This document shows positions 1 to 64,000 of a DNA stretch of 64,000 nucleotides, piece after piece. The translations under genes and the position numbers were made by a program. The notes under the pieces were generated by a model. That model saw nothing but the letters and a program-made list of their open reading frames with translations, was not told the DNA's origin and ran no database searches. The stretch is from Bacteroidota bacterium. GTDB taxonomy: Bacteria > Bacteroidota > Bacteroidia > Palsa-965. Within the stretch, counting starts at the first letter, position 1. The number at the start of each line of letters is the position of its first letter. The stretch spans positions 9,832 to 73,831 of the forward strand of contig JBKDHA010000126.1 of NCBI GenBank assembly GCA_046335555.1. The letters run 5' to 3'.

Positions 1-1
1 A

Positions 2-847
2 GATTCGGCAACTTATCTGAAAAAAATGCTGGGCGTTTTGAAACAAGAAGGTAACCGTATCGACATTACGCTTGGCGATAAAAAGAATTACATCTGGTAT
101 ATGGAATCGCCGCAACTCAAGCAACTGCGCTACTTTCCGTATATCCAGTTTACAGTCATCGGTATTTTTCTGCTCACTGCATATTTCCTCTTCAGCACAT
201 CACGCCGGGCCGAACAAAATCATGTTTGGGTTGGTATGGCCAAAGAAACAGCGCATCAGCTCGGAACGCCGCTTTCATCGCTCATTGCATGGCTTGAGTA
301 TATGAATATGAAAGGCATTGATCCCGAAATCACAATCGAAATCGGACGCGATGTAAAACGTTTGGAGATGATTACCGAACGCTTTTCAAAGATCGGATCG
401 CAACCCAAACTCAAAGCCGAAAACCTTTCCGAAGCACTTGCCGGAGCGGTCGATTATATTCGTGCCCGCTCACCAAAATCTGTTGAATATACTGTAGATA
501 CGGGCAACGATGTTCTTGTTCCGCTCAACATTCCGTTGTTTGCCTGGGTTATCGAAAACCTTTGCCGTAATGCTGTTGATGCAATGGACGGTCGCGGAAG
601 CATTACAGTAAGTGTGCAGGAAGTGCCGGAAAAAGTAATAATTGATATTACTGATTCCGGTAAAGGAATTCCGCGCTCAAAACATAAAACTGTTTTTGAA
701 CCGGGATTTACAACCAAACAGCGCGGCTGGGGACTCGGCCTTTCGCTTTGCAAGCGGATAATTGAAAATTATCACAACGGAAGCATTTTCGTTAAGCGCT
801 CCGAGCCGGGCAAAGGAACTACATTCCGCATTGAACTGAAGCAATAA
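2..847 (+). CDS. Sensor histidine kinase, 5' end truncated by window
   Basis: H-box ETAHQLGTPLSSL, N-box IENLCRNAVDAM, G-boxes DSGKGI and GWGLGLSL; frame is open from base 2. Confidence 0.93.
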   Translation, partial: DSATYLKKMLGVLKQEGNRIDITLGDKKNYIWYMESPQLKQLRYFPYIQFTVIGIFLLTAYFLFSTSRRAEQNHVWVGMAKETAHQLGTPLSSLIAWLEYMNMKGIDPEITIEIGRDVKRLEMITERFSKIGSQPKLKAENLSEALAGAVDYIRARSPKSVEYTVDTGNDVLVPLNIPLFAWVIENLCRNAVDAMDGRGSITVSVQEVPEKVIIDITDSGKGIPRSKHKTVFEPGFTTKQRGWGLGLSLCKRIIENYHNGSIFVKRSEPGKGTTFRIELKQ

Positions 848-920
848 AGCAGCGAAGCTGCGGAAAGTATATATCGCCAAAGGCGATTGATACTTTCTGT
901 AAAAGCTTGAAAAAAGTTTG

Positions 921-1180
921 CAACTTTTTTCAAGTAGCCTGTCGAATTCAGTTACAAACTGAATTCAAAGAAAAACATCCGGTTACAAACCGGATGCATC
1001 GTACAGTTACAACTTTTTTCAAGCAGCCTGTCGAATTCAGTTACAAACTGAGTTCAAAGAAAACATCCGGTTGCAAACCGGATGCATCTTACAGTTACAA
1101 CTTTTTTCAAGCAGCCTGCCGAATTCAGTTACAAACTGAATTCAAAGAAAACATCCGGTTACAAACCGGATGCATCTTAC
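921..1180. repeat. Three tandem 88-89 bp repeats, each containing two hairpins (REP/BIME-like)
   Basis: Units start at 921, 1010 and 1098; each carries GAATTCAGTT-ACA-AACTGAATTC (one mismatch in unit 2) and CATCCGGTT-ACA-AACCGGATG (GCA loop in unit 2); lies between convergent genes. Confidence 0.92.
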
Positions 1181-1216
1181 ATTCCATCTTACAATGCATC
1201 TTACAATACATCCTAC
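1173..1216. repeat. 12-bp tandem repeat CATCTTACA(A/T)TN, 3.7 copies
   Basis: CATCTTACATTC, CATCTTACAATG, CATCTTACAATA, CATCCTAC; the last copy overlaps the dnaG stop codon. Confidence 0.85.
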
Positions 1217-3207
1217 TTCAAAACAATGCGGCCAAGCAGCGAGGAAAAATGTCGTTTGGCATTGAGCAGCTGAAGCTGTTGCTGCATAATCACCATCTGC
1301 TGATCGCTGTCGGCTGTTTCGCGAAGTTGCTTTTGGTTTTCGGCAATCATCTGTTCGAGGCGGCGAAGTTTTAGCACGTTTACACTGTGCACAGCAGCCT
1401 GCCTCAACAACTGACTTTCAGTTTGCACATAAATAAAATGCCGCTCCCAGTCTGAAAGCTGATACGGTATCTGCACAAGATCAACCGCAAGCTGAGAAAC
1501 TTGCTGATCGGGATAATTTACAAAGTAATTGAGATCGGGTACATTCCCGTTGTTGATATGCGTTGTGTACTCGGTCAGAATTTGCTGATAAACCGGATTT
1601 GTAAAAACGATATTATCGGATTCAAGTTCGTGCAGCATCAATTCGGCAAGCGGTACGATTACTTCTATTTCTGTCCCGAACTCATCTTCTGTTTTGGCTG
1701 TAACCGATTCCTGCGCGTAGTTAAGCAGTAAGCGTACTAACTCACGTTCAAAAACTTCGCCGGTTTCAATTTTTGCATGATCGCCTTCACGCGCAGGCTG
1801 ATCGGGCACAAACTCTCCCGTTTCAGGATGCACATCGGGCGGAAGATCGGGAAGCGGTGCATCTTTAATTTTCTGCTCTTCGCTTTTCTTCTCGTAAAGT
1901 TTGCGCCGAAGTTTATTAAGCTCTGTAAGCAGCGTTTGCTCTTCGATATCGAGAATACGGCTGCATTCTTTTACATACACACTCCGCGTAATTGCATCAG
2001 GAATGAGTGCAATACTGTCAACAATTTCGTGAATCAGTCCGGCGCGTTTTATCGGATCATTACCAACATCTGATTTCAGCAATTCTGTTTTAAACTGAAT
2101 AAAATCTTTGGTGTTTGTCCCAATAAAATCGCGAAGCGCTTCTGAAGTAACTTTTTTGGAATAAGAATCGGGATCATCATTATCAGGAAAAAGCAAAACG
2201 CGCACGTTCATACTTTCTTCGAGAATGAGATTGATGCCGCGAAAACTTGCTTTTATACCTGCCGGATCACCATCATACAAAATTGTAATGTTCGTAGTGT
2301 AGCGGCGGATAAGGCGAATCTGTTCTACGGTTAATGAAGTTCCCGACGAAGCCACAACGTTTTCGATTCCGGCCTGATGCATCGAAATAACATCGGTGTA
2401 GCCTTCAACGAGGTAGCATACATCTTCCTGCATAATCGCTTTTTTTGCGAAAAACAGGCCGTAGAGTACATTGCTCTTGTGGTAAATTTCTGTCTCCGGC
2501 GAGTTGATGTACTTCGCCAGTTTCTTATCGGTTTTAAGTGTGCGCCCGCCGAAAGCTATTACACGACCGCTTGCATTATGAACCGGAAAAAGTACACGCC
2601 CTTTAAAACGATCAAAGTACTTTGATGTGTCTTCCTGATTCTGAATGGTAAGTCCTGCTTTTACAAGATAATCGAGCTTGTAGCCTGCGGCAATTGCTGC
2701 ATCTGTAAGATCGCGCCAGGTATCGGGACTATAGCCAAGTTGAAATTTTTCGATGATGTCTTTTCTGAAACCGCGCTCTGTAAAGTAGCTCAGACCGATT
2801 GCCTTACCTTCTTCGGTTTCGTGAAGATTTTTGGTGTAATGTTTTTGAGCGAAATTGCTGACGATAAACAAGCTTTCGCGCTCGTTTTCTTTGGCGGCTT
2901 GTTCGGGGCTTCGCTCCTGCTCTTCAATTTCGATATTGTACTTTTTCGCTAACCAGCGCAACGCTTCGGGATACGAAAGTTGTTCGTGATCCATAACGAA
3001 ATTGACCGGATTACCGCCTTTTCCGCAACCAAAACACTTGTAAATACCGCGAGCCGGCGATACGTTGAACGATGGCGATTTCTCGTTATGAAACGGGCAA
3101 AGCCCTATCATATTTGCACCGCGCTTTTTAAGCGACACAAACTCACCCACAACTTCGTCGATGCGGGCAGTTTCGAGAATACGGTCAACGGTTTCCTTCG
3201 GAATCAT
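1213..3207 (-). CDS. dnaG: DNA primase
   Basis: Zn-binding CPFHNEKSPSF...CFGC, KYINSPET, TOPRIM VEGYTDV and YDGDPAG; start reassigned to MIPKETVDRIL. Confidence 0.98.
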   Translation of the reverse strand: MIPKETVDRILETARIDEVVGEFVSLKKRGANMIGLCPFHNEKSPSFNVSPARGIYKCFGCGKGGNPVNFVMDHEQLSYPEALRWLAKKYNIEIEEQERSPEQAAKENERESLFIVSNFAQKHYTKNLHETEEGKAIGLSYFTERGFRKDIIEKFQLGYSPDTWRDLTDAAIAAGYKLDYLVKAGLTIQNQEDTSKYFDRFKGRVLFPVHNASGRVIAFGGRTLKTDKKLAKYINSPETEIYHKSNVLYGLFFAKKAIMQEDVCYLVEGYTDVISMHQAGIENVVASSGTSLTVEQIRLIRRYTTNITILYDGDPAGIKASFRGINLILEESMNVRVLLFPDNDDPDSYSKKVTSEALRDFIGTNTKDFIQFKTELLKSDVGNDPIKRAGLIHEIVDSIALIPDAITRSVYVKECSRILDIEEQTLLTELNKLRRKLYEKKSEEQKIKDAPLPDLPPDVHPETGEFVPDQPAREGDHAKIETGEVFERELVRLLLNYAQESVTAKTEDEFGTEIEVIVPLAELMLHELESDNIVFTNPVYQQILTEYTTHINNGNVPDLNYFVNYPDQQVSQLAVDLVQIPYQLSDWERHFIYVQTESQLLRQAAVHSVNVLKLRRLEQMIAENQKQLRETADSDQQMVIMQQQLQLLNAKRHFSSLLGRIVLK

Positions 3208-3249
3208 AGCGGCGAATTGCGAAGGTACAAAATGCCGGGCAGGCAATAC

Positions 3250-3480
3250 TCAGCGAATGAGATTCACAATGCCGCGGTGATCGAAAATAATGCCGGCTTT
3301 ATCGGTAATGCTCGACAAATAAACTTACGTATCTATCTGACATTTCACCCCGGAATTCTGCATTGTGCCGTCCCAGCCGGTATTCAGATCATTTTTGGCA
3401 ACAATAAGTCTTACGCAGTAGGGTTCTGAATCGGAATACGTAAACTGCGGATTTTGATCGGTTGAAGTGACTGCGCTGTT
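3250..3480 (-). pseudogene. Relic of a T9SS type-B CTD protein (PKD fragment fused to the second half of a gliding-motility-associated CTD)
   Basis: Translates NSAVTSTDQNPQFTYSDSEPYCVRLIVAKNDLNTGWDGTMQNSGVKCQIDT*VYLSSITDKAGIIFDHRGIVNLIR*; in-frame TAA at 3325-3327; no start codon. Confidence 0.75.
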
Positions 3481-3511
3481 ATGCCTCAGCAAGTTTGAAT
3501 GCAAACAGGTC

Positions 3512-3976
3512 TTATTGGCTTTTCTGTGAAAGTTCGTAAGCTGCTGCTTCGCGGCGCAGCCAGTTTCGGGCAGCCTCAGGAGTAGTAAAAAAGCGTGTGA
3601 TTACTGCGGGACGGTTAATGCGCAGGTAAAAATTGCCAAGAATTTTCATAGTGGCCAGCGGACTCACCAGAGCAATTGCAAAAACGTTTTCGTTGTATTC
3701 GGCTGTGGCGCAGAGTTCACGCATTGGCGGTGTTGTGGTAATTTCGCTTGTGCCGACAACCAGCATACCAGCTTTTCGTTTACCGCAGAGTCTGGATGCT
3801 GCCTCACGGTTTTCTATAGCTTGCGGCACATCAATATGTGCTCCGGGAAATGGCTGAAGCAGAATAATATTTTCAGCTTCATTGTATCGCAGAATACTAG
3901 TTACAGTTATTTGCTCTTTCAGCTGCACAACATTCCATGCGCCGAAGGGCAGCGGCGGATTTGCAACTAAACTCAT
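3512..3976 (-). CDS. Small STAS/SEC14 (SpoIIAA-like) protein, paralog 1
   Basis: Shares MKILGNFYxRxxRP and RFF...A..WL motifs with the two adjacent ORFs; start uncertain. Confidence 0.7.
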   Translation of the reverse strand: MSLVANPPLPFGAWNVVQLKEQITVTSILRYNEAENIILLQPFPGAHIDVPQAIENREAASRLCGKRKAGMLVVGTSEITTTPPMRELCATAEYNENVFAIALVSPLATMKILGNFYLRINRPAVITRFFTTPEAARNWLRREAAAYELSQKSQ

Positions 3977-4404
3977 TACGCGGTGTAATTAAAAACTAAA
4001 CTGTCTTTGGCAATTTCACTTTTCAGCCATTCAACAGCAATATCATGTTGACTAAAAAAACGTGTGGGAACTGCGGGGCGATTAATGCGCATATAAAAAT
4101 TACCAAGGATTTTCATGGTAATACTGGGACTTACTAAAGCAACGGCAATAAAATGCGAATTGTATTGCTGACTTGCCGAAACCTGACGCATTTCGGGAGT
4201 TGTAACAATATCTGAGTCTGATTCGAAAATCAAACCACAGCGATTCCACTCAGCAAGTTCAAGTGCAGCGGTTCGATTGTCAATAGCATTTGGGGCATCA
4301 AATGTTGCACCGGGGTGGGCAGTCATCTGTACAATTCGTGTTACAGGATCATACGAGATGAGTGCCGTATCGGTTTTTACTGCTTCTCCTGAACTGTAAT
4401 TCAT
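3976..4404 (-). CDS. Small STAS/SEC14 (SpoIIAA-like) protein, paralog 2
   Basis: MKILGNFYMRINRPAVPTRFFSQHDIAVEWL; TATCTTTG -7 element at 4430-4437. Confidence 0.75.
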   Translation of the reverse strand: MNYSSGEAVKTDTALISYDPVTRIVQMTAHPGATFDAPNAIDNRTAALELAEWNRCGLIFESDSDIVTTPEMRQVSASQQYNSHFIAVALVSPSITMKILGNFYMRINRPAVPTRFFSQHDIAVEWLKSEIAKDSLVFNYTA

Positions 4405-4566
4405 ATACTTTATTTAGGGGCTTCAATGGCAAAGATAAAGCCATATTTTGGGCTCTTCGCAAACTATTTTTCTGTCTGCTTTTTTGAGTAATTGATCTTA
4501 TAAATACCAAAGTTTTGTCGAAATAAAATCAATGAAATTGTTCGGGAATTTAAATTCGCCGTATCA

Positions 4567-4967
4567 TCAAATACCAACCGGCTCCAGAGCAAAAGTCTTC
4601 AGCCACTCAACAGCATTATCCTTATTCCCAAAAATCGTGTTGGAACAACCGGACGGCTCAATCGTAAATAGAAATTGCCAAGAATTTTCATAGCTGAGTT
4701 CGTACTCAGCAAAGCAACAGCATAAAGATTGTCGTTGTATTCGGCGCTGGCACAGAGTGTGCGCATTGCGGGAGTTGTTACTATGTCTCCGTCGCTGGTG
4801 AAAAGAAGTGTAAACTTCTTCCCGTCGCCCACAAGATGAAGTGACGCTTCTTTGTTTTCAATGGCCTGCTGAATATCAAACACTGAACCTGCCCTCGCCT
4901 GCACATGAACTATGCGTGCAGCAGGGTCGAAACAAATACGTGAAGTTGATGTTTGTATTTCCAGCAC
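4567..4967 (-). pseudogene. STAS/SEC14-like paralog 3, frameshifted near the 3' end (real or sequencing error)
   Basis: Adding one T to the T5 run (4630-4634) restores RFFGNKDNAVEWLKTFALEPVGI*, matching the paralog C-termini. Confidence 0.75.
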
Positions 4968-5013
4968 TATCTTTCAGCAGATAAAATTTGACTAAACTAT
5001 GTCAAAAGATTCA

Positions 5014-5502
5014 TTACTTTTTTTCTGTCGTCTCAGGAGTTTCTCCGCCGTAATTTACTTCTTTGCTGACACCATTAAGATTGTAAATCCATTTTCCTAC
5101 GTGTTGCCCGTCTTTATAATACCCTTCTGAAGTCTTGTTCCCGGCTTCATCATAGCTTACTGCATAACCTTGACGGACACCATTAATATATTCACCCTGG
5201 CTGTATAGCTTGCCGTTTCGGTGAAAAACACGCCATGTTCCCTGAGCCTGTCCGCCCTGAATAAAACCGCGTTTGTAAATAACGCCATTATCATAGCGTT
5301 CAATAAAATCGCCGTTAAAAATAGAATCTGAAACATTTTTGGGAACGGGTGCCGTTACTTTGGACACACTGAGTCCGCGTCTTGCCGTATCATTTCCGGC
5401 CACAACCGAATCATTATTTGCGCCAACAGCACCGGGTTTATCAGAACAGGCGGCAGCAAGCAGCAGCAGTGATGTGGCGGCAAAAAGTACAATTTGTTTC
5501 AT
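5014..5502 (-). CDS. Lipoprotein with MORN-variant (YwqK-like) repeats
   Basis: Signal/lipobox MKQIVLFAATSLLLLAAAC; repeats QGTWRVFHRNGKLYSQGEY and EGYYKDGQHVGKWIY. Confidence 0.8.
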   Translation of the reverse strand: MKQIVLFAATSLLLLAAACSDKPGAVGANNDSVVAGNDTARRGLSVSKVTAPVPKNVSDSIFNGDFIERYDNGVIYKRGFIQGGQAQGTWRVFHRNGKLYSQGEYINGVRQGYAVSYDEAGNKTSEGYYKDGQHVGKWIYNLNGVSKEVNYGGETPETTEKK

Positions 5503-5603
5503 AGCAATTGGAATATGCAGCAAAAATAATGAAACGCCGCCGAACGAAAATCGGGTTTGTGTGTGTGGCGGCATTGTCTTGGCAAGTGGAAAGTGAGCCC
5601 GCC

Positions 5604-6587
5604 TTATTTTTTGCGCTCTGTAGTAAAAATGAGCAAGTCGTGAATAGATTTTCGCGCAGGGCTTTCGGGAAATTCATTTAAGATGCTGAGTGCTTTGCTG
5701 CGATACTCATACATTTTCTCTGCTGCGTACTTAATGCCGCCGCTGGCGTGAACGAAAGCAACCACCTCCTCCACTTTCTGCGGATCTTCGTTGTGGTTTT
5801 TTATAATGTTGATGATGCGGCGGCGGTCTGAAGCTGATGCTTTGCTGAGTGCATAAATCAGCGGCAGGGTCATTTTTTTCTCTTTAATGTCGATACCGGT
5901 TGGTTTTCCGATTTGCCCTTGTTCTGCAGGATTTCCGTAGTCGAAGAGATCATCTTTAATCTGGAAGGCAATACCGGTAAGTTCTCCGAACGTGCGCATT
6001 TTCTCCTGTACGGTTTCATCGTCGGTAACGCTTGCGGCTCCGCAGGCGCAGCATGAAGCAATAAGTGATGCTGTTTTTTGCCGGATGATATCGAAGTAAA
6101 CCGGTTCGGCAATATCAAGGCGGCGAGCTTTCTCAATTTGCAGCAGTTCGCCTTCACTCATTTCGCGCACGGCATTTGAAACAATATGCAGCAGCCGGAA
6201 ATCATTATGGTCGATAGAAAGCAGCAAGCCGCGCGAAAGCAGGTAATCGCCTACGAGCACGGCAATTTTGTTTTTCCAGAGTGCATTCACTGAGAAAAAA
6301 CCACGGCGCATATTCGAATCATCCACTACATCATCATGCACGAGTGTGGCGGTATGCAGCAATTCGATAAGAGCAGCAGCGCGGTATGTCGAATCGTTCA
6401 TTTCGCCGCAAAGCTTTGCGGTAAGAAAAACAAACATCGGGCGTATTTGCTTGCCCTTGCGCTTTACAATGTACTGAGTGATTTTATCGAGCAGCGGAAC
6501 CGAACTCTTCATCGACTGGCGAAACTTCTGCTCGAAAATTTCCATTTCGGCAGCCACCGGGGCTTTGATGTCGCTGATGTTTGGCAT
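5604..6587 (-). CDS. ispB: Polyprenyl (octaprenyl-type) diphosphate synthase
   Basis: GKQIRP, first aspartate-rich motif LVHDDVVD, second motif FQIKDDLFD, KTASL. Confidence 0.93.
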   Translation of the reverse strand: MPNISDIKAPVAAEMEIFEQKFRQSMKSSVPLLDKITQYIVKRKGKQIRPMFVFLTAKLCGEMNDSTYRAAALIELLHTATLVHDDVVDDSNMRRGFFSVNALWKNKIAVLVGDYLLSRGLLLSIDHNDFRLLHIVSNAVREMSEGELLQIEKARRLDIAEPVYFDIIRQKTASLIASCCACGAASVTDDETVQEKMRTFGELTGIAFQIKDDLFDYGNPAEQGQIGKPTGIDIKEKKMTLPLIYALSKASASDRRRIINIIKNHNEDPQKVEEVVAFVHASGGIKYAAEKMYEYRSKALSILNEFPESPARKSIHDLLIFTTERKK

Positions 6588-6648
6588 AAACGAAAGCAAA
6601 GGTAAGCATTGTTTGGTTGCACCCCCCGCCCGATTTCACTGAGGATAC

Positions 6649-7542
6649 TTACCCAAATTGAGCGACCAGACGATCATACAACTCTTTGGGGATTAATACT
6701 TCCTTCACCTCTTCAATTTCATTCTCCTTTTCTTTCCCTTTATCGTCGTATGTAATGGTAATGTGCTTTACCGTAAGATATACTTCCTGCTGCTGATCAT
6801 CGCTGTACAGCACAAGTTTACGGAAAGGATTTTCTGTGCTTGATGTTGCATTAATGAGAGTTCCGAAATTCCCGTTTTCTATCTCATTCCGCAATTCATC
6901 AGCCGAATTTGTAATTGCCATATTCCTGCTCATGCTTCGTTCTTCAAGCCATTGATTCAGTTTTTCTGAAAACGGATTATCAGCTTGTTTCCAGGGAAAA
7001 AAAACGGGAACAAACAAAATACACAATGCCTCTATTATCCAAAAGATAGTGAGCAATATTCCCGAAACAGTGCCGCTTCCGATGCCCCAGGTTCCCTGCT
7101 CATTAATAATACCGATAAAGGAAACTACCTCGGCAGGATGCTTCAGAAAAAACAGGAATGAATCCATACTGAAACCTGTTTCAGCAAAGCCCATTTCATG
7201 GCTTCCAGAACCAATGCTGTGTACTTCTCCTGAATTGGCAACCATTACGCAATGCACGAGCCATTGTGCAATAAAAAACACAGCGCCTCCGGCAAAGCCA
7301 ATAGCGCCGGCCATCATTTTGCTTCTGATTTTTCCGGTTTTAACACCAATTCTGGCAATCAGCCAACTCAGCGCAAACGGAATACCAATGGTGAGTAAAA
7401 TATTGAGATAAATAATTGGAATGTACCAGATGCCGTAGCAGTAGGCAAATGCACAGATAACTGCAAAAACTACAGAAACAGTGAGCGCAAGCAGAATGCC
7501 GGTTACAGGCGCTTTGCCTGAGGGTGTGTAATAAATAGCCAT
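6649..7542 (-). CDS. Hypothetical multi-pass membrane protein
   Basis: About 4 hydrophobic segments followed by a soluble C-terminal domain; start set at MAIYYTPSGK. Confidence 0.75.
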   Translation of the reverse strand: MAIYYTPSGKAPVTGILLALTVSVVFAVICAFAYCYGIWYIPIIYLNILLTIGIPFALSWLIARIGVKTGKIRSKMMAGAIGFAGGAVFFIAQWLVHCVMVANSGEVHSIGSGSHEMGFAETGFSMDSFLFFLKHPAEVVSFIGIINEQGTWGIGSGTVSGILLTIFWIIEALCILFVPVFFPWKQADNPFSEKLNQWLEERSMSRNMAITNSADELRNEIENGNFGTLINATSSTENPFRKLVLYSDDQQQEVYLTVKHITITYDDKGKEKENEIEEVKEVLIPKELYDRLVAQFG

Positions 7543-7610
7543 TGAATGGGGTTGTAGAGTTTGTACACTGCAAGAAAATAAATCTTTGCAAATAGTGCAA
7601 ATCATTCAAC

Positions 7611-7650
7611 AAAAAAACGCCCTGCCAGATAGACTGACAAGGCGCTTTTT
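7611..7650 (-). terminator. Intrinsic terminator after the PAS-LuxR gene
   Basis: GCGCCTTGTCAG-TCTAT-CTGGCAGGGCGT followed by a T run; T runs on both sides. Confidence 0.8.
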
Positions 7651-7667
7651 GTAATAACCGGGGTTGG

Positions 7668-8480
7668 TTAATCGATCAGACGTTGTTCAACCGCGAAGCG
7701 GATGAGTCCGGCTGTATTTTTCACATTAATTTTCCGCAGCAGGTTACGGCGATGTGTTTCAACCGTTGGAATGCTGATGTGTAGTGAATCGGCAATTTGC
7801 TTTGTGCTGTATTGCTGGGCAATGAGTTGCAGGACTTCAAGCTCGCGGCGTGTAATGCTTCTTACACGGGCATCATCTTCGGGAGTGCTCATGTTGCGCA
7901 GCAGGGCTTTCAGCTCGTTTTCGGTTTCTGTTTGCTGCGTAATGTCGAGTGCAACACAGAGCAAAAGCTTGGGAGCTCCGTTTTCGTGACGCTCAAACAC
8001 GCTGAACCGCGAATTAAAGCGCATTGACTCGCCAAAGCGTGTATTCATGCGGCAAATGTGCTGATAAACGGAATGACTATCGTTGCTGAGTACCGCTGCA
8101 ATTTCAGACATTTTGTCGTGATCCTCGGCTGCAAGGAGCTGACTGAGGAACGAGCTTCCGCTTCGGGTTGCATCTTCTACAGTCCAGCCCATAAGCTGTT
8201 CCAACTGCGGATTGGCCCAACTCAGCGTTCTGTTGGCAGGGTCAATCATCATTACAAGTGCCGGAATGTGTTTCAAAATTTGCTCCAGCAAACGCTGACT
8301 GTCGCGCAATTCGTGCGACAGGTTTTCGAGGGCATCCGAAGCAGCCTTCAGTTCTCCCAGTACTCCGCTTGCACCAGCGAGGCGAGATGTAAGCACGTCG
8401 AATTCAGCTTGATTTTTCATGGCTCTTTTTTGTGCTGCACGGCTCCCGGGGGAGAGCTTTACAGCGGGTTCAGGTTTCAA
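7668..8480 (-). CDS. PAS-domain LuxR-family transcriptional regulator
   Basis: PAS-like core (IPALVMMIDP...WANPQLEQLMGW) and LuxR HTH ITRRELEVLQLIAQQYSTKQIADSLHISIPTVETHRRNLLRK; no receiver domain; start may be 8420. Confidence 0.9.
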   Translation of the reverse strand: MKPEPAVKLSPGSRAAQKRAMKNQAEFDVLTSRLAGASGVLGELKAASDALENLSHELRDSQRLLEQILKHIPALVMMIDPANRTLSWANPQLEQLMGWTVEDATRSGSSFLSQLLAAEDHDKMSEIAAVLSNDSHSVYQHICRMNTRFGESMRFNSRFSVFERHENGAPKLLLCVALDITQQTETENELKALLRNMSTPEDDARVRSITRRELEVLQLIAQQYSTKQIADSLHISIPTVETHRRNLLRKINVKNTAGLIRFAVEQRLID

Positions 8481-8612
8481 TTGTTTTCCGCGACTGGGTT
8501 ACACGTAGTTTGAGATTGCAAGGTGCAATTTATGGCAGAAAACGATGATTTTCTACACATTGTTACAGATTATAGACCAGCAGTCGAAATTAACTGTTGA
8601 AACCTGCTTTGT

Positions 8613-8676
8613 TAACGATCTAACTGATAACGCTTACAAACAGCTAACGATCTAACTAATAACGCTAACAAACAGC
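8613..8676. repeat. 32-bp tandem duplication of the hom 3' end
   Basis: TAACGATCTAACTGATAACGCTTACAAACAGC / TAACGATCTAACTAATAACGCTAACAAACAGC, 2 mismatches. Confidence 0.85.
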
Positions 8677-9872
8677 TTTTGCGAATAGTTATCTCGCAGG
8701 GCATAAAGTGACCTGAACCCAACTTCAGCTATTATAAAGTTCATCCCCGGCGAACGATACTCTTCCTCAATATGGCGAATATCCAGTATTTCGAGTTCCG
8801 CTTTGTCTGCAAAACGAATGTAGAGCCTTAACGTAAAGTCCTTATCCAGCAATGCCGAGAAATCATTCCCCGAAATCCCCTGAGAAGTTCGCAGAGCACG
8901 CAACTTGTTTAGTTTTTTGTAAGCATACTTATAATTGTATGTTAATGCTGAAATATCAGAGAGCACAGCGCTTCCGGTAGGGTGACTTCCTGCACCTTTT
9001 CCTGTAAATGTTTGCTTGCACGAAAAAGCGCCCTCCACCTCTATTCCATTGTACTCATACTGAACCTTGAATAATTCGTCGTCGGCTTTAACAAACTGCG
9101 GCAGCACGTATATGCGGAACTTATCGCCGGCTTTAGCTGCATAGCCTACCAACCTGATCCGTAACCCTTTTTCGCGGGCATAGCGGATGTCATCGAAACT
9201 GATATTCTGAATGCCGAGGTTTAAAACCTCTTCGGGTTTGAGAATTAATCCGAAGGCATGAATACTAAGCAGGCAGGTTTTGTAAAGCGTATCGTATCCT
9301 GCCACATCCGACCACGGATCGGCCTCTGCAAAACCGCTGGCTTGTGCATCACTCAGCACATCACCATAATCGCGGCCTTCCAGTTCCATGCGGGTAAGAA
9401 TATAGTTCGTTGTGCCGTTGAGAATCCCGCGGATGCTGCTCAGCAACTCATTGTCGTAATATTCTTCGAGCGTTCGCACAATAGGAATACTTCCTCCTGC
9501 CGAGCCTTCATAGATCAGCGCGGCTCCGTGCTTTTCCTGAAGTTCGTGCAATTCGCCGAAATACGTAGCCAGCATTTTTTTGCTTGCACTCACCACATTT
9601 ACACCGTTAGCCAATGCCCGACTCACAATAGCATAAGCTTCATCGGTATCGGTAATCATTTCAACAACCACATCTACATCATTACGACTGAGAATATCTT
9701 CTTTGTCGTAAGTAATAAGTGATTGATTAACGGTGCGTTTTTTCGATGGATCTTTCACACAAATGCGGGCAATATCTGCCTGAAATACTTCCGAATGGTT
9801 AAGCACATCATACAATCCCTGGCCTACACAGCCAAATCCGAAAAGTGCTACTGAGAGTTTATCGTTACTCAT
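8652..9872 (-). CDS. hom: Homoserine dehydrogenase
   Basis: GFGCVG nucleotide-binding motif, VVSASK, YEGSAGGSIP, GILNGTTNYIL, GFAEADPWSDVAGYD, GKGAGSHPTGSAV; start MSNDK. Confidence 0.95.
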   Translation of the reverse strand: MSNDKLSVALFGFGCVGQGLYDVLNHSEVFQADIARICVKDPSKKRTVNQSLITYDKEDILSRNDVDVVVEMITDTDEAYAIVSRALANGVNVVSASKKMLATYFGELHELQEKHGAALIYEGSAGGSIPIVRTLEEYYDNELLSSIRGILNGTTNYILTRMELEGRDYGDVLSDAQASGFAEADPWSDVAGYDTLYKTCLLSIHAFGLILKPEEVLNLGIQNISFDDIRYAREKGLRIRLVGYAAKAGDKFRIYVLPQFVKADDELFKVQYEYNGIEVEGAFSCKQTFTGKGAGSHPTGSAVLSDISALTYNYKYAYKKLNKLRALRTSQGISGNDFSALLDKDFTLRLYIRFADKAELEILDIRHIEEEYRSPGMNFIIAEVGFRSLYALRDNYSQKLFVSVIS

Positions 9873-10043
9873 AATTTTTTGAATCGCCCGGCGGAAGCAA
9901 TTTTCAGTTTTAGTTTTTGTTTCATTCCGCCCGCCTGCGGAATGGTGTGTTGAGAAAAAATCTGAGCCGTTGAGCAAACTGCTAAGAGTGTATTGTTTTG
10001 AAATTCCTTGTTTTGTTTTGTTGAACCGATAAGTTGAGACAAT

Positions 10044-10076
10044 AAAAAAAGCCCTCCGGTTTTACCGGGAGGGCTT
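10044..10076 (-). terminator. Attenuator terminator upstream of hom
   Basis: AAGCCCTCCCGGT-AAA-ACCGGAGGGCTTTTTTT, located between the leader ORF and hom. Confidence 0.88.
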
Positions 10077-10103
10077 CGCTCAACACACCAACAATCAACT
10101 ATG

Positions 10104-10202
10104 CTATGACGCAGGTGTTCCCGGATCGATGCAAGAGCAACGACACATATACATGCTTGCGCACATAAATGCTGAACGGGCTGCAGAAATAGCTGGTCTC
10201 AT
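10104..10202 (-). CDS. Putative Met/Cys-rich attenuator leader peptide (32 aa)
   Basis: MRPAISAARSAFMCASMYMCRCSCIDPGTPAS*; 3 internal Met and 4 Cys within 12 codons; its 3' end pairs with the terminator 5' arm. Confidence 0.78.
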   Translation of the reverse strand: MRPAISAARSAFMCASMYMCRCSCIDPGTPAS

Positions 10203-10271
10203 GTTGAAATCTTCTATATCGGGTGTTGCTTCGGTTTGCCGACCAAAAGCAACTGTGTTTCTAATTCATAG

Positions 10272-10279
10272 CAAATATA
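10272..10279 (-). promoter_or_regulatory. Bacteroidota sigma70 -7 element for the hom leader
   Basis: TATATTTG matches TAnnTTTG. Confidence 0.7.
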
Positions 10280-10447
10280 TAGAGGTTTACTATATCTGCA
10301 CATATTTACTGATTATTTTTAAGTTATGGTTCGATATGAAAAGTCAGAAGCGTATTGCCAGATGCCAGTGTTAACAATGCTTTCAGACATACCGAAACAA
10401 GTCTAAATCGTTACAAAAAAATATTATTTTTTTATTTGTCGATACAC

Positions 10448-11143
10448 TTATTTATACTTCGTAAATGTGGCTGCCGGTCTGAACAGTCCTTTCTGCTGAA
10501 GCAATTTGAGTTGAGCGGGAGTAGCTGCAACGATAAAGTAATTGTCGCCCGCATTGCGCCGTGAAAAGGGGGTAACCTGCGAAAAAGTGCCGGCGTTATC
10601 AAAATTTTTGCCTGATTTATCCATCCGTTGAACGATAGCACGTTTTTCATCGCGGGTAAGGCTGGGTACGGCAATGATGAGTTGTTTTTTGCGCACTGAA
10701 ATCTGCATCACTTTCCAGGTCGAAGAATCGGCGCGGGCGCTGAGCCACCAGCTTCCGTTAAATGCTTTGAGAACAGTATCGCGTCCGAGGCGGTAGCGGT
10801 TTAGTGCGCGCGAAACTACGAGCATTGAATCGCCGGTAACGCGTTCTACAGTGCGCGAATCGCCGGCCCGGAAGATGAACTTATTGCCTGAACGCGAAAT
10901 TCCCATGCGTGCTGTATCACTCAGCGGAACGGTGCGGCGCGAGCTTCGGACAAGATCGAGCTGGCGGGGCAGAATGGTTAAGGTATCGGTGCCGCTCACC
11001 CAAATGCCGCGCAATACGGCAGGTGGTTCGGGCAATGCAGCTGTGCCTTGCGGCTGATCGGTTGTAAAACGCACATCACCATCGCACGAAGTTAAAGAGG
11101 CAAACAGCGGAGCTAATAGCAGAATGGAAAGTAAACGAGCCAT
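10448..11143 (-). CDS. Hypothetical lipoprotein
   Basis: Lipobox LTSC at residues 17-20 after a hydrophobic signal. Confidence 0.75.
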   Translation of the reverse strand: MARLLSILLLAPLFASLTSCDGDVRFTTDQPQGTAALPEPPAVLRGIWVSGTDTLTILPRQLDLVRSSRRTVPLSDTARMGISRSGNKFIFRAGDSRTVERVTGDSMLVVSRALNRYRLGRDTVLKAFNGSWWLSARADSSTWKVMQISVRKKQLIIAVPSLTRDEKRAIVQRMDKSGKNFDNAGTFSQVTPFSRRNAGDNYFIVAATPAQLKLLQQKGLFRPAATFTKYK

Positions 11144-11179
11144 AGCCGAAAGCTATGGAAAAATCGTGCCGTATTCTTT

Positions 11180-11341
11180 GAGCCTGTTTAAAAATCATCT
11201 TTCGGCTTTGTTATGACATATTTTTCCCCATCCTGCGTTGCATTTTTTGTCGATCCTCTCCTAGGATCGCCTTCAAAATGCGCCTTGTCTGAGAAAAAAT
11301 CTACTCATAACAAACCTCAAAAACGAATTTTAAACAGGCTC
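11180..11341. mobile_element. MITE-like element, 162 bp
   Basis: Perfect 14-bp terminal inverted repeat GAGCCTGTTTAAAA / TTTTAAACAGGCTC, inner inverted repeat TTTGTTATGA / TCATAACAAA; non-coding. Confidence 0.8.
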
Positions 11342-11354
11342 GTATAAAATACAA

Positions 11355-11762
11355 TTAAAAGCGGCGGTGCTCCTGAACGTAAGCTGTAATGTAATCTATA
11401 ATGCTTTTGGTATCGGTGCCGGGGGGAAAAAGACGGCCAACGCCTATCTCACTAAGCTTTTTCATATCGGCATCCGGAATAATCCCGCCGCCGGTAAGCA
11501 GCACATCATCAAGCCCTTTTTCCTGCATCAGCGCCTGTATTTTGGGAAACACAGTCATGTGTGCTCCCGAAAGAATACTCACACCAATTGCGTCAACATC
11601 TTCCTGAAGGGCGGCATTAACAACCATTTCAGGTGTCTGGCGCAAACCGGTGTAAATAACTTCCATTCCCGCATCGCGCAGAAAAGAGGCAATTACTTTG
11701 GCTCCGCGGTCGTGGCCGTCGAGACCTACTTTAGCTACCAGCACTCGGATGGGTCGATTCAT
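11355..11762 (-). CDS. Stand-alone cobalamin-binding domain of methylmalonyl-CoA mutase
   Basis: [15 protein letters not shown] (DxHxxG), SILSGAH, GGIIP; TAACTTTG -7 element just upstream. Confidence 0.95.
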
Positions 11763-11995
11763 AATTCAGCAAAGTTAGAAAAGGTTTATTAAAGGCCATC
11801 GAAACTGAAATGCGAAAACGTAATATGCTCTTTATTAGGCTGTTTCAACGTTTTCATAACCTTATAAAAGCTCTCGATACGGTGACTGCTCAGAGCAGCT
11901 AACCGTATAATTTTTAAAATGCTGATTATTAGCCCGATAAGGAATATTTCTAAAAATAAATGCTGGACAATAAAATAAAATAAGGCTTTAGCCCG

Positions 11996-12013
11996 ACCGA
12001 ATGATTGTTCGGT
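11996..12013. promoter_or_regulatory. Putative TetR operator 1
   Basis: ACCGAA-TGATTG-TTCGGT palindrome, 15 bp before the tetR start. Confidence 0.7.
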
Positions 12014-12027
12014 TAATTTAGCTTAGA

Positions 12028-12609
12028 ATGAAAAAACAGACTTCAGATACAGAAAAAAAATTAGCCATTCTTGATGCTACTATGCGGCTGATCAGAGCAA
12101 ACGGATTTCATAATGCACCGATGTCGCTGGTGGCAAAAGAAGCTAATGTGGCAACTGGCACAATCTATCATCATTTCGATAGCAAAGCATCAATAATTGC
12201 AGCCTTGTATGCACAGCAAAAAGAACTGATGGGACGTGCGTTATTGCGTGGCGATAAGCCGGATGAGCAGTATCGCGAGCGATTTTTTCGCTTCTGGAAT
12301 AATCTCTTCAAGCATTTTGCAGCTAATCCTGACGGCTTTCTTTTTCTGGAGCAATATTCTAATTCACCTTACATAAACAATTCGCTGCGGGAAGATAACG
12401 AACACTTCTATTTACCTGTTATTGATTTCATAAAAACAGGAATAAGCAGTGGTGTTTTGCGGAACATGAATCCGGAACTCATGGTTTCTATTATTTACGG
12501 AAATATTGTTTCATGCGTTAAACTACATCTTTCGGGTCAGTTAAAAATGACTCAGTATCATATAAAACAAGCCATTCAGACTACCTGGGATGGTGTAAAA
12601 ATAGACTAA
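12028..12609 (+). CDS. TetR/AcrR-family regulator
   Basis: N-terminal HTH ILDATMRLIRANGFHNAPMSLVAKEANVATGTIYHHFDSK. Confidence 0.95.
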   Translation: MKKQTSDTEKKLAILDATMRLIRANGFHNAPMSLVAKEANVATGTIYHHFDSKASIIAALYAQQKELMGRALLRGDKPDEQYRERFFRFWNNLFKHFAANPDGFLFLEQYSNSPYINNSLREDNEHFYLPVIDFIKTGISSGVLRNMNPELMVSIIYGNIVSCVKLHLSGQLKMTQYHIKQAIQTTWDGVKID

Positions 12610-12622
12610 CAATCATCAACAA

Positions 12623-12640
12623 ACCGAATATTCATTCGGC
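12623..12640. promoter_or_regulatory. Putative TetR operator 2
   Basis: CCGAA-TATTCA-TTCGG, same CCGAA-N6-TTCGG core, located just before the SDR gene. Confidence 0.7.
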
Positions 12641-12653
12641 ATAAACAACTACC

Positions 12654-13481
12654 ATGAAAAACACAGTTCTTATCACCGGCACATCAACAGGCATTGGCCG
12701 CGAAACAGTAAAGTACTTCAGTGCAAGAGGCTGGAATGTGGCAGCTACTATGCGAACTCCGCAAAAAGAAACAGAACTTCAAAAACTACCCGGCGTAAAA
12801 CTTTATGCGCTTGATGTAACAGATGAAGCAAGTATTGCAACAGCAGTATCAAATGCAATAAATGATTTCGGAGGAATTGATGTTTTGGTGAATAATGCCG
12901 GATATGGTGCCGTTGGTATTTTTGAAGCCGCAACAGCCGATCAGATCCGCCGTCAGTTTGATACCAATGTATTTGGTGTAATGAATGTAACGCGAGCCAT
13001 TCTGCCGCATTTCCGTGAAAAGAAAAACGGAACGGTTATTAATGTTACATCTATGGGCGGACTCATTACATTTCCGGTGTACAGCGTTTATCACGGCACA
13101 AAATGGGCTGTAGAAGGCTGGGCAGAGGCGTTGCAATATGAACTCCGGCCGTTTAACATCAGAATAAAAAATGTTGAGCCGGGCGCTATCAAAACCGATT
13201 TTTATGATCGTTCGCAAGACTTGTTTTCTAAAGAAGGATTGACTGCTTACAAAGCCTATGAAACCGCAGCACTCAGCAACTCACAAAAGTTTGGTGAAAC
13301 TGCGCCCGGCCCGGAGGTTGTAGCCAAAACCATTTTCAATGCGGCCAATTCAACAGGTTTTAAACTTCGTTATCCGGCAGGCATGCAGGCTAAAGCGATA
13401 CTTATTCTTCGCAAGAGCATTCCACTGAGCTGGTTCCGCGGCGTAGTGCGCAGCATTGTAGAAAAAGGATATAAAGGCTAA
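12654..13481 (+). CDS. Short-chain dehydrogenase/reductase
   Basis: TGTSTGIG, NNAGYG, catalytic YHGTK, EPGAIKT. Confidence 0.95.
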   Translation: MKNTVLITGTSTGIGRETVKYFSARGWNVAATMRTPQKETELQKLPGVKLYALDVTDEASIATAVSNAINDFGGIDVLVNNAGYGAVGIFEAATADQIRRQFDTNVFGVMNVTRAILPHFREKKNGTVINVTSMGGLITFPVYSVYHGTKWAVEGWAEALQYELRPFNIRIKNVEPGAIKTDFYDRSQDLFSKEGLTAYKAYETAALSNSQKFGETAPGPEVVAKTIFNAANSTGFKLRYPAGMQAKAILILRKSIPLSWFRGVVRSIVEKGYKG

Positions 13482-13506
13482 TCATTCACGCAACAACTCT
13501 TCAGCC

Positions 13507-14004
13507 ATGACTGAATCAATGCACAGTTATTTTCGCGAAGAAAAATCCGAAGCGCTTTTCTTTCTGATTGCCGGCATCCTCTCACTTGGATTATCGGTGT
13601 GGGCATTCTTTTTTAACCGCGAACGCTTCTTTGTTGGTCTTGCAATTCCGGTACTGGTGGTTGGCCTTATTCAGCTTGTAGTTGGCGCAGTTGTTTTCTT
13701 TCGCACACAACAACAAGTGGCAGGTCTGGAAGAACTTTTTGCAACAGACCCGGCAAAATTTGCAACTTCGGAATTAGAAAGAATGATTACAGTAATGAAC
13801 AATTTCCGCCTCTATAAATGGGTTGAAATTGGCTTTGTTGTAAGCGGACTTCTGCTCATCATTTTTAACGTACCGGGATTTTTGCAGGGCATAGCTGTTG
13901 GACTACTTTTGCAAGGTTCCATTATGCTAAGTCTCGATATTGTTGCTGAACGACGCGGAGTGAGTTATCAGCAAGAGCTTCATCAACTTCAACCAGCATC
14001 CTGA
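13507..14004 (+). CDS. Hypothetical membrane protein (about 4 TM)
   Basis: Four hydrophobic stretches; co-oriented in the operon. Confidence 0.75.
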   Translation: MTESMHSYFREEKSEALFFLIAGILSLGLSVWAFFFNRERFFVGLAIPVLVVGLIQLVVGAVVFFRTQQQVAGLEELFATDPAKFATSELERMITVMNNFRLYKWVEIGFVVSGLLLIIFNVPGFLQGIAVGLLLQGSIMLSLDIVAERRGVSYQQELHQLQPAS

Positions 14005-14006
14005 TC

Positions 14007-14999
14007 ATGTCTGAAATCTGGCACAGCAATCCCGAACTTCCGTTTGTTCACCCCGAAGCCCGCGGCAACCGAATGGTGAAAAACAGGTTCACCGGTCTCG
14101 AAGATGAAATACCCGTTGGCTTCAAAACAGTGATGAAATGGATGTTTTCGGCCAACCCGCAGCGGAAAGAAAAAAAGCTTGATACATTCCGGCTTCCGCT
14201 GCGTCGCGACAGCCGCATCTTTGAAGAAACGGCTGATGCATTCAACTGGCTTGGTCACTCTGCATTTTTACTTCGCACCGGCGGAAAACTTTTGCTCACC
14301 GATCCTTGCCTGCTAAGTTCAACAGGCTTGAAACGGCTTGTACCCTCGCCTTTTGCACCCGAAGAAATTACAGGGCTAGATGCAGTGCTGCTCTCACACG
14401 CCCACCGCGATCATTTGGACGAAGCCAGCATGAAGCGCATCATTGCTGTTAATCCGGATGCGGTGTATTATGTGCCGCTGAAAACCGCTCCGCTGCTGCA
14501 AAAACTTGGCGCGAAAAATATTATTGAAGCAGCCTGGTATCAGCAGTATCCGGCTATCGGGAGCGGCGGGCCGGAAGTTATTTTTCTTCCTGCAAAACAC
14601 TGGAACCGCCGCTGGCTTACGGATACCAACCGCACACTTTGGGGCAGCTTCATTATTCGCAGCACAGCACGCACAGTTTACTTCGCGGGCGATACAGCCA
14701 TGTCAACACACTTCAGCGAAACCGGAAAACTTTTCCCCGACATTTCGCACGCTTTTATGCCCGTTGGTGCCTACAAACCGCAGTACATGATGAACGGCGC
14801 GCACATCAGTCCCGACGAAGCGCTTCAAGGTTTTCACGAACTCGGTGCAGCACATTTTATTCCGATGCACTACGGCACTTACGATCTTTCAGACGAACCA
14901 ATAGGTGAACCGTTGCGCATTATGCAGCATCACGAAAAAGAAGGAAGACTAAACGGAAAGCTGATTGCACCGGCTGTTGGAGAAACAGTTCTGCTATAA
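14007..14999 (+). CDS. MBL-fold metallo-hydrolase (RomA/NAPE-PLD-like)
   Basis: WLGHS, LSHAHRDHLD (HxHxDH), YFAGDT, PMHYGTYDLSDEP. Confidence 0.92.
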   Translation: MSEIWHSNPELPFVHPEARGNRMVKNRFTGLEDEIPVGFKTVMKWMFSANPQRKEKKLDTFRLPLRRDSRIFEETADAFNWLGHSAFLLRTGGKLLLTDPCLLSSTGLKRLVPSPFAPEEITGLDAVLLSHAHRDHLDEASMKRIIAVNPDAVYYVPLKTAPLLQKLGAKNIIEAAWYQQYPAIGSGGPEVIFLPAKHWNRRWLTDTNRTLWGSFIIRSTARTVYFAGDTAMSTHFSETGKLFPDISHAFMPVGAYKPQYMMNGAHISPDEALQGFHELGAAHFIPMHYGTYDLSDEPIGEPLRIMQHHEKEGRLNGKLIAPAVGETVLL

Positions 15000-15077
15000 A
15001 TTAGGATTATTTACAATAGCAGAGTCAAACTTATTCAAGGCGGAATATCCGATTTAAAACTGCTTACGTAATCGCGC

Positions 15078-15989
15078 TTACTTCTTTACCCCTTTCCGGT
15101 TAAACCGAATCCCAATCATCAGCTCGTGCGTTCCGGTGCTGTAATTGCGGAGATTGGTTGTTGTAAAATCATACGCATAACTCAGCATAAGATTTTCACG
15201 ATACAGAAAACCGAAATTAGCTGTTATCGCATCGAGGTGACGGTATGCACCGCCTATCCAAACTTTCTCTTTATAAATGATACGTACACCTGCATCAAAC
15301 TGAACAGGAACAGGTTTAACATACTTTACCAATACCGAAGGTTCGATTACAAAATCTTCGCCGGCTTTTTGGCGGTAACCGGCCATTGCAAAATAGTGCT
15401 GACTCATCACACTCGTAGTATTCGACATATAATCGAAAAACTTGAGTTTGTTTTGCTGTAACTGCATAGCCGAAGCACCCACCCAGAACCGATCATTGTG
15501 CAGCATAAATCCACCGCTGAAATCGGGAGTCAGCACGGTTTGCAGTCCATTGATGAGAATATTATCGCCGGGATCATGCAATTGAATTTTATGACCGTCG
15601 ATCATAAATTGTAAAATACCGGCCTGCAAACCAAACGAGAGTTTGAGTTTTTGTGTAAGCGGTGCGTGATACGCATACGACATATAAAATCCGGTTCGGC
15701 GGGTTGGCCCCACGTTATCAGTAAACAACTGCGCCCCGATTCCCATGTTGCGGTATTTCAGCGGGCCGTTTAAACTGAGAATGTAAGTTCGCGGCGCATC
15801 AGTAATTCCGCCCCACTGATAGCGATTGGATGAAATGCCTGTAAAATACCCGTTACGCCCGCCCGCAGCCGGATTCAACACATACTCATTAAGTACATAC
15901 TGGCTGTAATGCGGAAGTTGCTGCGCATACATTTGCGCTGCCGAAAACAACAGTACAAACAGAACGATATGTTTTAGTTTCTGTTGCAT
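15078..15989 (-). CDS. PorP/SprF-family T9SS outer membrane protein
   Basis: QQLPHYSQY...NPAAGG, RYQWGG...APRTY, C-terminal YAYDFTT...GTHELMIG; immediately follows a type-B CTD protein. Confidence 0.93.
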   Translation of the reverse strand: MQQKLKHIVLFVLLFSAAQMYAQQLPHYSQYVLNEYVLNPAAGGRNGYFTGISSNRYQWGGITDAPRTYILSLNGPLKYRNMGIGAQLFTDNVGPTRRTGFYMSYAYHAPLTQKLKLSFGLQAGILQFMIDGHKIQLHDPGDNILINGLQTVLTPDFSGGFMLHNDRFWVGASAMQLQQNKLKFFDYMSNTTSVMSQHYFAMAGYRQKAGEDFVIEPSVLVKYVKPVPVQFDAGVRIIYKEKVWIGGAYRHLDAITANFGFLYRENLMLSYAYDFTTTNLRNYSTGTHELMIGIRFNRKGVKK

Positions 15990-15993
15990 CGCA

Positions 15994-18900
15994 TTAGCGC
16001 ATTATGGTTATTGGCCCGGTGTACGGTTCGGGGAAAAGCGGATCATTCAGATCAATTACATAATAGTAAGTTCCTACCGGAAGTTCTTGTCCATCGTACC
16101 GGCCATCCCACGGCGTATTGTAGCCAACTGAGCGGAACAGCAATTCGCCCCAACGGTTATACACTTCTACTTCGCAATTTTCAAATGGTGTAATGTTATC
16201 GATCTGCCAGAAATCATTCACACCATCACCATTCGGAGTGAAACCATTGGGGAACGAAATTGCAGGAAGCACAATCAGTTCCATAGTATCACTTGCGAAA
16301 CAGCCGTTGGTATCTGTTACAAGTAATACATAAGTTGTTGAAGTCACAGGATCTGCAGTAGGATTAGGAACCGATGCACTTGTAAGATCTGCAGAGGGTG
16401 TCCACAAAAATGTAGCTCCTGAAGGGCCGGCCGGAGAGCCGCCAATTACCGCACTGCCTCCTGATGCAATTGAAATATCAGGGCCTGCGTTTGCCAGCGG
16501 AGGAGCAATACTGTTTACCACAACTGTGTCGGTATGCGTACAAATTCCGTTAGCGGCTACAAGTAAATAGGTATGAATGCCGGGGCCGGAATTTACAATC
16601 AATGAATCATCAGAACCAACAGGTGTCATTCCGGGTAATTCAAACCAGCTGTAAGATGTTGCATTAGTACTTGCTGCTGCGCTGAGAACTACTGTTGCGG
16701 GATAGCAGAAACTTGTATCTGCACCGGCATCTGCAATAACTTCAATTGATGCATTTATTACAACAGTATCGGTAAATGTACATCCATTGGCATCTGTTAC
16801 AGTTACGAAATATGTTCCGGGAAGCACTCCACTCAAATCTTCAATTGTACTGGTAAAAGATCCGGGGCCTATCCAACTGTAAGAATAGGGCAATGTGCCG
16901 CCACTAAAGGTCAAATCAGCTGATCCGTCGGCTGTTGTATTGCAACTTGCATCAGTAATAACAGGTGCGGCTGAAACAAGAGCAGTTGGCTCAGCAACCG
17001 AATCGCTGAGCGATATTGTACATCCGTTTGCATCTCTAATAGTTACCGTGTAAACTCCGGGACAAAGTCCGCTTGCTGTTGCTGATGTTTGACTATTACT
17101 CCAGTTGTATGAATAAGGCAATGTTCCGCCAAATGCAATTGCAGTAATTGTTCCGTTGCATACACCTGCACAAAGCGCATCACTCACCACAGGTTGCGAT
17201 GCTGTAAGCGCGGTTACATTATTAATGATAACCTGCGCTGTGCTTACGCAACCGGTTGCATCAGTTACCTGCACAAGATAAGTACCCGCACAAAGTCCGG
17301 TTAATGAAGCGCTGGTACTTCCATTGCTCCAGAGATATGTAAACGGACCATTCGGGCCGGCAGCCGTTGCCGAAGCTGTACCGTCGCAAACTCCATTACA
17401 GCTTATTGCGGTACTGTTTGTAGTAATTGTAATCTGCGCATTGAAATTGCTGACCGGTATAACGCGAACTTCTGTACACCCAATGCTATCGGTAACAGTA
17501 ACTGTATAAAGCCCTGCACAAAGTCCGTTCACCACAGGTGTAGTTTGTCCGCCCGGTGCCCAAAGGAAAGTAAGCGGACCGTTTCCGCCGGAAGCATTCA
17601 GGTTAATATTCCCATTGCAAAAACCGCAGTCGGTATTAGTAATAATGGGGTTGAGTACAATTGCATTGGGAGCTGTAACACTAAACGAATCAATAAGTAC
17701 ACAACCAACCGAATCGGTAATTTGCACAGTGTAGGTTCCTGCACATAATGACGACACAGCAGATGTTGTTTGTGAGCCGGGCAACCATAAATAAGTATAA
17801 GGTTGTGTACCGCCGCTGGGAGCTAAAGCTATTGAACCATCACAAGTATTACCGCAGGTAACATTTGTAATTACTTCGTTGGCTGCCGAAGGTCCATTAC
17901 TGTTACTCATGTTTAACGTGAACACTTCTGTACATCCCAGCGCATCAGTTACCTGCACCGCATAAACACCTGCACACAAACCGCTGAGCGTCGGAGTTGT
18001 GGCACCATTGCTCCAGAGATAGGTGTATGGAGCAGTACCACCGCTTGTTGCAGAAGTTATTGAACCATTACAAAAACCACAGCTGGGCTGTACTAACGAC
18101 GGGTTGAGTTGAATAGCTTGCGGATCAACAATAGAAACCGGTATCACGGAATTACAGCCATCATCGTCAGTAACCGTTACACTGTATGTGCCCGCACACA
18201 AACCTGTTGCTGTTTGTGTTGACTGACCAAGCGGATCTGTCCACTGATACACAAACGGTGATGTGCCTACAGTTACAGTTACAGCAGCTGAAGCATTGCA
18301 GTCTGCATTGCAAAGCGAAGGCGTTGCAGCAACAGAAGCAACAAGAACATTATACGGACTGACTGTAACTGATTCGGTTTGTGTACATCCGTTTACATCA
18401 GTAATTGTAACTGTATATCCGCCCGAACACAATCCTGAAATGGCAGAAGTGGTTTGTCCGCCCGGCGCCCATGAATAGGTATATGCAGGATTTCCGCCGA
18501 TTGTATTTAGAGATATTGCACCATCACAAATACCGGTGCAGGTAGTATTTGTCACAAACGGATTACCGGCAATTGCAGGTGGTGAATTAATCGTAACCGG
18601 AGAAAAACGGATACAGCCATTGGCATCTGTTACCTGAAGAAAATAACTTCCGGCACACATACCCGTAAGCGTGTTTACTGTTTGTCCGCCAGGATTCCAG
18701 AGATAAGTATAAGGCGATGTGCCTCCGATAGGTATAACCGTTGCGCTTCCGTCGCACGAGCCGGGACAGCTTACATCGCTTGTAGAAACAGTTTCGCCGG
18801 TTGGGCCGTTTGAGTTATTGAGTGTAAGTGTAAAGCTTTGTGTGCATCCGCTGGCATCAGTAACAGTAACCGAATATATTCCTGCACACAAATTTGATTG

Positions 18901-21900
18901 TGAAGCCACAGGTGGTAAACTACCTGACCAAGAATATGTATATGTACCTGATCCGCCCGAAGGAGCTACAGTAATAGAACCATTGCATATTCCGCAGGTT
19001 GCTGGAGAACTGGCTACTGCAAGTGTAATTGGCGCAACCGGAATAACATTTACAGTTTGAATATCAACACAACCGTTTGCATCACGCACAGTAACGGTGT
19101 AAGTCCCGGCACAAAGTCCCGAAATGGTTGGAGTTGTTTGTCCGCCCGGCGCCCAGAGATAAGTGTAACCTCCACTGCCTCCTATTGGTGTTGCCGTTGC
19201 TGTTCCATCGCACGACCCGTTGCACGAAGGACTTGTAAAAGTTGTATTGGCCTGAAGCAATGCAGGCTGAGCAACCGTTGCAGATGCTGTTGTCTGACAT
19301 CCGTTAATATCTGCTATTGTTACCGTATAAGTACCGGCACACAATCCGCTTACATTAGAAGTGGTTTGTCCGCCCGGAGCCCAGGTATAAGAATAAGACG
19401 GAGTACCGCCAGTGCCAACAACTGAAACAGTTCCGCTGCAATCGCCAAAACATGGCACCGTGCTGCCTGAAGTTGTTGCTGCCAGTACAGGCGGAGCAGA
19501 AACAGTAACCGATTGAACTACAGAACAACCATTCGCATCAGAAGTGGTAAGACTGTATGCACCCGCACAAAGCCCGCTTACACTTGATGTGGTTTGTCCG
19601 CCCGGTGCCCAGAGGAATGTATAACTGCCTACTCCGCCTGTTGGCGATGCCGAAGCACTTCCATTACATTGACCGGCACACACTTCTTCAGTTGTAGTTA
19701 TAACACTGATGAGAGAATCAGGTTCATTCAATAAAACATTACCGGTTACCGTACATCCGTTAACATCTGTAATTGTTACCGTGTAGGTAGCCGGACAGAG
19801 ATTGCCAATTGAGGAAACAATTTGTCCGTTTGACCAGAGGTATGAATAAGGACCAACACCGCCGGTAACATTAGCAGATGCAGTACCATTACATTGGCCG
19901 TAACAAACTATATCAGTTCCTGATGTTCCCGGATTAAGTGCTGCCGGTTCAGTGATTGAATAGATAAGTGTACGTGAGCAGCCTGCGGCATCTGTAAGTA
20001 TAAGCGTATAAGTACCAGCGCATAATCCTGAAATAGTTGGTGTTGTTCCTCCTGTACTCCAGTTATAAGTATAAGGAGATGTGCCTCCGCTTGCTGCAAC
20101 AGTAATGGAACCGTTGCAAAGTCCGTTACACGTTACATTGGTTATTGTTGCCGGTGCTGTAAGAATTTGCGGTTCAATAATAACCACAGTTACAAATGTG
20201 ATGCACCCAATTGCATCTGTAACCTGAACTGTGTATGTACCCGCACAAAGACCTGTTATTGTTGGAGTTCCGTCGCCAGCCGGTGATCCGGGGAACCAAT
20301 CGTATGTAAACGGAGCTGCACCACCTGTTACTGTTGCTGTTGCAGATCCGTTGCAGACTCCATTGCAACTTGCGTTTGTTGGCGTTGCAGTAACCGAAGG
20401 CCCGCTTGTATTACTAACCGGAATTACTACTTGTTGCGAACATCCTGAGGCATCCGTAATAGTTACAGAATAAATTCCGGGACAAAGACCATTGATGCCT
20501 GATGTTGTTTGTCCGCCCGGTGCCCAGAGGTAAGTATAACCCGGTGTTCCTCCTGAAGCAGATGTAGCTATTGCCCCATCACAAAGCGTACAGGTTGCAG
20601 GTGTTATACTTGGGGATGCCGTGATTTGAGTGGGCTGAGTAATTGAAATAATAATAGTTGTATCACAGCTATTTGCATCGCTTATCGTTACGCTGTAAGT
20701 CCCAGCACAAAGGCCGGTAACTGATGCTGTTGTTTGTCCCCCGGGCAGCCACAAATAAGTATAAGTTCCGGTACCACCACTTACCACGGTGGTTGCACTT
20801 CCGTCGCAGGCATTAAAGCACGACACATCAGATGATGAAGCTTGAGCTTGAAGCTGAGGAGGATTGGTAAATGTAATAGTTGATGTATTGAAACAGCCGC
20901 TGGCATCTGTAGCTGTTACAGTATATGTTCCGGCACAAAGACCGGTAATATTTTGCGAAATAATATTTCCCGGCGACCAAACATAAGTGTAGGGTGAAAT
21001 ACCACCATTTGCATTCGCACTTGCAATACCATCACAAACTCCGTAGCAACTCGGCGTATTTCCAACACTGCTCACAACAATATTAACCACCTGATTTACA
21101 GCTACCGATACGGATGTTACACAACCATTGGCATCAGTTATTGTGCATGTATAATTACCACGACATAATCCGCTTGCTGTTGGGTTTGTTCCACCGGTAG
21201 GCGACCAACTGTATGTATAGGATTGTGTTCCGCCGCTCACATTCACTGTTGCTGTTCCGTCACACAACCCGCAACTGGCAGTAGTTGCTGTAATTGTTGC
21301 AAGCAGCGGCTGAGGTTGTGTAATAGTTACTGTTGATGATGATGTGCAGCCATTAGCATCTGTTATTGTAAGTGAGTATGAACCACTGCACAAACCAGTA
21401 ATGGTTGATGTAGTTTGTGCACCGGGTTGCCAAAGAAAAGAGTACGGAGATGTGCCTCCGCCCGGATTTGATGTTGCTGTTCCATCGCAAATACCGGAGC
21501 AACTTGCATTTGTTGATGTAACGTTAGGTGTTATTGGCAAAGGCTGATTAACTGTCATTACCAATGTTGTATCACAACCATTGGCATCAGTAACAGTACA
21601 GCTGTAAGTCCCGGCACATAATCCAGAAATCGAAGAAGTGGTTTGTCCGCCCGGCGACCAGAGATAGCTGTATGGTGCAGTTGCGCCGGAAACAGAAACC
21701 GATGCACCTCCGTTACATTGTCCGAAACACAATACATTAGTTACAGAGGTGCTGACCTGATAAGGCGGTGGCTGTGTAATTGTAACGATATTATTTGCAA
21801 TACATCCATTCGCATCGGTAACAGTAACTGTGTATGAACCTGCGCACAAATTATTAACTACAGGCGTGGTTTGTCCGCCTGGTGCCCAGAGATAAGTATA

Positions 21901-24216
21901 TCCCGGAGTGCCACCTGAAACAACAACTGCGGCAGTAGCATTGCAGTTATTGGTGCAAAGCAGTTGAGTAGTGTTTACCGAAATTGTAAGCGGATTAGGC
22001 TGTGTTATGGTTACTGTTTGATTTCGGGTACAACCTTGTGCATCAGTAACAGTTAATGTATATGAGCCTGCACACAAACCCGTTACCGACGATGTAGTTT
22101 GTCCGCCCGGTAACCAGAGAAATGTATATGGCCCAGTACCACCGGATGGAGAAGATGCTGCAGTTCCGTTGCACGCTGTATTACAGTTTACATTAGTTTG
22201 TGTTACGTTCGCTGTAATTGGCTGAGGTTGTGTAATTGTAACAGTTGTGGTGGCAGTGCAGGAATTTACATCAGTTACAGTAAGTGTATAACTACCGGAG
22301 CAAAGATTAGAAATAGTAGGCGTGGTTATATTTCCGGGTTGCCAAACATACGTATATGGTGCAGTTCCGCCTGTCTGACCGGCAGTTGCAGTTCCGTTAC
22401 ACAAACTATTACAGGTTACATTTGTTGAAGTTGCCTGTGCAACAAGTAACTGAGGTTCTGTAATAGTAATAACCGCATTTACTGAACAAGCATTTTGATC
22501 TGTTACTGTAACAGTGTATGAACCCGGACACAAACTTGAAGCAGTTGCACCGTTACCACCCGAAGGCAACCAATTGTATGTGTAGGTTGGTGAACCACCT
22601 GAAGCATTTGCAGATGCTATTCCATTGCATAAACCAAAACAAGTAACATTTGTAACTGAAGGGGCTGTAAGCAGTTGCGGCGGCTGTGTAATTGTTACCT
22701 GCTGCTGAACAGTGCAGCTGTTAGCATCTGTAATGTTAACTGTATAAGTACCTGCACAAAGATTCGTAATGGTTTGCGTGGTTTGTCCGCCCGGCAGCCA
22801 GACGTAACTGAAGGGAGCTGTACCTCCTGAAACGTTTGCTGTTGCGGTTCCGTCGCACACACCAAAACAAGAAGCATTGACTGATGAAATACTGGCTTGA
22901 AGCGGAGAAGGTTGTGTAATTACTGCAACATAAGATGATGTGCAATTATTGAAGTCTGTTACTGTGCAGGTATAACTTCCCGGACAAAGACCATTGATAC
23001 TTGAAGTGGTTTGTCCGCCCGGTGACCAGAGGAAAGAATAGGGTAATGTACCTCCGGTTGGTGCAACTGATGCTGTGCCGTTACATGAATTATTACAGGT
23101 TACATCAGTATTGCTGCCGTTGGGCAGAAGAGCCGCCGGTTGTGTAATTAAAGATTGCTGTGTAATCTGACATCCATTAAGATCTGTAATAGTAAGCGTG
23201 TAAGTTCCTGCACACTGATTGGTGATAACCGGTGTTGTTTGGTTTCCGGGAAGCCAGCTGTAAGTATAACCCGGTGTTCCGCCAGCTACAGTTGCCGAAC
23301 TTGAACCATTGCATTGTCCGTTGCAAAGTGGCGATGTATTGGAAAAGAATATAACTAACGGAGGCGGATCAGTTACAATGGCAAATGCCGGAACCTGATC
23401 GCCAAGTGTGAGGTCTGTAACAACCACAAGATATGTTCCTGCACAAAGTCCGGTTGCCGTTGGTGTTGTTTGGTTGCCGGGTGTCCAGAGGTAAGAGAAA
23501 TTCCCTGACCCGCCGACTACGTTTGCTGTAGCGGTTGCGTTACACTGCCCGTTGCAGGCATTGGGAATAACGGTAGTAGTTACAATATGGTTTTGCGGTG
23601 ATTGAGGCGCTGAAATATTTACTACCTGCGATGGAGTTGTGATGCGCGCTCCCTGATGAACAACAATATCCTGTGCAATCAATTTAAAATCTTGGCTCAT
23701 GCCAAAACTGGCAGAACGGATTTCAACTGTATTGGCTACGTAAAGATTTCCCAAAACAACAACTTGAGGAATATCAAAAATGATTTTGCCTTTTGTAATC
23801 CCAGTTTTTCCAAAAACAAGTTTCTGAGAATTTTCAAAAATCCATGTCCCTGTAAAATCATCACGGAATTTATCTCCGCCATGAAATTCACTGAGGTGAA
23901 TTTTTCCTGCACCTTCAAGCTTTACTTCATAAAAATCTTCCAGCCACAAACCAATGCCCTGTCCGATTATTAAACTTCGGCAAAAAACATCAGAATTTAT
24001 GGTAACTGTTAAATCATTGCTGAGTGAATAGATTTCAACATCATCATTGCTTCCCGGCAAACGGCTTGCGGATTCTTTTTTAGCTTCTCCAACTTTCCAA
24101 TTTGAAAGCTCATTCCAGTTACCGCTGCCTCCCGTCCAATAAAAGACTTCTGCCTGCAATGGCAAAGCCAACACAAACAGCAAAAACAGGACAAAAAATG
24201 AATTTATTCTTTTCAC
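15994..24216 (-). CDS. Giant SprB-repeat T9SS adhesin with type-B (gliding-motility-associated) CTD, 2740 aa
   Basis: Signal peptide; 30 counted ~76-aa repeats (C..C.G...GG..PY.Y.W.PGGQTT....LC.G.Y..TVTD.NGC); CTD FPNGFTPNGDGVNDFW...NRWG...WDG...GTYYYVI. Confidence 0.95.
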   Translation of the reverse strand: MKRINSFFVLFLLFVLALPLQAEVFYWTGGSGNWNELSNWKVGEAKKESASRLPGSNDDVEIYSLSNDLTVTINSDVFCRSLIIGQGIGLWLEDFYEVKLEGAGKIHLSEFHGGDKFRDDFTGTWIFENSQKLVFGKTGITKGKIIFDIPQVVVLGNLYVANTVEIRSASFGMSQDFKLIAQDIVVHQGARITTPSQVVNISAPQSPQNHIVTTTVIPNACNGQCNATATANVVGGSGNFSYLWTPGNQTTPTATGLCAGTYLVVVTDLTLGDQVPAFAIVTDPPPLVIFFSNTSPLCNGQCNGSSSATVAGGTPGYTYSWLPGNQTTPVITNQCAGTYTLTITDLNGCQITQQSLITQPAALLPNGSNTDVTCNNSCNGTASVAPTGGTLPYSFLWSPGGQTTSSINGLCPGSYTCTVTDFNNCTSSYVAVITQPSPLQASISSVNASCFGVCDGTATANVSGGTAPFSYVWLPGGQTTQTITNLCAGTYTVNITDANSCTVQQQVTITQPPQLLTAPSVTNVTCFGLCNGIASANASGGSPTYTYNWLPSGGNGATASSLCPGSYTVTVTDQNACSVNAVITITEPQLLVAQATSTNVTCNSLCNGTATAGQTGGTAPYTYVWQPGNITTPTISNLCSGSYTLTVTDVNSCTATTTVTITQPQPITANVTQTNVNCNTACNGTAASSPSGGTGPYTFLWLPGGQTTSSVTGLCAGSYTLTVTDAQGCTRNQTVTITQPNPLTISVNTTQLLCTNNCNATAAVVVSGGTPGYTYLWAPGGQTTPVVNNLCAGSYTVTVTDANGCIANNIVTITQPPPYQVSTSVTNVLCFGQCNGGASVSVSGATAPYSYLWSPGGQTTSSISGLCAGTYSCTVTDANGCDTTLVMTVNQPLPITPNVTSTNASCSGICDGTATSNPGGGTSPYSFLWQPGAQTTSTITGLCSGSYSLTITDANGCTSSSTVTITQPQPLLATITATTASCGLCDGTATVNVSGGTQSYTYSWSPTGGTNPTASGLCRGNYTCTITDANGCVTSVSVAVNQVVNIVVSSVGNTPSCYGVCDGIASANANGGISPYTYVWSPGNIISQNITGLCAGTYTVTATDASGCFNTSTITFTNPPQLQAQASSSDVSCFNACDGSATTVVSGGTGTYTYLWLPGGQTTASVTGLCAGTYSVTISDANSCDTTIIISITQPTQITASPSITPATCTLCDGAIATSASGGTPGYTYLWAPGGQTTSGINGLCPGIYSVTITDASGCSQQVVIPVSNTSGPSVTATPTNASCNGVCNGSATATVTGGAAPFTYDWFPGSPAGDGTPTITGLCAGTYTVQVTDAIGCITFVTVVIIEPQILTAPATITNVTCNGLCNGSITVAASGGTSPYTYNWSTGGTTPTISGLCAGTYTLILTDAAGCSRTLIYSITEPAALNPGTSGTDIVCYGQCNGTASANVTGGVGPYSYLWSNGQIVSSIGNLCPATYTVTITDVNGCTVTGNVLLNEPDSLISVITTTEEVCAGQCNGSASASPTGGVGSYTFLWAPGGQTTSSVSGLCAGAYSLTTSDANGCSVVQSVTVSAPPVLAATTSGSTVPCFGDCSGTVSVVGTGGTPSYSYTWAPGGQTTSNVSGLCAGTYTVTIADINGCQTTASATVAQPALLQANTTFTSPSCNGSCDGTATATPIGGSGGYTYLWAPGGQTTPTISGLCAGTYTVTVRDANGCVDIQTVNVIPVAPITLAVASSPATCGICNGSITVAPSGGSGTYTYSWSGSLPPVASQSNLCAGIYSVTVTDASGCTQSFTLTLNNSNGPTGETVSTSDVSCPGSCDGSATVIPIGGTSPYTYLWNPGGQTVNTLTGMCAGSYFLQVTDANGCIRFSPVTINSPPAIAGNPFVTNTTCTGICDGAISLNTIGGNPAYTYSWAPGGQTTSAISGLCSGGYTVTITDVNGCTQTESVTVSPYNVLVASVAATPSLCNADCNASAAVTVTVGTSPFVYQWTDPLGQSTQTATGLCAGTYSVTVTDDDGCNSVIPVSIVDPQAIQLNPSLVQPSCGFCNGSITSATSGGTAPYTYLWSNGATTPTLSGLCAGVYAVQVTDALGCTEVFTLNMSNSNGPSAANEVITNVTCGNTCDGSIALAPSGGTQPYTYLWLPGSQTTSAVSSLCAGTYTVQITDSVGCVLIDSFSVTAPNAIVLNPIITNTDCGFCNGNINLNASGGNGPLTFLWAPGGQTTPVVNGLCAGLYTVTVTDSIGCTEVRVIPVSNFNAQITITTNSTAISCNGVCDGTASATAAGPNGPFTYLWSNGSTSASLTGLCAGTYLVQVTDATGCVSTAQVIINNVTALTASQPVVSDALCAGVCNGTITAIAFGGTLPYSYNWSNSQTSATASGLCPGVYTVTIRDANGCTISLSDSVAEPTALVSAAPVITDASCNTTADGSADLTFSGGTLPYSYSWIGPGSFTSTIEDLSGVLPGTYFVTVTDANGCTFTDTVVINASIEVIADAGADTSFCYPATVVLSAAASTNATSYSWFELPGMTPVGSDDSLIVNSGPGIHTYLLVAANGICTHTDTVVVNSIAPPLANAGPDISIASGGSAVIGGSPAGPSGATFLWTPSADLTSASVPNPTADPVTSTTYVLLVTDTNGCFASDTMELIVLPAISFPNGFTPNGDGVNDFWQIDNITPFENCEVEVYNRWGELLFRSVGYNTPWDGRYDGQELPVGTYYYVIDLNDPLFPEPYTGPITIMR

Positions 24217-24500
24217 AACGGGAACCCGTAAACAGGCAAATGGTTTGGAGTTTTTTTACTTGCTGGGTTTTATACGGATAACCGTCAAAACAGATACGTT
24301 TTTGCGAACTAAAAATAAGAGAATTTCGCGTAAGCGAAGGTGAAGAATTTAAAGCAGAATAACCAAGCACCAGAGTTAAACGATAAAAAGCCTTTAATTA
24401 CCCTTAAAAACCCATATACACACGACCAACAGAGAGGTATATTGCAGATGATTTTGGTGAAACAAAAAAGCCAGCCGGCTGTTATATCATTGCTTTCTGT

Positions 24501-25535
24501 ATGCCTCTTCTTGAATTTACCGAAAAAGGAATCTACTGCCCGGCGGGCGATTTTTACATCGACCCCTGGCGGCCGGTAAAGAATGCGCTCATTACTCACG
24601 CTCATTCCGACCACTCACGCTGGGGAATGGACAACTACTTAGCTCATCACATTTCGGTTCCTGTAATGAAACAGCGGCTCGGCAGCGGAATTGTGGTGCA
24701 GGGTATCGCTTATTATGAGCGGCTGAGCATAAACGGTGTTACAGTTTCATTTCATCCGGCCGGGCATATTCCAGGCTCTTCACAAATTCGGGTTGAGTAC
24801 AAGGGTGAAGTATGGGTTGCTTCCGGCGATTACAAACTTGAGGATGACGGTGTTTCCGAATCGTTTGAGCCTGTGCGTTGCCACACATTCATCAGCGAAT
24901 CAACATTTGGTTTACCGGTTTATCATTGGAAAACGCAGGCTGAAATTTTTGCTGAAATCAATGCCTGGTGGCAGCAATGCGCTGAAACCGGTAAAACCGC
25001 ACTGATTTACGGTTACGCACTGGGTAAAGCACAGCGCATACTTCAAAATGTAGATGATACGATTGGCGCTGTTTATGTTCATCCGGCTATTCAAAACATG
25101 AATGATGCGCTTACCGAAGCCGGGCTGAAACTTCGGAATCCGCTGCTGTTGAATGCTGCGGTTACTAAAGCTGATCTTCGGGGAGCATTGGTTATTGCTC
25201 CGCCTTCGGCGGGCGGTGCAAACTGGCTCAGCAAGCTCCAGCCCTGCTCCACCGCAATAGCTTCGGGCTGGATGGGATTGCGCGGTGCACGCCGCCGGCA
25301 GGCTGTTGACAGAGGCTTCGCGCTTTCCGATCATGCCGATTGGGATCAGCTGAACACTGCCGTGGATGCCTGCGGATGTGATCAGGTTATTGTTACGCAC
25401 GGCTACACTGCTGTTTTTGCAAAGTGGTTACAAACAAAAGGTATCCGCGCTTACGAAGCCAAAACCGAATACGCCGGCGAACTCAGTGAAATCAATGAGC
25501 AGCAGACTGAAAGCAAGGAGGAAAAATCCGAATGA
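24501..25535 (+). CDS. Ligase-associated DNA damage response exonuclease (MBL/beta-CASP)
   Basis: YIDPWRPV..ALITHAHSDH, PAGHIPGS, ESTFGLP, LSDHADW. Confidence 0.95.
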   Translation: MPLLEFTEKGIYCPAGDFYIDPWRPVKNALITHAHSDHSRWGMDNYLAHHISVPVMKQRLGSGIVVQGIAYYERLSINGVTVSFHPAGHIPGSSQIRVEYKGEVWVASGDYKLEDDGVSESFEPVRCHTFISESTFGLPVYHWKTQAEIFAEINAWWQQCAETGKTALIYGYALGKAQRILQNVDDTIGAVYVHPAIQNMNDALTEAGLKLRNPLLLNAAVTKADLRGALVIAPPSAGGANWLSKLQPCSTAIASGWMGLRGARRRQAVDRGFALSDHADWDQLNTAVDACGCDQVIVTHGYTAVFAKWLQTKGIRAYEAKTEYAGELSEINEQQTESKEEKSE

Positions 25536-27142
25536 AACAGTTTGCCGAACTCATCGAACAACTCGACAGCACCAACAAAACAGGCGAAAAAACAGAAGCC
25601 TTAGTCCGCTACTTTTCCTCTGCTCCGCACGAAGATTGCCTCCGGGCAGTTGCCCTGCTTTCGGGACGAAAACCGAAAAGCATTGTGCGTTCATCGCTGC
25701 TTAGACTCTGGGCGGCAGAAGCGGCAGGCATTAACGACTGGCTGTTTGAAGAAAGCTACAGTGTAGTTGGCGATATGGCCGAAACCGTGGCTCTGCTGCT
25801 CCCGCATCGGAAATCGGCAACTACTGAAACACTTGAAGGTTTCATGCAGCAACTCATCCGGCTCCGCGATGCCGATGATGCTGAAAAGAAAACATTCATC
25901 ATCAACTGCTGGAACCGGTTTGACTATTACGAGAAGTTTGTTTTCAATAAACTCATTACCGGCGGTTTTCGCATTGGTGTGGCACAACAGCTGGTGGTGC
26001 GCGCATTGGCAAAAGTGCTCGATATGAACGAAGCTTCGGTTTCACACCGCCTCATGGGAAACTGGCAGCCCGAAGAAACAAGCTTTGAAAAACTCCTGCT
26101 GAGCGAAAATACAAACGACCGGCTTTCTCAACCTTATCCGTTCTGTCTCGCCTATGCTCTTGATGTTGCTTTTGATGATCTTGGAGAACCCAACGAATGG
26201 CAGGCAGAATGGAAATGGGATGGTATTCGCGGACAAATTATTAAGCGCGGTGATGAATTGTTTGTTTGGTCGAGAGGAGAAGAACTTGTTACTGAAATGT
26301 TTCCTGAATTCGCAGAACTTCTGAAAGTATTGCCGCAGGGAACAGTTATTGACGGAGAAATTATTCCGTGGAAAGAAGGAAAGCCGCTGCCGTTTCACAT
26401 CATGCAAAAGCGAAACGGAAGAAAGAACATTACTCCCAAACTCTTGAAAGAAGCTCCGATTGTATTTTTGGCGTATGATCTTCTGGAGTTTGATGGTCAA
26501 GATATTCGGCGCGAATCATTGAGTTTGAGGCGAGAAAAACTTGAAACTCTTATTGCCGAAAAATCAACTATTCAATCGTTAAAATTATCACCGCGATTGT
26601 CTTTTGATTCGTGGGAAGAATTAAAAGAGCTGAGAGCAAACTCTCGCGATGAACTGAGTGAAGGCTTGATGCTGAAGCGAAACGATTCGGTTTACGAAAC
26701 CGGCCGCAAACGCGGCAGCTGGTGGAAATGGAAAGTGGATCCGCTTACGGTTGATGCCGTACTCATATACGCACAACGCGGACATGGCCGGAGAGCAAAT
26801 TTATATACCGACTACACTTTTGCCGTTTGGAATGGCGATCAGTTGGTGCCGTTTGCAAAAGCTTATTCGGGATTGACGGATGCAGAAATTAAGGAAGTGG
26901 ATGCATTTGTAAAGCGCAATACGGTTGACAAATTTGGTCCGGTAAGAAGTGTGAAACCGGAACTGGTGTTTGAGCTTGCTTTTGAAGGAATCAATCCTTC
27001 GCCACGGCATCGTTCGGGAATAGCGCTGCGTTTTCCGCGCATCAACCGCTGGCGAAAAGATAAGACAATGCGCGATGCAGATACACTTGAAACACTGCAG
27101 GCTTTACTGAATATTTATTCTTCAAAACAAGAACAGCCGTGA
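25532..27142 (+). CDS. ATP-dependent DNA ligase
   Basis: Adenylation motif EWKWDGIR, DGE, EGLMLK, WWKWK, LRFPR. Confidence 0.96.
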   Translation: MKQFAELIEQLDSTNKTGEKTEALVRYFSSAPHEDCLRAVALLSGRKPKSIVRSSLLRLWAAEAAGINDWLFEESYSVVGDMAETVALLLPHRKSATTETLEGFMQQLIRLRDADDAEKKTFIINCWNRFDYYEKFVFNKLITGGFRIGVAQQLVVRALAKVLDMNEASVSHRLMGNWQPEETSFEKLLLSENTNDRLSQPYPFCLAYALDVAFDDLGEPNEWQAEWKWDGIRGQIIKRGDELFVWSRGEELVTEMFPEFAELLKVLPQGTVIDGEIIPWKEGKPLPFHIMQKRNGRKNITPKLLKEAPIVFLAYDLLEFDGQDIRRESLSLRREKLETLIAEKSTIQSLKLSPRLSFDSWEELKELRANSRDELSEGLMLKRNDSVYETGRKRGSWWKWKVDPLTVDAVLIYAQRGHGRRANLYTDYTFAVWNGDQLVPFAKAYSGLTDAEIKEVDAFVKRNTVDKFGPVRSVKPELVFELAFEGINPSPRHRSGIALRFPRINRWRKDKTMRDADTLETLQALLNIYSSKQEQP

Positions 27143-29595
27143 AGAAGCCTGATGCAGAGCAAATATTCAATGGCTGGTTCAAACGCCGCAAATGGAAAGT
27201 GTTTCCTTTTCAGCGCGAAGTATTTGATGCCTACCGCGAAGGCAGTTCCGGATTGCTGAATGCACCAACCGGAAGCGGAAAAACATTTGCTATTTGGCTT
27301 CCGGTTATTGCAGAAGCTGCAGCGCGGAAAGAGAAGAAAACTTCAGGGCTGCGCTGCTTGTGGATTACACCTGTGCGCTCACTGGCACGCGACATCCGCA
27401 ATGCAATGCAGGAAGCCTGCGAAGAAATAAACCTCCCGTGGCAGGCAGCAATCCGCACCGGCGATACATCCAGTGCCGAAAAGCAGAAGCAGAAAAAAGC
27501 GATGCCTCAGGCGCTGGTCATCACGCCCGAAAGTTTGCACATTCTGCTGGCGCAAAAAGGCTATGAAAATCTGTTCGCACAACTCGAAACCATTGTGGTT
27601 GACGAATGGCATGAACTGATGGGCAACAAACGCGGCACACAGGTTGAACTGGCACTTTCACGACTTAAAGGCTTACGGCCTGATGTGCGAATCTGGGGTA
27701 TTTCGGCAACCATCGGTAATCTTGAAGAAGCAGAAAAAGTTTTGCTGGGCAAAGAGTCGATTCACCGAAAAAGCAGATTTGTAAAAGCCGACATCAAAAA
27801 AAAGATAACCGTATCTACTATTTTGCCGGATACAGTAGATAATTTCCCGTGGGCAGGGCATCTCGGCGTGAAATTGCTGCATAAAGCTGTTCCGGTTATT
27901 GAAGCATCACGTACCACACTTATTTTCACCAACACCCGTGCTCAGGCTGAAATCTGGTATCAGCAATTGCTGGAAGCCGCGCCGCAGCTGGCCGGACAGC
28001 TGGCGCTGCATCACGGATCACTCAGCACTGAGATAAGAACATGGGTAGAAGATGCGCTGCATTCGGGAATACTGAAAGCTGTTATTTGTACATCAAGCCT
28101 TGACCTTGGTGTCGATTTTCGGCCGGTTGATACAGTAATTCAGATTGGCGGGCCAAAAGGTGTTGCCCGTTTTCTGCAACGTGCAGGACGCAGTGGTCAC
28201 CAACCCGGAGCTGAAAGTAAGATCTGGTTTTTGCCCGCACATGCTCTGGAACTCATGGAAGCTGCGGCGCTGCGCACGGCAGTAAACGAACAGCGAATCG
28301 AATCGCGGGTGCCTGTTGTGCGTGCCTGGGATGTACTGGCGCAATATCTGGTAACACTGGCTGTTGGCAGCGGATTCAATGCCGAAACCATTCTGCGTGA
28401 AGTCAGCACCACAAATGCTTTTGCAGAAATCACTGCCGATGAATGGAATCAGGTGATGCAGTTTATCATTACCGGAGGCCCGTCTTTGCAAGCTTACAGC
28501 GAATATGCAAAAGTAGTCCGCGGCGAAGACGGTAATTACTACGTAACTGATCAGCGTATTGCACGGCGGCATAAATTCGGAATCGGAACCATTGTCAGCG
28601 ACAGCATGCTTACCGTAAAATTTATTTCGGGAGGCTATATTGGTTCTGTTGAAGAATACTTTATCACACGTCTAAAACCGGGTGATACTTTTTTCTTTTC
28701 GGGCCGCACACTCGAACTGGTTATGATTAAAGATATGAAAGTACTCGTGCGAGCATCAAAAGCAAAAAAAGCATTGGTACCGCAATACATGGGTGGCCGC
28801 ATGCCGCTTTCTTCGCAGCTTTCGGAGCTGCTGCGCGAAAAAATGACTGATGTGCATAACGGTACTGTAACAGATACCGAACTGCAATTGCTGAAACCTT
28901 TATTTCAGCGGCAAGATGAACTTTCGCTCATGCCTGCACAAAATCAATTCCTCATCGAAATTTGTACATCAAAAGAAGGACAGCATTTATTTTTTTATAC
29001 GTTCGACGGACGGCAGGTTAACGAAGGACTTGCAGCATTGCTGGCGTGGAGGCTTACGCAAATTGAGCCAATGTCGTTTTCAATTTCAATGAATGACTAT
29101 GGATTTGAATTGCTTACTGATACTGTGCTTGATTGGGAAAAAGTAATTTCGCGAGAACTGTTTTCTTCCGAACATTTAATTGAACACATACAGAACGGTC
29201 TCAATGCTTCTGAAATGGCGGCAAGACGATTCCGCAATATTGCACAAATTGCAGGACTCACATTTGGCGGCTATCCGGGACGTGAAAAGAAAACCAGACA
29301 TTTGCAGGCTTCTTCAAAACTTTTCTTTGAAGTTTTCCGCGATTACGAACCGAATCACTTGTTGCTGAAACAAGCCTATGAAGAAGTTTTGCTTGAACAA
29401 CTTGACGAAGTACGCATACGGAAATTGCTGAAGCGATTAGAAACACAGGAGTTTATTGTCAGAAAAACAAAACAACCAACACCATTTGCATTTCCGATTA
29501 TGGTTGAACGTATTCGTGAAAAAATGAGTACCGAAAAACTTGAAGATCGTGTTCAGCGTATGATCAAACAACTCGAAAAGGAGGCTTCCCGTTGA
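27139..29595 (+). CDS. Ligase-associated DEXH-box helicase (Lhr-core)
   Basis: APTGSGKT, VVDEWHE, SAT, LHHGSL, QRAGRSGH. Confidence 0.95.
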   Translation: MKKPDAEQIFNGWFKRRKWKVFPFQREVFDAYREGSSGLLNAPTGSGKTFAIWLPVIAEAAARKEKKTSGLRCLWITPVRSLARDIRNAMQEACEEINLPWQAAIRTGDTSSAEKQKQKKAMPQALVITPESLHILLAQKGYENLFAQLETIVVDEWHELMGNKRGTQVELALSRLKGLRPDVRIWGISATIGNLEEAEKVLLGKESIHRKSRFVKADIKKKITVSTILPDTVDNFPWAGHLGVKLLHKAVPVIEASRTTLIFTNTRAQAEIWYQQLLEAAPQLAGQLALHHGSLSTEIRTWVEDALHSGILKAVICTSSLDLGVDFRPVDTVIQIGGPKGVARFLQRAGRSGHQPGAESKIWFLPAHALELMEAAALRTAVNEQRIESRVPVVRAWDVLAQYLVTLAVGSGFNAETILREVSTTNAFAEITADEWNQVMQFIITGGPSLQAYSEYAKVVRGEDGNYYVTDQRIARRHKFGIGTIVSDSMLTVKFISGGYIGSVEEYFITRLKPGDTFFFSGRTLELVMIKDMKVLVRASKAKKALVPQYMGGRMPLSSQLSELLREKMTDVHNGTVTDTELQLLKPLFQRQDELSLMPAQNQFLIEICTSKEGQHLFFYTFDGRQVNEGLAALLAWRLTQIEPMSFSISMNDYGFELLTDTVLDWEKVISRELFSSEHLIEHIQNGLNASEMAARRFRNIAQIAGLTFGGYPGREKKTRHLQASSKLFFEVFRDYEPNHLLLKQAYEEVLLEQLDEVRIRKLLKRLETQEFIVRKTKQPTPFAFPIMVERIREKMSTEKLEDRVQRMIKQLEKEASR

Positions 29596-30245
29596 TTGCT
29601 TCAGTGGTCATAAAAGGTGAAGAATTACTGTTGCTGCCCGAGAAAGCAGTGTACTGGCCTTCTGCTAAACTATTGCTTGCTGCTGATCTGCATCTCGGCA
29701 AAACAACTCATTTCAGAAAAGCCGGTATTGCCGTTCCCGATCAGCCGGCAACCGAAACACTGAACCGGCTCAAACAAACTGCCGAACTTTATGATGCCGA
29801 ACAAATTGTAATTATCGGCGATTTATTTCACAGTGATCCGAATGCAGAATGGCAACTATTTTCTGAATGGCATACGAAGCTGAACATTCCGATCAGGCTA
29901 ATCACTGGCAATCACGATAAATTGCTTTTCGCTTCACAGCCGCAAACAGATACTGAATTATGCGGCGATGAGCTGATTGTTCCTCCATTTGTATTTCAGC
30001 ATCACCCAAACGAAACCGAAGATAACCGCAGTTATTATCGAATTGCCGGGCATGTTCATCCCGGTTACAGTTTACGCGGAAAGGCTCGTCAGCGGCTTAT
30101 TCTGCCCTGTTTCTGTGTGGAGGAACATCAGCTAATACTTCCTGCTTTCGGAAGTTTTACCGGAAAAGAAATCATTGAACCGAAAGCTGAAGCACGTTAT
30201 TTTGTAATTGCCGGAAATACGGTTACAGAAGTTCCGCAGGTATAG
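29592..30245 (+). CDS. pdeM: Ligase-associated metallophosphoesterase/endonuclease
   Basis: ADLHLGK, GDLFH, GNHD, GHVHP, PAFGSFTG. Confidence 0.93.
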   Translation: MIASVVIKGEELLLLPEKAVYWPSAKLLLAADLHLGKTTHFRKAGIAVPDQPATETLNRLKQTAELYDAEQIVIIGDLFHSDPNAEWQLFSEWHTKLNIPIRLITGNHDKLLFASQPQTDTELCGDELIVPPFVFQHHPNETEDNRSYYRIAGHVHPGYSLRGKARQRLILPCFCVEEHQLILPAFGSFTGKEIIEPKAEARYFVIAGNTVTEVPQV

Positions 30246-30252
30246 CTCGCAA

Positions 30253-31299
30253 TTACTGCACGCGAATGCGATAATTCTTCTTCTCGCTGAGAACGCCAAC
30301 CGGTTTCAGCGAAAGCCCTTCTTCAGCCGCAACATTCAAAAAGTCTGCAACATTTTCGGCGGCAACAGCAACAAGGAGACCTCCGCTGGTTTGCGGATCA
30401 CAAAGCACTGTGCGGTTATCATCGTTCACGCCTTCAATGTCAGTGCCGTAGCTGTCCCAGTTTCGTTTTGTTCCTCCGGGAATACATTTCTGAGCAATGT
30501 ACTCTTCAATAGCCGGCAGCAGCGGCAATGCAGCAAAGTTGACTTCGGCACTGAGGCCGCTGCCGTCAACCATTTCGCCGAGATGGCCGAGCAAACCGAA
30601 ACCTGTTACATCGGTGATTGCATGCACATACGGCAGTTTTCCGAATGCAGCTCCGGCACTGTTCAGCTTCAGCATCGAGTCAACAGCATTCTGAAAATGC
30701 TCGGGCTTCACTACTCCTTTTTTCTGTGCTGTAGTGAGAATGCCTACGCCAAGCGGCTTTGTAAGAAACAAAACATCACCAGCTTTTGCTGTTGAATTTT
30801 GGCGAAGGTTTTCAATTTCTACTTCGCCGGTTACAGCAAGTCCGAACAGCGGCTCTTCGTTATCGATGCTGTGTCCGCCGGCAAGCGGAATACCCGCTGC
30901 ACGGCACACTGCACGCGCACCCTCAAGCACACGCCCTGCAAGTTCAGCAGGCACTTTATTAATCGGCCAGCCCAGAACAGCAATGGCCATCAGCGGACGG
31001 CCGCCCATTGCATATACATCGCTGATTGCATTGACAGAGGCAATTCTTCCGAAATCAAAAGCATCATCAACAATCGGCATAAAAAAATCTGTCGTGCTGA
31101 TTACAGCTTTTCCGTTACCCAAATCATACACCGCTGCGTCATCTTTTTTATCATGACCAACCAGCAGACGCGGATCATTTTCGGTATGACCGGTATTTGA
31201 AATTTTCAGAATACCATCGAGCACAGCGGGAGCAATTTTGCAGCCACAACCAGCACCGTGACTGTATTGTGTAAGGCGAATTTTATTGATTTCAGACAT
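30253..31299 (-). CDS. selD: Selenide, water dikinase (Cys form)
   Basis: [44 protein letters not shown]; start MSEINK. Confidence 0.97.
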
Positions 31300-32329
31300 T
31301 TTTTTGGTTGTGATAATGCTGAAGAACACGAAGAGCATTTGCTTCCGGATTATCTTCAGGTGTTTCAACTAAAGTTACTTGTTCTTTCTGTTTACTGAGG
31401 TATGGATAGTTGTATGCTTTATCATAATACCGCAATGTTATACGCACAACGGTTTCAAGATCTCCGCTGTCAAGCGCTTCTGTTGCGCGCTGTGTATCTA
31501 ATCCGCCAAGGCGTTTGCTGATTCGCTGCACAGCTTCGCGAAGCAGTTCAACCGGAAAAGTTCCGTAATCGCGAAGCAATCGTTGTACGCGCAGTTCATG
31601 CGGAAGACTGATCCGGTAAACGTGTGCTGCTGCTTTTTGAGCCCAAAACAGAGGCGGAACAAACACACGTCCTATGCTGCGTGATTCGTCTTCTACCCAG
31701 ATTGGTTTTGTTGTATCAAGTTTGTGCAGTTCATTCCAGAGGTTGTTTTCAAATTGTTCAACGGTAGGCTGTACATTCATTCCTAATGCGCCAAACGAAG
31801 AACCACGGTGTGAAGCAATAGCTTCGAGGTCGAGAATTTGTTGCCCTTGCAGTCCAATTTGCTGAAGAACTTCTGTTTTACCGCTTCCGGTTTCGCCACC
31901 AATAACACGAAGTTGGTAAGGAAGCATAAAAGCCGCAAGCACATGATTCCTGAATGCTTTGTAACCTCCTGCGAGTGTAAATGTTGGAATACCTGCGGTT
32001 TCAAAAAGCCATGCCATGCTGCCGCTGCGCATTCCTCCGCGCCAGCAATGCACAAGAAGTCCTTCTTTATTTTCGGCAAGCAGGCGTGCTGCTTTAACAA
32101 ATCCGGCCATTTTAGGCCCAACTAATTCCAATCCGAGATCAATAGCCTTCTGCTGTCCCTGCTGCTTGTAGCATGTACCAACCTGCGCCCGTTCATCATC
32201 GGAAAACAGCGGAATATTTACAGCACCGGGAATATGCCCTTTTGCAAATTCTCCCGGCGAACGCACATCAGCAATAGGCAGGGATACTGCTTTCTGCAAA
32301 AAATCGGAAACAAGAAGACGTTGCGGCAC
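31292..32329 (-). CDS. mnmH: tRNA 2-selenouridine synthase
   Basis: Rhodanese DVRSPGEF...[10 protein letters not shown]-loop [19 protein letters not shown]; overlaps the selD start. Confidence 0.96.
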
Positions 32330-32345
32330 AACACAAAGATAACTA

Positions 32346-32487
32346 CAGAGCGGAGAATGAGAGCGAAAAACAGAGCGAGAAACAGAGCGAGAATGAGAGC
32401 GAGAGCGGTTAATCGCTCTGTTTCTCCGCTCTCGCTCTCATCCTCGCTCTCATTCTGTTTCTCCGCTCTGTTTCTCCGCTCTCGCTT
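32346..32487. repeat. Palindromic array of AAACAGAGCGAG/GAGAGC units (copy 1)
   Basis: Purine-rich left arm, centre GAGAGCGGTTAATCGC, complementary pyrimidine-rich right arm. Confidence 0.88.
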
Positions 32488-32492
32488 TGTGT

Positions 32493-33113
32493 TTAAAGTG
32501 TTTCGCGAAGGAAGAAAAAGATGAGTGTGAATTGAACTACAAACCCTGTAAGCAAGCCAACTGCAACCTGTGCCGGTGTGTGTGCGCGCAACTGCAAACG
32601 TGCCGAACCGATTGCTCCTGCAAGTACAAAAAGCAGTGCAGCAATCCACGCCGAACCGTCTTCTGCACGAAGAAAAAGTGCTGTTATTCCTCCGGCCAAA
32701 CCGGCAGTACCGATACTGTGTAAACTGATTTTCCAGCGGAGATTTACCAAAAGTGAAAGAATCATATTGATGAGTGCGCCAAAAACAAAAAGCACGATGA
32801 AGTGCGGAATGTTTTTGTCTTTCATCATAAAATAACACAGTGCATAAATAAATGAAACCTGCAGCAGCGGCCAGTTGCGTTGATGCTGCTCTTCCATTTG
32901 CATACTGTTGATACGCCCCAAGCGCACAAGTACAAAAACCGAGGCAGCCGGAAGCGCAACTGTGGTCAGCGAAAGCAGCAGCAATACGGGCATGCGCGCC
33001 TCATCAGCAAACTCACTTACCTGCGGCAACATGAAATAATAGATGAGCGCTGCATACACACACATAAAGAGCGGGTGCAGCAACCAGGAAAGCAGGTGCG
33101 AAATGCGCGTCAT
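32493..33113 (-). CDS. Membrane protein (PAP2-superfamily-like)
   Basis: About 6 TM segments; WKISLH, ARLQLRAHTPAQV; usual neighbour of rpoN in this phylum. Confidence 0.75.
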   Translation of the reverse strand: MTRISHLLSWLLHPLFMCVYAALIYYFMLPQVSEFADEARMPVLLLLSLTTVALPAASVFVLVRLGRINSMQMEEQHQRNWPLLQVSFIYALCYFMMKDKNIPHFIVLFVFGALINMILSLLVNLRWKISLHSIGTAGLAGGITALFLRAEDGSAWIAALLFVLAGAIGSARLQLRAHTPAQVAVGLLTGFVVQFTLIFFFLRETL

Positions 33114-33126
33114 CAGTTAGTAAAGA

Positions 33127-34650
33127 TCAAAGTTCTTTGCGCAAGCGTGCAACCGGAATTTCCAATTGTTCGCGGTATTTGGCTACGGTGCGGCGCGCAA
33201 TGTTATAGCCTTTGTCTTTCAGGATTTTTGCAAGCGCATCGTCGGTAAGCGGACGGCGTTTGTTTTCGGCACCAATACAATCGGAAAGTATTTTCTTTAC
33301 TTCGCGTGTCGAAACTTCTTCGCCACTGTCGGTTGAAAGCGATTCAGAAAAGAAGCTTTTGAGCAGAAATGTGCCGTATTGAGTTTGAACATATTTGCTG
33401 TTGGCCACGCGCGAAACTGTAGAAATATCAAGCCCCACACGATCTGCAATGTCTTTCAGAATCATGGGCTTGAGTTGGGTTTCGTCGCCCTCTAAAAAGT
33501 AGTCGTACTGATAATCGAGAATGGCTTGCATGGTAAACAGCAGTGTTTGCTGGCGTTGCCGCAACGCATCCATAAACCATTTTGCCGAATCTATTTTTTG
33601 TTTGATGAAGTTAACGGCTTCTTTACTGCTCTTTTCTTTGCTGCGGGCATATTCCGACAGCATACTCTGATACATTCCGCTTACGCGGAGTTCAGGCATA
33701 TTGCGGTCGTTGAGTGTGAGTTCTAATTTACCGTCAATATTGATAATTGCGAAATCAGGAATTACATCCTGCACAAACCGTTGTGAATCGCCGGCCGTGT
33801 TTCCCGGTCGCGGATTGAGATGTGTTACTTCATTAATAACGCGCTTCAGCGAATCATCATCAATACCAAGTTTTCGGGAAATTTTATCGTAATGTTTTTT
33901 AGAAAACTCATCCATGTGCTCGCTAACCACACGCATAGCCAGCACTACTTCGGCTGTTTTTGGCATTTTGCGTTTTAGCTGCAACAGCAGGCATTCCTGA
34001 AGATCACGCGCACCTACACCCGGCGGATCAAAGCTTTGAATTATATCAAGTAATTCGCGAAGCTCTTCTTCTGTAGTACTGATGTTTTGTGAAAATGCAA
34101 GATCATCAACTATTGCATCAAGCTCACGGCGCAGGTAGCCATCGTCATCTATATTACCAATGAGGTAAGAGCCAACCTGATAATGATGATCGTCGAGCGG
34201 CTGCAAACCAAGTTGCGTGATCAGCAATTCCTGAAAACCCGGACCTTGAGACAGCGGAGATTCACGGCGTTCGTCGTCGGCACTGCCGTTGTTTACCTGT
34301 TCACGATACGAGTATCCCTCGTCTTCGTCCATGTAATCATCCAGCTCAAACGCATCTTCTGTGCTGCGCTCTTCAATCTCCGATAAATCATCGGAACTGT
34401 CGTTATCCTCATTATCCGAATCTCTTTCCTGCTCATCCTGTTCATCAAAAAGACCATCATCGTCTTCGGCAAGATCATCTTTTTCTTCGTCGTCGGTTTG
34501 TTCACCTTCTTCGAGAGCAGGATTGATTTCAAGTTCTTCTTTGATTCGCTGTTCAAGGGCAACAGTTGGCAGCTGCAGCAATTTCATGAGCTGAATCTGC
34601 TGCGGTGAAAGCTTCTGAAGAAGCTTTTGCTGTAAGGATTGCTTTAACAT
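33127..34650 (-). CDS. rpoN: RNA polymerase sigma-54
   Basis: MLKQSLQQKLLQKLSPQQIQLMKLL, HTH DISTVSRV, RpoN box ARRTVAKYREQL. Confidence 0.98.
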   Translation of the reverse strand: MLKQSLQQKLLQKLSPQQIQLMKLLQLPTVALEQRIKEELEINPALEEGEQTDDEEKDDLAEDDDGLFDEQDEQERDSDNEDNDSSDDLSEIEERSTEDAFELDDYMDEDEGYSYREQVNNGSADDERRESPLSQGPGFQELLITQLGLQPLDDHHYQVGSYLIGNIDDDGYLRRELDAIVDDLAFSQNISTTEEELRELLDIIQSFDPPGVGARDLQECLLLQLKRKMPKTAEVVLAMRVVSEHMDEFSKKHYDKISRKLGIDDDSLKRVINEVTHLNPRPGNTAGDSQRFVQDVIPDFAIINIDGKLELTLNDRNMPELRVSGMYQSMLSEYARSKEKSSKEAVNFIKQKIDSAKWFMDALRQRQQTLLFTMQAILDYQYDYFLEGDETQLKPMILKDIADRVGLDISTVSRVANSKYVQTQYGTFLLKSFFSESLSTDSGEEVSTREVKKILSDCIGAENKRRPLTDDALAKILKDKGYNIARRTVAKYREQLEIPVARLRKEL

Positions 34651-34799
34651 AACAAGAGCATAAGTTGCAAAGCCGATACCAAGATAAAAGTAATTTCGGA
34701 AATGTTGGAATGATTTTTGATGTGTGATAAGAAATGCCTGTTGTTTCCAACACATTAATGCTTTTTTCTGCTTATCTTTATTAGCTATTAACAGGTACC

Positions 34800-35042
34800 A
34801 TGAACGACAATGCAATAAAACTTCAAATCCATCATCTGCTTGAAAAAGCAGATGAGAATGCGCTTAAAATTGTACACAGGTATCTTGAAGAATCGGTTAA
34901 CTACAATCCATCTTCTTATGCCTTGGATCAAGAACAAAACGAAGAGATTGAGCGGCGAATTAATGAACTCGAAACGGGCAGCGGTAAAAATTACTCCATA
35001 GAAGAAGCGTTCAGAATTATTGACGACAAATTGAAGAAATGA
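34800..35042 (+). CDS. Putative addiction-module antitoxin
   Basis: 80 aa, acidic, LDQEQNEEIERRINELETG; ATGA overlap with the toxin. Confidence 0.75.
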   Translation: MNDNAIKLQIHHLLEKADENALKIVHRYLEESVNYNPSSYALDQEQNEEIERRINELETGSGKNYSIEEAFRIIDDKLKK

Positions 35043-35335
35043 AGTTGATAATTCGGCAAAAAGCAATTGCAGACATACTCCTTGCCGTTGAATGGTACAA
35101 ATCTATTTCTGCTAAACTTAAAGATGATTTTCTTGATGAATTGAAAATTTCACTAGAGAGAGTCGAAAAAAATCCTGCAATTGGTCATTCATACTTATCA
35201 AAAGCCAGAATTGTTTGGCTTGATCGATTTCCCTACTCAATAGTTTATAAAGAATTAAAAGAAAAGCAACTTGTTGCTGTTGTTGGCGTTTTTCACATCC
35301 GAAAACACCCTAACGCTATGCTGAAGAGATTATAG
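35039..35335 (+). CDS. RelE/ParE-family toxin
   Basis: 98 aa; A.ADI..AVEWY, RFPYSIVY, VVGVFH.RKHP. Confidence 0.88.
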   Translation: MKLIIRQKAIADILLAVEWYKSISAKLKDDFLDELKISLERVEKNPAIGHSYLSKARIVWLDRFPYSIVYKELKEKQLVAVVGVFHIRKHPNAMLKRL

Positions 35336-35486
35336 TATTCCGATATTTTTACTCGGAATAAGCTATTCAATCAAGAGTTGGCAGCATACTACAGACAAAA
35401 TCCCGCCAAACGAAAAAAGCGCAAGTAATTGCTGCAAACCTTTTGCAAAAATTACCTGCGCTAATGCTTATCGCAATAAGTTTTCT

Positions 35487-37070
35487 TTACGAAAACAATC
35501 CTTTCTTTTTTCTGCGTCCGGAAGAACTGCTTCCGAAAAGCATGCCCATTAATCCGCGCACAAGTGATTTGCCGAACTGTTGGGTTACCGGACTCGAAAC
35601 TACTTTTTCGATTGTTGATTTTTCGTTACGCCGCGGCTTGCTTTCGGCTGCTTCTTCTTTGCGTTGTGTATCCTGCTCCGCTTTTTCGGCGGCTGCTTTT
35701 TCAGCTTCTTCCATTCGCGCATTTACACGCTGGGTAAGCATTTCGTAAGCGCTTTCGGGATCAACGGCATCTTTATACTTTTTGTACATCTCTGATGAAT
35801 TGAGATGTTGCTGATGTGCATCAGCCGAAAGTGGACCCATAACCGATCGCGGCGGAAAAAGGTGAACTGCGGTTGCTTCGGTAGGAATACCTTTTTCGCT
35901 GAGCGTGGAAAATAATGCCTGACCGATACCGAGCGAAGTAAGCACGCGATCTATTTCGTAAAATTCAGATTTCGGATACGTGCGTGCTGTTTTTTTCAGG
36001 TTGTCGGCATCATTTGGAGTGAAGGCACGCAGCGCATGCTGGACACGGGTTCCAAGTTGACCGAGAACCGTATCCGGCACATCGAGCGGCGACTGTGAGC
36101 AGAAAAATACACCAACTCCTTTTGAACGGATAAGGCGAATAATTTGCTCGATCTGCTCCATAAATGCTTTTGAAGAATCTTTGAAAAGCAAGTGCGCCTC
36201 ATCAAAGAAGAACACCAATTTCGGCTTGTCGAGATCGCCGGCTTCGGGAAGTGTCTGATAAATTTCAACCAGCAAACTCAGCAAAAAAGTAGAGTACAGC
36301 ACAGGCTTATCCTGCACATCCTGAATATTGAGAAGACTGATGAGTCCTTTGCCATCAACACGCTCAAAAAGATCTTCAATATCAAACGAAGGCTCACCAA
36401 AAATATGTGCAACGCCTTGTTGTTCGAGTGCTACAATTTTACGGAGAATGGTGCCTGAAGTGGCTGTAGAAATTTTTCCGTAGCTCTCTTTGATCTCCGC
36501 AGCACCTTCGCCTTCGCTTAAATAATTAAGCAGTTTTTTAAGGTCTTCGAGATTCAGCAGCGGAAGTTTGTTGTCATCAGCATACTTAAACAACACGCTC
36601 ATTACTCCAGTCTGCGTATCGTTGAGATCAAATATTTTAGAAAGCAGCACCGGTCCGAACTCGGTAACCGAAGCACGCATTTGTGCACCTGTTTTACCGG
36701 AAAGCGAATAGATTTCTACCGGGAAACCTGTAGGCGAAAATGTTTTTCCGAGTGCAGCAACGCGCTCTTCAATTTTAGGATTTACAGCACCCGCTGTGGC
36801 AATGCCCGAAAGATCACCTTTTACATCGAGCAAAAAACTGGGTACACCTGCATCCGAAAGTGCTTCAACAAGTACCTGAAGCGTGCGTGTTTTTCCTGTT
36901 CCGGTTGCTCCGGCTACAAGGCCGTGTCGGTTCATCATGCGCAGCGGAATGCTAACCGCAGCTTCAGCATGAATAGTATTTTCAAGCACACCTGCTCCGA
37001 GATAAATATGCTCACCGGGGGCGGTATATGATGCTTTAATTTTCTCGATGTAAGCTTTAGGATCGGCCAT
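35487..37070 (-). CDS. DUF853/YjgR HerA-like ATPase
   Basis: NRHGLVAGATGTGKT, DVKGDLSG, FFDEAHLLF, RSKGVGVFF; start MADPKAY. Confidence 0.93.
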   Translation of the reverse strand: MADPKAYIEKIKASYTAPGEHIYLGAGVLENTIHAEAAVSIPLRMMNRHGLVAGATGTGKTRTLQVLVEALSDAGVPSFLLDVKGDLSGIATAGAVNPKIEERVAALGKTFSPTGFPVEIYSLSGKTGAQMRASVTEFGPVLLSKIFDLNDTQTGVMSVLFKYADDNKLPLLNLEDLKKLLNYLSEGEGAAEIKESYGKISTATSGTILRKIVALEQQGVAHIFGEPSFDIEDLFERVDGKGLISLLNIQDVQDKPVLYSTFLLSLLVEIYQTLPEAGDLDKPKLVFFFDEAHLLFKDSSKAFMEQIEQIIRLIRSKGVGVFFCSQSPLDVPDTVLGQLGTRVQHALRAFTPNDADNLKKTARTYPKSEFYEIDRVLTSLGIGQALFSTLSEKGIPTEATAVHLFPPRSVMGPLSADAHQQHLNSSEMYKKYKDAVDPESAYEMLTQRVNARMEEAEKAAAEKAEQDTQRKEEAAESKPRRNEKSTIEKVVSSPVTQQFGKSLVRGLMGMLFGSSSSGRRKKKGLFS

Positions 37071-37138
37071 AACGCAAAAGATGTATTTTTGCCCGAAGTT
37101 ATTCAGATTTTTCATTCACATCATTCACAAATCGCCCC

Positions 37139-37348
37139 ATGGATCAATTGATCAAACTTGTTACCGAAAAAGCCGGTATCTCAGAAGCTCAAGCCAAAAC
37201 AGCTGTTGATACTGTTATGGGCTTTGTAAAAGACAAACTCCCCGCAGTTGGCGGTCAGCTCGACGGACTTATGAGCGGAAACATTGGCGATGCCGCCAAG
37301 GGTCTTGCTGATAAGCTTCCCGGGGGCATCGGAAATATGTTCAAATAA
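37139..37348 (+). CDS. Small conserved hypothetical protein
   Basis: LIKLVTEKAGISEAQAKTAVDTV helical pattern; followed by a hairpin plus T run. Confidence 0.7.
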   Translation: MDQLIKLVTEKAGISEAQAKTAVDTVMGFVKDKLPAVGGQLDGLMSGNIGDAAKGLADKLPGGIGNMFK

Positions 37349-37486
37349 ACCGGATAGCCTTCAGGGCTGTTATTTTTCTATTATTTCCGGGTAAATTTCT
37401 GCAACTCCGGCTCATTTCCGTTCGTGCTGCATCGCTGTATTAAGTGGTACAACACCGGCAGAATTTTGATTTGTTATAGTTTGCAT

Positions 37487-37494
37487 TACATTTG
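37487..37494 (+). promoter_or_regulatory. -7 element for mscL
   Basis: TACATTTG. Confidence 0.6.
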
Positions 37495-37534
37495 CCCAAA
37501 TTAAGACCACCTAACCAAACAAAACACACACACT

Positions 37535-37984
37535 ATGGGATTCGTAAAAGAGTTCAAAGAGTTTGCCATGAAGGGCAATCTCATCGATATGGCAGTTGGT
37601 GTCTTAATCGGCGCTGCATTTGGAAAAGTTGTCAGTGCTTTCATTGATGGCATTGTTATGCCTCCAATCGGTAAGCTTATGGGCAATGTTGATTTCAACA
37701 ACTTGTACATGAGTCTGAGTGATAAAGTTGATGCCGCTATTGCTGCAAATGGTGGAAACCTTTCCATAGACAAAGCAAAAGAACTTGGACCAGTAATGGC
37801 TTACGGTTCGTTTATTACAATGGTAATAGACTTCCTGATTGTTGCTTTCGTAGTGTTCTCGATTATCAAAATGATGAATCGCATGAAAAAGAAAGCAGAA
37901 GAAGCTCCCGCAGCACCTCCGGCACCTACAAAAGAAGAAGTTCTTCTTACCGAAATCCGCGACCTGCTCAAGCAAGGCCGATAA
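37535..37984 (+). CDS. mscL: Large-conductance mechanosensitive channel
   Basis: [43 protein letters not shown]. Confidence 0.98.
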
Positions 37985-37995
37985 TTCTACTATAC

Positions 37996-38039
37996 AAGGG
38001 TCACAATTTCGTTTCTGCCGAAACGAAATTGCGACCCTT
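37996..38039. terminator. Strong hairpin after mscL
   Basis: AAGGGTC-A-CAATTTCGTTTC-TGCC-GAAACGAAATTG-C-GACCCTT. Confidence 0.65.
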
Positions 38040-38080
38040 CTTCATTTTCAAATCAATATTCTTAATAATCAATCTTTACA

Positions 38081-38980
38081 ATGAAACGTATTTTGTTCGC
38101 CCTTGCAGTGATTTCGGGAATGACAGCCAATGCTCAAACCGATACCACAAAAAACTGGACACGCGGCGGTGTGTTTGGTCTTAATTTTACTCAAGCTTCT
38201 TTCACCAACTGGGCTGCCGGTGGTGTTAATTCGGTTTCGGGACAAGCATTACTTAACCTTTTTTCCAACTATAAAAAAGGTGATAACACCTGGGACAATA
38301 CACTTGAAATGTCTTACGGACTTTTGCAGCAGGGCAAATCATCATTGCTCCGCAAAACCGATGATAAAATTGACTTTACTTCAAAATATGGTCGTAAAGC
38401 TTTTAATGAAAAGTGGTATTACTCGGCGCTGTTCAATTTTAAATCACAGTTTATGCCGGGTTACAACTACATTTCAGACACCAGCAAAGTAAAAATTTCA
38501 GACTGGCTGGCTCCGGCTTACGGTTTGATTGCGTTGGGTATGGATTACAAGCCAAATACGAAATTCACACTCTTCGTTTCGCCGTTAACAGGTCGTATCA
38601 CAATTGTAAATGATGGCGCACTTTCGGCTGCTGGTGCTTTCGGTGTTAAACCGGGCGAGAAAATCCGCAATGAATTTGGTGGTTATGTTCGTGCTCAGTA
38701 TCGTGCTGATATTATCCAGAATGTAAATCTTACCACACGCCTCGAACTTTTCAGCAACTACCTCGACCGTCCGCAAAACATTGATGTGAACGCCGAAGTA
38801 CTGCTTACCATGAAAGTGAACAAATATATTTCCGCATCCATCAACATGCAGGCGATTTACGATCACGACATCAACATCAAAGGCGATTATAACAACGACG
38901 GCGTTATCGGTGCAAACGAAGCCGGCCCGCGTCTTCAGTTCCGTCAGGTTCTTGGTATCGGTTTCAACGCCAAATTCTGA
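38081..38980 (+). CDS. DUF3078-family outer membrane protein
   Basis: Signal peptide; Q.SF.NWAAGG, KTDDKI, SQFMPGY, C-terminal F. Confidence 0.9.
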   Translation: MKRILFALAVISGMTANAQTDTTKNWTRGGVFGLNFTQASFTNWAAGGVNSVSGQALLNLFSNYKKGDNTWDNTLEMSYGLLQQGKSSLLRKTDDKIDFTSKYGRKAFNEKWYYSALFNFKSQFMPGYNYISDTSKVKISDWLAPAYGLIALGMDYKPNTKFTLFVSPLTGRITIVNDGALSAAGAFGVKPGEKIRNEFGGYVRAQYRADIIQNVNLTTRLELFSNYLDRPQNIDVNAEVLLTMKVNKYISASINMQAIYDHDINIKGDYNNDGVIGANEAGPRLQFRQVLGIGFNAKF

Positions 38981-38983
38981 ACC

Positions 38984-39122
38984 AGAGAGAGAAACAGAGC
39001 GAGAGCGTAAACAAAGCGAGAGCATAAACAGAGCGAGAGCGAAGAGTGAGAGCGGTTATCGCATCATTCTTCGCTCTCGCTCTGTTTCTCGCTCTGTTTA
39101 CGCTCTGTTTCTCGCTCTGTTT
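38984..39122. repeat. Palindromic array of AAACAGAGCGAG units (copy 2)
   Basis: Same units and centre (GAGAGCGGTTATCGC) as 32346-32487; fills the entire gap between two convergent stop codons. Confidence 0.88.
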
Positions 39123-39825
39123 ATTTCGCGATTAGTCGGAATCCTTTTCCGTGAATGTTCATGATTTCAACGGTTGGATCATCTTTCAGGTATTTCCGAA
39201 GTTTTGCAATATATACATCCATACTGCGCGAATTGAAATAGCTGTCGTCGCCCCAAATTGTGTTGAGTGCTAATGAGCGATCCAGAATGTCGTTTTTGTA
39301 AATGGCCAGAAGGCGCAGCAGATCAGCTTCTTTGGAAGTAAGCTTCTGCGGCTTGTTGCCGAACTCCAGCACCTGCCTTGTGTGATCGAAACTATAATCA
39401 CCAACCGTAAAATTAGTTTGATCGGTATTATGTGCGGTTGTGGATTTGGTGCGGCGCAAAATTGCTTTCAGGCGCAGGAGCAATTCCTCCATACTGAACG
39501 GCTTGGTGATATAATCATCAGCACCAACATTAAAGCCTTCTATTGTGTCTTCTTTCATCGACTTTGCGGTGAGAAAAACAATGGGGACTTCCTGATTGAG
39601 TGCGCGGATTTCCTTGGCAAGCGTGTAACCGTCTTTCACAGGCATCATCACATCAAGCAGACAAAGGTCGAAGCTGGCTTTACGGAACTGGTCGAAACCT
39701 TCTTTGCCATTTACTGCAAGCACGGTTTCGTAGCCTTTAGCATCAAGATATTCCTGAAGCAAATTGCCAAGGTTGGGATCGTCTTCTGCAAGCAGGATGC
39801 GTGTTTTGGGTTCGGCTGTGGTCAT
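39121..39825 (-). CDS. rprY: OmpR-family response regulator (RprY-like)
   Basis: LLAEDD, LLDVMMP, FLTAK, WGDDSYFNSRSMDVYIAKLRK. Confidence 0.92.
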   Translation of the reverse strand: MTTAEPKTRILLAEDDPNLGNLLQEYLDAKGYETVLAVNGKEGFDQFRKASFDLCLLDVMMPVKDGYTLAKEIRALNQEVPIVFLTAKSMKEDTIEGFNVGADDYITKPFSMEELLLRLKAILRRTKSTTAHNTDQTNFTVGDYSFDHTRQVLEFGNKPQKLTSKEADLLRLLAIYKNDILDRSLALNTIWGDDSYFNSRSMDVYIAKLRKYLKDDPTVEIMNIHGKGFRLIAK

Positions 39826-41312
39826 GATTCTATGGATGTTGCGGGTACGTGATAAGGAAGGTTAACATAAAAACGGCTGCCGCGTCCGGGTTCGCTTTCT
39901 ACTGAAACATCGCCACCGTGTTTAACGGCAACGGCTTTCACATAGCTGAGTCCAAGTCCGAAGCCTTTCACATCGTGAACGTTTCCGGTAGGTACGCGGT
40001 AAAGTTTATCGAAAATCTTTTTCTGATTCTCGCGGCTGATTCCGATGCCGTTGTCTTCAACACAAAGCTGAATACCGGTTGCCGTGTTTTCGGTAATTAC
40101 GCGAATAAGCGGCTGGCCGGGGGTATATTTTATTGCATTGTCGAGCAGGTTGAAAATAAGATTCTGAACATGCGTGCGGTCGGCTTCAATCACAAAACTA
40201 TCAGCTTCAAATTGTGTGCTGATCTCACCTGATTTCTTTTCAACCTGAATGCGGACACTGTTTACGGCATTGCGAATGAGTTCATGAAAATCGACCGGGC
40301 CTGTTTTGAGGCGGAAATTTCCTTTATCAAGCAAGGCCGACTGCAATACATTTTCAACCAATCCGCCGAGACGTTTATTCTCTTCGCGAATCATTGTTAC
40401 ATAACGATTGAGCCTGTCCTGCGTTTTCTCAACTGATGAATCAGAAAGCACTTCGCAGGCTAAAGATATTGTGGAGATGGGCGTTTTCAGCTCATGCGTC
40501 ATATTACTGATGAAATCGTTTTTGATTTCGGAGAGTTGTTTTTGCCGATAAATAGTTGAGATGCTGTAGTAAAAAAGCAGAAGAATAAACAATACAAACA
40601 ACACCGAAAGGATAAGCATGATCCAGAGCGATTTCAGAATAAAACCGTTTTGATACGGAAAGTAAACTGCCAGCATGTGCGGCTGCGCAAAAATATTGTC
40701 GGGCATTAAACTAACGCGATGCCGGCTGGTCAGCAAACTATCGCGCAGCGATTGCTGAGGATCTTCATCGCCGCTGAGTACAGGCACTGTGCCTCCGGTG
40801 AAAATTGTCCATACATAGCGCGTAGTAATTCCCCGGTTGCGGAATTCATATCGCAGCAGCGAATCAATGAGCATTGTATCGGGCTGAATATCATTTTCGC
40901 CGAGGAAATTCACCTGCAGCATTTGATTGTAGAGATCCGAAAAAAGCTCGCCGGCAGGGCGTTTCAGGAGATCGCCGCGTTTTGCCAATGCATCTAAGCC
41001 ACTCTGCAATTTATTCCGGCTGAAGCTGAGTGTATCATTCGGGCTTTCGCTTCCGGGAACAGGTGCATTCAGTTGTCGCGAATTGAAACCCTGTGGCAGA
41101 CGAGGAAGCGAGTATTGTGTGCGCATCCGTTCACGCGCTTGAGCGCGGGCATAGCGGCGGGTAACATTCATCATTGCTTCGCGCACATCCTGCTCAAAAT
41201 GCTCGCGCCGCTGATCTACAGCACCACTGATCCAGTAATACTGAATCACGCAAAGCCCGATAAGCGCTGCGCCCGCAAGAAATGCAATCAGTTTTGGAGA
41301 AACAATTTTCAT
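39822..41312 (-). CDS. rprX: Sensor histidine kinase (RprX-like)
   Basis: Two TM segments; FISNMTHELKTP, NLLDNAIKY, GFGLGLSYV; overlaps rprY; TACCTTTG -7 element at 41337-41344. Confidence 0.88.
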   Translation of the reverse strand: MKIVSPKLIAFLAGAALIGLCVIQYYWISGAVDQRREHFEQDVREAMMNVTRRYARAQARERMRTQYSLPRLPQGFNSRQLNAPVPGSESPNDTLSFSRNKLQSGLDALAKRGDLLKRPAGELFSDLYNQMLQVNFLGENDIQPDTMLIDSLLRYEFRNRGITTRYVWTIFTGGTVPVLSGDEDPQQSLRDSLLTSRHRVSLMPDNIFAQPHMLAVYFPYQNGFILKSLWIMLILSVLFVLFILLLFYYSISTIYRQKQLSEIKNDFISNMTHELKTPISTISLACEVLSDSSVEKTQDRLNRYVTMIREENKRLGGLVENVLQSALLDKGNFRLKTGPVDFHELIRNAVNSVRIQVEKKSGEISTQFEADSFVIEADRTHVQNLIFNLLDNAIKYTPGQPLIRVITENTATGIQLCVEDNGIGISRENQKKIFDKLYRVPTGNVHDVKGFGLGLSYVKAVAVKHGGDVSVESEPGRGSRFYVNLPYHVPATSIES

Positions 41313-41409
41313 ACCCGTGCCTCAATGGCAATCCTCAAAGGTAGCACAGTTCGGGCGTTGAGGATGCTGCCCGGCTATCTGGCTTAACATCATTTAACGA
41401 GTGTACAAC

Positions 41410-42111
41410 TTAAAGCCCTATTTTCTGCCGCTTTTCCTCTACCAGAAACACCCTAAGTGGCGGCAGCTCTATCTCTTTTCCATTCGGACCTTTGGCCTTG
41501 ATGTCGTCAAACATCAGCACACCGCCATTGCCTTTTACATTCAGCGAATCAATTTTCTGCTTCATGCGCGGTGTGAGCGCACTGCCGGTTGACTTCAGCG
41601 TATCCAATTTCCCGGTCTTCGCATTGCGCAGGTATAATGTAAAAGACGTAACCTGATAATTATCTCGCGAAAATTTTTGACGTGCATAAATTCTGCCAGC
41701 ACCTATTACGGTAAACTTATCAATAAATGAATCATTTTTAATACCGCATAAATCGGGTTCGGGCACTTCACGGCCATAAAGTTTATACGTTTTTGACCAG
41801 GCAATACGTTCGGTTCCGTTCTTCAGTTTTTCGTAAACAACCAATACGCCTTCAACGCCGGTTTCCGCTTTTATAATGTAGAACGAATCGCGCTGTGTTA
41901 CAGTCCCACCTTTAAATTCGACCGTTCCGAGTTTATGTTTTCCCTTGTAACGAATCTTCATCACATTATCTTCTCTCAGATAGAGATATGGACGTTCGGG
42001 AGTTACAGTAACAACAGTTGGTGTTCCTTTTACAATAAATGTATCCGTCTGCGCATTCAGCATACGGAAACTTGAAATAGTAAGGAACAAAAAAAGAATG
42101 CGGAGTTTCAT
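41410..42111 (-). CDS. Secreted protein resembling the GldM C-terminal domains
   Basis: Signal peptide; C-terminus YQVTSFTL...GSALT...FDDIKAKGPNG..IELPP recalls the last GldM domain. Confidence 0.6.
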   Translation of the reverse strand: MKLRILFLFLTISSFRMLNAQTDTFIVKGTPTVVTVTPERPYLYLREDNVMKIRYKGKHKLGTVEFKGGTVTQRDSFYIIKAETGVEGVLVVYEKLKNGTERIAWSKTYKLYGREVPEPDLCGIKNDSFIDKFTVIGAGRIYARQKFSRDNYQVTSFTLYLRNAKTGKLDTLKSTGSALTPRMKQKIDSLNVKGNGGVLMFDDIKAKGPNGKEIELPPLRVFLVEEKRQKIGL

Positions 42112-42144
42112 CTTTTGCGGAGTTGACAACTTTTACCAGAATAG

Positions 42145-42178
42145 GGCAAAGTCTGTACCGAAATGTACAGACTTTGCC
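42145..42178. other. Perfect 14-bp hairpin without a U tract
   Basis: GGCAAAGTCTGTAC-CGAAAT-GTACAGACTTTGCC. Confidence 0.7.
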
Positions 42179-42194
42179 GATAATTTATTGTGAG

Positions 42195-42310
42195 CATCTC
42201 TTAAAACTCAAAATCTCTTCGTTAGGCTTGTCGCGAAAATCCTCATTTACGCAAGTAAACTGCGGTTTTCACTCCTGCGCCTGCCTCAATCTTTTGAGTT
42301 TTAAGAGATG
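42195..42310. mobile_element. MITE-like element, 116 bp
   Basis: Perfect 19-bp terminal inverted repeat CATCTCTTAAAACTCAAAA / TTTTGAGTTTTAAGAGATG; inner hairpin TTTAC-GCAA-GTAAA. Confidence 0.82.
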
Positions 42311-42327
42311 TCCTTGCTTCAGCTAAC

Positions 42328-43902
42328 TCAAATTCCAAGTACCGATTTGGTTTGCTCAACAGATGCCAGCACACCTTCATGCACAGTCATGGTAAGTTCT
42401 GCTTTTTTCTTCCCGGCTAAATTATTGAGCGCATCTGCATTGGCAGTAGCCAAATGTCCATCAGGGGTAACCAGCCAAAGCAGATTTTCAACATCAGGAG
42501 TAAACTGGAATGCTGATAGTGCACCAGGCGCGTAAGTGAAAATTGCATTGCGGCCTTTCTCTACTAAAAACACCTGAACGCCTGTAATTTCCTGTTTGTT
42601 GCGGCTGTCGATGATTTTCAAGGCCATTGGTTCGGCTGCCGGAAGATTCGACGGGCAATCAGAATTCCACATTCCGAAGTCTTGAATAACGAACAGCCGC
42701 ATGGTTTGGTTTTCCTGCTTGCGACCCACATTTGCGCGTGAACGAAGTGCTGAAAGACGAAGCGCAAGCGCATTTTCACGAAGCCGCTTTTTATCTGCTT
42801 TGTCAACGGCATTGTCGAGCTGCTGCTGCTTCTGAGTTTCGCTGCCAATTTTTCCGCTGCGTGCGGCTTCGTAAGCGGCAAATCGTTTCTCGTATTCTTT
42901 CATGGCCGATTCATAGTTACGTGTGTCCACAACTACATAAGTAATGTAAGAGCGTTCAATCGTATCGCGGGTAAATGTTACCGTGAGCGTGCGGCCGTCG
43001 CTATTGCGGGCTATCGAAGCATCATCCCACTGAATTTTACGGTCGGCACGGTTGTAAGGTGTGCGGGTTTCGTCAACCTCGAAACGCAAGCCTTTGTAAG
43101 CATTCAGCTCAGGAAACTCAAGCGGATCGAAGTCGATACTGAAGCTGGGGCGTTTGCTGTTGGCCAATTGCGGGCGAACGGGTTCTGCGCCTGCCGGTTT
43201 TGCTTTGGGAACAGTTGTATCAGCCGCAGCGGTTTGTGCTGCCAGCGGATACGCCGTATCACGTTTTACAAAAGCCCAGTTGCGCGCCGTGGTATCGAGG
43301 TAATAGATATTGAACTTATCCTCAGCAGTATTCGAAACCAGCGCCACTTCAATGGGCTTTGCCGGATTGGTTTTGAGCGGCTGTCCGTTCTGCCACGCAG
43401 TTATTTCCAGCATTCCGGCCGATTCAAAATGATACTGTTTACCGGCCGAATCATAGGTCATCGGAATGCCCGCAATGAATATAGAAGCCGGATCATGAAA
43501 CTCGCGGTAGCGGATTTCCACATTTCCTGCAACCGGTTGTCCGCTGCTGTTGAGAAACGCGCCTTGCGGAACAATAATGAGTGATCCGGTGCTGAACCCA
43601 AGCGTATCGGCTTTTCCGGCATCCACCATGTAGGTTGTATCGGCAATATCAACGCCGTTAAGCGGAGCTTGCACAAATGCCGTTTGCTTTTTCAGTTCAG
43701 CTTCATCGGGCGAAAGGGCAATGTATGAACCTACGGCAATCACCGTTCCCAGCACCACAGCACCAATGTAGAAACCCGGCTTTTTGTAGAAGGGCGGTTT
43801 CTGTGCATTGTAAGCATTCAGAAACTGATCAAAATTCTTTCCGCGCTCAATATCTTCGGGTGTAAGCGGCTTGCGGTTTCGGTTAATGTTGTTCGTTTCC
43901 AT
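42328..43902 (-). CDS. Single-pass membrane protein, putative anti-sigma/sensor
   Basis: Short cytoplasmic N-terminus, one TM (FYIGAVVLGTVIAVGSYIAL), large periplasmic part; directly after the ECF sigma gene. Confidence 0.7.
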   Translation of the reverse strand: METNNINRNRKPLTPEDIERGKNFDQFLNAYNAQKPPFYKKPGFYIGAVVLGTVIAVGSYIALSPDEAELKKQTAFVQAPLNGVDIADTTYMVDAGKADTLGFSTGSLIIVPQGAFLNSSGQPVAGNVEIRYREFHDPASIFIAGIPMTYDSAGKQYHFESAGMLEITAWQNGQPLKTNPAKPIEVALVSNTAEDKFNIYYLDTTARNWAFVKRDTAYPLAAQTAAADTTVPKAKPAGAEPVRPQLANSKRPSFSIDFDPLEFPELNAYKGLRFEVDETRTPYNRADRKIQWDDASIARNSDGRTLTVTFTRDTIERSYITYVVVDTRNYESAMKEYEKRFAAYEAARSGKIGSETQKQQQLDNAVDKADKKRLRENALALRLSALRSRANVGRKQENQTMRLFVIQDFGMWNSDCPSNLPAAEPMALKIIDSRNKQEITGVQVFLVEKGRNAIFTYAPGALSAFQFTPDVENLLWLVTPDGHLATANADALNNLAGKKKAELTMTVHEGVLASVEQTKSVLGI

Positions 43903-43907
43903 GATCT

Positions 43908-44480
43908 TCAGGCTAAAGCAGAATAAATTGTTTTCATGCGTTCGAGCAGCCGGTAAATCCGCGCTTTTGCCGCCGCCTCATTAATTTCAAGAATCTCACC
44001 TATTTCTTTGAACGGGCGCTGTTCAAAAAACCGGAGTTCGAGCAAACTCACCTCATCTGCATCGAGCTTTGCAATGGTTTGCATAAGCCGTGCATCGGTT
44101 TCGGCAGTATTGTCTTGCCCCAATTCCTGCAGCACATCGGCCACCTGTGTGTCGTCGATATTTACGGCCTGCCGCACTTTGGCACGGCGGTACTGGCGGC
44201 TCAGTTCGTTGAGCGCAATACGAAACAACCAGGCCGAAAACGGCACTCCCTGCGATTTGTATTTGCCGAGGTTTTCCAGCGCAGTAATAAAAACCTGCTG
44301 GGTCACATCGTACGCATCGTCTTTCGTTTCGGTACGCTGATACACAAACGCCAGTATGCGGGCGTAGTACCTGTTGTAGAGCGGCGCAAAACGGGCCGGA
44401 TTGTCGCGCGCGGCGTTGATTTCGGCTGCTTCAGCCTCAATCTGTTCGCGGGTTTGGTGATAACTTGAAGCGAGGTTCAT
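43908..44480 (-). CDS. ECF sigma-70 factor
   Basis: FAPLYNRYY, DVTQQVFITA, FSAWLFRIALNE, region 4 LRFFEQRPFKEIGEIL. Confidence 0.95.
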   Translation of the reverse strand: MNLASSYHQTREQIEAEAAEINAARDNPARFAPLYNRYYARILAFVYQRTETKDDAYDVTQQVFITALENLGKYKSQGVPFSAWLFRIALNELSRQYRRAKVRQAVNIDDTQVADVLQELGQDNTAETDARLMQTIAKLDADEVSLLELRFFEQRPFKEIGEILEINEAAAKARIYRLLERMKTIYSALA

Positions 44481-44592
44481 GGTGATGCCTTTTGCGGTAG
44501 GAAACAGAACCATTGCGGGCTGCTTTCATCAGCATAGGGTTTTGGGAATGGAAAAGTAACGGGAAGATGCAGAAAAAATCTTCGCCACGCAT

Positions 44593-44624
44593 AAAAGGCT
44601 GCCGGTGTTTCCCGGCAGCCTTTT
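44593..44624 (-). terminator. Terminator of the sulfite reductase operon
   Basis: AAAAGGCTGCCGG-N6-CCGGCAGCCTTTT, bidirectional type. Confidence 0.8.
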
Positions 44625-44646
44625 CAAACAACTCATTATCAGCGCA

Positions 44647-44961
44647 TCACGGTACACAGAGCCTGATCTGCTGCTGCCCCGGTGCCAGCCTGATCTGACA
44701 GGCCAGCCGTGAATTGGTGTACACAACAGGCAGCGTATCCAGCATATTCAGTTCCTCATCGCCGGCCGGGGGCAGCGGGGGCTCCGCTGAAAGGATGCGT
44801 ACATGGCAGGTGGCACACAAGGCCATGCCGCCACACGTTCCTTCTATTCCTTTTATCTCCATGCCTTTGAGCAACTCCATCAGACTAAGCGCGATATTAT
44901 CCGGCACATCAACGCGCTGCAATTCACCCCCGGTTTCTATTTCAACAACAATATCATTCAT
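44647..44961 (-). CDS. 2Fe-2S ferredoxin (adrenodoxin type)
   Basis: CGGMALCATCH...RLACQI. Confidence 0.95.
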   Translation of the reverse strand: MNDIVVEIETGGELQRVDVPDNIALSLMELLKGMEIKGIEGTCGGMALCATCHVRILSAEPPLPPAGDEELNMLDTLPVVYTNSRLACQIRLAPGQQQIRLCVP

Positions 44962-44964
44962 ACG

Positions 44965-45975
44965 TTAAAATGTATTTACACCATTCACTGTGGTGTACTT
45001 CATGGTGTAATGCACACCGGGATTGATGTATTTATAGGCGCTATGGCTCATCATGGCTGCTTCATGAAATCCGCAAAGAATGAGCTTGAGTTTATTTTTG
45101 TACGTGTTGATATCACCAATCGCATAAATCCCTTTTACAGAAGTAGAATAGTCTTCCGGATTTACCACCACGGCCTGCTTCTCAATATCAAGCCCCCAGT
45201 GTGAGGCGGGCCCCAGTTTGGGGCTGAGACCAAAGAGAATAATCAGTTCATCGGCTTCAATATCATGTATGGCCTGTGTATTGAGATTTTTCACACTCAC
45301 CGTACTTAACCGGCCGAGTCCGTTTACATTTTCAACGGATGTATGCAAAAGAAGATTGATTAAACCTGATTCGGCCAATGCTTTTACGCGCTCCGCACTG
45401 TCGGGCACACCTCTGAACTGATCGCTGCGATGCACCAACGTAAGCGAACTGCATACCGAAGCCAGCTGCAGTGTCCAGTCGAGTGCACTGTCGCCACCAC
45501 CAGCAATTACAACTTTCCTGTTTCTGAAATATTCCGGTTCACGCACAAAATAATGTATGCCTTTACCGTTCTCAAATGCATCAAGGCCTTTCACTTCAGG
45601 CTTTCGCGGTTCAAAACAACCCAGTCCGCCCGCAATTACCACGGCCTTTCCCGAAACAACTGTGCCTAAATTTGTTGTAACCTGAAAATTACATTCATCA
45701 ATTTTCTGAATTGTTTCCACACGTTCACCAAGTGTAAAACCGGGTTTAAACGGGGCAGCCTGTTGCAGCAGATTGTCAATTAATTCCTGCGCCAGCACAG
45801 TTGGAAAACCCGGAATATCATAAATTGGTTTCCGGGGATAAATTTCGGAAAGTTGCCCGCCGGGCTGGGGAAGGTAATCGATGAGGTGACATCGCATTTT
45901 CAGCAGTCCGGCTTCAAATACAGCAAACAAGCCTACCGGGCCGGCCCCGATGATGATAAGGTCTGTGGTAATCAT
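44965..45975 (-). CDS. Thioredoxin-reductase-like ferredoxin-NADP reductase
   Basis: IIGAGPVG, YPRKPIYDIPG, GGGDSALDW, GDINTY; no CxxC. Confidence 0.9.
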   Translation of the reverse strand: MITTDLIIIGAGPVGLFAVFEAGLLKMRCHLIDYLPQPGGQLSEIYPRKPIYDIPGFPTVLAQELIDNLLQQAAPFKPGFTLGERVETIQKIDECNFQVTTNLGTVVSGKAVVIAGGLGCFEPRKPEVKGLDAFENGKGIHYFVREPEYFRNRKVVIAGGGDSALDWTLQLASVCSSLTLVHRSDQFRGVPDSAERVKALAESGLINLLLHTSVENVNGLGRLSTVSVKNLNTQAIHDIEADELIILFGLSPKLGPASHWGLDIEKQAVVVNPEDYSTSVKGIYAIGDINTYKNKLKLILCGFHEAAMMSHSAYKYINPGVHYTMKYTTVNGVNTF

Positions 45976-46577
45976 GAACTTTTTTTCTTTTGTGAGGAAA
46001 GTAATCGGGTGAATTGGTTGAGTTGTTTCACCTTATCGGCGAAGTCGCCTTTCAAATAACTGCGTATGGTTTGCAGGTGATTAAGTGATTCGTTGATTTC
46101 TTCGGGGAATGCCTCTTCAAAAATTTCGCGGAGACGTTTAGCCACTGTGGGTGATTTCCCGTTTGTGGAAATAGCAATTTTCACTGCACCTTTTCTCACT
46201 ACTGATCCGAGATAAAAATCACAGAGATCAGGAGTATCAGCTGTATTTACAAGCAGGCCGTGTTGCCTGGCCTGTGTGCGTATTTGTGCACTGGTTTGTA
46301 TGCTGCCCGTAGCAAGAATTACGAGATCTTTTCCTTCCAGATCAGTCGCTTCAAAAGCCCGTTCGATAATCACTACCGCATCAAACCCCTGAGCAATAAG
46401 ACGAAATTCAGGCAATACCGAAATGGCTACTACCGTAACCTGTGCACGGGGCGAATTCTGCAACAATGCAGTAAGTTTTTCGCAGGCTACAAATCCGCCT
46501 CCGACCAGCAGCACGTGTAATTGTTCGAGCTTGAGAAAGACAGGGAAAAGCGGATTGACGGCTTCAATGCTGCTCAT
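45972..46577 (-). CDS. Precorrin-2 dehydrogenase/sirohydrochlorin ferrochelatase (CysG N-terminal/Met8-like)
   Basis: FPVFLKL, VLLVGGGFVA, VNTADTPDLCDF, ISTNGKSP. Confidence 0.92.
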   Translation of the reverse strand: MSSIEAVNPLFPVFLKLEQLHVLLVGGGFVACEKLTALLQNSPRAQVTVVAISVLPEFRLIAQGFDAVVIIERAFEATDLEGKDLVILATGSIQTSAQIRTQARQHGLLVNTADTPDLCDFYLGSVVRKGAVKIAISTNGKSPTVAKRLREIFEEAFPEEINESLNHLQTIRSYLKGDFADKVKQLNQFTRLLSSQKKKSS

Positions 46578-47341
46578 GAGGCAAAACGGGTTAGTTCGTG
46601 CAGCAGTGTTTGCTCCGTAGCGAGCGAAAGTTTATGTTTCACCACTTCACCAATTACAATCACTGCCGGCGAATCATGCGTTTCGGCCAGTGTGGCAAGA
46701 TTTCCCACCACACCGGTACTCACATTTTGCTGCTGCAATGTTCCGTGGCTGATAACGGCTGCAGGAGTGTCGCCGGCACCGGCCTGCCTGTAAACAGAAC
46801 TTATTTCGGCCGCTTTTCCAAGCCCCATGAGTACCACCACAGTAGCTGTTGATCTTGCTGCCAATGTCAGATCGGCCGACAGGGCCGCATTTCCGGTGGT
46901 GGCGGTAATTACCCAGAAACTTTCGCTCACACCGCGTAAGGTAACCGGAATGCCGCAGGTACCTGGAACCGCCACCGCACTGCTCAACCCCGGCACATAG
47001 GCTGTGTGCAATCCATGCGCTGCAGCATATTCAAGCTCTTCGGCTCCGCGTCCAAACACAAACGGATCACCTCCTTTAAGCCGTATAACATGCCCGCAGC
47101 GATGCGCATACGAAACAATCATCCGATTTATTTCCTGTTGCGAATATGTATGGCGTGCCTTGCGTTTCCCCACAAACAGCCTGATGCAATGCGCAGGAAC
47201 AAACTCCAGCAATTCATCACTCACCAATGCATCATACATTAACACATCGGCTGTTTGAATTACACGCAGTGCTTTAAGCGTAATCAGTTCTGCATTTCCC
47301 GGACCAGCGCCCAATACCGTTAACCGTGGTGTTTTATTCAT
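46574..47341 (-). CDS. cobA: Uroporphyrinogen-III C-methyltransferase
   Basis: GAGPGNAELITLKA, YDALV, RLKGGDPFVFGRG; start MNKTPRL. Confidence 0.95.
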   Translation of the reverse strand: MNKTPRLTVLGAGPGNAELITLKALRVIQTADVLMYDALVSDELLEFVPAHCIRLFVGKRKARHTYSQQEINRMIVSYAHRCGHVIRLKGGDPFVFGRGAEELEYAAAHGLHTAYVPGLSSAVAVPGTCGIPVTLRGVSESFWVITATTGNAALSADLTLAARSTATVVVLMGLGKAAEISSVYRQAGAGDTPAAVISHGTLQQQNVSTGVVGNLATLAETHDSPAVIVIGEVVKHKLSLATEQTLLHELTRFAS

Positions 47342-49466
47342 GTCCGGAGGCTTTTTGCGTTGATCTTTCGGCAGCAGCATGTGTTTTCAGCAAATCAATC
47401 CACCCGGTTGCCTGCTCAAGGTAGCGGGCAGCAAACCCGGGTGAGGCGGGCTGCGAATTAAGCTGAAGGATAAATGCACTGAAACTGCCCTGTCCGCTTA
47501 TTTTTCCGGTTTCGATAAATTGTTTTTCAAAATCGCTGATAAGTGCGTGATGGGTATTTACATGATGCCCGTTTTTCAGCAGCAAGGCTTTAGCCGTATG
47601 GATAAGCGCTGAGTAGCTGAAATAAATACTGTCGGCAAAGCGGCTTTCAGCCAATGCTTCGCGGGCTGATAACACTTTCTCATCTGCTTCAAAAAAGAGC
47701 GTTTGCACAAGATCAATCATTACTCCCGCACACTCACCCACACCAATTGCAGTCTGGAATTTTTCATCTGCTCCCCAATCCCTGAATGCTTCATCATCCA
47801 GGTTACTCAGATCTGCCAGCGGTTTCAGCAACTGATAAAAATACTCCTTCCCTTTGCGATGAAAATACGCGGTGAATGTTTCGCCCGGCTGCTTTTCCGA
47901 TTCAAAATCATTAAGCAGTTTGCGTAATGCATCGGGCGCCCGGCGGGAAGGAATTTTTATAATTTTCTCGGCAAGACGACCTGTGCCGTTACCTGTACTT
48001 CCGCCGCCGCCAAGCACCTGCAACGCAGGCACCACCGCATTGCCCGATTTAAACGAACTGCCATGAAATCCGATCGCTGCCAGTCCATGCTGCCCGCATG
48101 AATTCATACAACCACTTATTTTAATATCCAGCTGCCTGTCGAAAAGCAGATGCGGGAAATCGTCTTCAATCACTTCGCCAAGTGCCAGCGCCACGTGTGT
48201 GCTGTTTGAAATAGCCAGATTACAGGTGTCGGTTCCCGGGCATGCAGTAACGTCTGCCGCTGAACCAAACCCCGGCTTTGCAAGACCAGCCGCCAGCAGA
48301 TCAGTGTAAAGCGCCTGCAGCTCGGGCAAGGTTACATAACGCAGCAGCAGTCCCTGATTAATCGTAATACGGGCATCGTCACTGCGCGAGTATTTGTCAA
48401 TACAGTCTGCAAGTTTGCGTGCAGTTCCGGCATGTATATTTCCAAGCGGCACACGCACATATACACCGTAATATCCTTGCTGCTTCTGTTCAAACACATT
48501 CGAGCGCATCCACGCGGAAAAGCCTTCGGGCGGAGTTGCAGGTACAGCAACCGGAGAAGCTTCTCGCACATAAGGCTTTTCAAATTCATCATATGCAATG
48601 TGGTAATCCTGCACGGTAAGCGCCGGCGTTATTTCGTCAAGCAACTGCAGAAATGCATCCACACCAAGCTGATGAATAAGGTATTTTATGCGTGCCTTGT
48701 GCCGGCTGTGCCGCTCGCCGTAACGGTCGAAAATGCGCAGCACCGATTCGATGAAGGGAATTAGTCTGGATGCCGGTAAAAAAGTATGCAGCAGCTTTGC
48801 CGTGAAGGGCTGTGCCCCCAGTCCGCCACCTGCAAGCACACGGAAGCCGCGTTCGCCGGATTCATTGTACGCAGCAATAAAGCCAATATCATGTATCCAT
48901 GTTAATGCGGCATCGGCTTCACTGTTGGAGAATGCAATTTTTATTTTACGTCCCATCTCCTGCGCAAACGGTTTACGCAGAAAGTAGCGGAATACGGCAT
49001 CGGCATAGGCGCTTACATCAAAGGCTTCACCAGGCCATACACCCGATTCGGCCGGCGAAGTAATGTTGCGTACAGTATTTCCGCAGGCTTCACGCAATGT
49101 AATTTCATCCTGTTCAAGCTTTGCCCAGATTTCCGGCGTATGCTCCAGACTGATGTGATGAAGCTGAATATCCTGACGGGTTGTAAAATGCAGATTGCCG
49201 TTTGAGTATTGTTCGCTGAGAGCTGCTATTTTACGTAACTGTGCGGATGAAATTTTTCCAAACGGAATTTTTATCCTCACCATTTGCACACCTTGCTGCC
49301 GTTGACCGTAAACCCCGCGTGCAAGGCGCAGACTTCTGAATTTTTCAGGATCAATAAGCCCTTCACGGAAAGCCTGGATTTTTTTAGCAAGATCAACAAT
49401 GTCTTTTTCAACAAGCACTTTAGTGCCGTGGCTGATGAGTTCGAATTCAGTACGAAAACTCTGCAT
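47334..49466 (-). CDS. Ferredoxin-dependent sulfite/nitrite reductase with C-terminal HEPN-like domain
   Basis: GVYGQRQ, TTRQDIQLH, siroheme/4Fe-4S cysteines ACPGTDTC and SGCMNSC; C-terminal extension ALAESRFADSIYFSYSALIHTAKALL. Confidence 0.92.
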   Translation of the reverse strand: MQSFRTEFELISHGTKVLVEKDIVDLAKKIQAFREGLIDPEKFRSLRLARGVYGQRQQGVQMVRIKIPFGKISSAQLRKIAALSEQYSNGNLHFTTRQDIQLHHISLEHTPEIWAKLEQDEITLREACGNTVRNITSPAESGVWPGEAFDVSAYADAVFRYFLRKPFAQEMGRKIKIAFSNSEADAALTWIHDIGFIAAYNESGERGFRVLAGGGLGAQPFTAKLLHTFLPASRLIPFIESVLRIFDRYGERHSRHKARIKYLIHQLGVDAFLQLLDEITPALTVQDYHIAYDEFEKPYVREASPVAVPATPPEGFSAWMRSNVFEQKQQGYYGVYVRVPLGNIHAGTARKLADCIDKYSRSDDARITINQGLLLRYVTLPELQALYTDLLAAGLAKPGFGSAADVTACPGTDTCNLAISNSTHVALALGEVIEDDFPHLLFDRQLDIKISGCMNSCGQHGLAAIGFHGSSFKSGNAVVPALQVLGGGGSTGNGTGRLAEKIIKIPSRRAPDALRKLLNDFESEKQPGETFTAYFHRKGKEYFYQLLKPLADLSNLDDEAFRDWGADEKFQTAIGVGECAGVMIDLVQTLFFEADEKVLSAREALAESRFADSIYFSYSALIHTAKALLLKNGHHVNTHHALISDFEKQFIETGKISGQGSFSAFILQLNSQPASPGFAARYLEQATGWIDLLKTHAAAERSTQKASGHE

Positions 49467-49473
49467 GGGTAAA

Positions 49474-50346
49474 TCAGGATTTTACAAATTCATAAATGAG
49501 ATGCCAGTCTTCATTGCTCAGTGTAATAGTATGAGCACTTGCCGCATTGCGAATGCGTTGCAGATCAAGACTACCGATAATTGGCAGGGCCTGCAGCTTG
49601 TAAAGCCATGCCACAGCCACCTGCTCTACATTGGCCGAATAACGTTCTGCAATTTCGGCAAGCAATGAGCGGATTGCTGTAGTACGCGCATCGGTACCTG
49701 TTAAAATCCGTCCCCCGGCCAGCGGCGCAAGTGCAAGCGGTTTGCTGTACTGCTCACGGATCAGATCAAGACGACCATCGCGTATGGCATCCGTTTGAAG
49801 TACACTCAGCTCGATATGATTTGTGACTACCGGAATACTCAAATGAGCAGAAAGCAGTTTATGCTGAAACACATTGAAATTTGATAAACCGATGTAATGA
49901 ATTTTTCTTTTCAATACCAGATCGGTAAGTACGGATGCCGTTTCTTCAGCATTGAACAAGGGATCAAAATCATGCAGCAACAATACATCTACATAATCCG
50001 TTCCCAGGTTTTTGAGCAACTGGTCAACCGTGCTGCGGATCGATTCCTGACTCAGATCGGCGTATAGTTTACCGCTGTGTTTGTTTTTCTGCCATCCCGC
50101 GCGAGCTGCAATAACAACATCTTCACGCTGCACTGCACCGGTTTTGATCAGCTTACCAAAACTCTTCTCCACCTGTTCTGTCCCGTTTGGATTATTCAGA
50201 TCAAATGAAGTGATTCCCAGTTGCTGGCACTCTTCCACAACGGAAGTAAGTAAATCCGTATCCTGCAATTCCTGCTCCCAGCGCCAGAAGCCATATATAG
50301 CCGCTGAAACTTCCGGCCCTGATTCGCTTAATAGATGTTTTTCCAT
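49474..50346 (-). CDS. Aldo/keto reductase (YdhF-like)
   Basis: YGFWRW, LGTDYVDVLLLH, IGLSNF, NHIELS, PLAGG; start MEKHLL. Confidence 0.88.
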   Translation of the reverse strand: MEKHLLSESGPEVSAAIYGFWRWEQELQDTDLLTSVVEECQQLGITSFDLNNPNGTEQVEKSFGKLIKTGAVQREDVVIAARAGWQKNKHSGKLYADLSQESIRSTVDQLLKNLGTDYVDVLLLHDFDPLFNAEETASVLTDLVLKRKIHYIGLSNFNVFQHKLLSAHLSIPVVTNHIELSVLQTDAIRDGRLDLIREQYSKPLALAPLAGGRILTGTDARTTAIRSLLAEIAERYSANVEQVAVAWLYKLQALPIIGSLDLQRIRNAASAHTITLSNEDWHLIYEFVKS

Positions 50347-50371
50347 TGTTGTTTCTATACTATTATTAAAT

Positions 50372-50403
50372 AAAAAACCCTTCTCGCGGCAATGCGGAAG
50401 GGT
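50372..50403 (-). terminator. Attenuator terminator upstream of the sulfite reductase operon
   Basis: ACCCTTC-CGC-ATTGCC-GCG-A-GAAGGGT-TTTTT, 26 nt before the first start codon. Confidence 0.85.
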
Positions 50404-50434
50404 AACTGTATTGGTTGAATACGAACACAATCCG

Positions 50435-50494
50435 CTATTGCCTGTTTCGCATACAGCAGGTTGAACAAAAAGCAGGCATGTGTTTATGTTTCAT
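50435..50494 (-). CDS. Putative Cys-sensing attenuator leader peptide (19 aa)
   Basis: MKHKHMPAFCSTCCMRNRQ*; lies between a promoter and a terminator, with antiterminator pairing. Confidence 0.82.
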   Translation of the reverse strand: MKHKHMPAFCSTCCMRNRQ

Positions 50495-50501
50495 TCGGGT
50501 G

Positions 50502-50509
50502 CAAATGTA
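50502..50509 (-). promoter_or_regulatory. -7 element for the Cys leader/sulfite reductase operon
   Basis: TACATTTG, 7 nt before the leader ATG. Confidence 0.75.
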
Positions 50510-50635
50510 GAGCTGAATAAATGTCATTCCCAAACTTTCGGGCAAGTTTTTTCTATTTTTCCTATCGGTTTTATAGGATTTATGTCGACAAAAAAGGCAA
50601 GATGCTGATAAACAACACCTTGCCGCGTAAAGAAA

Positions 50636-51523
50636 TTAACCGCGCTGTACCACCACACGCCGGGTTATTTTTCCGGAAGGTGTAAGCAGTTCGATGAAGT
50701 AAAAGCCCGGCACCTGATCGGTAAGGTCAATACGATCGGGCAGCGGGTGCGACTGATCGATGACATGCTGCTGTACCGGCGTACCCAGCATGTTGTAAAC
50801 CGTCATGCTAATTACCTGTGTACTGTCGAGCGAAATGCGGAACATGCCTTCGCTTGGGTTGGGAAAAATTTCGATGCCGGCGGGTTCGGCTTTTTTAGGT
50901 ACAGCTACAGTGGCTTTGGGTGCTGGCGTAAGCACTACTGCATCGGCCTGAAACACGCTGCGGATGCTGAAATCATCAAGCCAAACCCCGGCGTTAAGCT
51001 CCGGATGCGAAGCGCGGATACCGATAAAGCGGCCGTTTACCGGTGCGGTAAAACGGATGCTTATTTCTGTCCACGACGCACCAATAGATTGTGCCGACAC
51101 GGTGTAAAACGAAGTATCGAAAACAGAGTCGGTACCCGATACGCTGAGTGTAAGGTTGGGCGAGGCAGTGCGTGTGCGCACCCAGAAACTGAGTGCATAC
51201 TGCTGGCCTTTTTGCAAGGGGCTGTTCAGCTCCATGCTGATGGCTTCGGAACGGATGTCGCCCTGAATGTTTGAAGCAAGGCCCACAAACCAGTTTCCGC
51301 TGTGCGCAGCGCCAAAGCCGCAGTCGGCACTGGCAATATCGGGTTTGCGGAATGCGCCAAAGGCACGCGTGTGCTGCACGTTTGCATTAAACACGGCCGG
51401 CGTGGTGTTGATGAGACACCGGCCTCCGTTTTTTTCAAATCCGCCGTTCATAAACTCCTGCGCATTCAGTGCAGGCGCCAGAAGCATGAGCGGCATTGCG
51501 AGCGTAAGGAAGGTTTTTACCAT
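50636..51523 (-). CDS. T9SS type-A CTD secreted protein with a CBM-like domain
   Basis: Signal peptide; NGGFE...VWLDDFSI; CTD IFPNPSEG...YNMLG...GFYFIEL...RRVVVQ. Confidence 0.88.
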   Translation of the reverse strand: MVKTFLTLAMPLMLLAPALNAQEFMNGGFEKNGGRCLINTTPAVFNANVQHTRAFGAFRKPDIASADCGFGAAHSGNWFVGLASNIQGDIRSEAISMELNSPLQKGQQYALSFWVRTRTASPNLTLSVSGTDSVFDTSFYTVSAQSIGASWTEISIRFTAPVNGRFIGIRASHPELNAGVWLDDFSIRSVFQADAVVLTPAPKATVAVPKKAEPAGIEIFPNPSEGMFRISLDSTQVISMTVYNMLGTPVQQHVIDQSHPLPDRIDLTDQVPGFYFIELLTPSGKITRRVVVQRG

Positions 51524-51683
51524 GGTGTGTGGGAGATTGGTAATACCTGTTCGGTTCGTTTTATGTTATAACTCCATCCGGGGGAAAAGGTTACACCGGA
51601 AAAGTTAACAAGACATAAAGCAAACGCCGTGCCTTTTCCGGTTTTCTGTATTTAAAAACGTAAGCAGCGGCCCGCATATTGCC

Positions 51684-51720
51684 AAAAAAAGCGGCGGATC
51701 AGTGTGTCTGATCCGCCGCT
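51684..51720 (-). terminator. Terminator after gcdH
   Basis: AGCGGCGGATCAG-N5-CTGATCCGCCGCT followed by T7. Confidence 0.88.
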
Positions 51721-51746
51721 GCGAAAGCTTGAAGTTCCGGCTTTAC

Positions 51747-52925
51747 TTAGTTAAATGCGTTGAAACCGGTTACATCCATACCTGTAATGAGCAGGTGAAT
51801 ATCGTGTGTGCCTTCGTATGTAACTACAGATTCGAGATTCATCATGTGGCGCATAATCGGGTATTCGCCTGTGATGCCCATTCCGCCGAGCATTTGACGT
51901 GCTTCGCGGGCGGTTTCGAGTGCCAGGTTTACATTGTTGCGCTTGGCCATTGAAATTTGAGCGGGCGTAGCGCGATTTTCGTTTTTAAGCACACCGAGTC
52001 GCCAAACGAGGAGTTGGCCTTTGGTGATTTCGGTAATCATTTCGGCAAGTTTCTTTTGCTGAAGCTGGAATCCGCCAATGGGCTTACCAAACTGGATGCG
52101 TTCTTTGGAATAACGCAGCGCTGTATCGTAGCAATCCATTGCAGCGCCCAATGCTCCCCAGGCAATACCGTAGCGGGCCGAATTGAGACAGCTCAGCGGG
52201 CCTTTGAGGCCTTTTACTGTGGGGAAAATATTTTCTTTGGGCACTTTTACATTGTCGAACACGAGCTCGCCGGTTGCGCTGGCGCGCAGCGACCATTTGC
52301 CGTGTGTTTCGGGAGTGGTGAAGCCTTCCATGCCGCGTTCTACTACAAGGCCGCGGATATCGCCGTTTTCGTCTTTCGCCCAAACTACGGCGATGTCGGC
52401 AAAAGGTGCATTGGAAATCCACATTTTTGCACCGTTCAGAATTACATGATCTCCGGCATCTTTGAAATTGGTAATCATCCCGGCCGGATTTGAACCGTGG
52501 TCGGGCTCAGTAAGACCGAAACAACCCATGAGTTCGCCGGTAGCCAGCTTGGGAAGGTATTTGCGTTTCTGCTCTTCTGTTCCGTATGTATAAATCGGAT
52601 ACATTACGAGTGAGCTTTGTACAGATGCGGTGGAACGTACACCCGAATCGCCGCGTTCAAGTTCCTGCATAATCAAACCATAGGAGATTTGATCAAGTCC
52701 GGGACCGCCGTATTCAGCCGGAATGTAAGGCCCGAAAGCACCGATTTCGCCGAGACCTTTAAGGATCTGCTTCGGAAACTCAGCACGCTGTGCATAGTCT
52801 TCGATAATGGGCGAAACTTCTTTTTTTACCCAGGCACGGGCGGTGTCGCGGATGAGTTTATGCTCGTCTGTCAGCAGTTCGTCGAGCAAATAGTAATCGG
52901 GAGCCTGAAAATTGTCGGTGGCCAT
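51747..52925 (-). CDS. gcdH: Glutaryl-CoA dehydrogenase-like acyl-CoA dehydrogenase
   Basis: ELERGDSGVRS, CFGLTEPDHGSNP, YEGTHDIHLLI. Confidence 0.9.
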   Translation of the reverse strand: MATDNFQAPDYYLLDELLTDEHKLIRDTARAWVKKEVSPIIEDYAQRAEFPKQILKGLGEIGAFGPYIPAEYGGPGLDQISYGLIMQELERGDSGVRSTASVQSSLVMYPIYTYGTEEQKRKYLPKLATGELMGCFGLTEPDHGSNPAGMITNFKDAGDHVILNGAKMWISNAPFADIAVVWAKDENGDIRGLVVERGMEGFTTPETHGKWSLRASATGELVFDNVKVPKENIFPTVKGLKGPLSCLNSARYGIAWGALGAAMDCYDTALRYSKERIQFGKPIGGFQLQQKKLAEMITEITKGQLLVWRLGVLKNENRATPAQISMAKRNNVNLALETAREARQMLGGMGITGEYPIMRHMMNLESVVTYEGTHDIHLLITGMDVTGFNAFN

Positions 52926-53195
52926 GTTGTATGTTGATTAAGCGCTGCAAAAATAGCGAAATCAATCGCCCAACCGGCAAAACTATTTTTTGTAAAGCAA
53001 TTGACTGAAAATGAGTGGGAGAACTTGTACAAATCGCTGAACATGTAAGTCTGCTTGTTGTTGAATGCTACAGATTAGTATATTTGTTCATACATATAAT
53101 AATACGCTAAGCTGTCTGTCAGCGCCTAATGATTAGTAAGAGTTTGGCACACAAGTTGCCTAAAGCATAACAAACAACATACATTCTTCATCACT

Positions 53196-53750
53196 ATGAA
53201 AAAATTCGCTTTCCTTGTTCTTGCGCTCGGCGCATTTGTAACCACAGCTTCAGCGCAGATTTACAAAGCACAGTCGCGTTCAGTGAAGTTTTATTCGCAC
53301 ACAGCACTCGAAGACATCAGCGCTGTAGATACAACCGCCATCATGATTCTTAACACAACTACAAATGATGTAATTGTGAGCATGAATATCAAAGGCTTCG
53401 ATTTCCCGAACGAACTCATGGAAGAACACTTCAATGAGAACTACATGGAAAGTGAAAAGTTCCCGAAAGCTTCTTTCAAAGGCAAAATCAACGAAAAGGT
53501 TGATTACAAGAAAGACGGAACCTATAACGTAACCATTACTGGAACATTGGGCATGCACGGTGTTGATAAAGCCCGCACCATTCCGGCTACTATTGTTGTT
53601 AAAGGCGGTAAAATTACCGTTGATTGCAAGTTTATGGTTGCTCTGAAAGACCACAATGTGGCCGTTCCTTCTGCAGTAGGTGCTAAAATTGCCGAAAGCG
53701 TTGAAGTAACCGTTCATGCTGATATGGTTGCTGCTCCTACCAAGAAGTAA
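53196..53750 (+). CDS. YceI-family protein
   Basis: Signal peptide; FYSHTALEDI, LMEEHFNENYMESEKFPKASF; TATATTTG at 53079-53086. Confidence 0.92.
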   Translation: MKKFAFLVLALGAFVTTASAQIYKAQSRSVKFYSHTALEDISAVDTTAIMILNTTTNDVIVSMNIKGFDFPNELMEEHFNENYMESEKFPKASFKGKINEKVDYKKDGTYNVTITGTLGMHGVDKARTIPATIVVKGGKITVDCKFMVALKDHNVAVPSAVGAKIAESVEVTVHADMVAAPTKK

Positions 53751-53769
53751 ACGATAATCAAGAATAAGT

Positions 53770-53803
53770 AAGACCCGTCAGCCTCATAGCTGGCGGGTCT
53801 TTT
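53770..53803 (+). terminator. Terminator after the YceI gene
   Basis: AAGACCCGTCAGC-N6-GCTGGCGGGTCTTTT. Confidence 0.8.
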
Positions 53804-53830
53804 GTATTTTTGCAGTGCAAACACTTACTT

Positions 53831-54556
53831 ATGCCAGTTGCCAGTCATTCTGTTCTTTTGCAAATCTTTCAGGCCGACTGGGGCCCTGCAAAGGAATTTG
53901 CACCTGAGCCGGTGGTTGGGGTTGAGGGCAGCAACTGGATTCCGGTATTTCTGTTTTTAGCATTTGCAGCACTTGTAGTACTCCGCGTTTTCGACGGAAG
54001 GCGCATGACACAGCTGGCGGGAGGATTTTTCAGAGCATCGTCGGTTGGCTTGCTTTATCGTGAAGAAAATGCGCTTACCGGCCGGGCATCGTTGCTATTG
54101 CTCCTCAACTTTCTGATTATCACGCCTTTGTTCCTCTGGCAATCCATGGATTACTTTAATATTCCCCGCCAGGGTGTTATGCAGTATATTATGCTTTCGT
54201 TATTAATTGCCGGCATTTATTTGCTAAAAATTGCCGGAACCCGGCTCATGGGCGTAATTTTCGATCAGCGGGAAGCATCAACAGAATACAATTTTAATAT
54301 CCTCCTTTTCAATAAAATATTGGGAGTTCTTCTGTTCCCGGTTACAGTGATGATGGCCTATGCGCACGAAATACCGCAGGGTTGGTTAGTTATTACAGGG
54401 CTAACTGGCTGGGGTATAATTTTGGTTTACAGACTCTTTCGCGGCATTCTGATTGGACTGTCTTCATCAGGATTTTCTCTTATCTATATATTTCTTTATC
54501 TTTGCACCCTTGAAATTTTACCCTTTGTCGTCATTCTGAAACAATTTGCCGGTTAA
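53831..54556 (+). CDS. DUF4271-family membrane protein
   Basis: Multi-TM; C-terminal YIFLYLCTLEILP; precedes hemD. Confidence 0.88.
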   Translation: MPVASHSVLLQIFQADWGPAKEFAPEPVVGVEGSNWIPVFLFLAFAALVVLRVFDGRRMTQLAGGFFRASSVGLLYREENALTGRASLLLLLNFLIITPLFLWQSMDYFNIPRQGVMQYIMLSLLIAGIYLLKIAGTRLMGVIFDQREASTEYNFNILLFNKILGVLLFPVTVMMAYAHEIPQGWLVITGLTGWGIILVYRLFRGILIGLSSSGFSLIYIFLYLCTLEILPFVVILKQFAG

Positions 54557-54583
54557 TTCCGGGAGATCCCCTAACTAGAGCAA

Positions 54584-55363
54584 GTGGCATCAACAAAGAA
54601 TAACAATAACGGCGAACTTCGGGTGAAGAGCATTCTCGTCACCCAGCCGAAGCCAGAGACTGACAAGTCACCGTATGCTGATCTGATCAAGAAGCATGGG
54701 CTGAAAATCGATTTCCGTGAATTCATTCATGTTGAAGGTATTCCCGCACAGGAATTTCGTCAGCAGCGGATCAATCTCAACGAGCATACCGCTGTAATTC
54801 TGACCAGCCGCAATGCGGTTGATCACTTTTTCCGCATCTGCCAGGAAATGCGCTTTACGGTTCCTGATACCATGAAGTATTTCTGCATCTCTGAATCTAC
54901 TGCCTACTACCTTCAGAAGTATGTACAGTACAGAAAGCGGAAGATTTTTCACGGCAAAGCTACTTTCAGTGATCTTATCGACATCATCCGCAAGCATAAA
55001 GAAGACAAGTTTCTTTATCCGTGTTCTGATGTGCATAAGGAAGAAGTACCCGAAATTCTTGAGAAACACAACATTACCTTCTCAAAGGCTGTTCTGTTCC
55101 GCACCGTTTGCAGTGATCTGAGTGATCTTGCAGATGTGTACTATGATATTCTTGTGTTCTTCAGTCCTTCCGGGATCACTTCGCTTTACAAAAACTTCCC
55201 GAAGTTCAAGCAAAACAAAACCCGCATTGCGGCTTTTGGCCCTGCCACAGCAAAAGCTGTAGAAGAAGCCGGGTTGCGTCTTGATATTCATGCACCTCGT
55301 CCCGGAACGCCTTCTATGACAATGGCGCTTGAAGATTACATCAAGCAAGTGAATAAGAAGTAA
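54584..55363 (+). CDS. hemD: Uroporphyrinogen-III synthase
   Basis: VKSILVTQPKP, FREFIHVEG, ILVFFSPSG. Confidence 0.93.
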   Translation: MASTKNNNNGELRVKSILVTQPKPETDKSPYADLIKKHGLKIDFREFIHVEGIPAQEFRQQRINLNEHTAVILTSRNAVDHFFRICQEMRFTVPDTMKYFCISESTAYYLQKYVQYRKRKIFHGKATFSDLIDIIRKHKEDKFLYPCSDVHKEEVPEILEKHNITFSKAVLFRTVCSDLSDLADVYYDILVFFSPSGITSLYKNFPKFKQNKTRIAAFGPATAKAVEEAGLRLDIHAPRPGTPSMTMALEDYIKQVNKK

Positions 55364-55454
55364 GTCCTTTTTCTACTTAATCTATTCATTAGGCTTTAAA
55401 TCAGTTGAAGATTTGGCTTGACAAGTCGTATTTCATTTTGTACTTTTAGGGGAC

Positions 55455-56471
55455 TTGGTGCTATTTAAAGTGTCTAAACTTAGAAAAGAAACGTCAATAA
55501 ATAATTCTGGCAAGTTGAATCCTGCCATAAAAATTCCTGAATTAAAACGAAAAAACTATCAGGTTATAGATATTGGTCTTGATGGTGATGCTCCGAAACA
55601 GTTCATTAAAGCTTATTTCTATGAACCAAACTCAGGAAAAAGAAGAAAAAATAACCGATCCTGGCCTTCCTATATTGCAAAAACTGCAGAAAAATGGTAT
55701 CCACATGAATCGGTTGTAGAATACATGATTAATCGAATAGGTCAGGAAATGGGGCTTAACATGAATAAGATTAAACTTGTTCATATAAATGGGCAGATTC
55801 GCTTTCTGAGTAAATTCTTTTTACGCAAAAATGAAATATTAATACATGGCGCAGAAATTTGTGGAGCATATCTAAATGATACTGATTTTGCTAATGAAAT
55901 TGCGTTGAATAAAAAAACTGCACGCGAGTTTTTTACCTTCGAATTTATTTCAAAAGCTATTCGTGCTGTTTTTCCAAAGCAATCGGATAATATAATGAAT
56001 GAGTTGGTTAAAATGATCACTTTTGACGCTCTCATCGGAAATAACGATCGGCATTTTTATAACTGGGGCGTAATAAGTAGTGCCTTAATCGGCGATTACG
56101 CTGTTAAACTAGCTCCCATATATGATTCTGCCAGAGGTTTATTTTGGAATATGAGTGACGACAATTTAACACATAACTATCATGCAAGCAAAATAGCCGG
56201 AAATAACTTTATTCCAAGGTATGTAAAGACAGCGGCTCCAAGAATTAGCATTGAAGGCAACACTGAAATAAATCATTTTGAATTGATAAATTTTCTTAAA
56301 AAAGGAAACAAAGACTACAAAGAAATCGTTTTAAAATTATCATCTGAAGAAACTGAACAGAAGATATTTACAATGTTAAAACAAGAGTTTTTTCATCTTT
56401 TTATTCCAGAAAGAAATGCGTTGATAACCGAAGTACTAGTTCAACGATTCAAAAAAATAAGGGAGGACTAA
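55455..56471 (+). CDS. HipA-like (HipT-type) Ser/Thr kinase
   Basis: GDAPK, FDALIGNNDRHFYNWG, LAPIYDSA catalytic motifs; visibly AT-rich. Confidence 0.85.
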   Translation: MVLFKVSKLRKETSINNSGKLNPAIKIPELKRKNYQVIDIGLDGDAPKQFIKAYFYEPNSGKRRKNNRSWPSYIAKTAEKWYPHESVVEYMINRIGQEMGLNMNKIKLVHINGQIRFLSKFFLRKNEILIHGAEICGAYLNDTDFANEIALNKKTAREFFTFEFISKAIRAVFPKQSDNIMNELVKMITFDALIGNNDRHFYNWGVISSALIGDYAVKLAPIYDSARGLFWNMSDDNLTHNYHASKIAGNNFIPRYVKTAAPRISIEGNTEINHFELINFLKKGNKDYKEIVLKLSSEETEQKIFTMLKQEFFHLFIPERNALITEVLVQRFKKIRED

Positions 56472-56473
56472 TT

Positions 56474-56866
56474 ATGTTAGAGATATTAAAGAATTTGTTT
56501 AGCAAAGGAGATACCGAAAATATACATCTTCCTAAAAATGAAACACATAACTTTCGTTTGCTTGTTGGTAAACTAGAGATCGGAACACTTCGCTGTGAAG
56601 GTGGAATTTGGTTTTTCAAATATTCTGATGAATTCAAAGAACAGCCTCAGGAATACAAGCCAATTACCGAATTCCCTGATCTTGAAAAAGAATATCAGGA
56701 GGATTTTTTATGGCCGTTCTTCAAAATCCGGATTCCGGGTTTAAAACAACCTGCCATTCAGGAAATTATCCAACAAGAAAAGATCGACCAGCATAATGAA
56801 GCAGTATTGCTTAAACGATTTGGAGAGCGCACGATTGCCAATCCTTATCAACTTCTCGCTAGCTAA
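56474..56866 (+). CDS. HipA N-terminal-domain (HipS-like) protein
   Basis: F.L.VG.LEIGTL...WFFKYSDEF...FPDL...LWPFFKIRIP. Confidence 0.8.
   Translation: MLEILKNLFSKGDTENIHLPKNETHNFRLLVGKLEIGTLRCEGGIWFFKYSDEFKEQPQEYKPITEFPDLEKEYQEDFLWPFFKIRIPGLKQPAIQEIIQQEKIDQHNEAVLLKRFGERTIANPYQLLAS

Positions 56867-64000: not shown

Follow-up and report, generated by a model that had tools for sequence, protein, structure and literature searches.

Classical amino acid attenuators (trpL, hisL, leuL, thrL, pheL, and ilvL; the Yanofsky model) comprise a promoter-proximal ORF with clustered codons for the product of the pathway and RNA segments that pair alternatively as 1:2, 2:3 (the antiterminator), or 3:4 (the terminator). 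A ribosome that reaches the stop codon favors termination, and a stalled ribosome favors read-through. To our knowledge, the amino acids of textbook attenuation (Trp, His, Leu, Thr, Phe, and Ile/Val) do not include methionine, and the control of methionine genes is generally ascribed to SAM riboswitches, T-boxes, or repressors. A 2013 survey covered only His, Leu, Thr, and Trp leaders, plus those for Ile/Val and Phe (PMC3766115), and no published description of a Met leader-peptide attenuator was found in the literature searched, outside of which some journals may lie. In Actinobacteria, short ORFs whose Cys codons form runs close to the stop are located 5′ of cys operons, and cysteine sensing via their translation has been proposed, and shown in mycobacteria (PMC1262725; bioRxiv 10.1101/834739). 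These polycysteine ORFs are Cys-only and are without recognizable intrinsic terminators or antiterminators. Among Bacteroidota, the Bacteroid-trp leader (Rfam RF01692) was reportedly predicted by Weinberg et al. in 2010 to be a leader-peptide attenuator with Trp codons and trp genes. In Bacteroidales and Mucilaginibacter, the 5′ leader of the operon carrying orthologous hom contains a SAM-I riboswitch (RF00162), which senses SAM directly by its aptamer.

Here, we analyzed a Met/Cys leader upstream of hom in a stretch of 64,000 nucleotides of Bacteroidota DNA, referred to below as the window. The leader shares with the classical attenuators the promoter-proximal ORF with clustered codons, the three alternative segment pairings, and the predicted effects of a ribosome at the stop or stalled. 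Unlike them, it presents Met and Cys codons together, belongs to a Bacteroidota host, has a promoter of the TAnnTTTG type and no Shine-Dalgarno sequence in its start context, and shows no sequence or covariance-model similarity to Rfam leader families; moreover, most of its sister units possess three segments only. With the actinobacterial elements it shares a short ORF containing Cys codons, proposed cysteine sensing via translation, and, in its family, a place before sulfur-assimilation genes, but it differs from them in its canonical terminator/antiterminator switch, in Met codons mixed with Cys codons, and in hom as the gene that it would control. It has in common with the Bacteroid-trp leader, which indicates that this mode of control occurs among Bacteroidota, the phylum and a predicted leader-peptide mechanism, differs from it in codons and target genes, and was not matched by that model in cmscan at E <= 10. 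It occupies the same position as the SAM-I riboswitch but lacks an aptamer. The proposed mechanism is a known one, and its predicted Met/Cys specificity is new.

Results

Elements of the hom leader

All parts of the leader were read directly on the minus strand and are listed in Table 1. The promoter, the 32-aa ORF, the terminator with its T7 tract, and hom were all found where the earlier note had placed them, and the assignment of the downstream gene as a homoserine dehydrogenase was borne out by the Pfam matches. The ORF is situated between the TATATTTG box and the ATG of hom, on the strand of hom, and the terminator separates it from hom; the terminator arms can also be given as GCCCTCCCGG-TAAAA-CCGGAGGGC, followed by T7 within the same interval. 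The context upstream of the ORF start is A/U-rich and predicted to be unpaired, with an A at −3. An A at −3 was found in 9/11 units of the family described below, with an A-rich start context, which is suggestive only for translation. The regulatory cluster, with seven Met/Cys codons in 12, is unique among the 81,924 stop-free 12-codon windows in the six frames of the 64 kb. The 5′-UTR hairpin is lineage-specific; the 5′ UTRs of other units span a few to ~25 nt, except that of L020 (~70 nt). Hom feeds Met synthesis, and hom orthologs elsewhere are located either in cysH operons or in operons controlled by a SAM riboswitch, in which the first gene resembles metY. On the opposite strand, an 81-aa ORF (10129-10374, + strand) was rejected as a gene, having no Pfam match and being frameshifted in L001, a near-identical copy of the leader.

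Table 1. Positions in the window of the parts of the hom leader, its downstream gene, and the second Met/Cys unit
Feature	Coordinates	Strand	Remarks
Promoter −7 box TATATTTG	10279-10272	−	perfect Bacteroidota TAnnTTTG
Weak −33-like TATGTG	10304-10299	−	19-21 nt 5′ of −7 box
5′-UTR hairpin GTTGCTTTTGG/CCGAAGCAAC	10225..10253	−	RNA folding; within RNA contig
Leader ORF, 32 codons + TAG, MRPAISAARSAFMCASMYMCRCSCIDPGTPAS*	10202-10104	−	ATG start
Regulatory codon cluster, codons 13-24	10131..10166	−	Met13, Cys14, Met17, Met19, Cys20, Cys22, Cys24
Segment 1, GCAGCCCG	10177..10184	−	codons 7-9; can pair with antiterminator arm (CGGG, CUGC) without ribosome
Segment 2, antiterminator 5′ arm CCGGGAACACC	10114..10124	−	within leader codons 27-30
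Segment 3, GGTGT (10089-10085) + TCCCGG (10070-10065)	10065..10089	−	pairs with segment 2
Intrinsic terminator AAGCCCTCCCGG-TAAAA-CCGGAGGGCTT + T7 tract	10076-10044	−	−18.5 kcal/mol
Short leader RNA	10077..10254	−	freshwater (lake) metatranscriptome X25; 178-nt contig, 100% identical
hom, stand-alone homoserine dehydrogenase, 406 aa	8652..9872	−	ATG 9872; Pfam PF00742 (8.8e-50) + PF03447
Second unit	50534-50372	−	TTTG-N21-TACATTTG promoter
Second unit ORF MKHKHMPAFCSTCCMRNRQ*	50494-50435	−
Second unit antiterminator arm GGCAATAGCGGA	50442-50431	−	spans stop
Second unit terminator	50402-50372	−

Alternative helices and ribosome positions

Segment 2 can pair with segment 3 in two blocks, CCGGGA (10124-10119) with TCCCGG and ACACC (10118-10114) with GGTGT. 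These pairings, proposed in the earlier note, turned out to be the exact minimum-free-energy fold of the RNA lacking the terminator 3′ arm (−19.4 kcal/mol). The TCCCGG of segment 3 has the terminator 3′ arm as its alternative partner, and 7 nt of the terminator 5′ arm are common to both helices; because both need the same TCCCGG, antiterminator and terminator compete. In the full-length leader at equilibrium, the terminator always formed. For a kinetic switch that fold is uninformative, and nascent-RNA folding was used instead. In the naked nascent RNA, the segment 1 pairing was the minimum-free-energy fold, and the antiterminator had a probability of only 0.33. When folding was constrained in silico by a ribosome, the antiterminator probability was ~0.97-1.0 with the ribosome at Met13 or Cys14, ~0.95 at Cys22, and 0 at Cys24 or the stop. 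With the ribosome at Met17, Met19, or Cys20, equilibrium constrained folding gave only 0.07-0.52; in these states RNAfold allows segment 1 to pair across the ribosome. The stall geometry put forward from the sequence was thereby reproduced at both ends of the cluster and was intermediate for Met17-Cys20, and the sister units followed the same trend. Taken alone, the antiterminator duplex of the hom leader was no better than shuffled controls (fraction 0.35).

From this geometry, the earlier note had also argued that Met was the more likely signal, which does not follow. Cys14 adjoins Met13 in the permissive zone, and when Cys is limiting, the leading ribosome would halt at the first hungry Cys codon, thus at Cys14 and within that zone. 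Because Cys14 is permissive, all units are mixed, and the family also appears to control cysH and sulfite-reductase operons, the signal is more likely both sulfur amino acids, Met and Cys, than Met alone.

A family of Met/Cys leaders

Ten independent units of the same design were found in related uncultured Bacteroidota, so that the family consisted of the hom leader (with its near-identical copy L001), L002, L012, L020, L022, L030, L031, L090 (two units), L106, and a second unit in the window. Within ~120-230 nt, each unit contained a promoter of the TAnnTTTG type, a small ORF with consecutive or closely spaced Met/Cys codons, an arm for the antiterminator, and a terminator; in the other units, TTTG-N21-TAnnTTTG was in the same place as the promoter of the hom leader. 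All were on the hom strand, with hom, cysH-hom, TauE-cysH-hom, HAD-hom, or a sulfite-reductase operon on their 3′ side. The second window unit is followed by an operon of aldo-keto reductase, sulfite reductase, uroporphyrin methylase, siroheme synthase, reductase, and ferredoxin.

The Met/Cys codon run, which the earlier note had suggested following through related upstream regions, recurred in every unit, and Met and Cys codons were both present in 11/11. The peptides (7 to 32 aa; 242 residues in the 11 units) consisted of 13.6% non-initiator Met and 13.2% Cys and had the run as their sole common feature, MMCCMMCF-like motifs recurring in several of them. In every unit, the antiterminator arm began 7-16 nt downstream of the final Met/Cys codon in the run, and the stop codon was 2-7 nt before the arm in 7/11. 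MAFFT aligned segment 2 of the hom leader with the GGAAGGC arms of other units; apart from the switch arms, no sequence block was common to the units. What the units had kept was a class of codons at a set distance from the antiterminator, and no seed sequence. Furthermore, a structure-first scan searched for terminators preceded by a complementary arm and ignored ORFs; among its matches in which a small ORF ended at that arm, 11/13 had at least four Met/Cys codons. In L030, L031, L106, and the second window unit, the 5′ UTR was a few to ~17 nt and the RNA before the arm held little beyond the ORF. Most sister units, having three segments only, are predicted to default to ON in the absence of translation.

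Covariation and conservation

Across the family, the cognate antiterminator/terminator duplexes summed to −169.5 kcal/mol, re-paired units averaged −134.4 +/- 8.4, and 0/7,437 re-pairings reached the cognate sum. This covariation argument applies at the family level, to analogous, loosely homologous units. Covariation specific to the hom leader was minimal, with three near-identical haplotypes only (that of the window, the X18-type, and the L001-type); runs X35-X37 represented the L001-type strain again, and a metagenome search with Hom returned no relative closer than 77%.

The hom leader differed from that of the sister strain L001 at 2/157 positions, as against 62/311 (~20%) in the flanking non-coding DNA (p = 4e-10) and about 9% in hom. 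Similarly, in strain X18 the leader differed at 1/236 positions and the flanks at 16/339 (p = 0.002). By these sequence comparisons, the leader is under purifying selection. The leader ORF of L001 was intact, and its two substitutions, F12S and A15V, were both non-synonymous and both in non-regulatory codons; neither L001 nor any of the strain variants X18, X32, X36, and X37 showed a change in the regulatory cluster. The L001 terminator was 100% identical. In the 5′-UTR hairpin of L001, a G10232-to-A change turned a U-G pair into U-A, and the bulged base was also changed.

A short leader RNA

In the lake metatranscriptome X25, the leader contig was the only contig in the 40 kb tested (window positions 1-20000 and 40001-60000). 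It started ~10 nt 3′ of the expected start site and ended at the foot of the terminator, ~30 nt before the T-tract; X25 contigs carry no strand information. No X25 contig was found for the second leader at 50.4 kb. Wastewater "RNA" runs X26-X28 gave adapter-flanked sequences with identical ends (10078/80-10194) and were not counted as independent evidence.

Covariance-model searches

None of the Rfam families matched the hom leader or its sister units at gathering score. For SAM riboswitches, the exclusion of which by covariance models the earlier note had called for, a search of 9600-10800 gave no match even at E <= 10, and no match in the window reached the gathering score. The Rfam models did detect SAM-I in L039, L040, L042, and L055, so this negative counts as a working test. 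Among Rfam amino acid leaders, the sole match was Phe_leader, which scored 18.2 bits (gathering score, 55) and lay on the opposite strand. Bacteroides sRNA models showed a sub-threshold resemblance via the terminator only (18.7 bits versus gathering 105).

Discussion

The absence of an Rfam match, a family with covarying arms, a conserved leader, and a discrete leader RNA all agree with the attenuator reading of the earlier note. We consider it probable, at roughly 0.8, that the leader is a ribosome-mediated transcription attenuator gating hom; the sequence elements, alternative pairings, family covariation, conservation, and short RNA are observations, from which we infer translation, stalling, and the regulatory outcome. 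Transcription would start a few bases 3′ of the −7 box, and the nascent RNA would carry the 32-codon ORF. With Met-tRNA and Cys-tRNA plentiful, the ribosome would cross the antiterminator arm to the stop, the terminator would form, and a leader RNA of ~220 nt would be released (OFF). With either charged tRNA scarce, the lead ribosome would stall at codons 13-22 and mask or separate segment 1, leaving the antiterminator arm free; the arm would then capture the terminator 5′ half, and RNA polymerase would continue into hom (ON).

A discrete RNA that is relatively abundant, measures at least 178 nt, and fits the promoter-to-terminator interval would also be expected of a trans-acting sRNA gene with its own promoter and terminator, in which case the ORF would be incidental and hom transcribed separately or by leaky read-through. 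The very good conservation of the sequence and the weak resemblance to Bacteroides sRNA models agree with such a gene. Yet the units, despite differing sequences, always immediately precede hom or sulfur-assimilation operons in the same orientation, they conserve codon class and spacing instead of a seed, and their mutually exclusive helices covary. Moreover, reading of the sequence between the terminator and the hom ATG revealed no TAnnTTTG box from which hom could be transcribed separately, and we regard an sRNA gene as improbable. Control by a ligand or a protein, in which a riboswitch of an unknown kind for SAM, Met, or a related metabolite, or else an RNA-binding protein, would select one of the two helices and the ORF would have no role, is less probable again. 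The SAM-I riboswitches that Bacteroidales and Mucilaginibacter carry in operons with orthologous hom and the extra conserved 5′ hairpin of the hom leader speak for it; against it, no riboswitch family matched, the short pre-arm RNA of several sister units leaves no room for a conserved aptamer upstream of the arm, and the Met/Cys codon run is the only pre-arm feature common to all units.

The ORF itself might matter for its product. Cys-rich small peptides exist, all strains retain an intact ORF, and Met and Cys were kept when both substitutions were non-synonymous, as would suit a functional micropeptide (metal-binding, redox, or a RiPP precursor) that has a terminator of its own and no function as a regulatory leader. 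That the family peptides share nothing beyond the Met/Cys run, that their stop position is constrained relative to an RNA arm, that the ORF overlaps a switchable terminator, and that no maturation or export genes adjoin it make a micropeptide a slim prospect. Arrest by the nascent peptide, in which a Met/Cys-rich peptide would stall the ribosome on a small molecule (SAM or Met) and not on tRNA charging, could use the same RNA geometry, and the recurring MMCCMMCF-like motifs would be compatible with it; TnaC arrests with Trp, and plant CGS1 with SAM. Such a sensor, however, needs conserved exit-tunnel residues, whereas length and sequence vary freely among the units, one of which has 7 codons, and arrest by an abundant end product would switch the pathway ON, the wrong sign. 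We therefore give this explanation the least credence of all.

Beyond the attenuator at hom, we see about even odds that the leader is a member of a Bacteroidota-wide, translation-coupled sulfur-amino-acid regulon, whose leaders would be the first natural leader-peptide attenuators reading Met with Cys codons. In such a regulon, a shortage of initiator Met-tRNA and internal stalling at Met/Cys codons would both open the operon. A pure Met sensor is complicated by the fact that initiator tRNA, too, runs short when Met is limiting; three-segment units that are predicted to be ON by default would remove the objection that a Met sensor fails because its own initiation needs Met. In the SAM-I hom loci of Bacteroidales and Mucilaginibacter, a Met/Cys-rich ORF comes after the riboswitch. 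Some lineages would thus use the leader alone, before hom or sulfite reductase, and others a Met/Cys-rich ORF after a SAM-I riboswitch, an arrangement that would combine a SAM sensor with a sensor of charged tRNA.

Should these leaders operate as proposed, charged Met-tRNA and Cys-tRNA would be read directly in a large, ecologically dominant phylum, and the missing riboswitch at many Bacteroidota met and cys operons would be explained. Annotation of sulfur-metabolism regulons in uncultured genomes would also have a simple signature to go by, in which TAnnTTTG is followed by a small ORF with a run of Met/Cys codons, an arm of the form GGAARGC, and a GGCTTTCC terminator.

Anatomy of the hom leader

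The unit upstream of hom, hereafter W, lies on the minus strand, and all the coordinates that the earlier note had given for it proved correct on the minus-strand sequence. Its segment MCASMYMCRCSC holds 7 Met/Cys codons per 12; across all six reading frames of the 64 kb, it is the sole such case among 81,924 windows of 12 codons free of stops. As the next gene after hom encodes a PAS/LuxR regulator, hom is effectively monocistronic in the window. A plus-strand ORF at 10129-10374 was rejected, having no Pfam match and a frameshift in L001, the near-identical copy of W in a sister strain.

Downstream of the terminator, the hom 5' UTR carries a hairpin (CATTCCGC-AGGCGG-GCGGAATG; 9923-9944, minus strand), which is preserved in L001 by compensatory exchanges at two pairs, one from T-A to C-G and the other from C-G to T-A. 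A nearby TTCCGCC at approximately 9896-9890 could pair alternatively with GGCGGAA, and the two elements may form a second, translational control layer for hom. Elsewhere on the minus strand, positions 900-1210, between dnaG (1213-3246) and a histidine kinase gene, hold about three tandem copies of an approximately 80- to 87-nt unit with two hairpins sharing one loop motif (GCATCCGG-TTTGTAA-CCGGATG and GAATTCAG-TTTGTAA-CTGAATTC), which looks like a REP-like intergenic repeat.

Features of the Met/Cys leader units and of one unrelated RNA motif
Feature	Position	Strand	Remarks
W, TATATTTG	10279-10272	minus	perfect match to Bacteroidota -7 box TAnnTTTG
W, 5' hairpin	10253-10225	minus	downstream of TATATTTG
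W, A/U-rich stretch	between 5' hairpin and leader ORF	minus	
W, leader ORF	10202-10104	minus	MRPAISAARSAFMCASMYMCRCSCIDPGTPAS, then stop
W, terminator	10076-10044	minus	AAGCCCTCCCGG-TAAAA-CCGGAGGGCTT + T7
hom	ATG 9872, 171 nt past terminator	minus	406-aa homoserine dehydrogenase; PF00742 (8.8e-50), PF03447
W2 (second unit), promoter to terminator	50534-50372	minus	
W2, TTTG	50534-50531	minus	N21 before TACATTTG
W2, promoter box	50509-50502	minus	TACATTTG
W2, leader ORF	50494-50435	minus	MKHKHMPAFCSTCCMRNRQ, then stop
W2, antiterminator arm	spans stop codon	minus	GGCAATAGCGGA, pairs with terminator's TCCGCATTGCC
W2, terminator	50402-50372	minus	
DUF3800-VI RNA motif (RF02915)	61777-61830	minus	44.5 bits, above gathering score
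L002 leader	before HAD-hom		MNSQLFPTNKMLHFCMQVMLV
L012 leader	before cysH-hom		..HMMMCCMCIVN
L020 leader	before hom		MCCMVCV
L022 leader	before hom		..AMYCMMMRF
L030 leader	before hom, past uncharacterised ~400-nt spacer		..CHSKCCTCCMLY
L031 leader	before TauE-cysH-hom		..STMMCCMMCF
L090 leaders	before cysH-hom		two tandem units
L106 leader	before hom		..STMMCSMMCF

Conservation in close and distant relatives

The comparison set comprised 160 Hom-anchored loci (80 in species-representative genomes, 80 in metagenomes), among which L001 was the only close relative (Hom 97% identical). Its leader departs from that of W by two substitutions, F12S and A15V, both in non-regulatory codons. Across the leader ORF and switch, 2 of 157 aligned positions differed, versus 62 of 311 in flanking non-coding DNA (Fisher p = 4e-10) and approximately 9% in hom. 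A third haplotype from a lake metagenome (X18) showed a single difference within 10044-10279, at 10232, a wobble position of the 5' hairpin, versus 16 in its non-coding flanks (p = 0.002). The L001 contig (CALRTD020000194.1) is filed under a Synechococcus MAG; it is probably mis-binned, given the Hom identity and a Por_Secre_tail (T9SS sorting) domain encoded in the window, which is typical of Bacteroidota.

In most of the more distant relatives, hom belongs to an operon in which it follows cysH (PAPS reductase) or a gene for a HAD hydrolase, and nothing was found in the short gap between hom and that preceding gene. Leaders of the same design occur wherever the hom-containing transcription unit begins. 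The promoter of these units is TTTG-N~21-TAnnTTTG, their ATG follows it by a few to approximately 25 nt (approximately 70 nt in L020), and the ORF carries a Met/Cys run close to its end. The distance from the stop codon to a GGAARGC arm downstream of it is 2-7 nt in 7 of 11 units, this arm being complementary to GGCTTTCC, the 5' half of a terminator with a T-tract; W and L090b, one of the tandem pair at L090, are unlike the others in that the ORF runs through the arm before its stop. MAFFT aligned CCGGGAACACC of W with the other arms and its terminator with theirs, CCGGGAAGG and CCGGTAAAAC being common to L002 and W. Of all residues in the 11 leader peptides, 13.6% are non-initiator Met and 13.2% Cys; the peptides are 7 to 32 residues long and otherwise have nothing in common. 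The two units at L090 (465-771), each with its own terminator, would by their arrangement act as a serial attenuator.

A structure-first scan, which ignored ORFs and asked only for a terminator preceded by an arm complementary to it, returned 19 sites. A small ORF ends at the arm in 13 of these, and at least four Met/Cys codons were present in 11 of the 13, all 11 on the hom strand. Over all loci, windows with at least five Met/Cys codons in 8 numbered 75 on the hom strand versus 12 on the other. The arms vary among units (GCCCTCCCGG, GACTTTCCGG, GGGCTTTTCC, GCCTTTCAG, CCCTTCCGC and others), each tracking its own terminator: the cognate duplex energies summed to -169.5 kcal/mol versus -134.4 +/- 8.4 for re-paired units, and the cognate sum was attained by none of 7,437 derangements.

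Predicted switch and its signal

Nascent W RNA, from 10264 as far as the terminator loop at 10061, was folded with and without a ribosome. Without one, CGGG and CUGC of the arm pair with GCAGCCCG at codons 7-9, termed segment 1, and the antiterminator probability is 0.33. This probability is 0.97-1.0 with the ribosomal A site at Met13 or Cys14, 0.95 at Cys22, 0.07-0.52 at Met17, Met19 or Cys20, and 0 with the ribosome at Cys24 or the stop; the values of 0.07-0.52 result from the program letting segment 1 pair across the ribosome. On this modeling, W would follow a four-segment Yanofsky logic. Sister units showed the same trend, the terminator 5' arm being sequestered at 0.58-0.99 for a ribosome on most of the run's Met/Cys codons, at 0.09-0.36 for a few that come early in it (L022) or adjoin the arm (W2, L090b tail), and at 0.04-0.68 at the stop. 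The arm starts 7-16 nt past the first base of the run's last Met/Cys codon and 20-44 nt past the first internal one. Eight of 11 units have no segment 1 and are predicted to be ON if untranslated.

The earlier note had favored Met as the signal because Cys24 lies too near the arm; Cys14, the first Cys codon, however, sits in the permissive zone, and it is there that the lead ribosome, which would stop at the first hungry codon, would halt under Cys shortage. Since, in addition, every unit mixes Met and Cys codons and the targets include sulfate-assimilation genes, Met and Cys are probably both sensed. With this correction, the note's reading of W as a ribosome-mediated leader-peptide attenuator is supported, at a probability of about 0.8.

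Transcript evidence, alternative explanations and known systems

The freshwater metatranscriptome X25 yielded one contig on window positions 1-20000 and none on 40001-60000. It is 178 nt long and 100% identical to 10254-10077, starting approximately 10 nt past the expected transcription start and ending at the base of the terminator hairpin, short of hom. Accumulating, prematurely terminated leader RNA would look like this; the contig is without strand information, assembly trims ends, and an sRNA would give the same picture. Wastewater runs X26 and X27, consisting of adapter-flanked fragments with identical ends, were left out of the evidence. A trans-acting sRNA is compatible with the X25 RNA, but the constant cis position of the units and their conserved codon class do not fit it. 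That the product is a functional micropeptide is unlikely, as peptide length and sequence vary freely, and for an arrest peptide the regulatory sign would be wrong.

A new class of riboswitch is likewise unlikely, given that several units (e.g., L030, L031 and L106) hold little beyond the ORF upstream of the arm. The comparison with SAM riboswitch models proposed in the earlier note gave no match: cmscan of 9600-10800 at E <= 10 detected neither a riboswitch, of the SAM kind or any other, nor a leader family. Its best matches, driven by the terminator, were to Bacteroides sRNA models and scored approximately 18 bits, the gathering scores of these models being 82-105. Over the whole window, only the DUF3800-VI RNA reached its gathering score. 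This negative is meaningful because the same Rfam library detects SAM-I in more distant hom loci; W belongs to no Rfam family.

In L039 (1383-1580), L042 (364-560), L055 (202-440) and approximately 45 other Bacteroidales/Mucilaginibacter loci, a conserved Met/Cys-rich ORF (MNSIHLTHNNFIMPLMPMCMCR in Bacteroidales, ...ADCMCMCCCCC in Mucilaginibacter) lies within approximately 20 nt downstream of a SAM-I riboswitch and upstream of a hom-containing operon whose first gene reads like metY. The Bacteroidales examples show no obvious T-tract terminator after this ORF. The arrangement may be a tandem of a SAM sensor and a charged-tRNA sensor.

At the sequence level, W has all the features of the leader-peptide attenuator class, and the mechanism proposed for it matches that of trpL, hisL and leaders like them. 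Its nearest thematic relatives, the polycysteine leader ORFs of Actinobacteria, have neither terminators nor Met codons (PMC1262725; bioRxiv 10.1101/834739). A 2013 survey listed attenuators for His, Leu, Thr and Trp, plus Ile/Val and Phe only (PMC3766115), and our full-text literature search, which covered non-subscription journals, found no methionine leader peptide. W may represent a known mechanism with a new Met/Cys specificity, possibly described earlier elsewhere in the literature.

A second unit before the sulfite reductase operon

W2 precedes an operon (49474-44647) encoding an aldo-keto reductase, sulfite reductase, uroporphyrin-III methyltransferase, siroheme synthase, a flavoprotein reductase and a 2Fe-2S ferredoxin. 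With W2 before the sulfite reductase operon and W before hom, one genome would place the supply of sulfide as well as the homoserine branch under the control of Met/Cys leaders.

Follow-up and report, generated by a model that had tools for sequence, protein, structure and literature searches.

The window analysed here is a 64,000-nt stretch of DNA from a freshwater Bacteroidia bacterium, and it carries two leaders on its minus strand, at the two ends of the interval 10044-50509. One precedes hom, a homoserine dehydrogenase gene, and the other precedes an operon that begins with an aldo/keto reductase (AKR) and a sulfite reductase (sir). As a preliminary description of this DNA had reported, each leader comprises a TAnnTTTG box, an unannotated short open reading frame (sORF) rich in Cys and Met codons, and a terminator.

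Two Cys/Met leaders and the genes they precede

The hom leader and its gene are composed of the following features:

10272..10279, minus strand: Bacteroidota -7 promoter box TATATTTG, TAnnTTTG type, read in the sequence
10225..10253, minus strand: 5' UTR hairpin GTTGCTTTTGGT..ACCGAAGCAAC ahead of the leader ORF, read in the sequence
10104..10202, minus strand: leader sORF of 32 codons, MRPAISAARSAFMCASMYMCRCSCIDPGTPAS, from sequence and translation
10131..10166, minus strand: putative regulatory codon cluster, codons 13-24 (M C A S M Y M C R C S C), from translation
10114..10124, minus strand: proposed antiterminator 5' strand CCGGGAACACC, codons 27-30, from truncated-RNA folds
10044..10076, minus strand: intrinsic terminator, stem 10076-10051 and T7 at 10050-10044, -20.4 kcal/mol
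8652..9872, minus strand: hom, monofunctional homoserine dehydrogenase of 406 aa, from Pfam (Homoserine_dh, NAD_binding_3)

The sORF of this leader ranks first for Cys+Met density among the 847 six-frame sORFs of the window, and 7 of the 12 residues in its codon cluster are Cys or Met (3 Met, 4 Cys). The promoter box lies 69 nt from the sORF ATG, the intervening 5' UTR hairpin differs between strains and in the related locus L001, and hom itself starts at the ATG at 9872.

The second leader and the operon downstream of it are organized as follows:

50502..50509, minus strand: -7 promoter box TACATTTG, TAnnTTTG type, from sequence
50435..50494, minus strand: leader sORF of 19 codons, MKHKHMPAFCSTCCMRNRQ, from sequence and translation
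50449..50460, minus strand: region 1 CCUGCUGUAUGC, codons T12 C13 C14 M15, from the full-length minimum-free-energy fold
50431..50442, minus strand: region 2 GGCAAUAGCGGA, predicted antiterminator 5' strand, includes the stop codon UAG, from truncated-RNA folds and the duplex test
50388..50398, minus strand: region 3 UCCGCAUUGCC, common to the antiterminator and to the terminator 5' half and loop, from folds and the duplex test
50372..50403, minus strand: intrinsic terminator, stem 50403-50377 and U-tract 50377-50372 (the first U closes the stem), -15.6 kcal/mol
44647..50346, minus strand: regulated operon AKR-sir-cobA-sirC-FNR-ferredoxin, from Pfam, with tightly packed or overlapping ORFs
50346-49474, minus strand: aldo/keto reductase (AKR), ATG at 50346, from Pfam
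49466-47334, minus strand: sulfite reductase (sir) with a C-terminal HEPN domain, from Pfam
47380-46574, minus strand: cobA-type uroporphyrin methylase, from Pfam
46577-45972, minus strand: sirC-type siroheme synthase, from Pfam
45975-44965, minus strand: thioredoxin-reductase-like FNR, from Pfam
44961-44647, minus strand: 2Fe-2S ferredoxin, from Pfam

Here Cys or Met makes up 5 of 12 residues (2 Met, 3 Cys), and 7 nt separate TACATTTG from the sORF ATG, which makes this leader near-leaderless in a way that many relatives share. The upstream gene has its own terminator at 50624-50596, so the terminator of the sir leader is an extra one within the transcription unit.

The two leaders lack obvious sequence similarity, as had been noted before, apart from their GC-rich terminator arms (GCCCTCCCGG versus CCCTTCCGC). 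The earlier division of labour also agrees with the gene content, from which the sir leader appears to front sulfite reduction and siroheme supply and the hom leader homoserine supply. No other Cys/Met biosynthesis genes were found in the window. A search for a SAM riboswitch or other Rfam family gave no gathering-threshold match in the window and no relevant match at E<=1 in the leaders. We discounted further C+M-rich sORFs at 1125-1211, 17690-17788, 46984-47109, 49911-49988 and 62206-62322 as leaders, since four of them fall within the bounds of a long ORF and the remaining one, 1125-1211, arises artefactually from a tandem repeat downstream of dnaG.

Competing helices, conservation and RNA

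Helices were evaluated by comparing duplex energies with those of shuffled sequence and by ribosome-masked folds on RNA truncated before the terminator 3' arm. These truncated-RNA folds replaced folds of the full-length leaders with ribosome masks at equilibrium, which were uninformative; the terminator wins there in every case, and the attenuation model therefore rests on kinetics. In the sir leader, region 1 pairs with region 2 when no ribosome lies over region 1 (duplex -13.4 compared with -8.4±2.7 in shuffles, p=0.05), and the alternative 2:3 antiterminator duplex reaches -17.0 kcal/mol where shuffled sequence gives -7.8±2.3 kcal/mol (p=0.0005). In the computed folds this antiterminator survives while the ribosomal A-site occupies any of codons 1-13 and disappears for A-site positions from codon 15 through the stop codon. 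A predicted four-region switch of the 1:2 / 2:3 / 3:4 kind is thus well supported for this leader by the fold and duplex calculations. In the AKR-sir leader group a covariation signal is absent, and the region of the stop codon and CGGAAGG is nearly invariant.

In the hom leader, CCGGGAACACC has two partners, GGUGU (10089-10085) and, in the terminator 5' arm, UCCCGG (10071-10066). Truncated RNA folds into the resulting CCGGGA/ACACC structure, which disappears once the ribosome has reached codon 23. In the ribosome-masked folds, placing the A-site at codons 1-16 or 20-22 gives a terminator 5' arm occupancy of about 0.60; the value drops to 0.41-0.56 for codons 17-19 and to 0.37-0.43 for codon 23 and beyond. 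Comparison with shuffled sequence was unremarkable throughout, for the CCGGGA:UCCCGG duplex (-11.8 kcal/mol, p=0.46), for the whole antiterminator domain (p=0.21) and for the 1:2 helix (p=0.45). The antiterminators proposed in the preliminary description fared differently, with the sir helix exceeding its controls and the hom helix described there as visible proving no stronger than shuffled sequence.

Tested across 46 leaders, capture of the terminator 5' arm was 0.75 with the ribosome on the Cys/Met codons and 0.36 with the ribosome on the stop codon. The shift ran in the expected direction in 37 of the 46, with none reversed, and the capture value was 0.76, whereas shuffled sequence gave 0.44 (Wilcoxon p=1e-8). 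Taken singly, the two window leaders were unremarkable in this shuffle test, the sir leader because the automatic arm definition missed its region 3; the analogous hom leaders L020 and L022 scored 0/25 shuffles.

The hom leader is strongly conserved. Its sORF is identical to that of L001 at 97 of 99 nt, with both substitutions sparing the Cys/Met codons, and the segment from stop codon to terminator is identical at 60/60 positions. Identity falls to 79.3% in the adjoining spacer and 88% in the hom coding sequence, where 131 of 146 differences are third codon positions. For the 2 differences in 159 nt of leader, P is ~9e-14. Within four metagenome populations no variants of the hom leader were found, although the flanks vary there. 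A metagenome scan for nearer hom relatives returned a top match 77% identical and one extra hom leader (L266).

As RNA evidence there are assembled contigs, which can show presence but no more. One freshwater metatranscriptome contig covers just 10077-10254 and thus holds the hom leader without the hom body. Neither a run nor a contig turned up for the sir leader.

Cys/Met leaders across related loci

The comparison set comprised 337 related loci scanned for Cys/Met leaders, and enrichment statistics were computed on 160 related loci with 531 sORF-plus-terminator candidates, the expectation being obtained by residue shuffling. Requiring at least 5 Cys or Met among 8 residues, 32 sORF-plus-terminator cases were found compared with 0.3 expected, an enrichment of about 100-fold, and the next-best enriched residue pairs each include C or M. 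The Cys/Met sORF-terminator modules of the 160 loci favour the gene strand by 42:1. The preliminary description had named a failure to find further leaders, together with enrichment no higher than in random intergenic sORFs, as the outcome that would undo it; the relatives show the opposite. By strict criteria the module is found at 34 of 80 sir loci, and dropping the terminator criterion adds at least 9 with a Cys- or Cys/Met-rich sORF. Most members have their sORF start only 4-14 nt from the promoter box.

In these Bacteroidota relatives, Cys/Met leaders precede sir, AKR-sir, cysH-hom, hom and metY-metX-hom. The leader-AKR-sir order of the window recurs, and the sir leader sORF is the positional counterpart of the AKR-sir leaders in L083, L087, L088, L092, L099 and L100. 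A leader stands before cysH-hom in L012 and before hom alone in L001, L020, L022 and L266, and in Vicingus one stands before metY-metX-hom-cysH. A scan on cysH yielded 17 loci, mostly Flavobacteriales without leaders, the exception being two Vicingus loci with a leader. The Cys/Met regulon put forward earlier gains from this recurrence before sulfur genes across Bacteroidota, and other genes of the present organism may belong to it.

Relatives also have hom adjoining the leader-AKR-sir cluster, in the order cysH-hom-[leader]-AKR-sir, from which it looks as if a single ancestral sulfur cluster had been split into the two units of the window. The earlier view of two independent leaders calls for qualification in this respect. 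The suggestion that one leader is tuned to Cys and the other to Met was not borne out, since both are mixed (3 Met/4 Cys and 2 Met/3 Cys) and the Met fraction across relatives is 0.52 in hom leaders and 0.48 in sir leaders (sd 0.14). Some relatives carry Cys codons directly before the stop (..QRCC*); under a simple model these codons should not favour read-through, which counts against it. In 20 related loci the leader has a gene for an Rrf2-family regulator as its neighbour, and protein control may operate there alongside the leader.

Probable ribosome-mediated attenuation and its relation to known systems

Both leaders are most probably leader-peptide transcription attenuators with Cys (UGY) and Met (AUG) as regulatory codons. 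Transcription would begin a few bases past the TAnnTTTG box, and the sORF would be translated by a ribosome while RNA polymerase transcribes the leader. An ample supply of Cys-tRNA and Met-tRNA would let the ribosome reach the stop codon and mask the antiterminator 5' strand, which in the sir leader includes the stop codon itself. The terminator hairpin could then form and transcription would end before AKR-sir or hom. Scarcity of charged tRNA-Cys or elongator tRNA-Met would instead stall the ribosome within the Cys/Met cluster, leaving the antiterminator strand free to capture the terminator 5' arm and allow read-through. Because the same signal would be read at separate transcription units, these units would form a ribosome-directed regulon covering sulfite reduction with its siroheme and electron supply, and homoserine for direct sulfhydrylation. 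Linkage to such a leader also suggests that the monofunctional hom is a methionine-branch isoenzyme.

Other accounts of these leaders deserve consideration. The terminators could be leaky or regulated without a ribosome, by a Rrf2/CymR-like repressor, an RNA-binding protein or an undescribed metabolite-binding RNA, with the Cys/Met codons a by-product of RNA constraints on AUG/UGC/UGU-rich pairing strands. The Rrf2 genes adjoining 20 related leaders fit this account, as do the conservation of the hom leader at all three codon positions, which an RNA-level constraint predicts, and the fact that the Cys codons of the sir leader themselves build pairing region 1. We nevertheless judge it unlikely, given that leaders unrelated in sequence always keep an in-frame ATG near the promoter box, a C+M cluster and a stop beside the antiterminator strand, that the roughly 100-fold enrichment is limited to the C+M pair, that no Rrf2 gene lies near either leader within the window, and that the leaders match no Rfam family. 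Alternatively, stalling at Cys/Met codons might chiefly affect how well the mRNA of the first gene is translated or how stable it is, and not termination. Mini-ORFs rich in Cys and Met but without an obvious U-tract terminator in Vicingus and Bacteroidales (an sORF after SAM-I) and the weak hom antiterminator point that way, as does the precedent of mycobacterial polycysteine sORFs (bioRxiv 10.1101/834739). Both window leaders, however, have canonical GC-rich hairpins followed by 6-7 U, placed 25-170 nt before the start codons without overlapping them, and the leader-only RNA contig is compatible with termination. Bacteroidota, moreover, are generally known not to depend on Shine-Dalgarno sites open to sequestration. 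An effect mainly on translation or stability seems quite unlikely.

A third account takes the sORFs as small Cys-rich peptides acting in trans (metal-binding, redox or RiPP precursors) that are co-expressed with sulfur genes and sense nothing. Trans-acting leader peptides exist, peTrpL for one (PMC7298713), and the Bacteroidales sORF MNSIHLTHNNFIMPLMPMCMCR is conserved as a peptide. This account is highly improbable, since apart from their C/M content the peptides are free to vary in both length and sequence, no genes for modification or export lie nearby in the window, and the stop codon sits precisely at the antiterminator strand. Chance association of random short ORFs with ordinary terminators could appeal to the structural statistics of the hom leader, which alone are unremarkable, but it is effectively refuted by the C+M enrichment, the 46-leader switch test, the rank of 1 among 847 and the conservation in L001, and can practically be dismissed.

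Attenuation at the two leaders may be part of a phylum-wide Bacteroidota 'sulfur ribulon', a broader proposal to which we give an even chance. Mostly near-leaderless sORFs with interleaved Cys and Met codons would sense the charging of both tRNA-Cys and elongator tRNA-Met, terminators would gate sir/siroheme/cysH and hom/metY/metX, the leaders would take the place of SAM-I in lineages like the present one, and detached hom would have kept or regained its leader. Sister lineages may retain SAM-I together with either an sORF rich in Cys and Met or a leader of Cys codons alone. If true, a hom leader after breakup of cysH-hom-[leader]-AKR-sir would indicate selection on the signal itself and not on the operon. 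Ribosome-mediated attenuation would extend to Bacteroidota, a phylum without Shine-Dalgarno-led initiation, and would constitute a second ribosome-directed regulon with a mechanism unlike the mycobacterial one. It would also explain how sulfate assimilation is coupled to demand in many environmental Bacteroidota without SAM riboswitches at these genes, and dozens of unannotated sORFs before sulfur genes would be functional.

Control of Met and Cys is usually ascribed to SAM riboswitches, T-boxes, CysB, CymR and MetJ, and to our knowledge neither amino acid has an established classical leader-peptide attenuator. Our literature search found no published description of a Bacteroidota Cys/Met leader, a result that does not prove absence, as subscription journals were thinly covered. 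SAM-I (S-box) elements control the same genes; Bacteroidales relatives have SAM-I before metY-hom, and Pontibacter has SAM-I, then a polycysteine leader, then sir. The SAM-I aptamer differs in sensing SAM directly, and it is absent at both window leaders and at the 20 nearest hom loci.

The trpL, hisL, leuL, thrL, pheL and ilv leaders are the classical attenuators of the Yanofsky model. The window leaders share with them an sORF with clustered end-product codons and an intrinsic terminator. The sir leader also shares a predicted ribosome-dependent antiterminator that excludes the terminator, in the four-region 1:2 / 2:3 / 3:4 layout, and a comparable antiterminator is proposed for the hom leader. 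They differ in interleaving two amino acids, Cys and Met, in one cluster, a codon pair that we know of in no textbook attenuator. They differ also in their Bacteroidota setting, where the promoter has a -7 TAnnTTTG box and initiation makes no use of Shine-Dalgarno sites, and in that most members are near-leaderless, with the sORF start 4-14 nt past the promoter box. The Pasteurellales thrA leader, reportedly predicted to include Met codons, likewise places a homoserine dehydrogenase gene under a Met-codon leader peptide; that system is Thr/Ile/Met, with a bifunctional aspartokinase-homoserine dehydrogenase in Gammaproteobacteria, whereas here the enzyme is monofunctional and the codons are Met and Cys.

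Candidate Cys leader peptides are also said to lie upstream of actinobacterial cys operons, and the uORFC-8-2 motif upstream of cysS in Rhodobacterales is a predicted Cys-codon uORF with a terminator (Brewer et al. 2021, PMC8632094). Both concern other genes (cys operons and a tRNA synthetase) in other phyla and have no Met codons, and the window leaders match no Rfam model. In the mycobacterial 'Cys ribulon', several operons of cysteine metabolism open, at their very 5' end, with unannotated leaderless polycysteine sORFs (Canestrari et al. 2020, bioRxiv 10.1101/834739), and stalling there frees a sequestered downstream ribosome-binding site, giving translational control with no terminator (bioRxiv 10.1101/834739). 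The likeness lies in the coordination of a regulon by ribosomes through a shared amino-acid dependence at several loci of one pathway, a concept that the preliminary description had also put forward. The window leaders differ in having canonical terminators that lie well ahead of where the structural genes begin, in combining Cys with Met where the mycobacterial tract is pure Cys, in a reach that extends to hom, metY and metX, and in belonging to another phylum with no sequence relationship.

Two leaders and their cysteine and methionine codons

Both leader sites lie on the minus strand of the window, whose organism is a freshwater/lake member of the Bacteroidia that is present in many lake metagenomes and whose relatives are uncultured Bacteroidia MAGs. 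One leader precedes hom (homoserine dehydrogenase) and the other an operon that begins with genes for an aldo/keto reductase (AKR) and a sulfite reductase (sir):

10279-10272, minus strand: promoter box TATATTTG of the hom leader, read from the sequence; the 5' UTR behind it contains a hairpin
10202-10104, minus strand: short ORF (sORF) of the hom leader, 32 codons, peptide MRPAISAARSAFMCASMYMCRCSCIDPGTPAS
10076-10051 and 10050-10044, minus strand: GC-rich hairpin and T7 tract of the hom leader terminator
9872-8652, minus strand: hom (Pfam Homoserine_dh), separated from the terminator by a 171-nt spacer
50624-50596: terminator of the gene upstream of the sir leader, which encodes a T9SS-sorted CBM protein
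50509-50502, minus strand: promoter box TACATTTG of the sir leader
50494-50435, minus strand: sORF of the sir leader, 19 codons, peptide MKHKHMPAFCSTCCMRNRQ, with its ATG 7 nt past the box
50403-50377, minus strand: hairpin of the sir leader terminator, followed by T6

The operon behind the sir leader is compact and comprises AKR, sir, a cobA-type methylase, a sirC-type siroheme synthase, a thioredoxin-reductase-like FNR and a 2Fe-2S ferredoxin. The sir of the window (47334-49466) carries a C-terminal HEPN domain at residues 588-656, as does its Vicingus homologue L322, and sir is ~700 aa long in all relatives. Among the window's other long ORFs before position 55455, apart from a 2740-aa ORF (15078-24216) that adjoins a PorP/SprF type IX secretion gene, Pfam identified neither a further Cys/Met biosynthesis gene nor an Rrf2 regulator. 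A selD-like gene of the AIR-synthase family followed by a rhodanese-domain (selU-like) gene at 30253-32329 suggests that selenium is used in tRNA modification.

The hom leader sORF has the highest Cys+Met (C+M) density of the 847 ATG-started sORFs of 5-50 codons in the six frames of the window. Five other window sORFs with high C+M were rejected as leaders: a long ORF spans each of four, and the one at 1125-1211 is a tandem-repeat artefact. Approximately three tandem copies of a ~85-90-nt repeat occupy the minus strand at 900-1215, in the 3' region of dnaG between convergent genes; each unit contains two hairpins, CATCCGGTTTGTAACCGGATG and GAATTCAGTTTGTAACTGAATTC, and the repeat yields a spurious 'CKMH' sORF. 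From 80 hom and 80 sir loci of one-genome-per-species collections, we listed all sORFs with a following terminator-like hairpin. These 531 candidates include 32 with at least 5 C+M in 8 residues, compared with 0.3 expected under residue shuffling, and the residue pairs that rank next all include C or M. With at least 4 C+M in 8 residues, the gene strand has 42 candidates and the other strand has 1. The preliminary description had staked its proposal of a sulfur amino-acid regulon on the existence of more Cys/Met leaders and on their enrichment, and the relatives supply both. The tuning that it proposed, with Cys codons favoured in the sulfur-supply leader and Met codons in the carbon-skeleton leader, does not hold, as both clusters are mixed (2 Met and 3 Cys in sir, 3 Met and 4 Cys in hom) and the Met fraction across relatives is 0.48±0.14 in sir-type leaders and 0.52 in hom leaders.

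Promoters and predicted switch structure

Of 46 leaders, 25 have the box TAnnTTTG no more than 150 nt upstream (background rate, 0.07 per 150 nt), and most of the others have near-variants. Most leaders, the window's sir leader among them, place the box only 4-14 nt before the ATG, so that many leader sORFs would be leaderless or close to it if the start sites are as predicted; the hom leader is an exception to this short spacing, with 69 nt between box and ATG.

Full-length RNAs of both leaders always formed the terminator at equilibrium, as is expected of strong terminators, and we therefore folded RNA truncated before the terminator 3' arm, with a ribosome mask extending from -15 to +14 nt around the A-site. 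The sir leader contains strands that can form a 1:2 helix, a 2:3 antiterminator or the terminator. Region 1 consists of the Cys13-Cys14-Met15 codons, region 2 (GGCAAUAGCGGA) includes the UAG stop, and region 3 (UCCGCAUUGCC) forms the inner 5' half and loop of the terminator. The 2:3 pairing holds with the A-site at codons 1-13, weakens at Cys14 and is gone from Met15 to the stop, and its duplex energy of -17.0 kcal/mol is well below that of shuffles (-7.8±2.3, p=0.0005). In untranslated RNA, region 1 pairs with region 2 (-13.4 vs -8.4±2.7, p=0.05). As modelled, the sir leader follows the classical four-region logic, and by geometry the codons effective in sensing would be Cys10, Cys13 and, in part, Cys14.

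In truncated folds of the hom leader, the pairing partners of CCGGGAACACC (codons 27-30) are GGUGU and, in the terminator arm, UCCCGG. Occupancy of the terminator 5' arm is ~0.60 for ribosome positions through codon 16 and again for codons 20-22, falls to 0.41-0.56 at 17-19 and is 0.37-0.43 from 23. None of the three structures, the duplex (p=0.46), the whole domain (p=0.21) and the long-range 1:2 helix (p=0.45), beats shuffled sequence, so the hom antiterminator is plausible rather than demonstrated. Across the 46 leaders, the terminator 5' arm is captured at 0.75 with the ribosome on Cys/Met codons versus 0.36 on the stop codon, a direction found in 37 leaders and reversed in none, and capture in real leaders exceeds that with shuffled linkers (0.76 vs 0.44, Wilcoxon p=1e-8). 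Taken singly, the window leaders are unremarkable in this automatic shuffle test, in the case of the sir leader because region 3 fell outside the arm as the script defined it.

Conservation and recurrence among relatives

The Cys/Met leader is a real, conserved element. Between the window and L001, a related locus whose hom protein is 97% identical, the hom CDS shows 146 differences (88.0% identity), of which 131 fall at third codon positions, and the terminator-to-hom spacer is 79.3% identical. Within the leader, 97 of 99 sORF nucleotides and all 60 from stop to terminator are identical; both sORF changes fall outside Cys/Met codons. Had these 159 nt diverged at the spacer rate, at most 2 differences would be expected with a probability of ~9e-14. 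Contigs of four lake metagenomes contain no variants within 10044-10202, while the 5' UTR and spacer vary there. The spacer at 9873-10043 is hypervariable, and one metagenome has 76 other nucleotides in place of 74 (9957-10030). A freshwater metatranscriptome yielded a single 178-nt contig, 100% identical to 10077-10254, that runs from past the promoter box to the terminator foot, and nothing of the hom body; contigs give presence only, and a terminated leader transcript would be expected to leave such a leader-only contig. A shorter piece of 115 nt (10080-10194) came from a second RNA-type run. For the sir leader the search turned up no RNA. The sir-leader region (49900-50700) is 100% identical in contigs of metagenome runs X1, X2, X7 and X14, and at 80% or higher identity it was not found in contigs of X10, X16, X19 and X29, which have the hom region (9850-10300); contigs cannot prove absence, and strains of this freshwater lineage may differ in having the sulfite-reduction operon.

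Under strict criteria, 34 of the 80 sir loci have a leader module upstream of the gene; at least 9 further loci join them once the terminator criterion is relaxed, among them Pontibacter loci with pure polycysteine leaders. The closest syntenic match to the window is a leader-AKR (~292 aa)-sir arrangement (L083, L084, L087, L088, L092, L099, L100, L105, L111, L117), in which the leaders share a stop codon followed by CGGA(AGG), a small AT-rich hairpin and the terminator arm CCCCTCCG; TAG-CGGA of the window's sir leader aligns with this motif. Directly before hom, Cys/Met leaders occur in L001, L020 (MCCMVCV), L022 (..AMYCMMMRF) and L266 (..TMMCSMMCF), and one precedes cysH-hom in L012. Two Vicingus MAG loci have mini-ORFs that are almost wholly Cys/Met before metY-metX-hom-cysH (MMLCMCCCGMC, L329:70-105; MCCMCCCMC, L337:68-97), with no obvious U-tract terminator after either, and these may therefore work differently. 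Near relatives mostly have hom at the end of a ..TauE/sirC-like-cysH-hom unit, and in several the leader-AKR-sir unit lies immediately downstream of hom. The window's two units, 40 kb apart, thus look like a split ancestral sulfur cluster, with the detached hom having a leader of its own.

Other arrangements accompany the leaders of relatives. A second Cys/Met mini-ORF (..KYCCCCMIML) lies inside the operon between sir and cobA (L090:4621-4692, L093:4606-4659, L097:4606-4659). In L154 (2041-2501), two tandem Cys/Met leader-terminator modules are followed by a tRNA-Cys (GCA) gene and then by the start codon of sir, so the tRNA that these leaders would read may be co-transcribed with the operon under its control. 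An Rrf2-family (CymR/IscR-like) gene lies directly upstream of the leader in 20 sir loci (e.g. L087:858-1340, L099:896-1357, L109:1602-2150) and may provide a second, protein-based layer of control.

SAM riboswitches and known attenuators

Neither leader matches an Rfam family at the gathering threshold or at E≤1, and the 20 nearest hom loci have no Rfam match. The window's sole Rfam match is a DUF3800-VI RNA motif at 61777-61830 on the minus strand (44.5 bits vs a gathering score of 35). In Bacteroidales MAGs, 63 of 77 loci (L161-L240, e.g. L161:904-1110) have a SAM-I riboswitch, then the 22-codon sORF MNSIHLTHNNFIMPLMPMCMCR, then metY-hom. This sORF is kept at the peptide level, with the third position most variable (codon-position entropy 0.44/0.32/0.63), mostly lacks a following U-tract terminator, and may be of arrest type or a second sensor. 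In Pontibacter, a SAM-I aptamer directly precedes the polycysteine leader of sir. Riboswitch lineages thus pair SAM-I with a Cys/Met-rich (Bacteroidales) or pure-Cys (Pontibacter) sORF, and lineages without SAM-I there, the window's included, have mixed Cys/Met leaders. This distribution fits, without proving, either replacement or the merging of the two inputs.

Both window elements are very probably leader-peptide attenuators of the classical type, in which translation, stalling and read-through would set the outcome. The defining features of that class that can be tested on sequence are present, with the hom antiterminator the uncertain one among them (p=0.46/0.21 vs shuffles). Cys-codon leader uORFs were reportedly predicted before actinobacterial cys operons by Seliverstov et al. 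2005, and Vitreschak et al. 2004 are said to have described a thrA leader of Pasteurellales with Met codons. Our search of full-text literature, with subscription journals mostly outside its reach, found no published Cys/Met leaders in Bacteroidota. Cys-codon uORFs have been predicted before cysS in Rhodobacterales (PMC8632094). Mycobacterial polycysteine sORFs, proposed to form a 'ribulon', act on translation and without terminators (bioRxiv 10.1101/834739), and the window leaders are therefore not members of that family, although the regulon idea equals the one proposed here. What the two sites add is that a single genome has the device at two separated units, one of them a solitary hom, a point in favour of regulon-level control.
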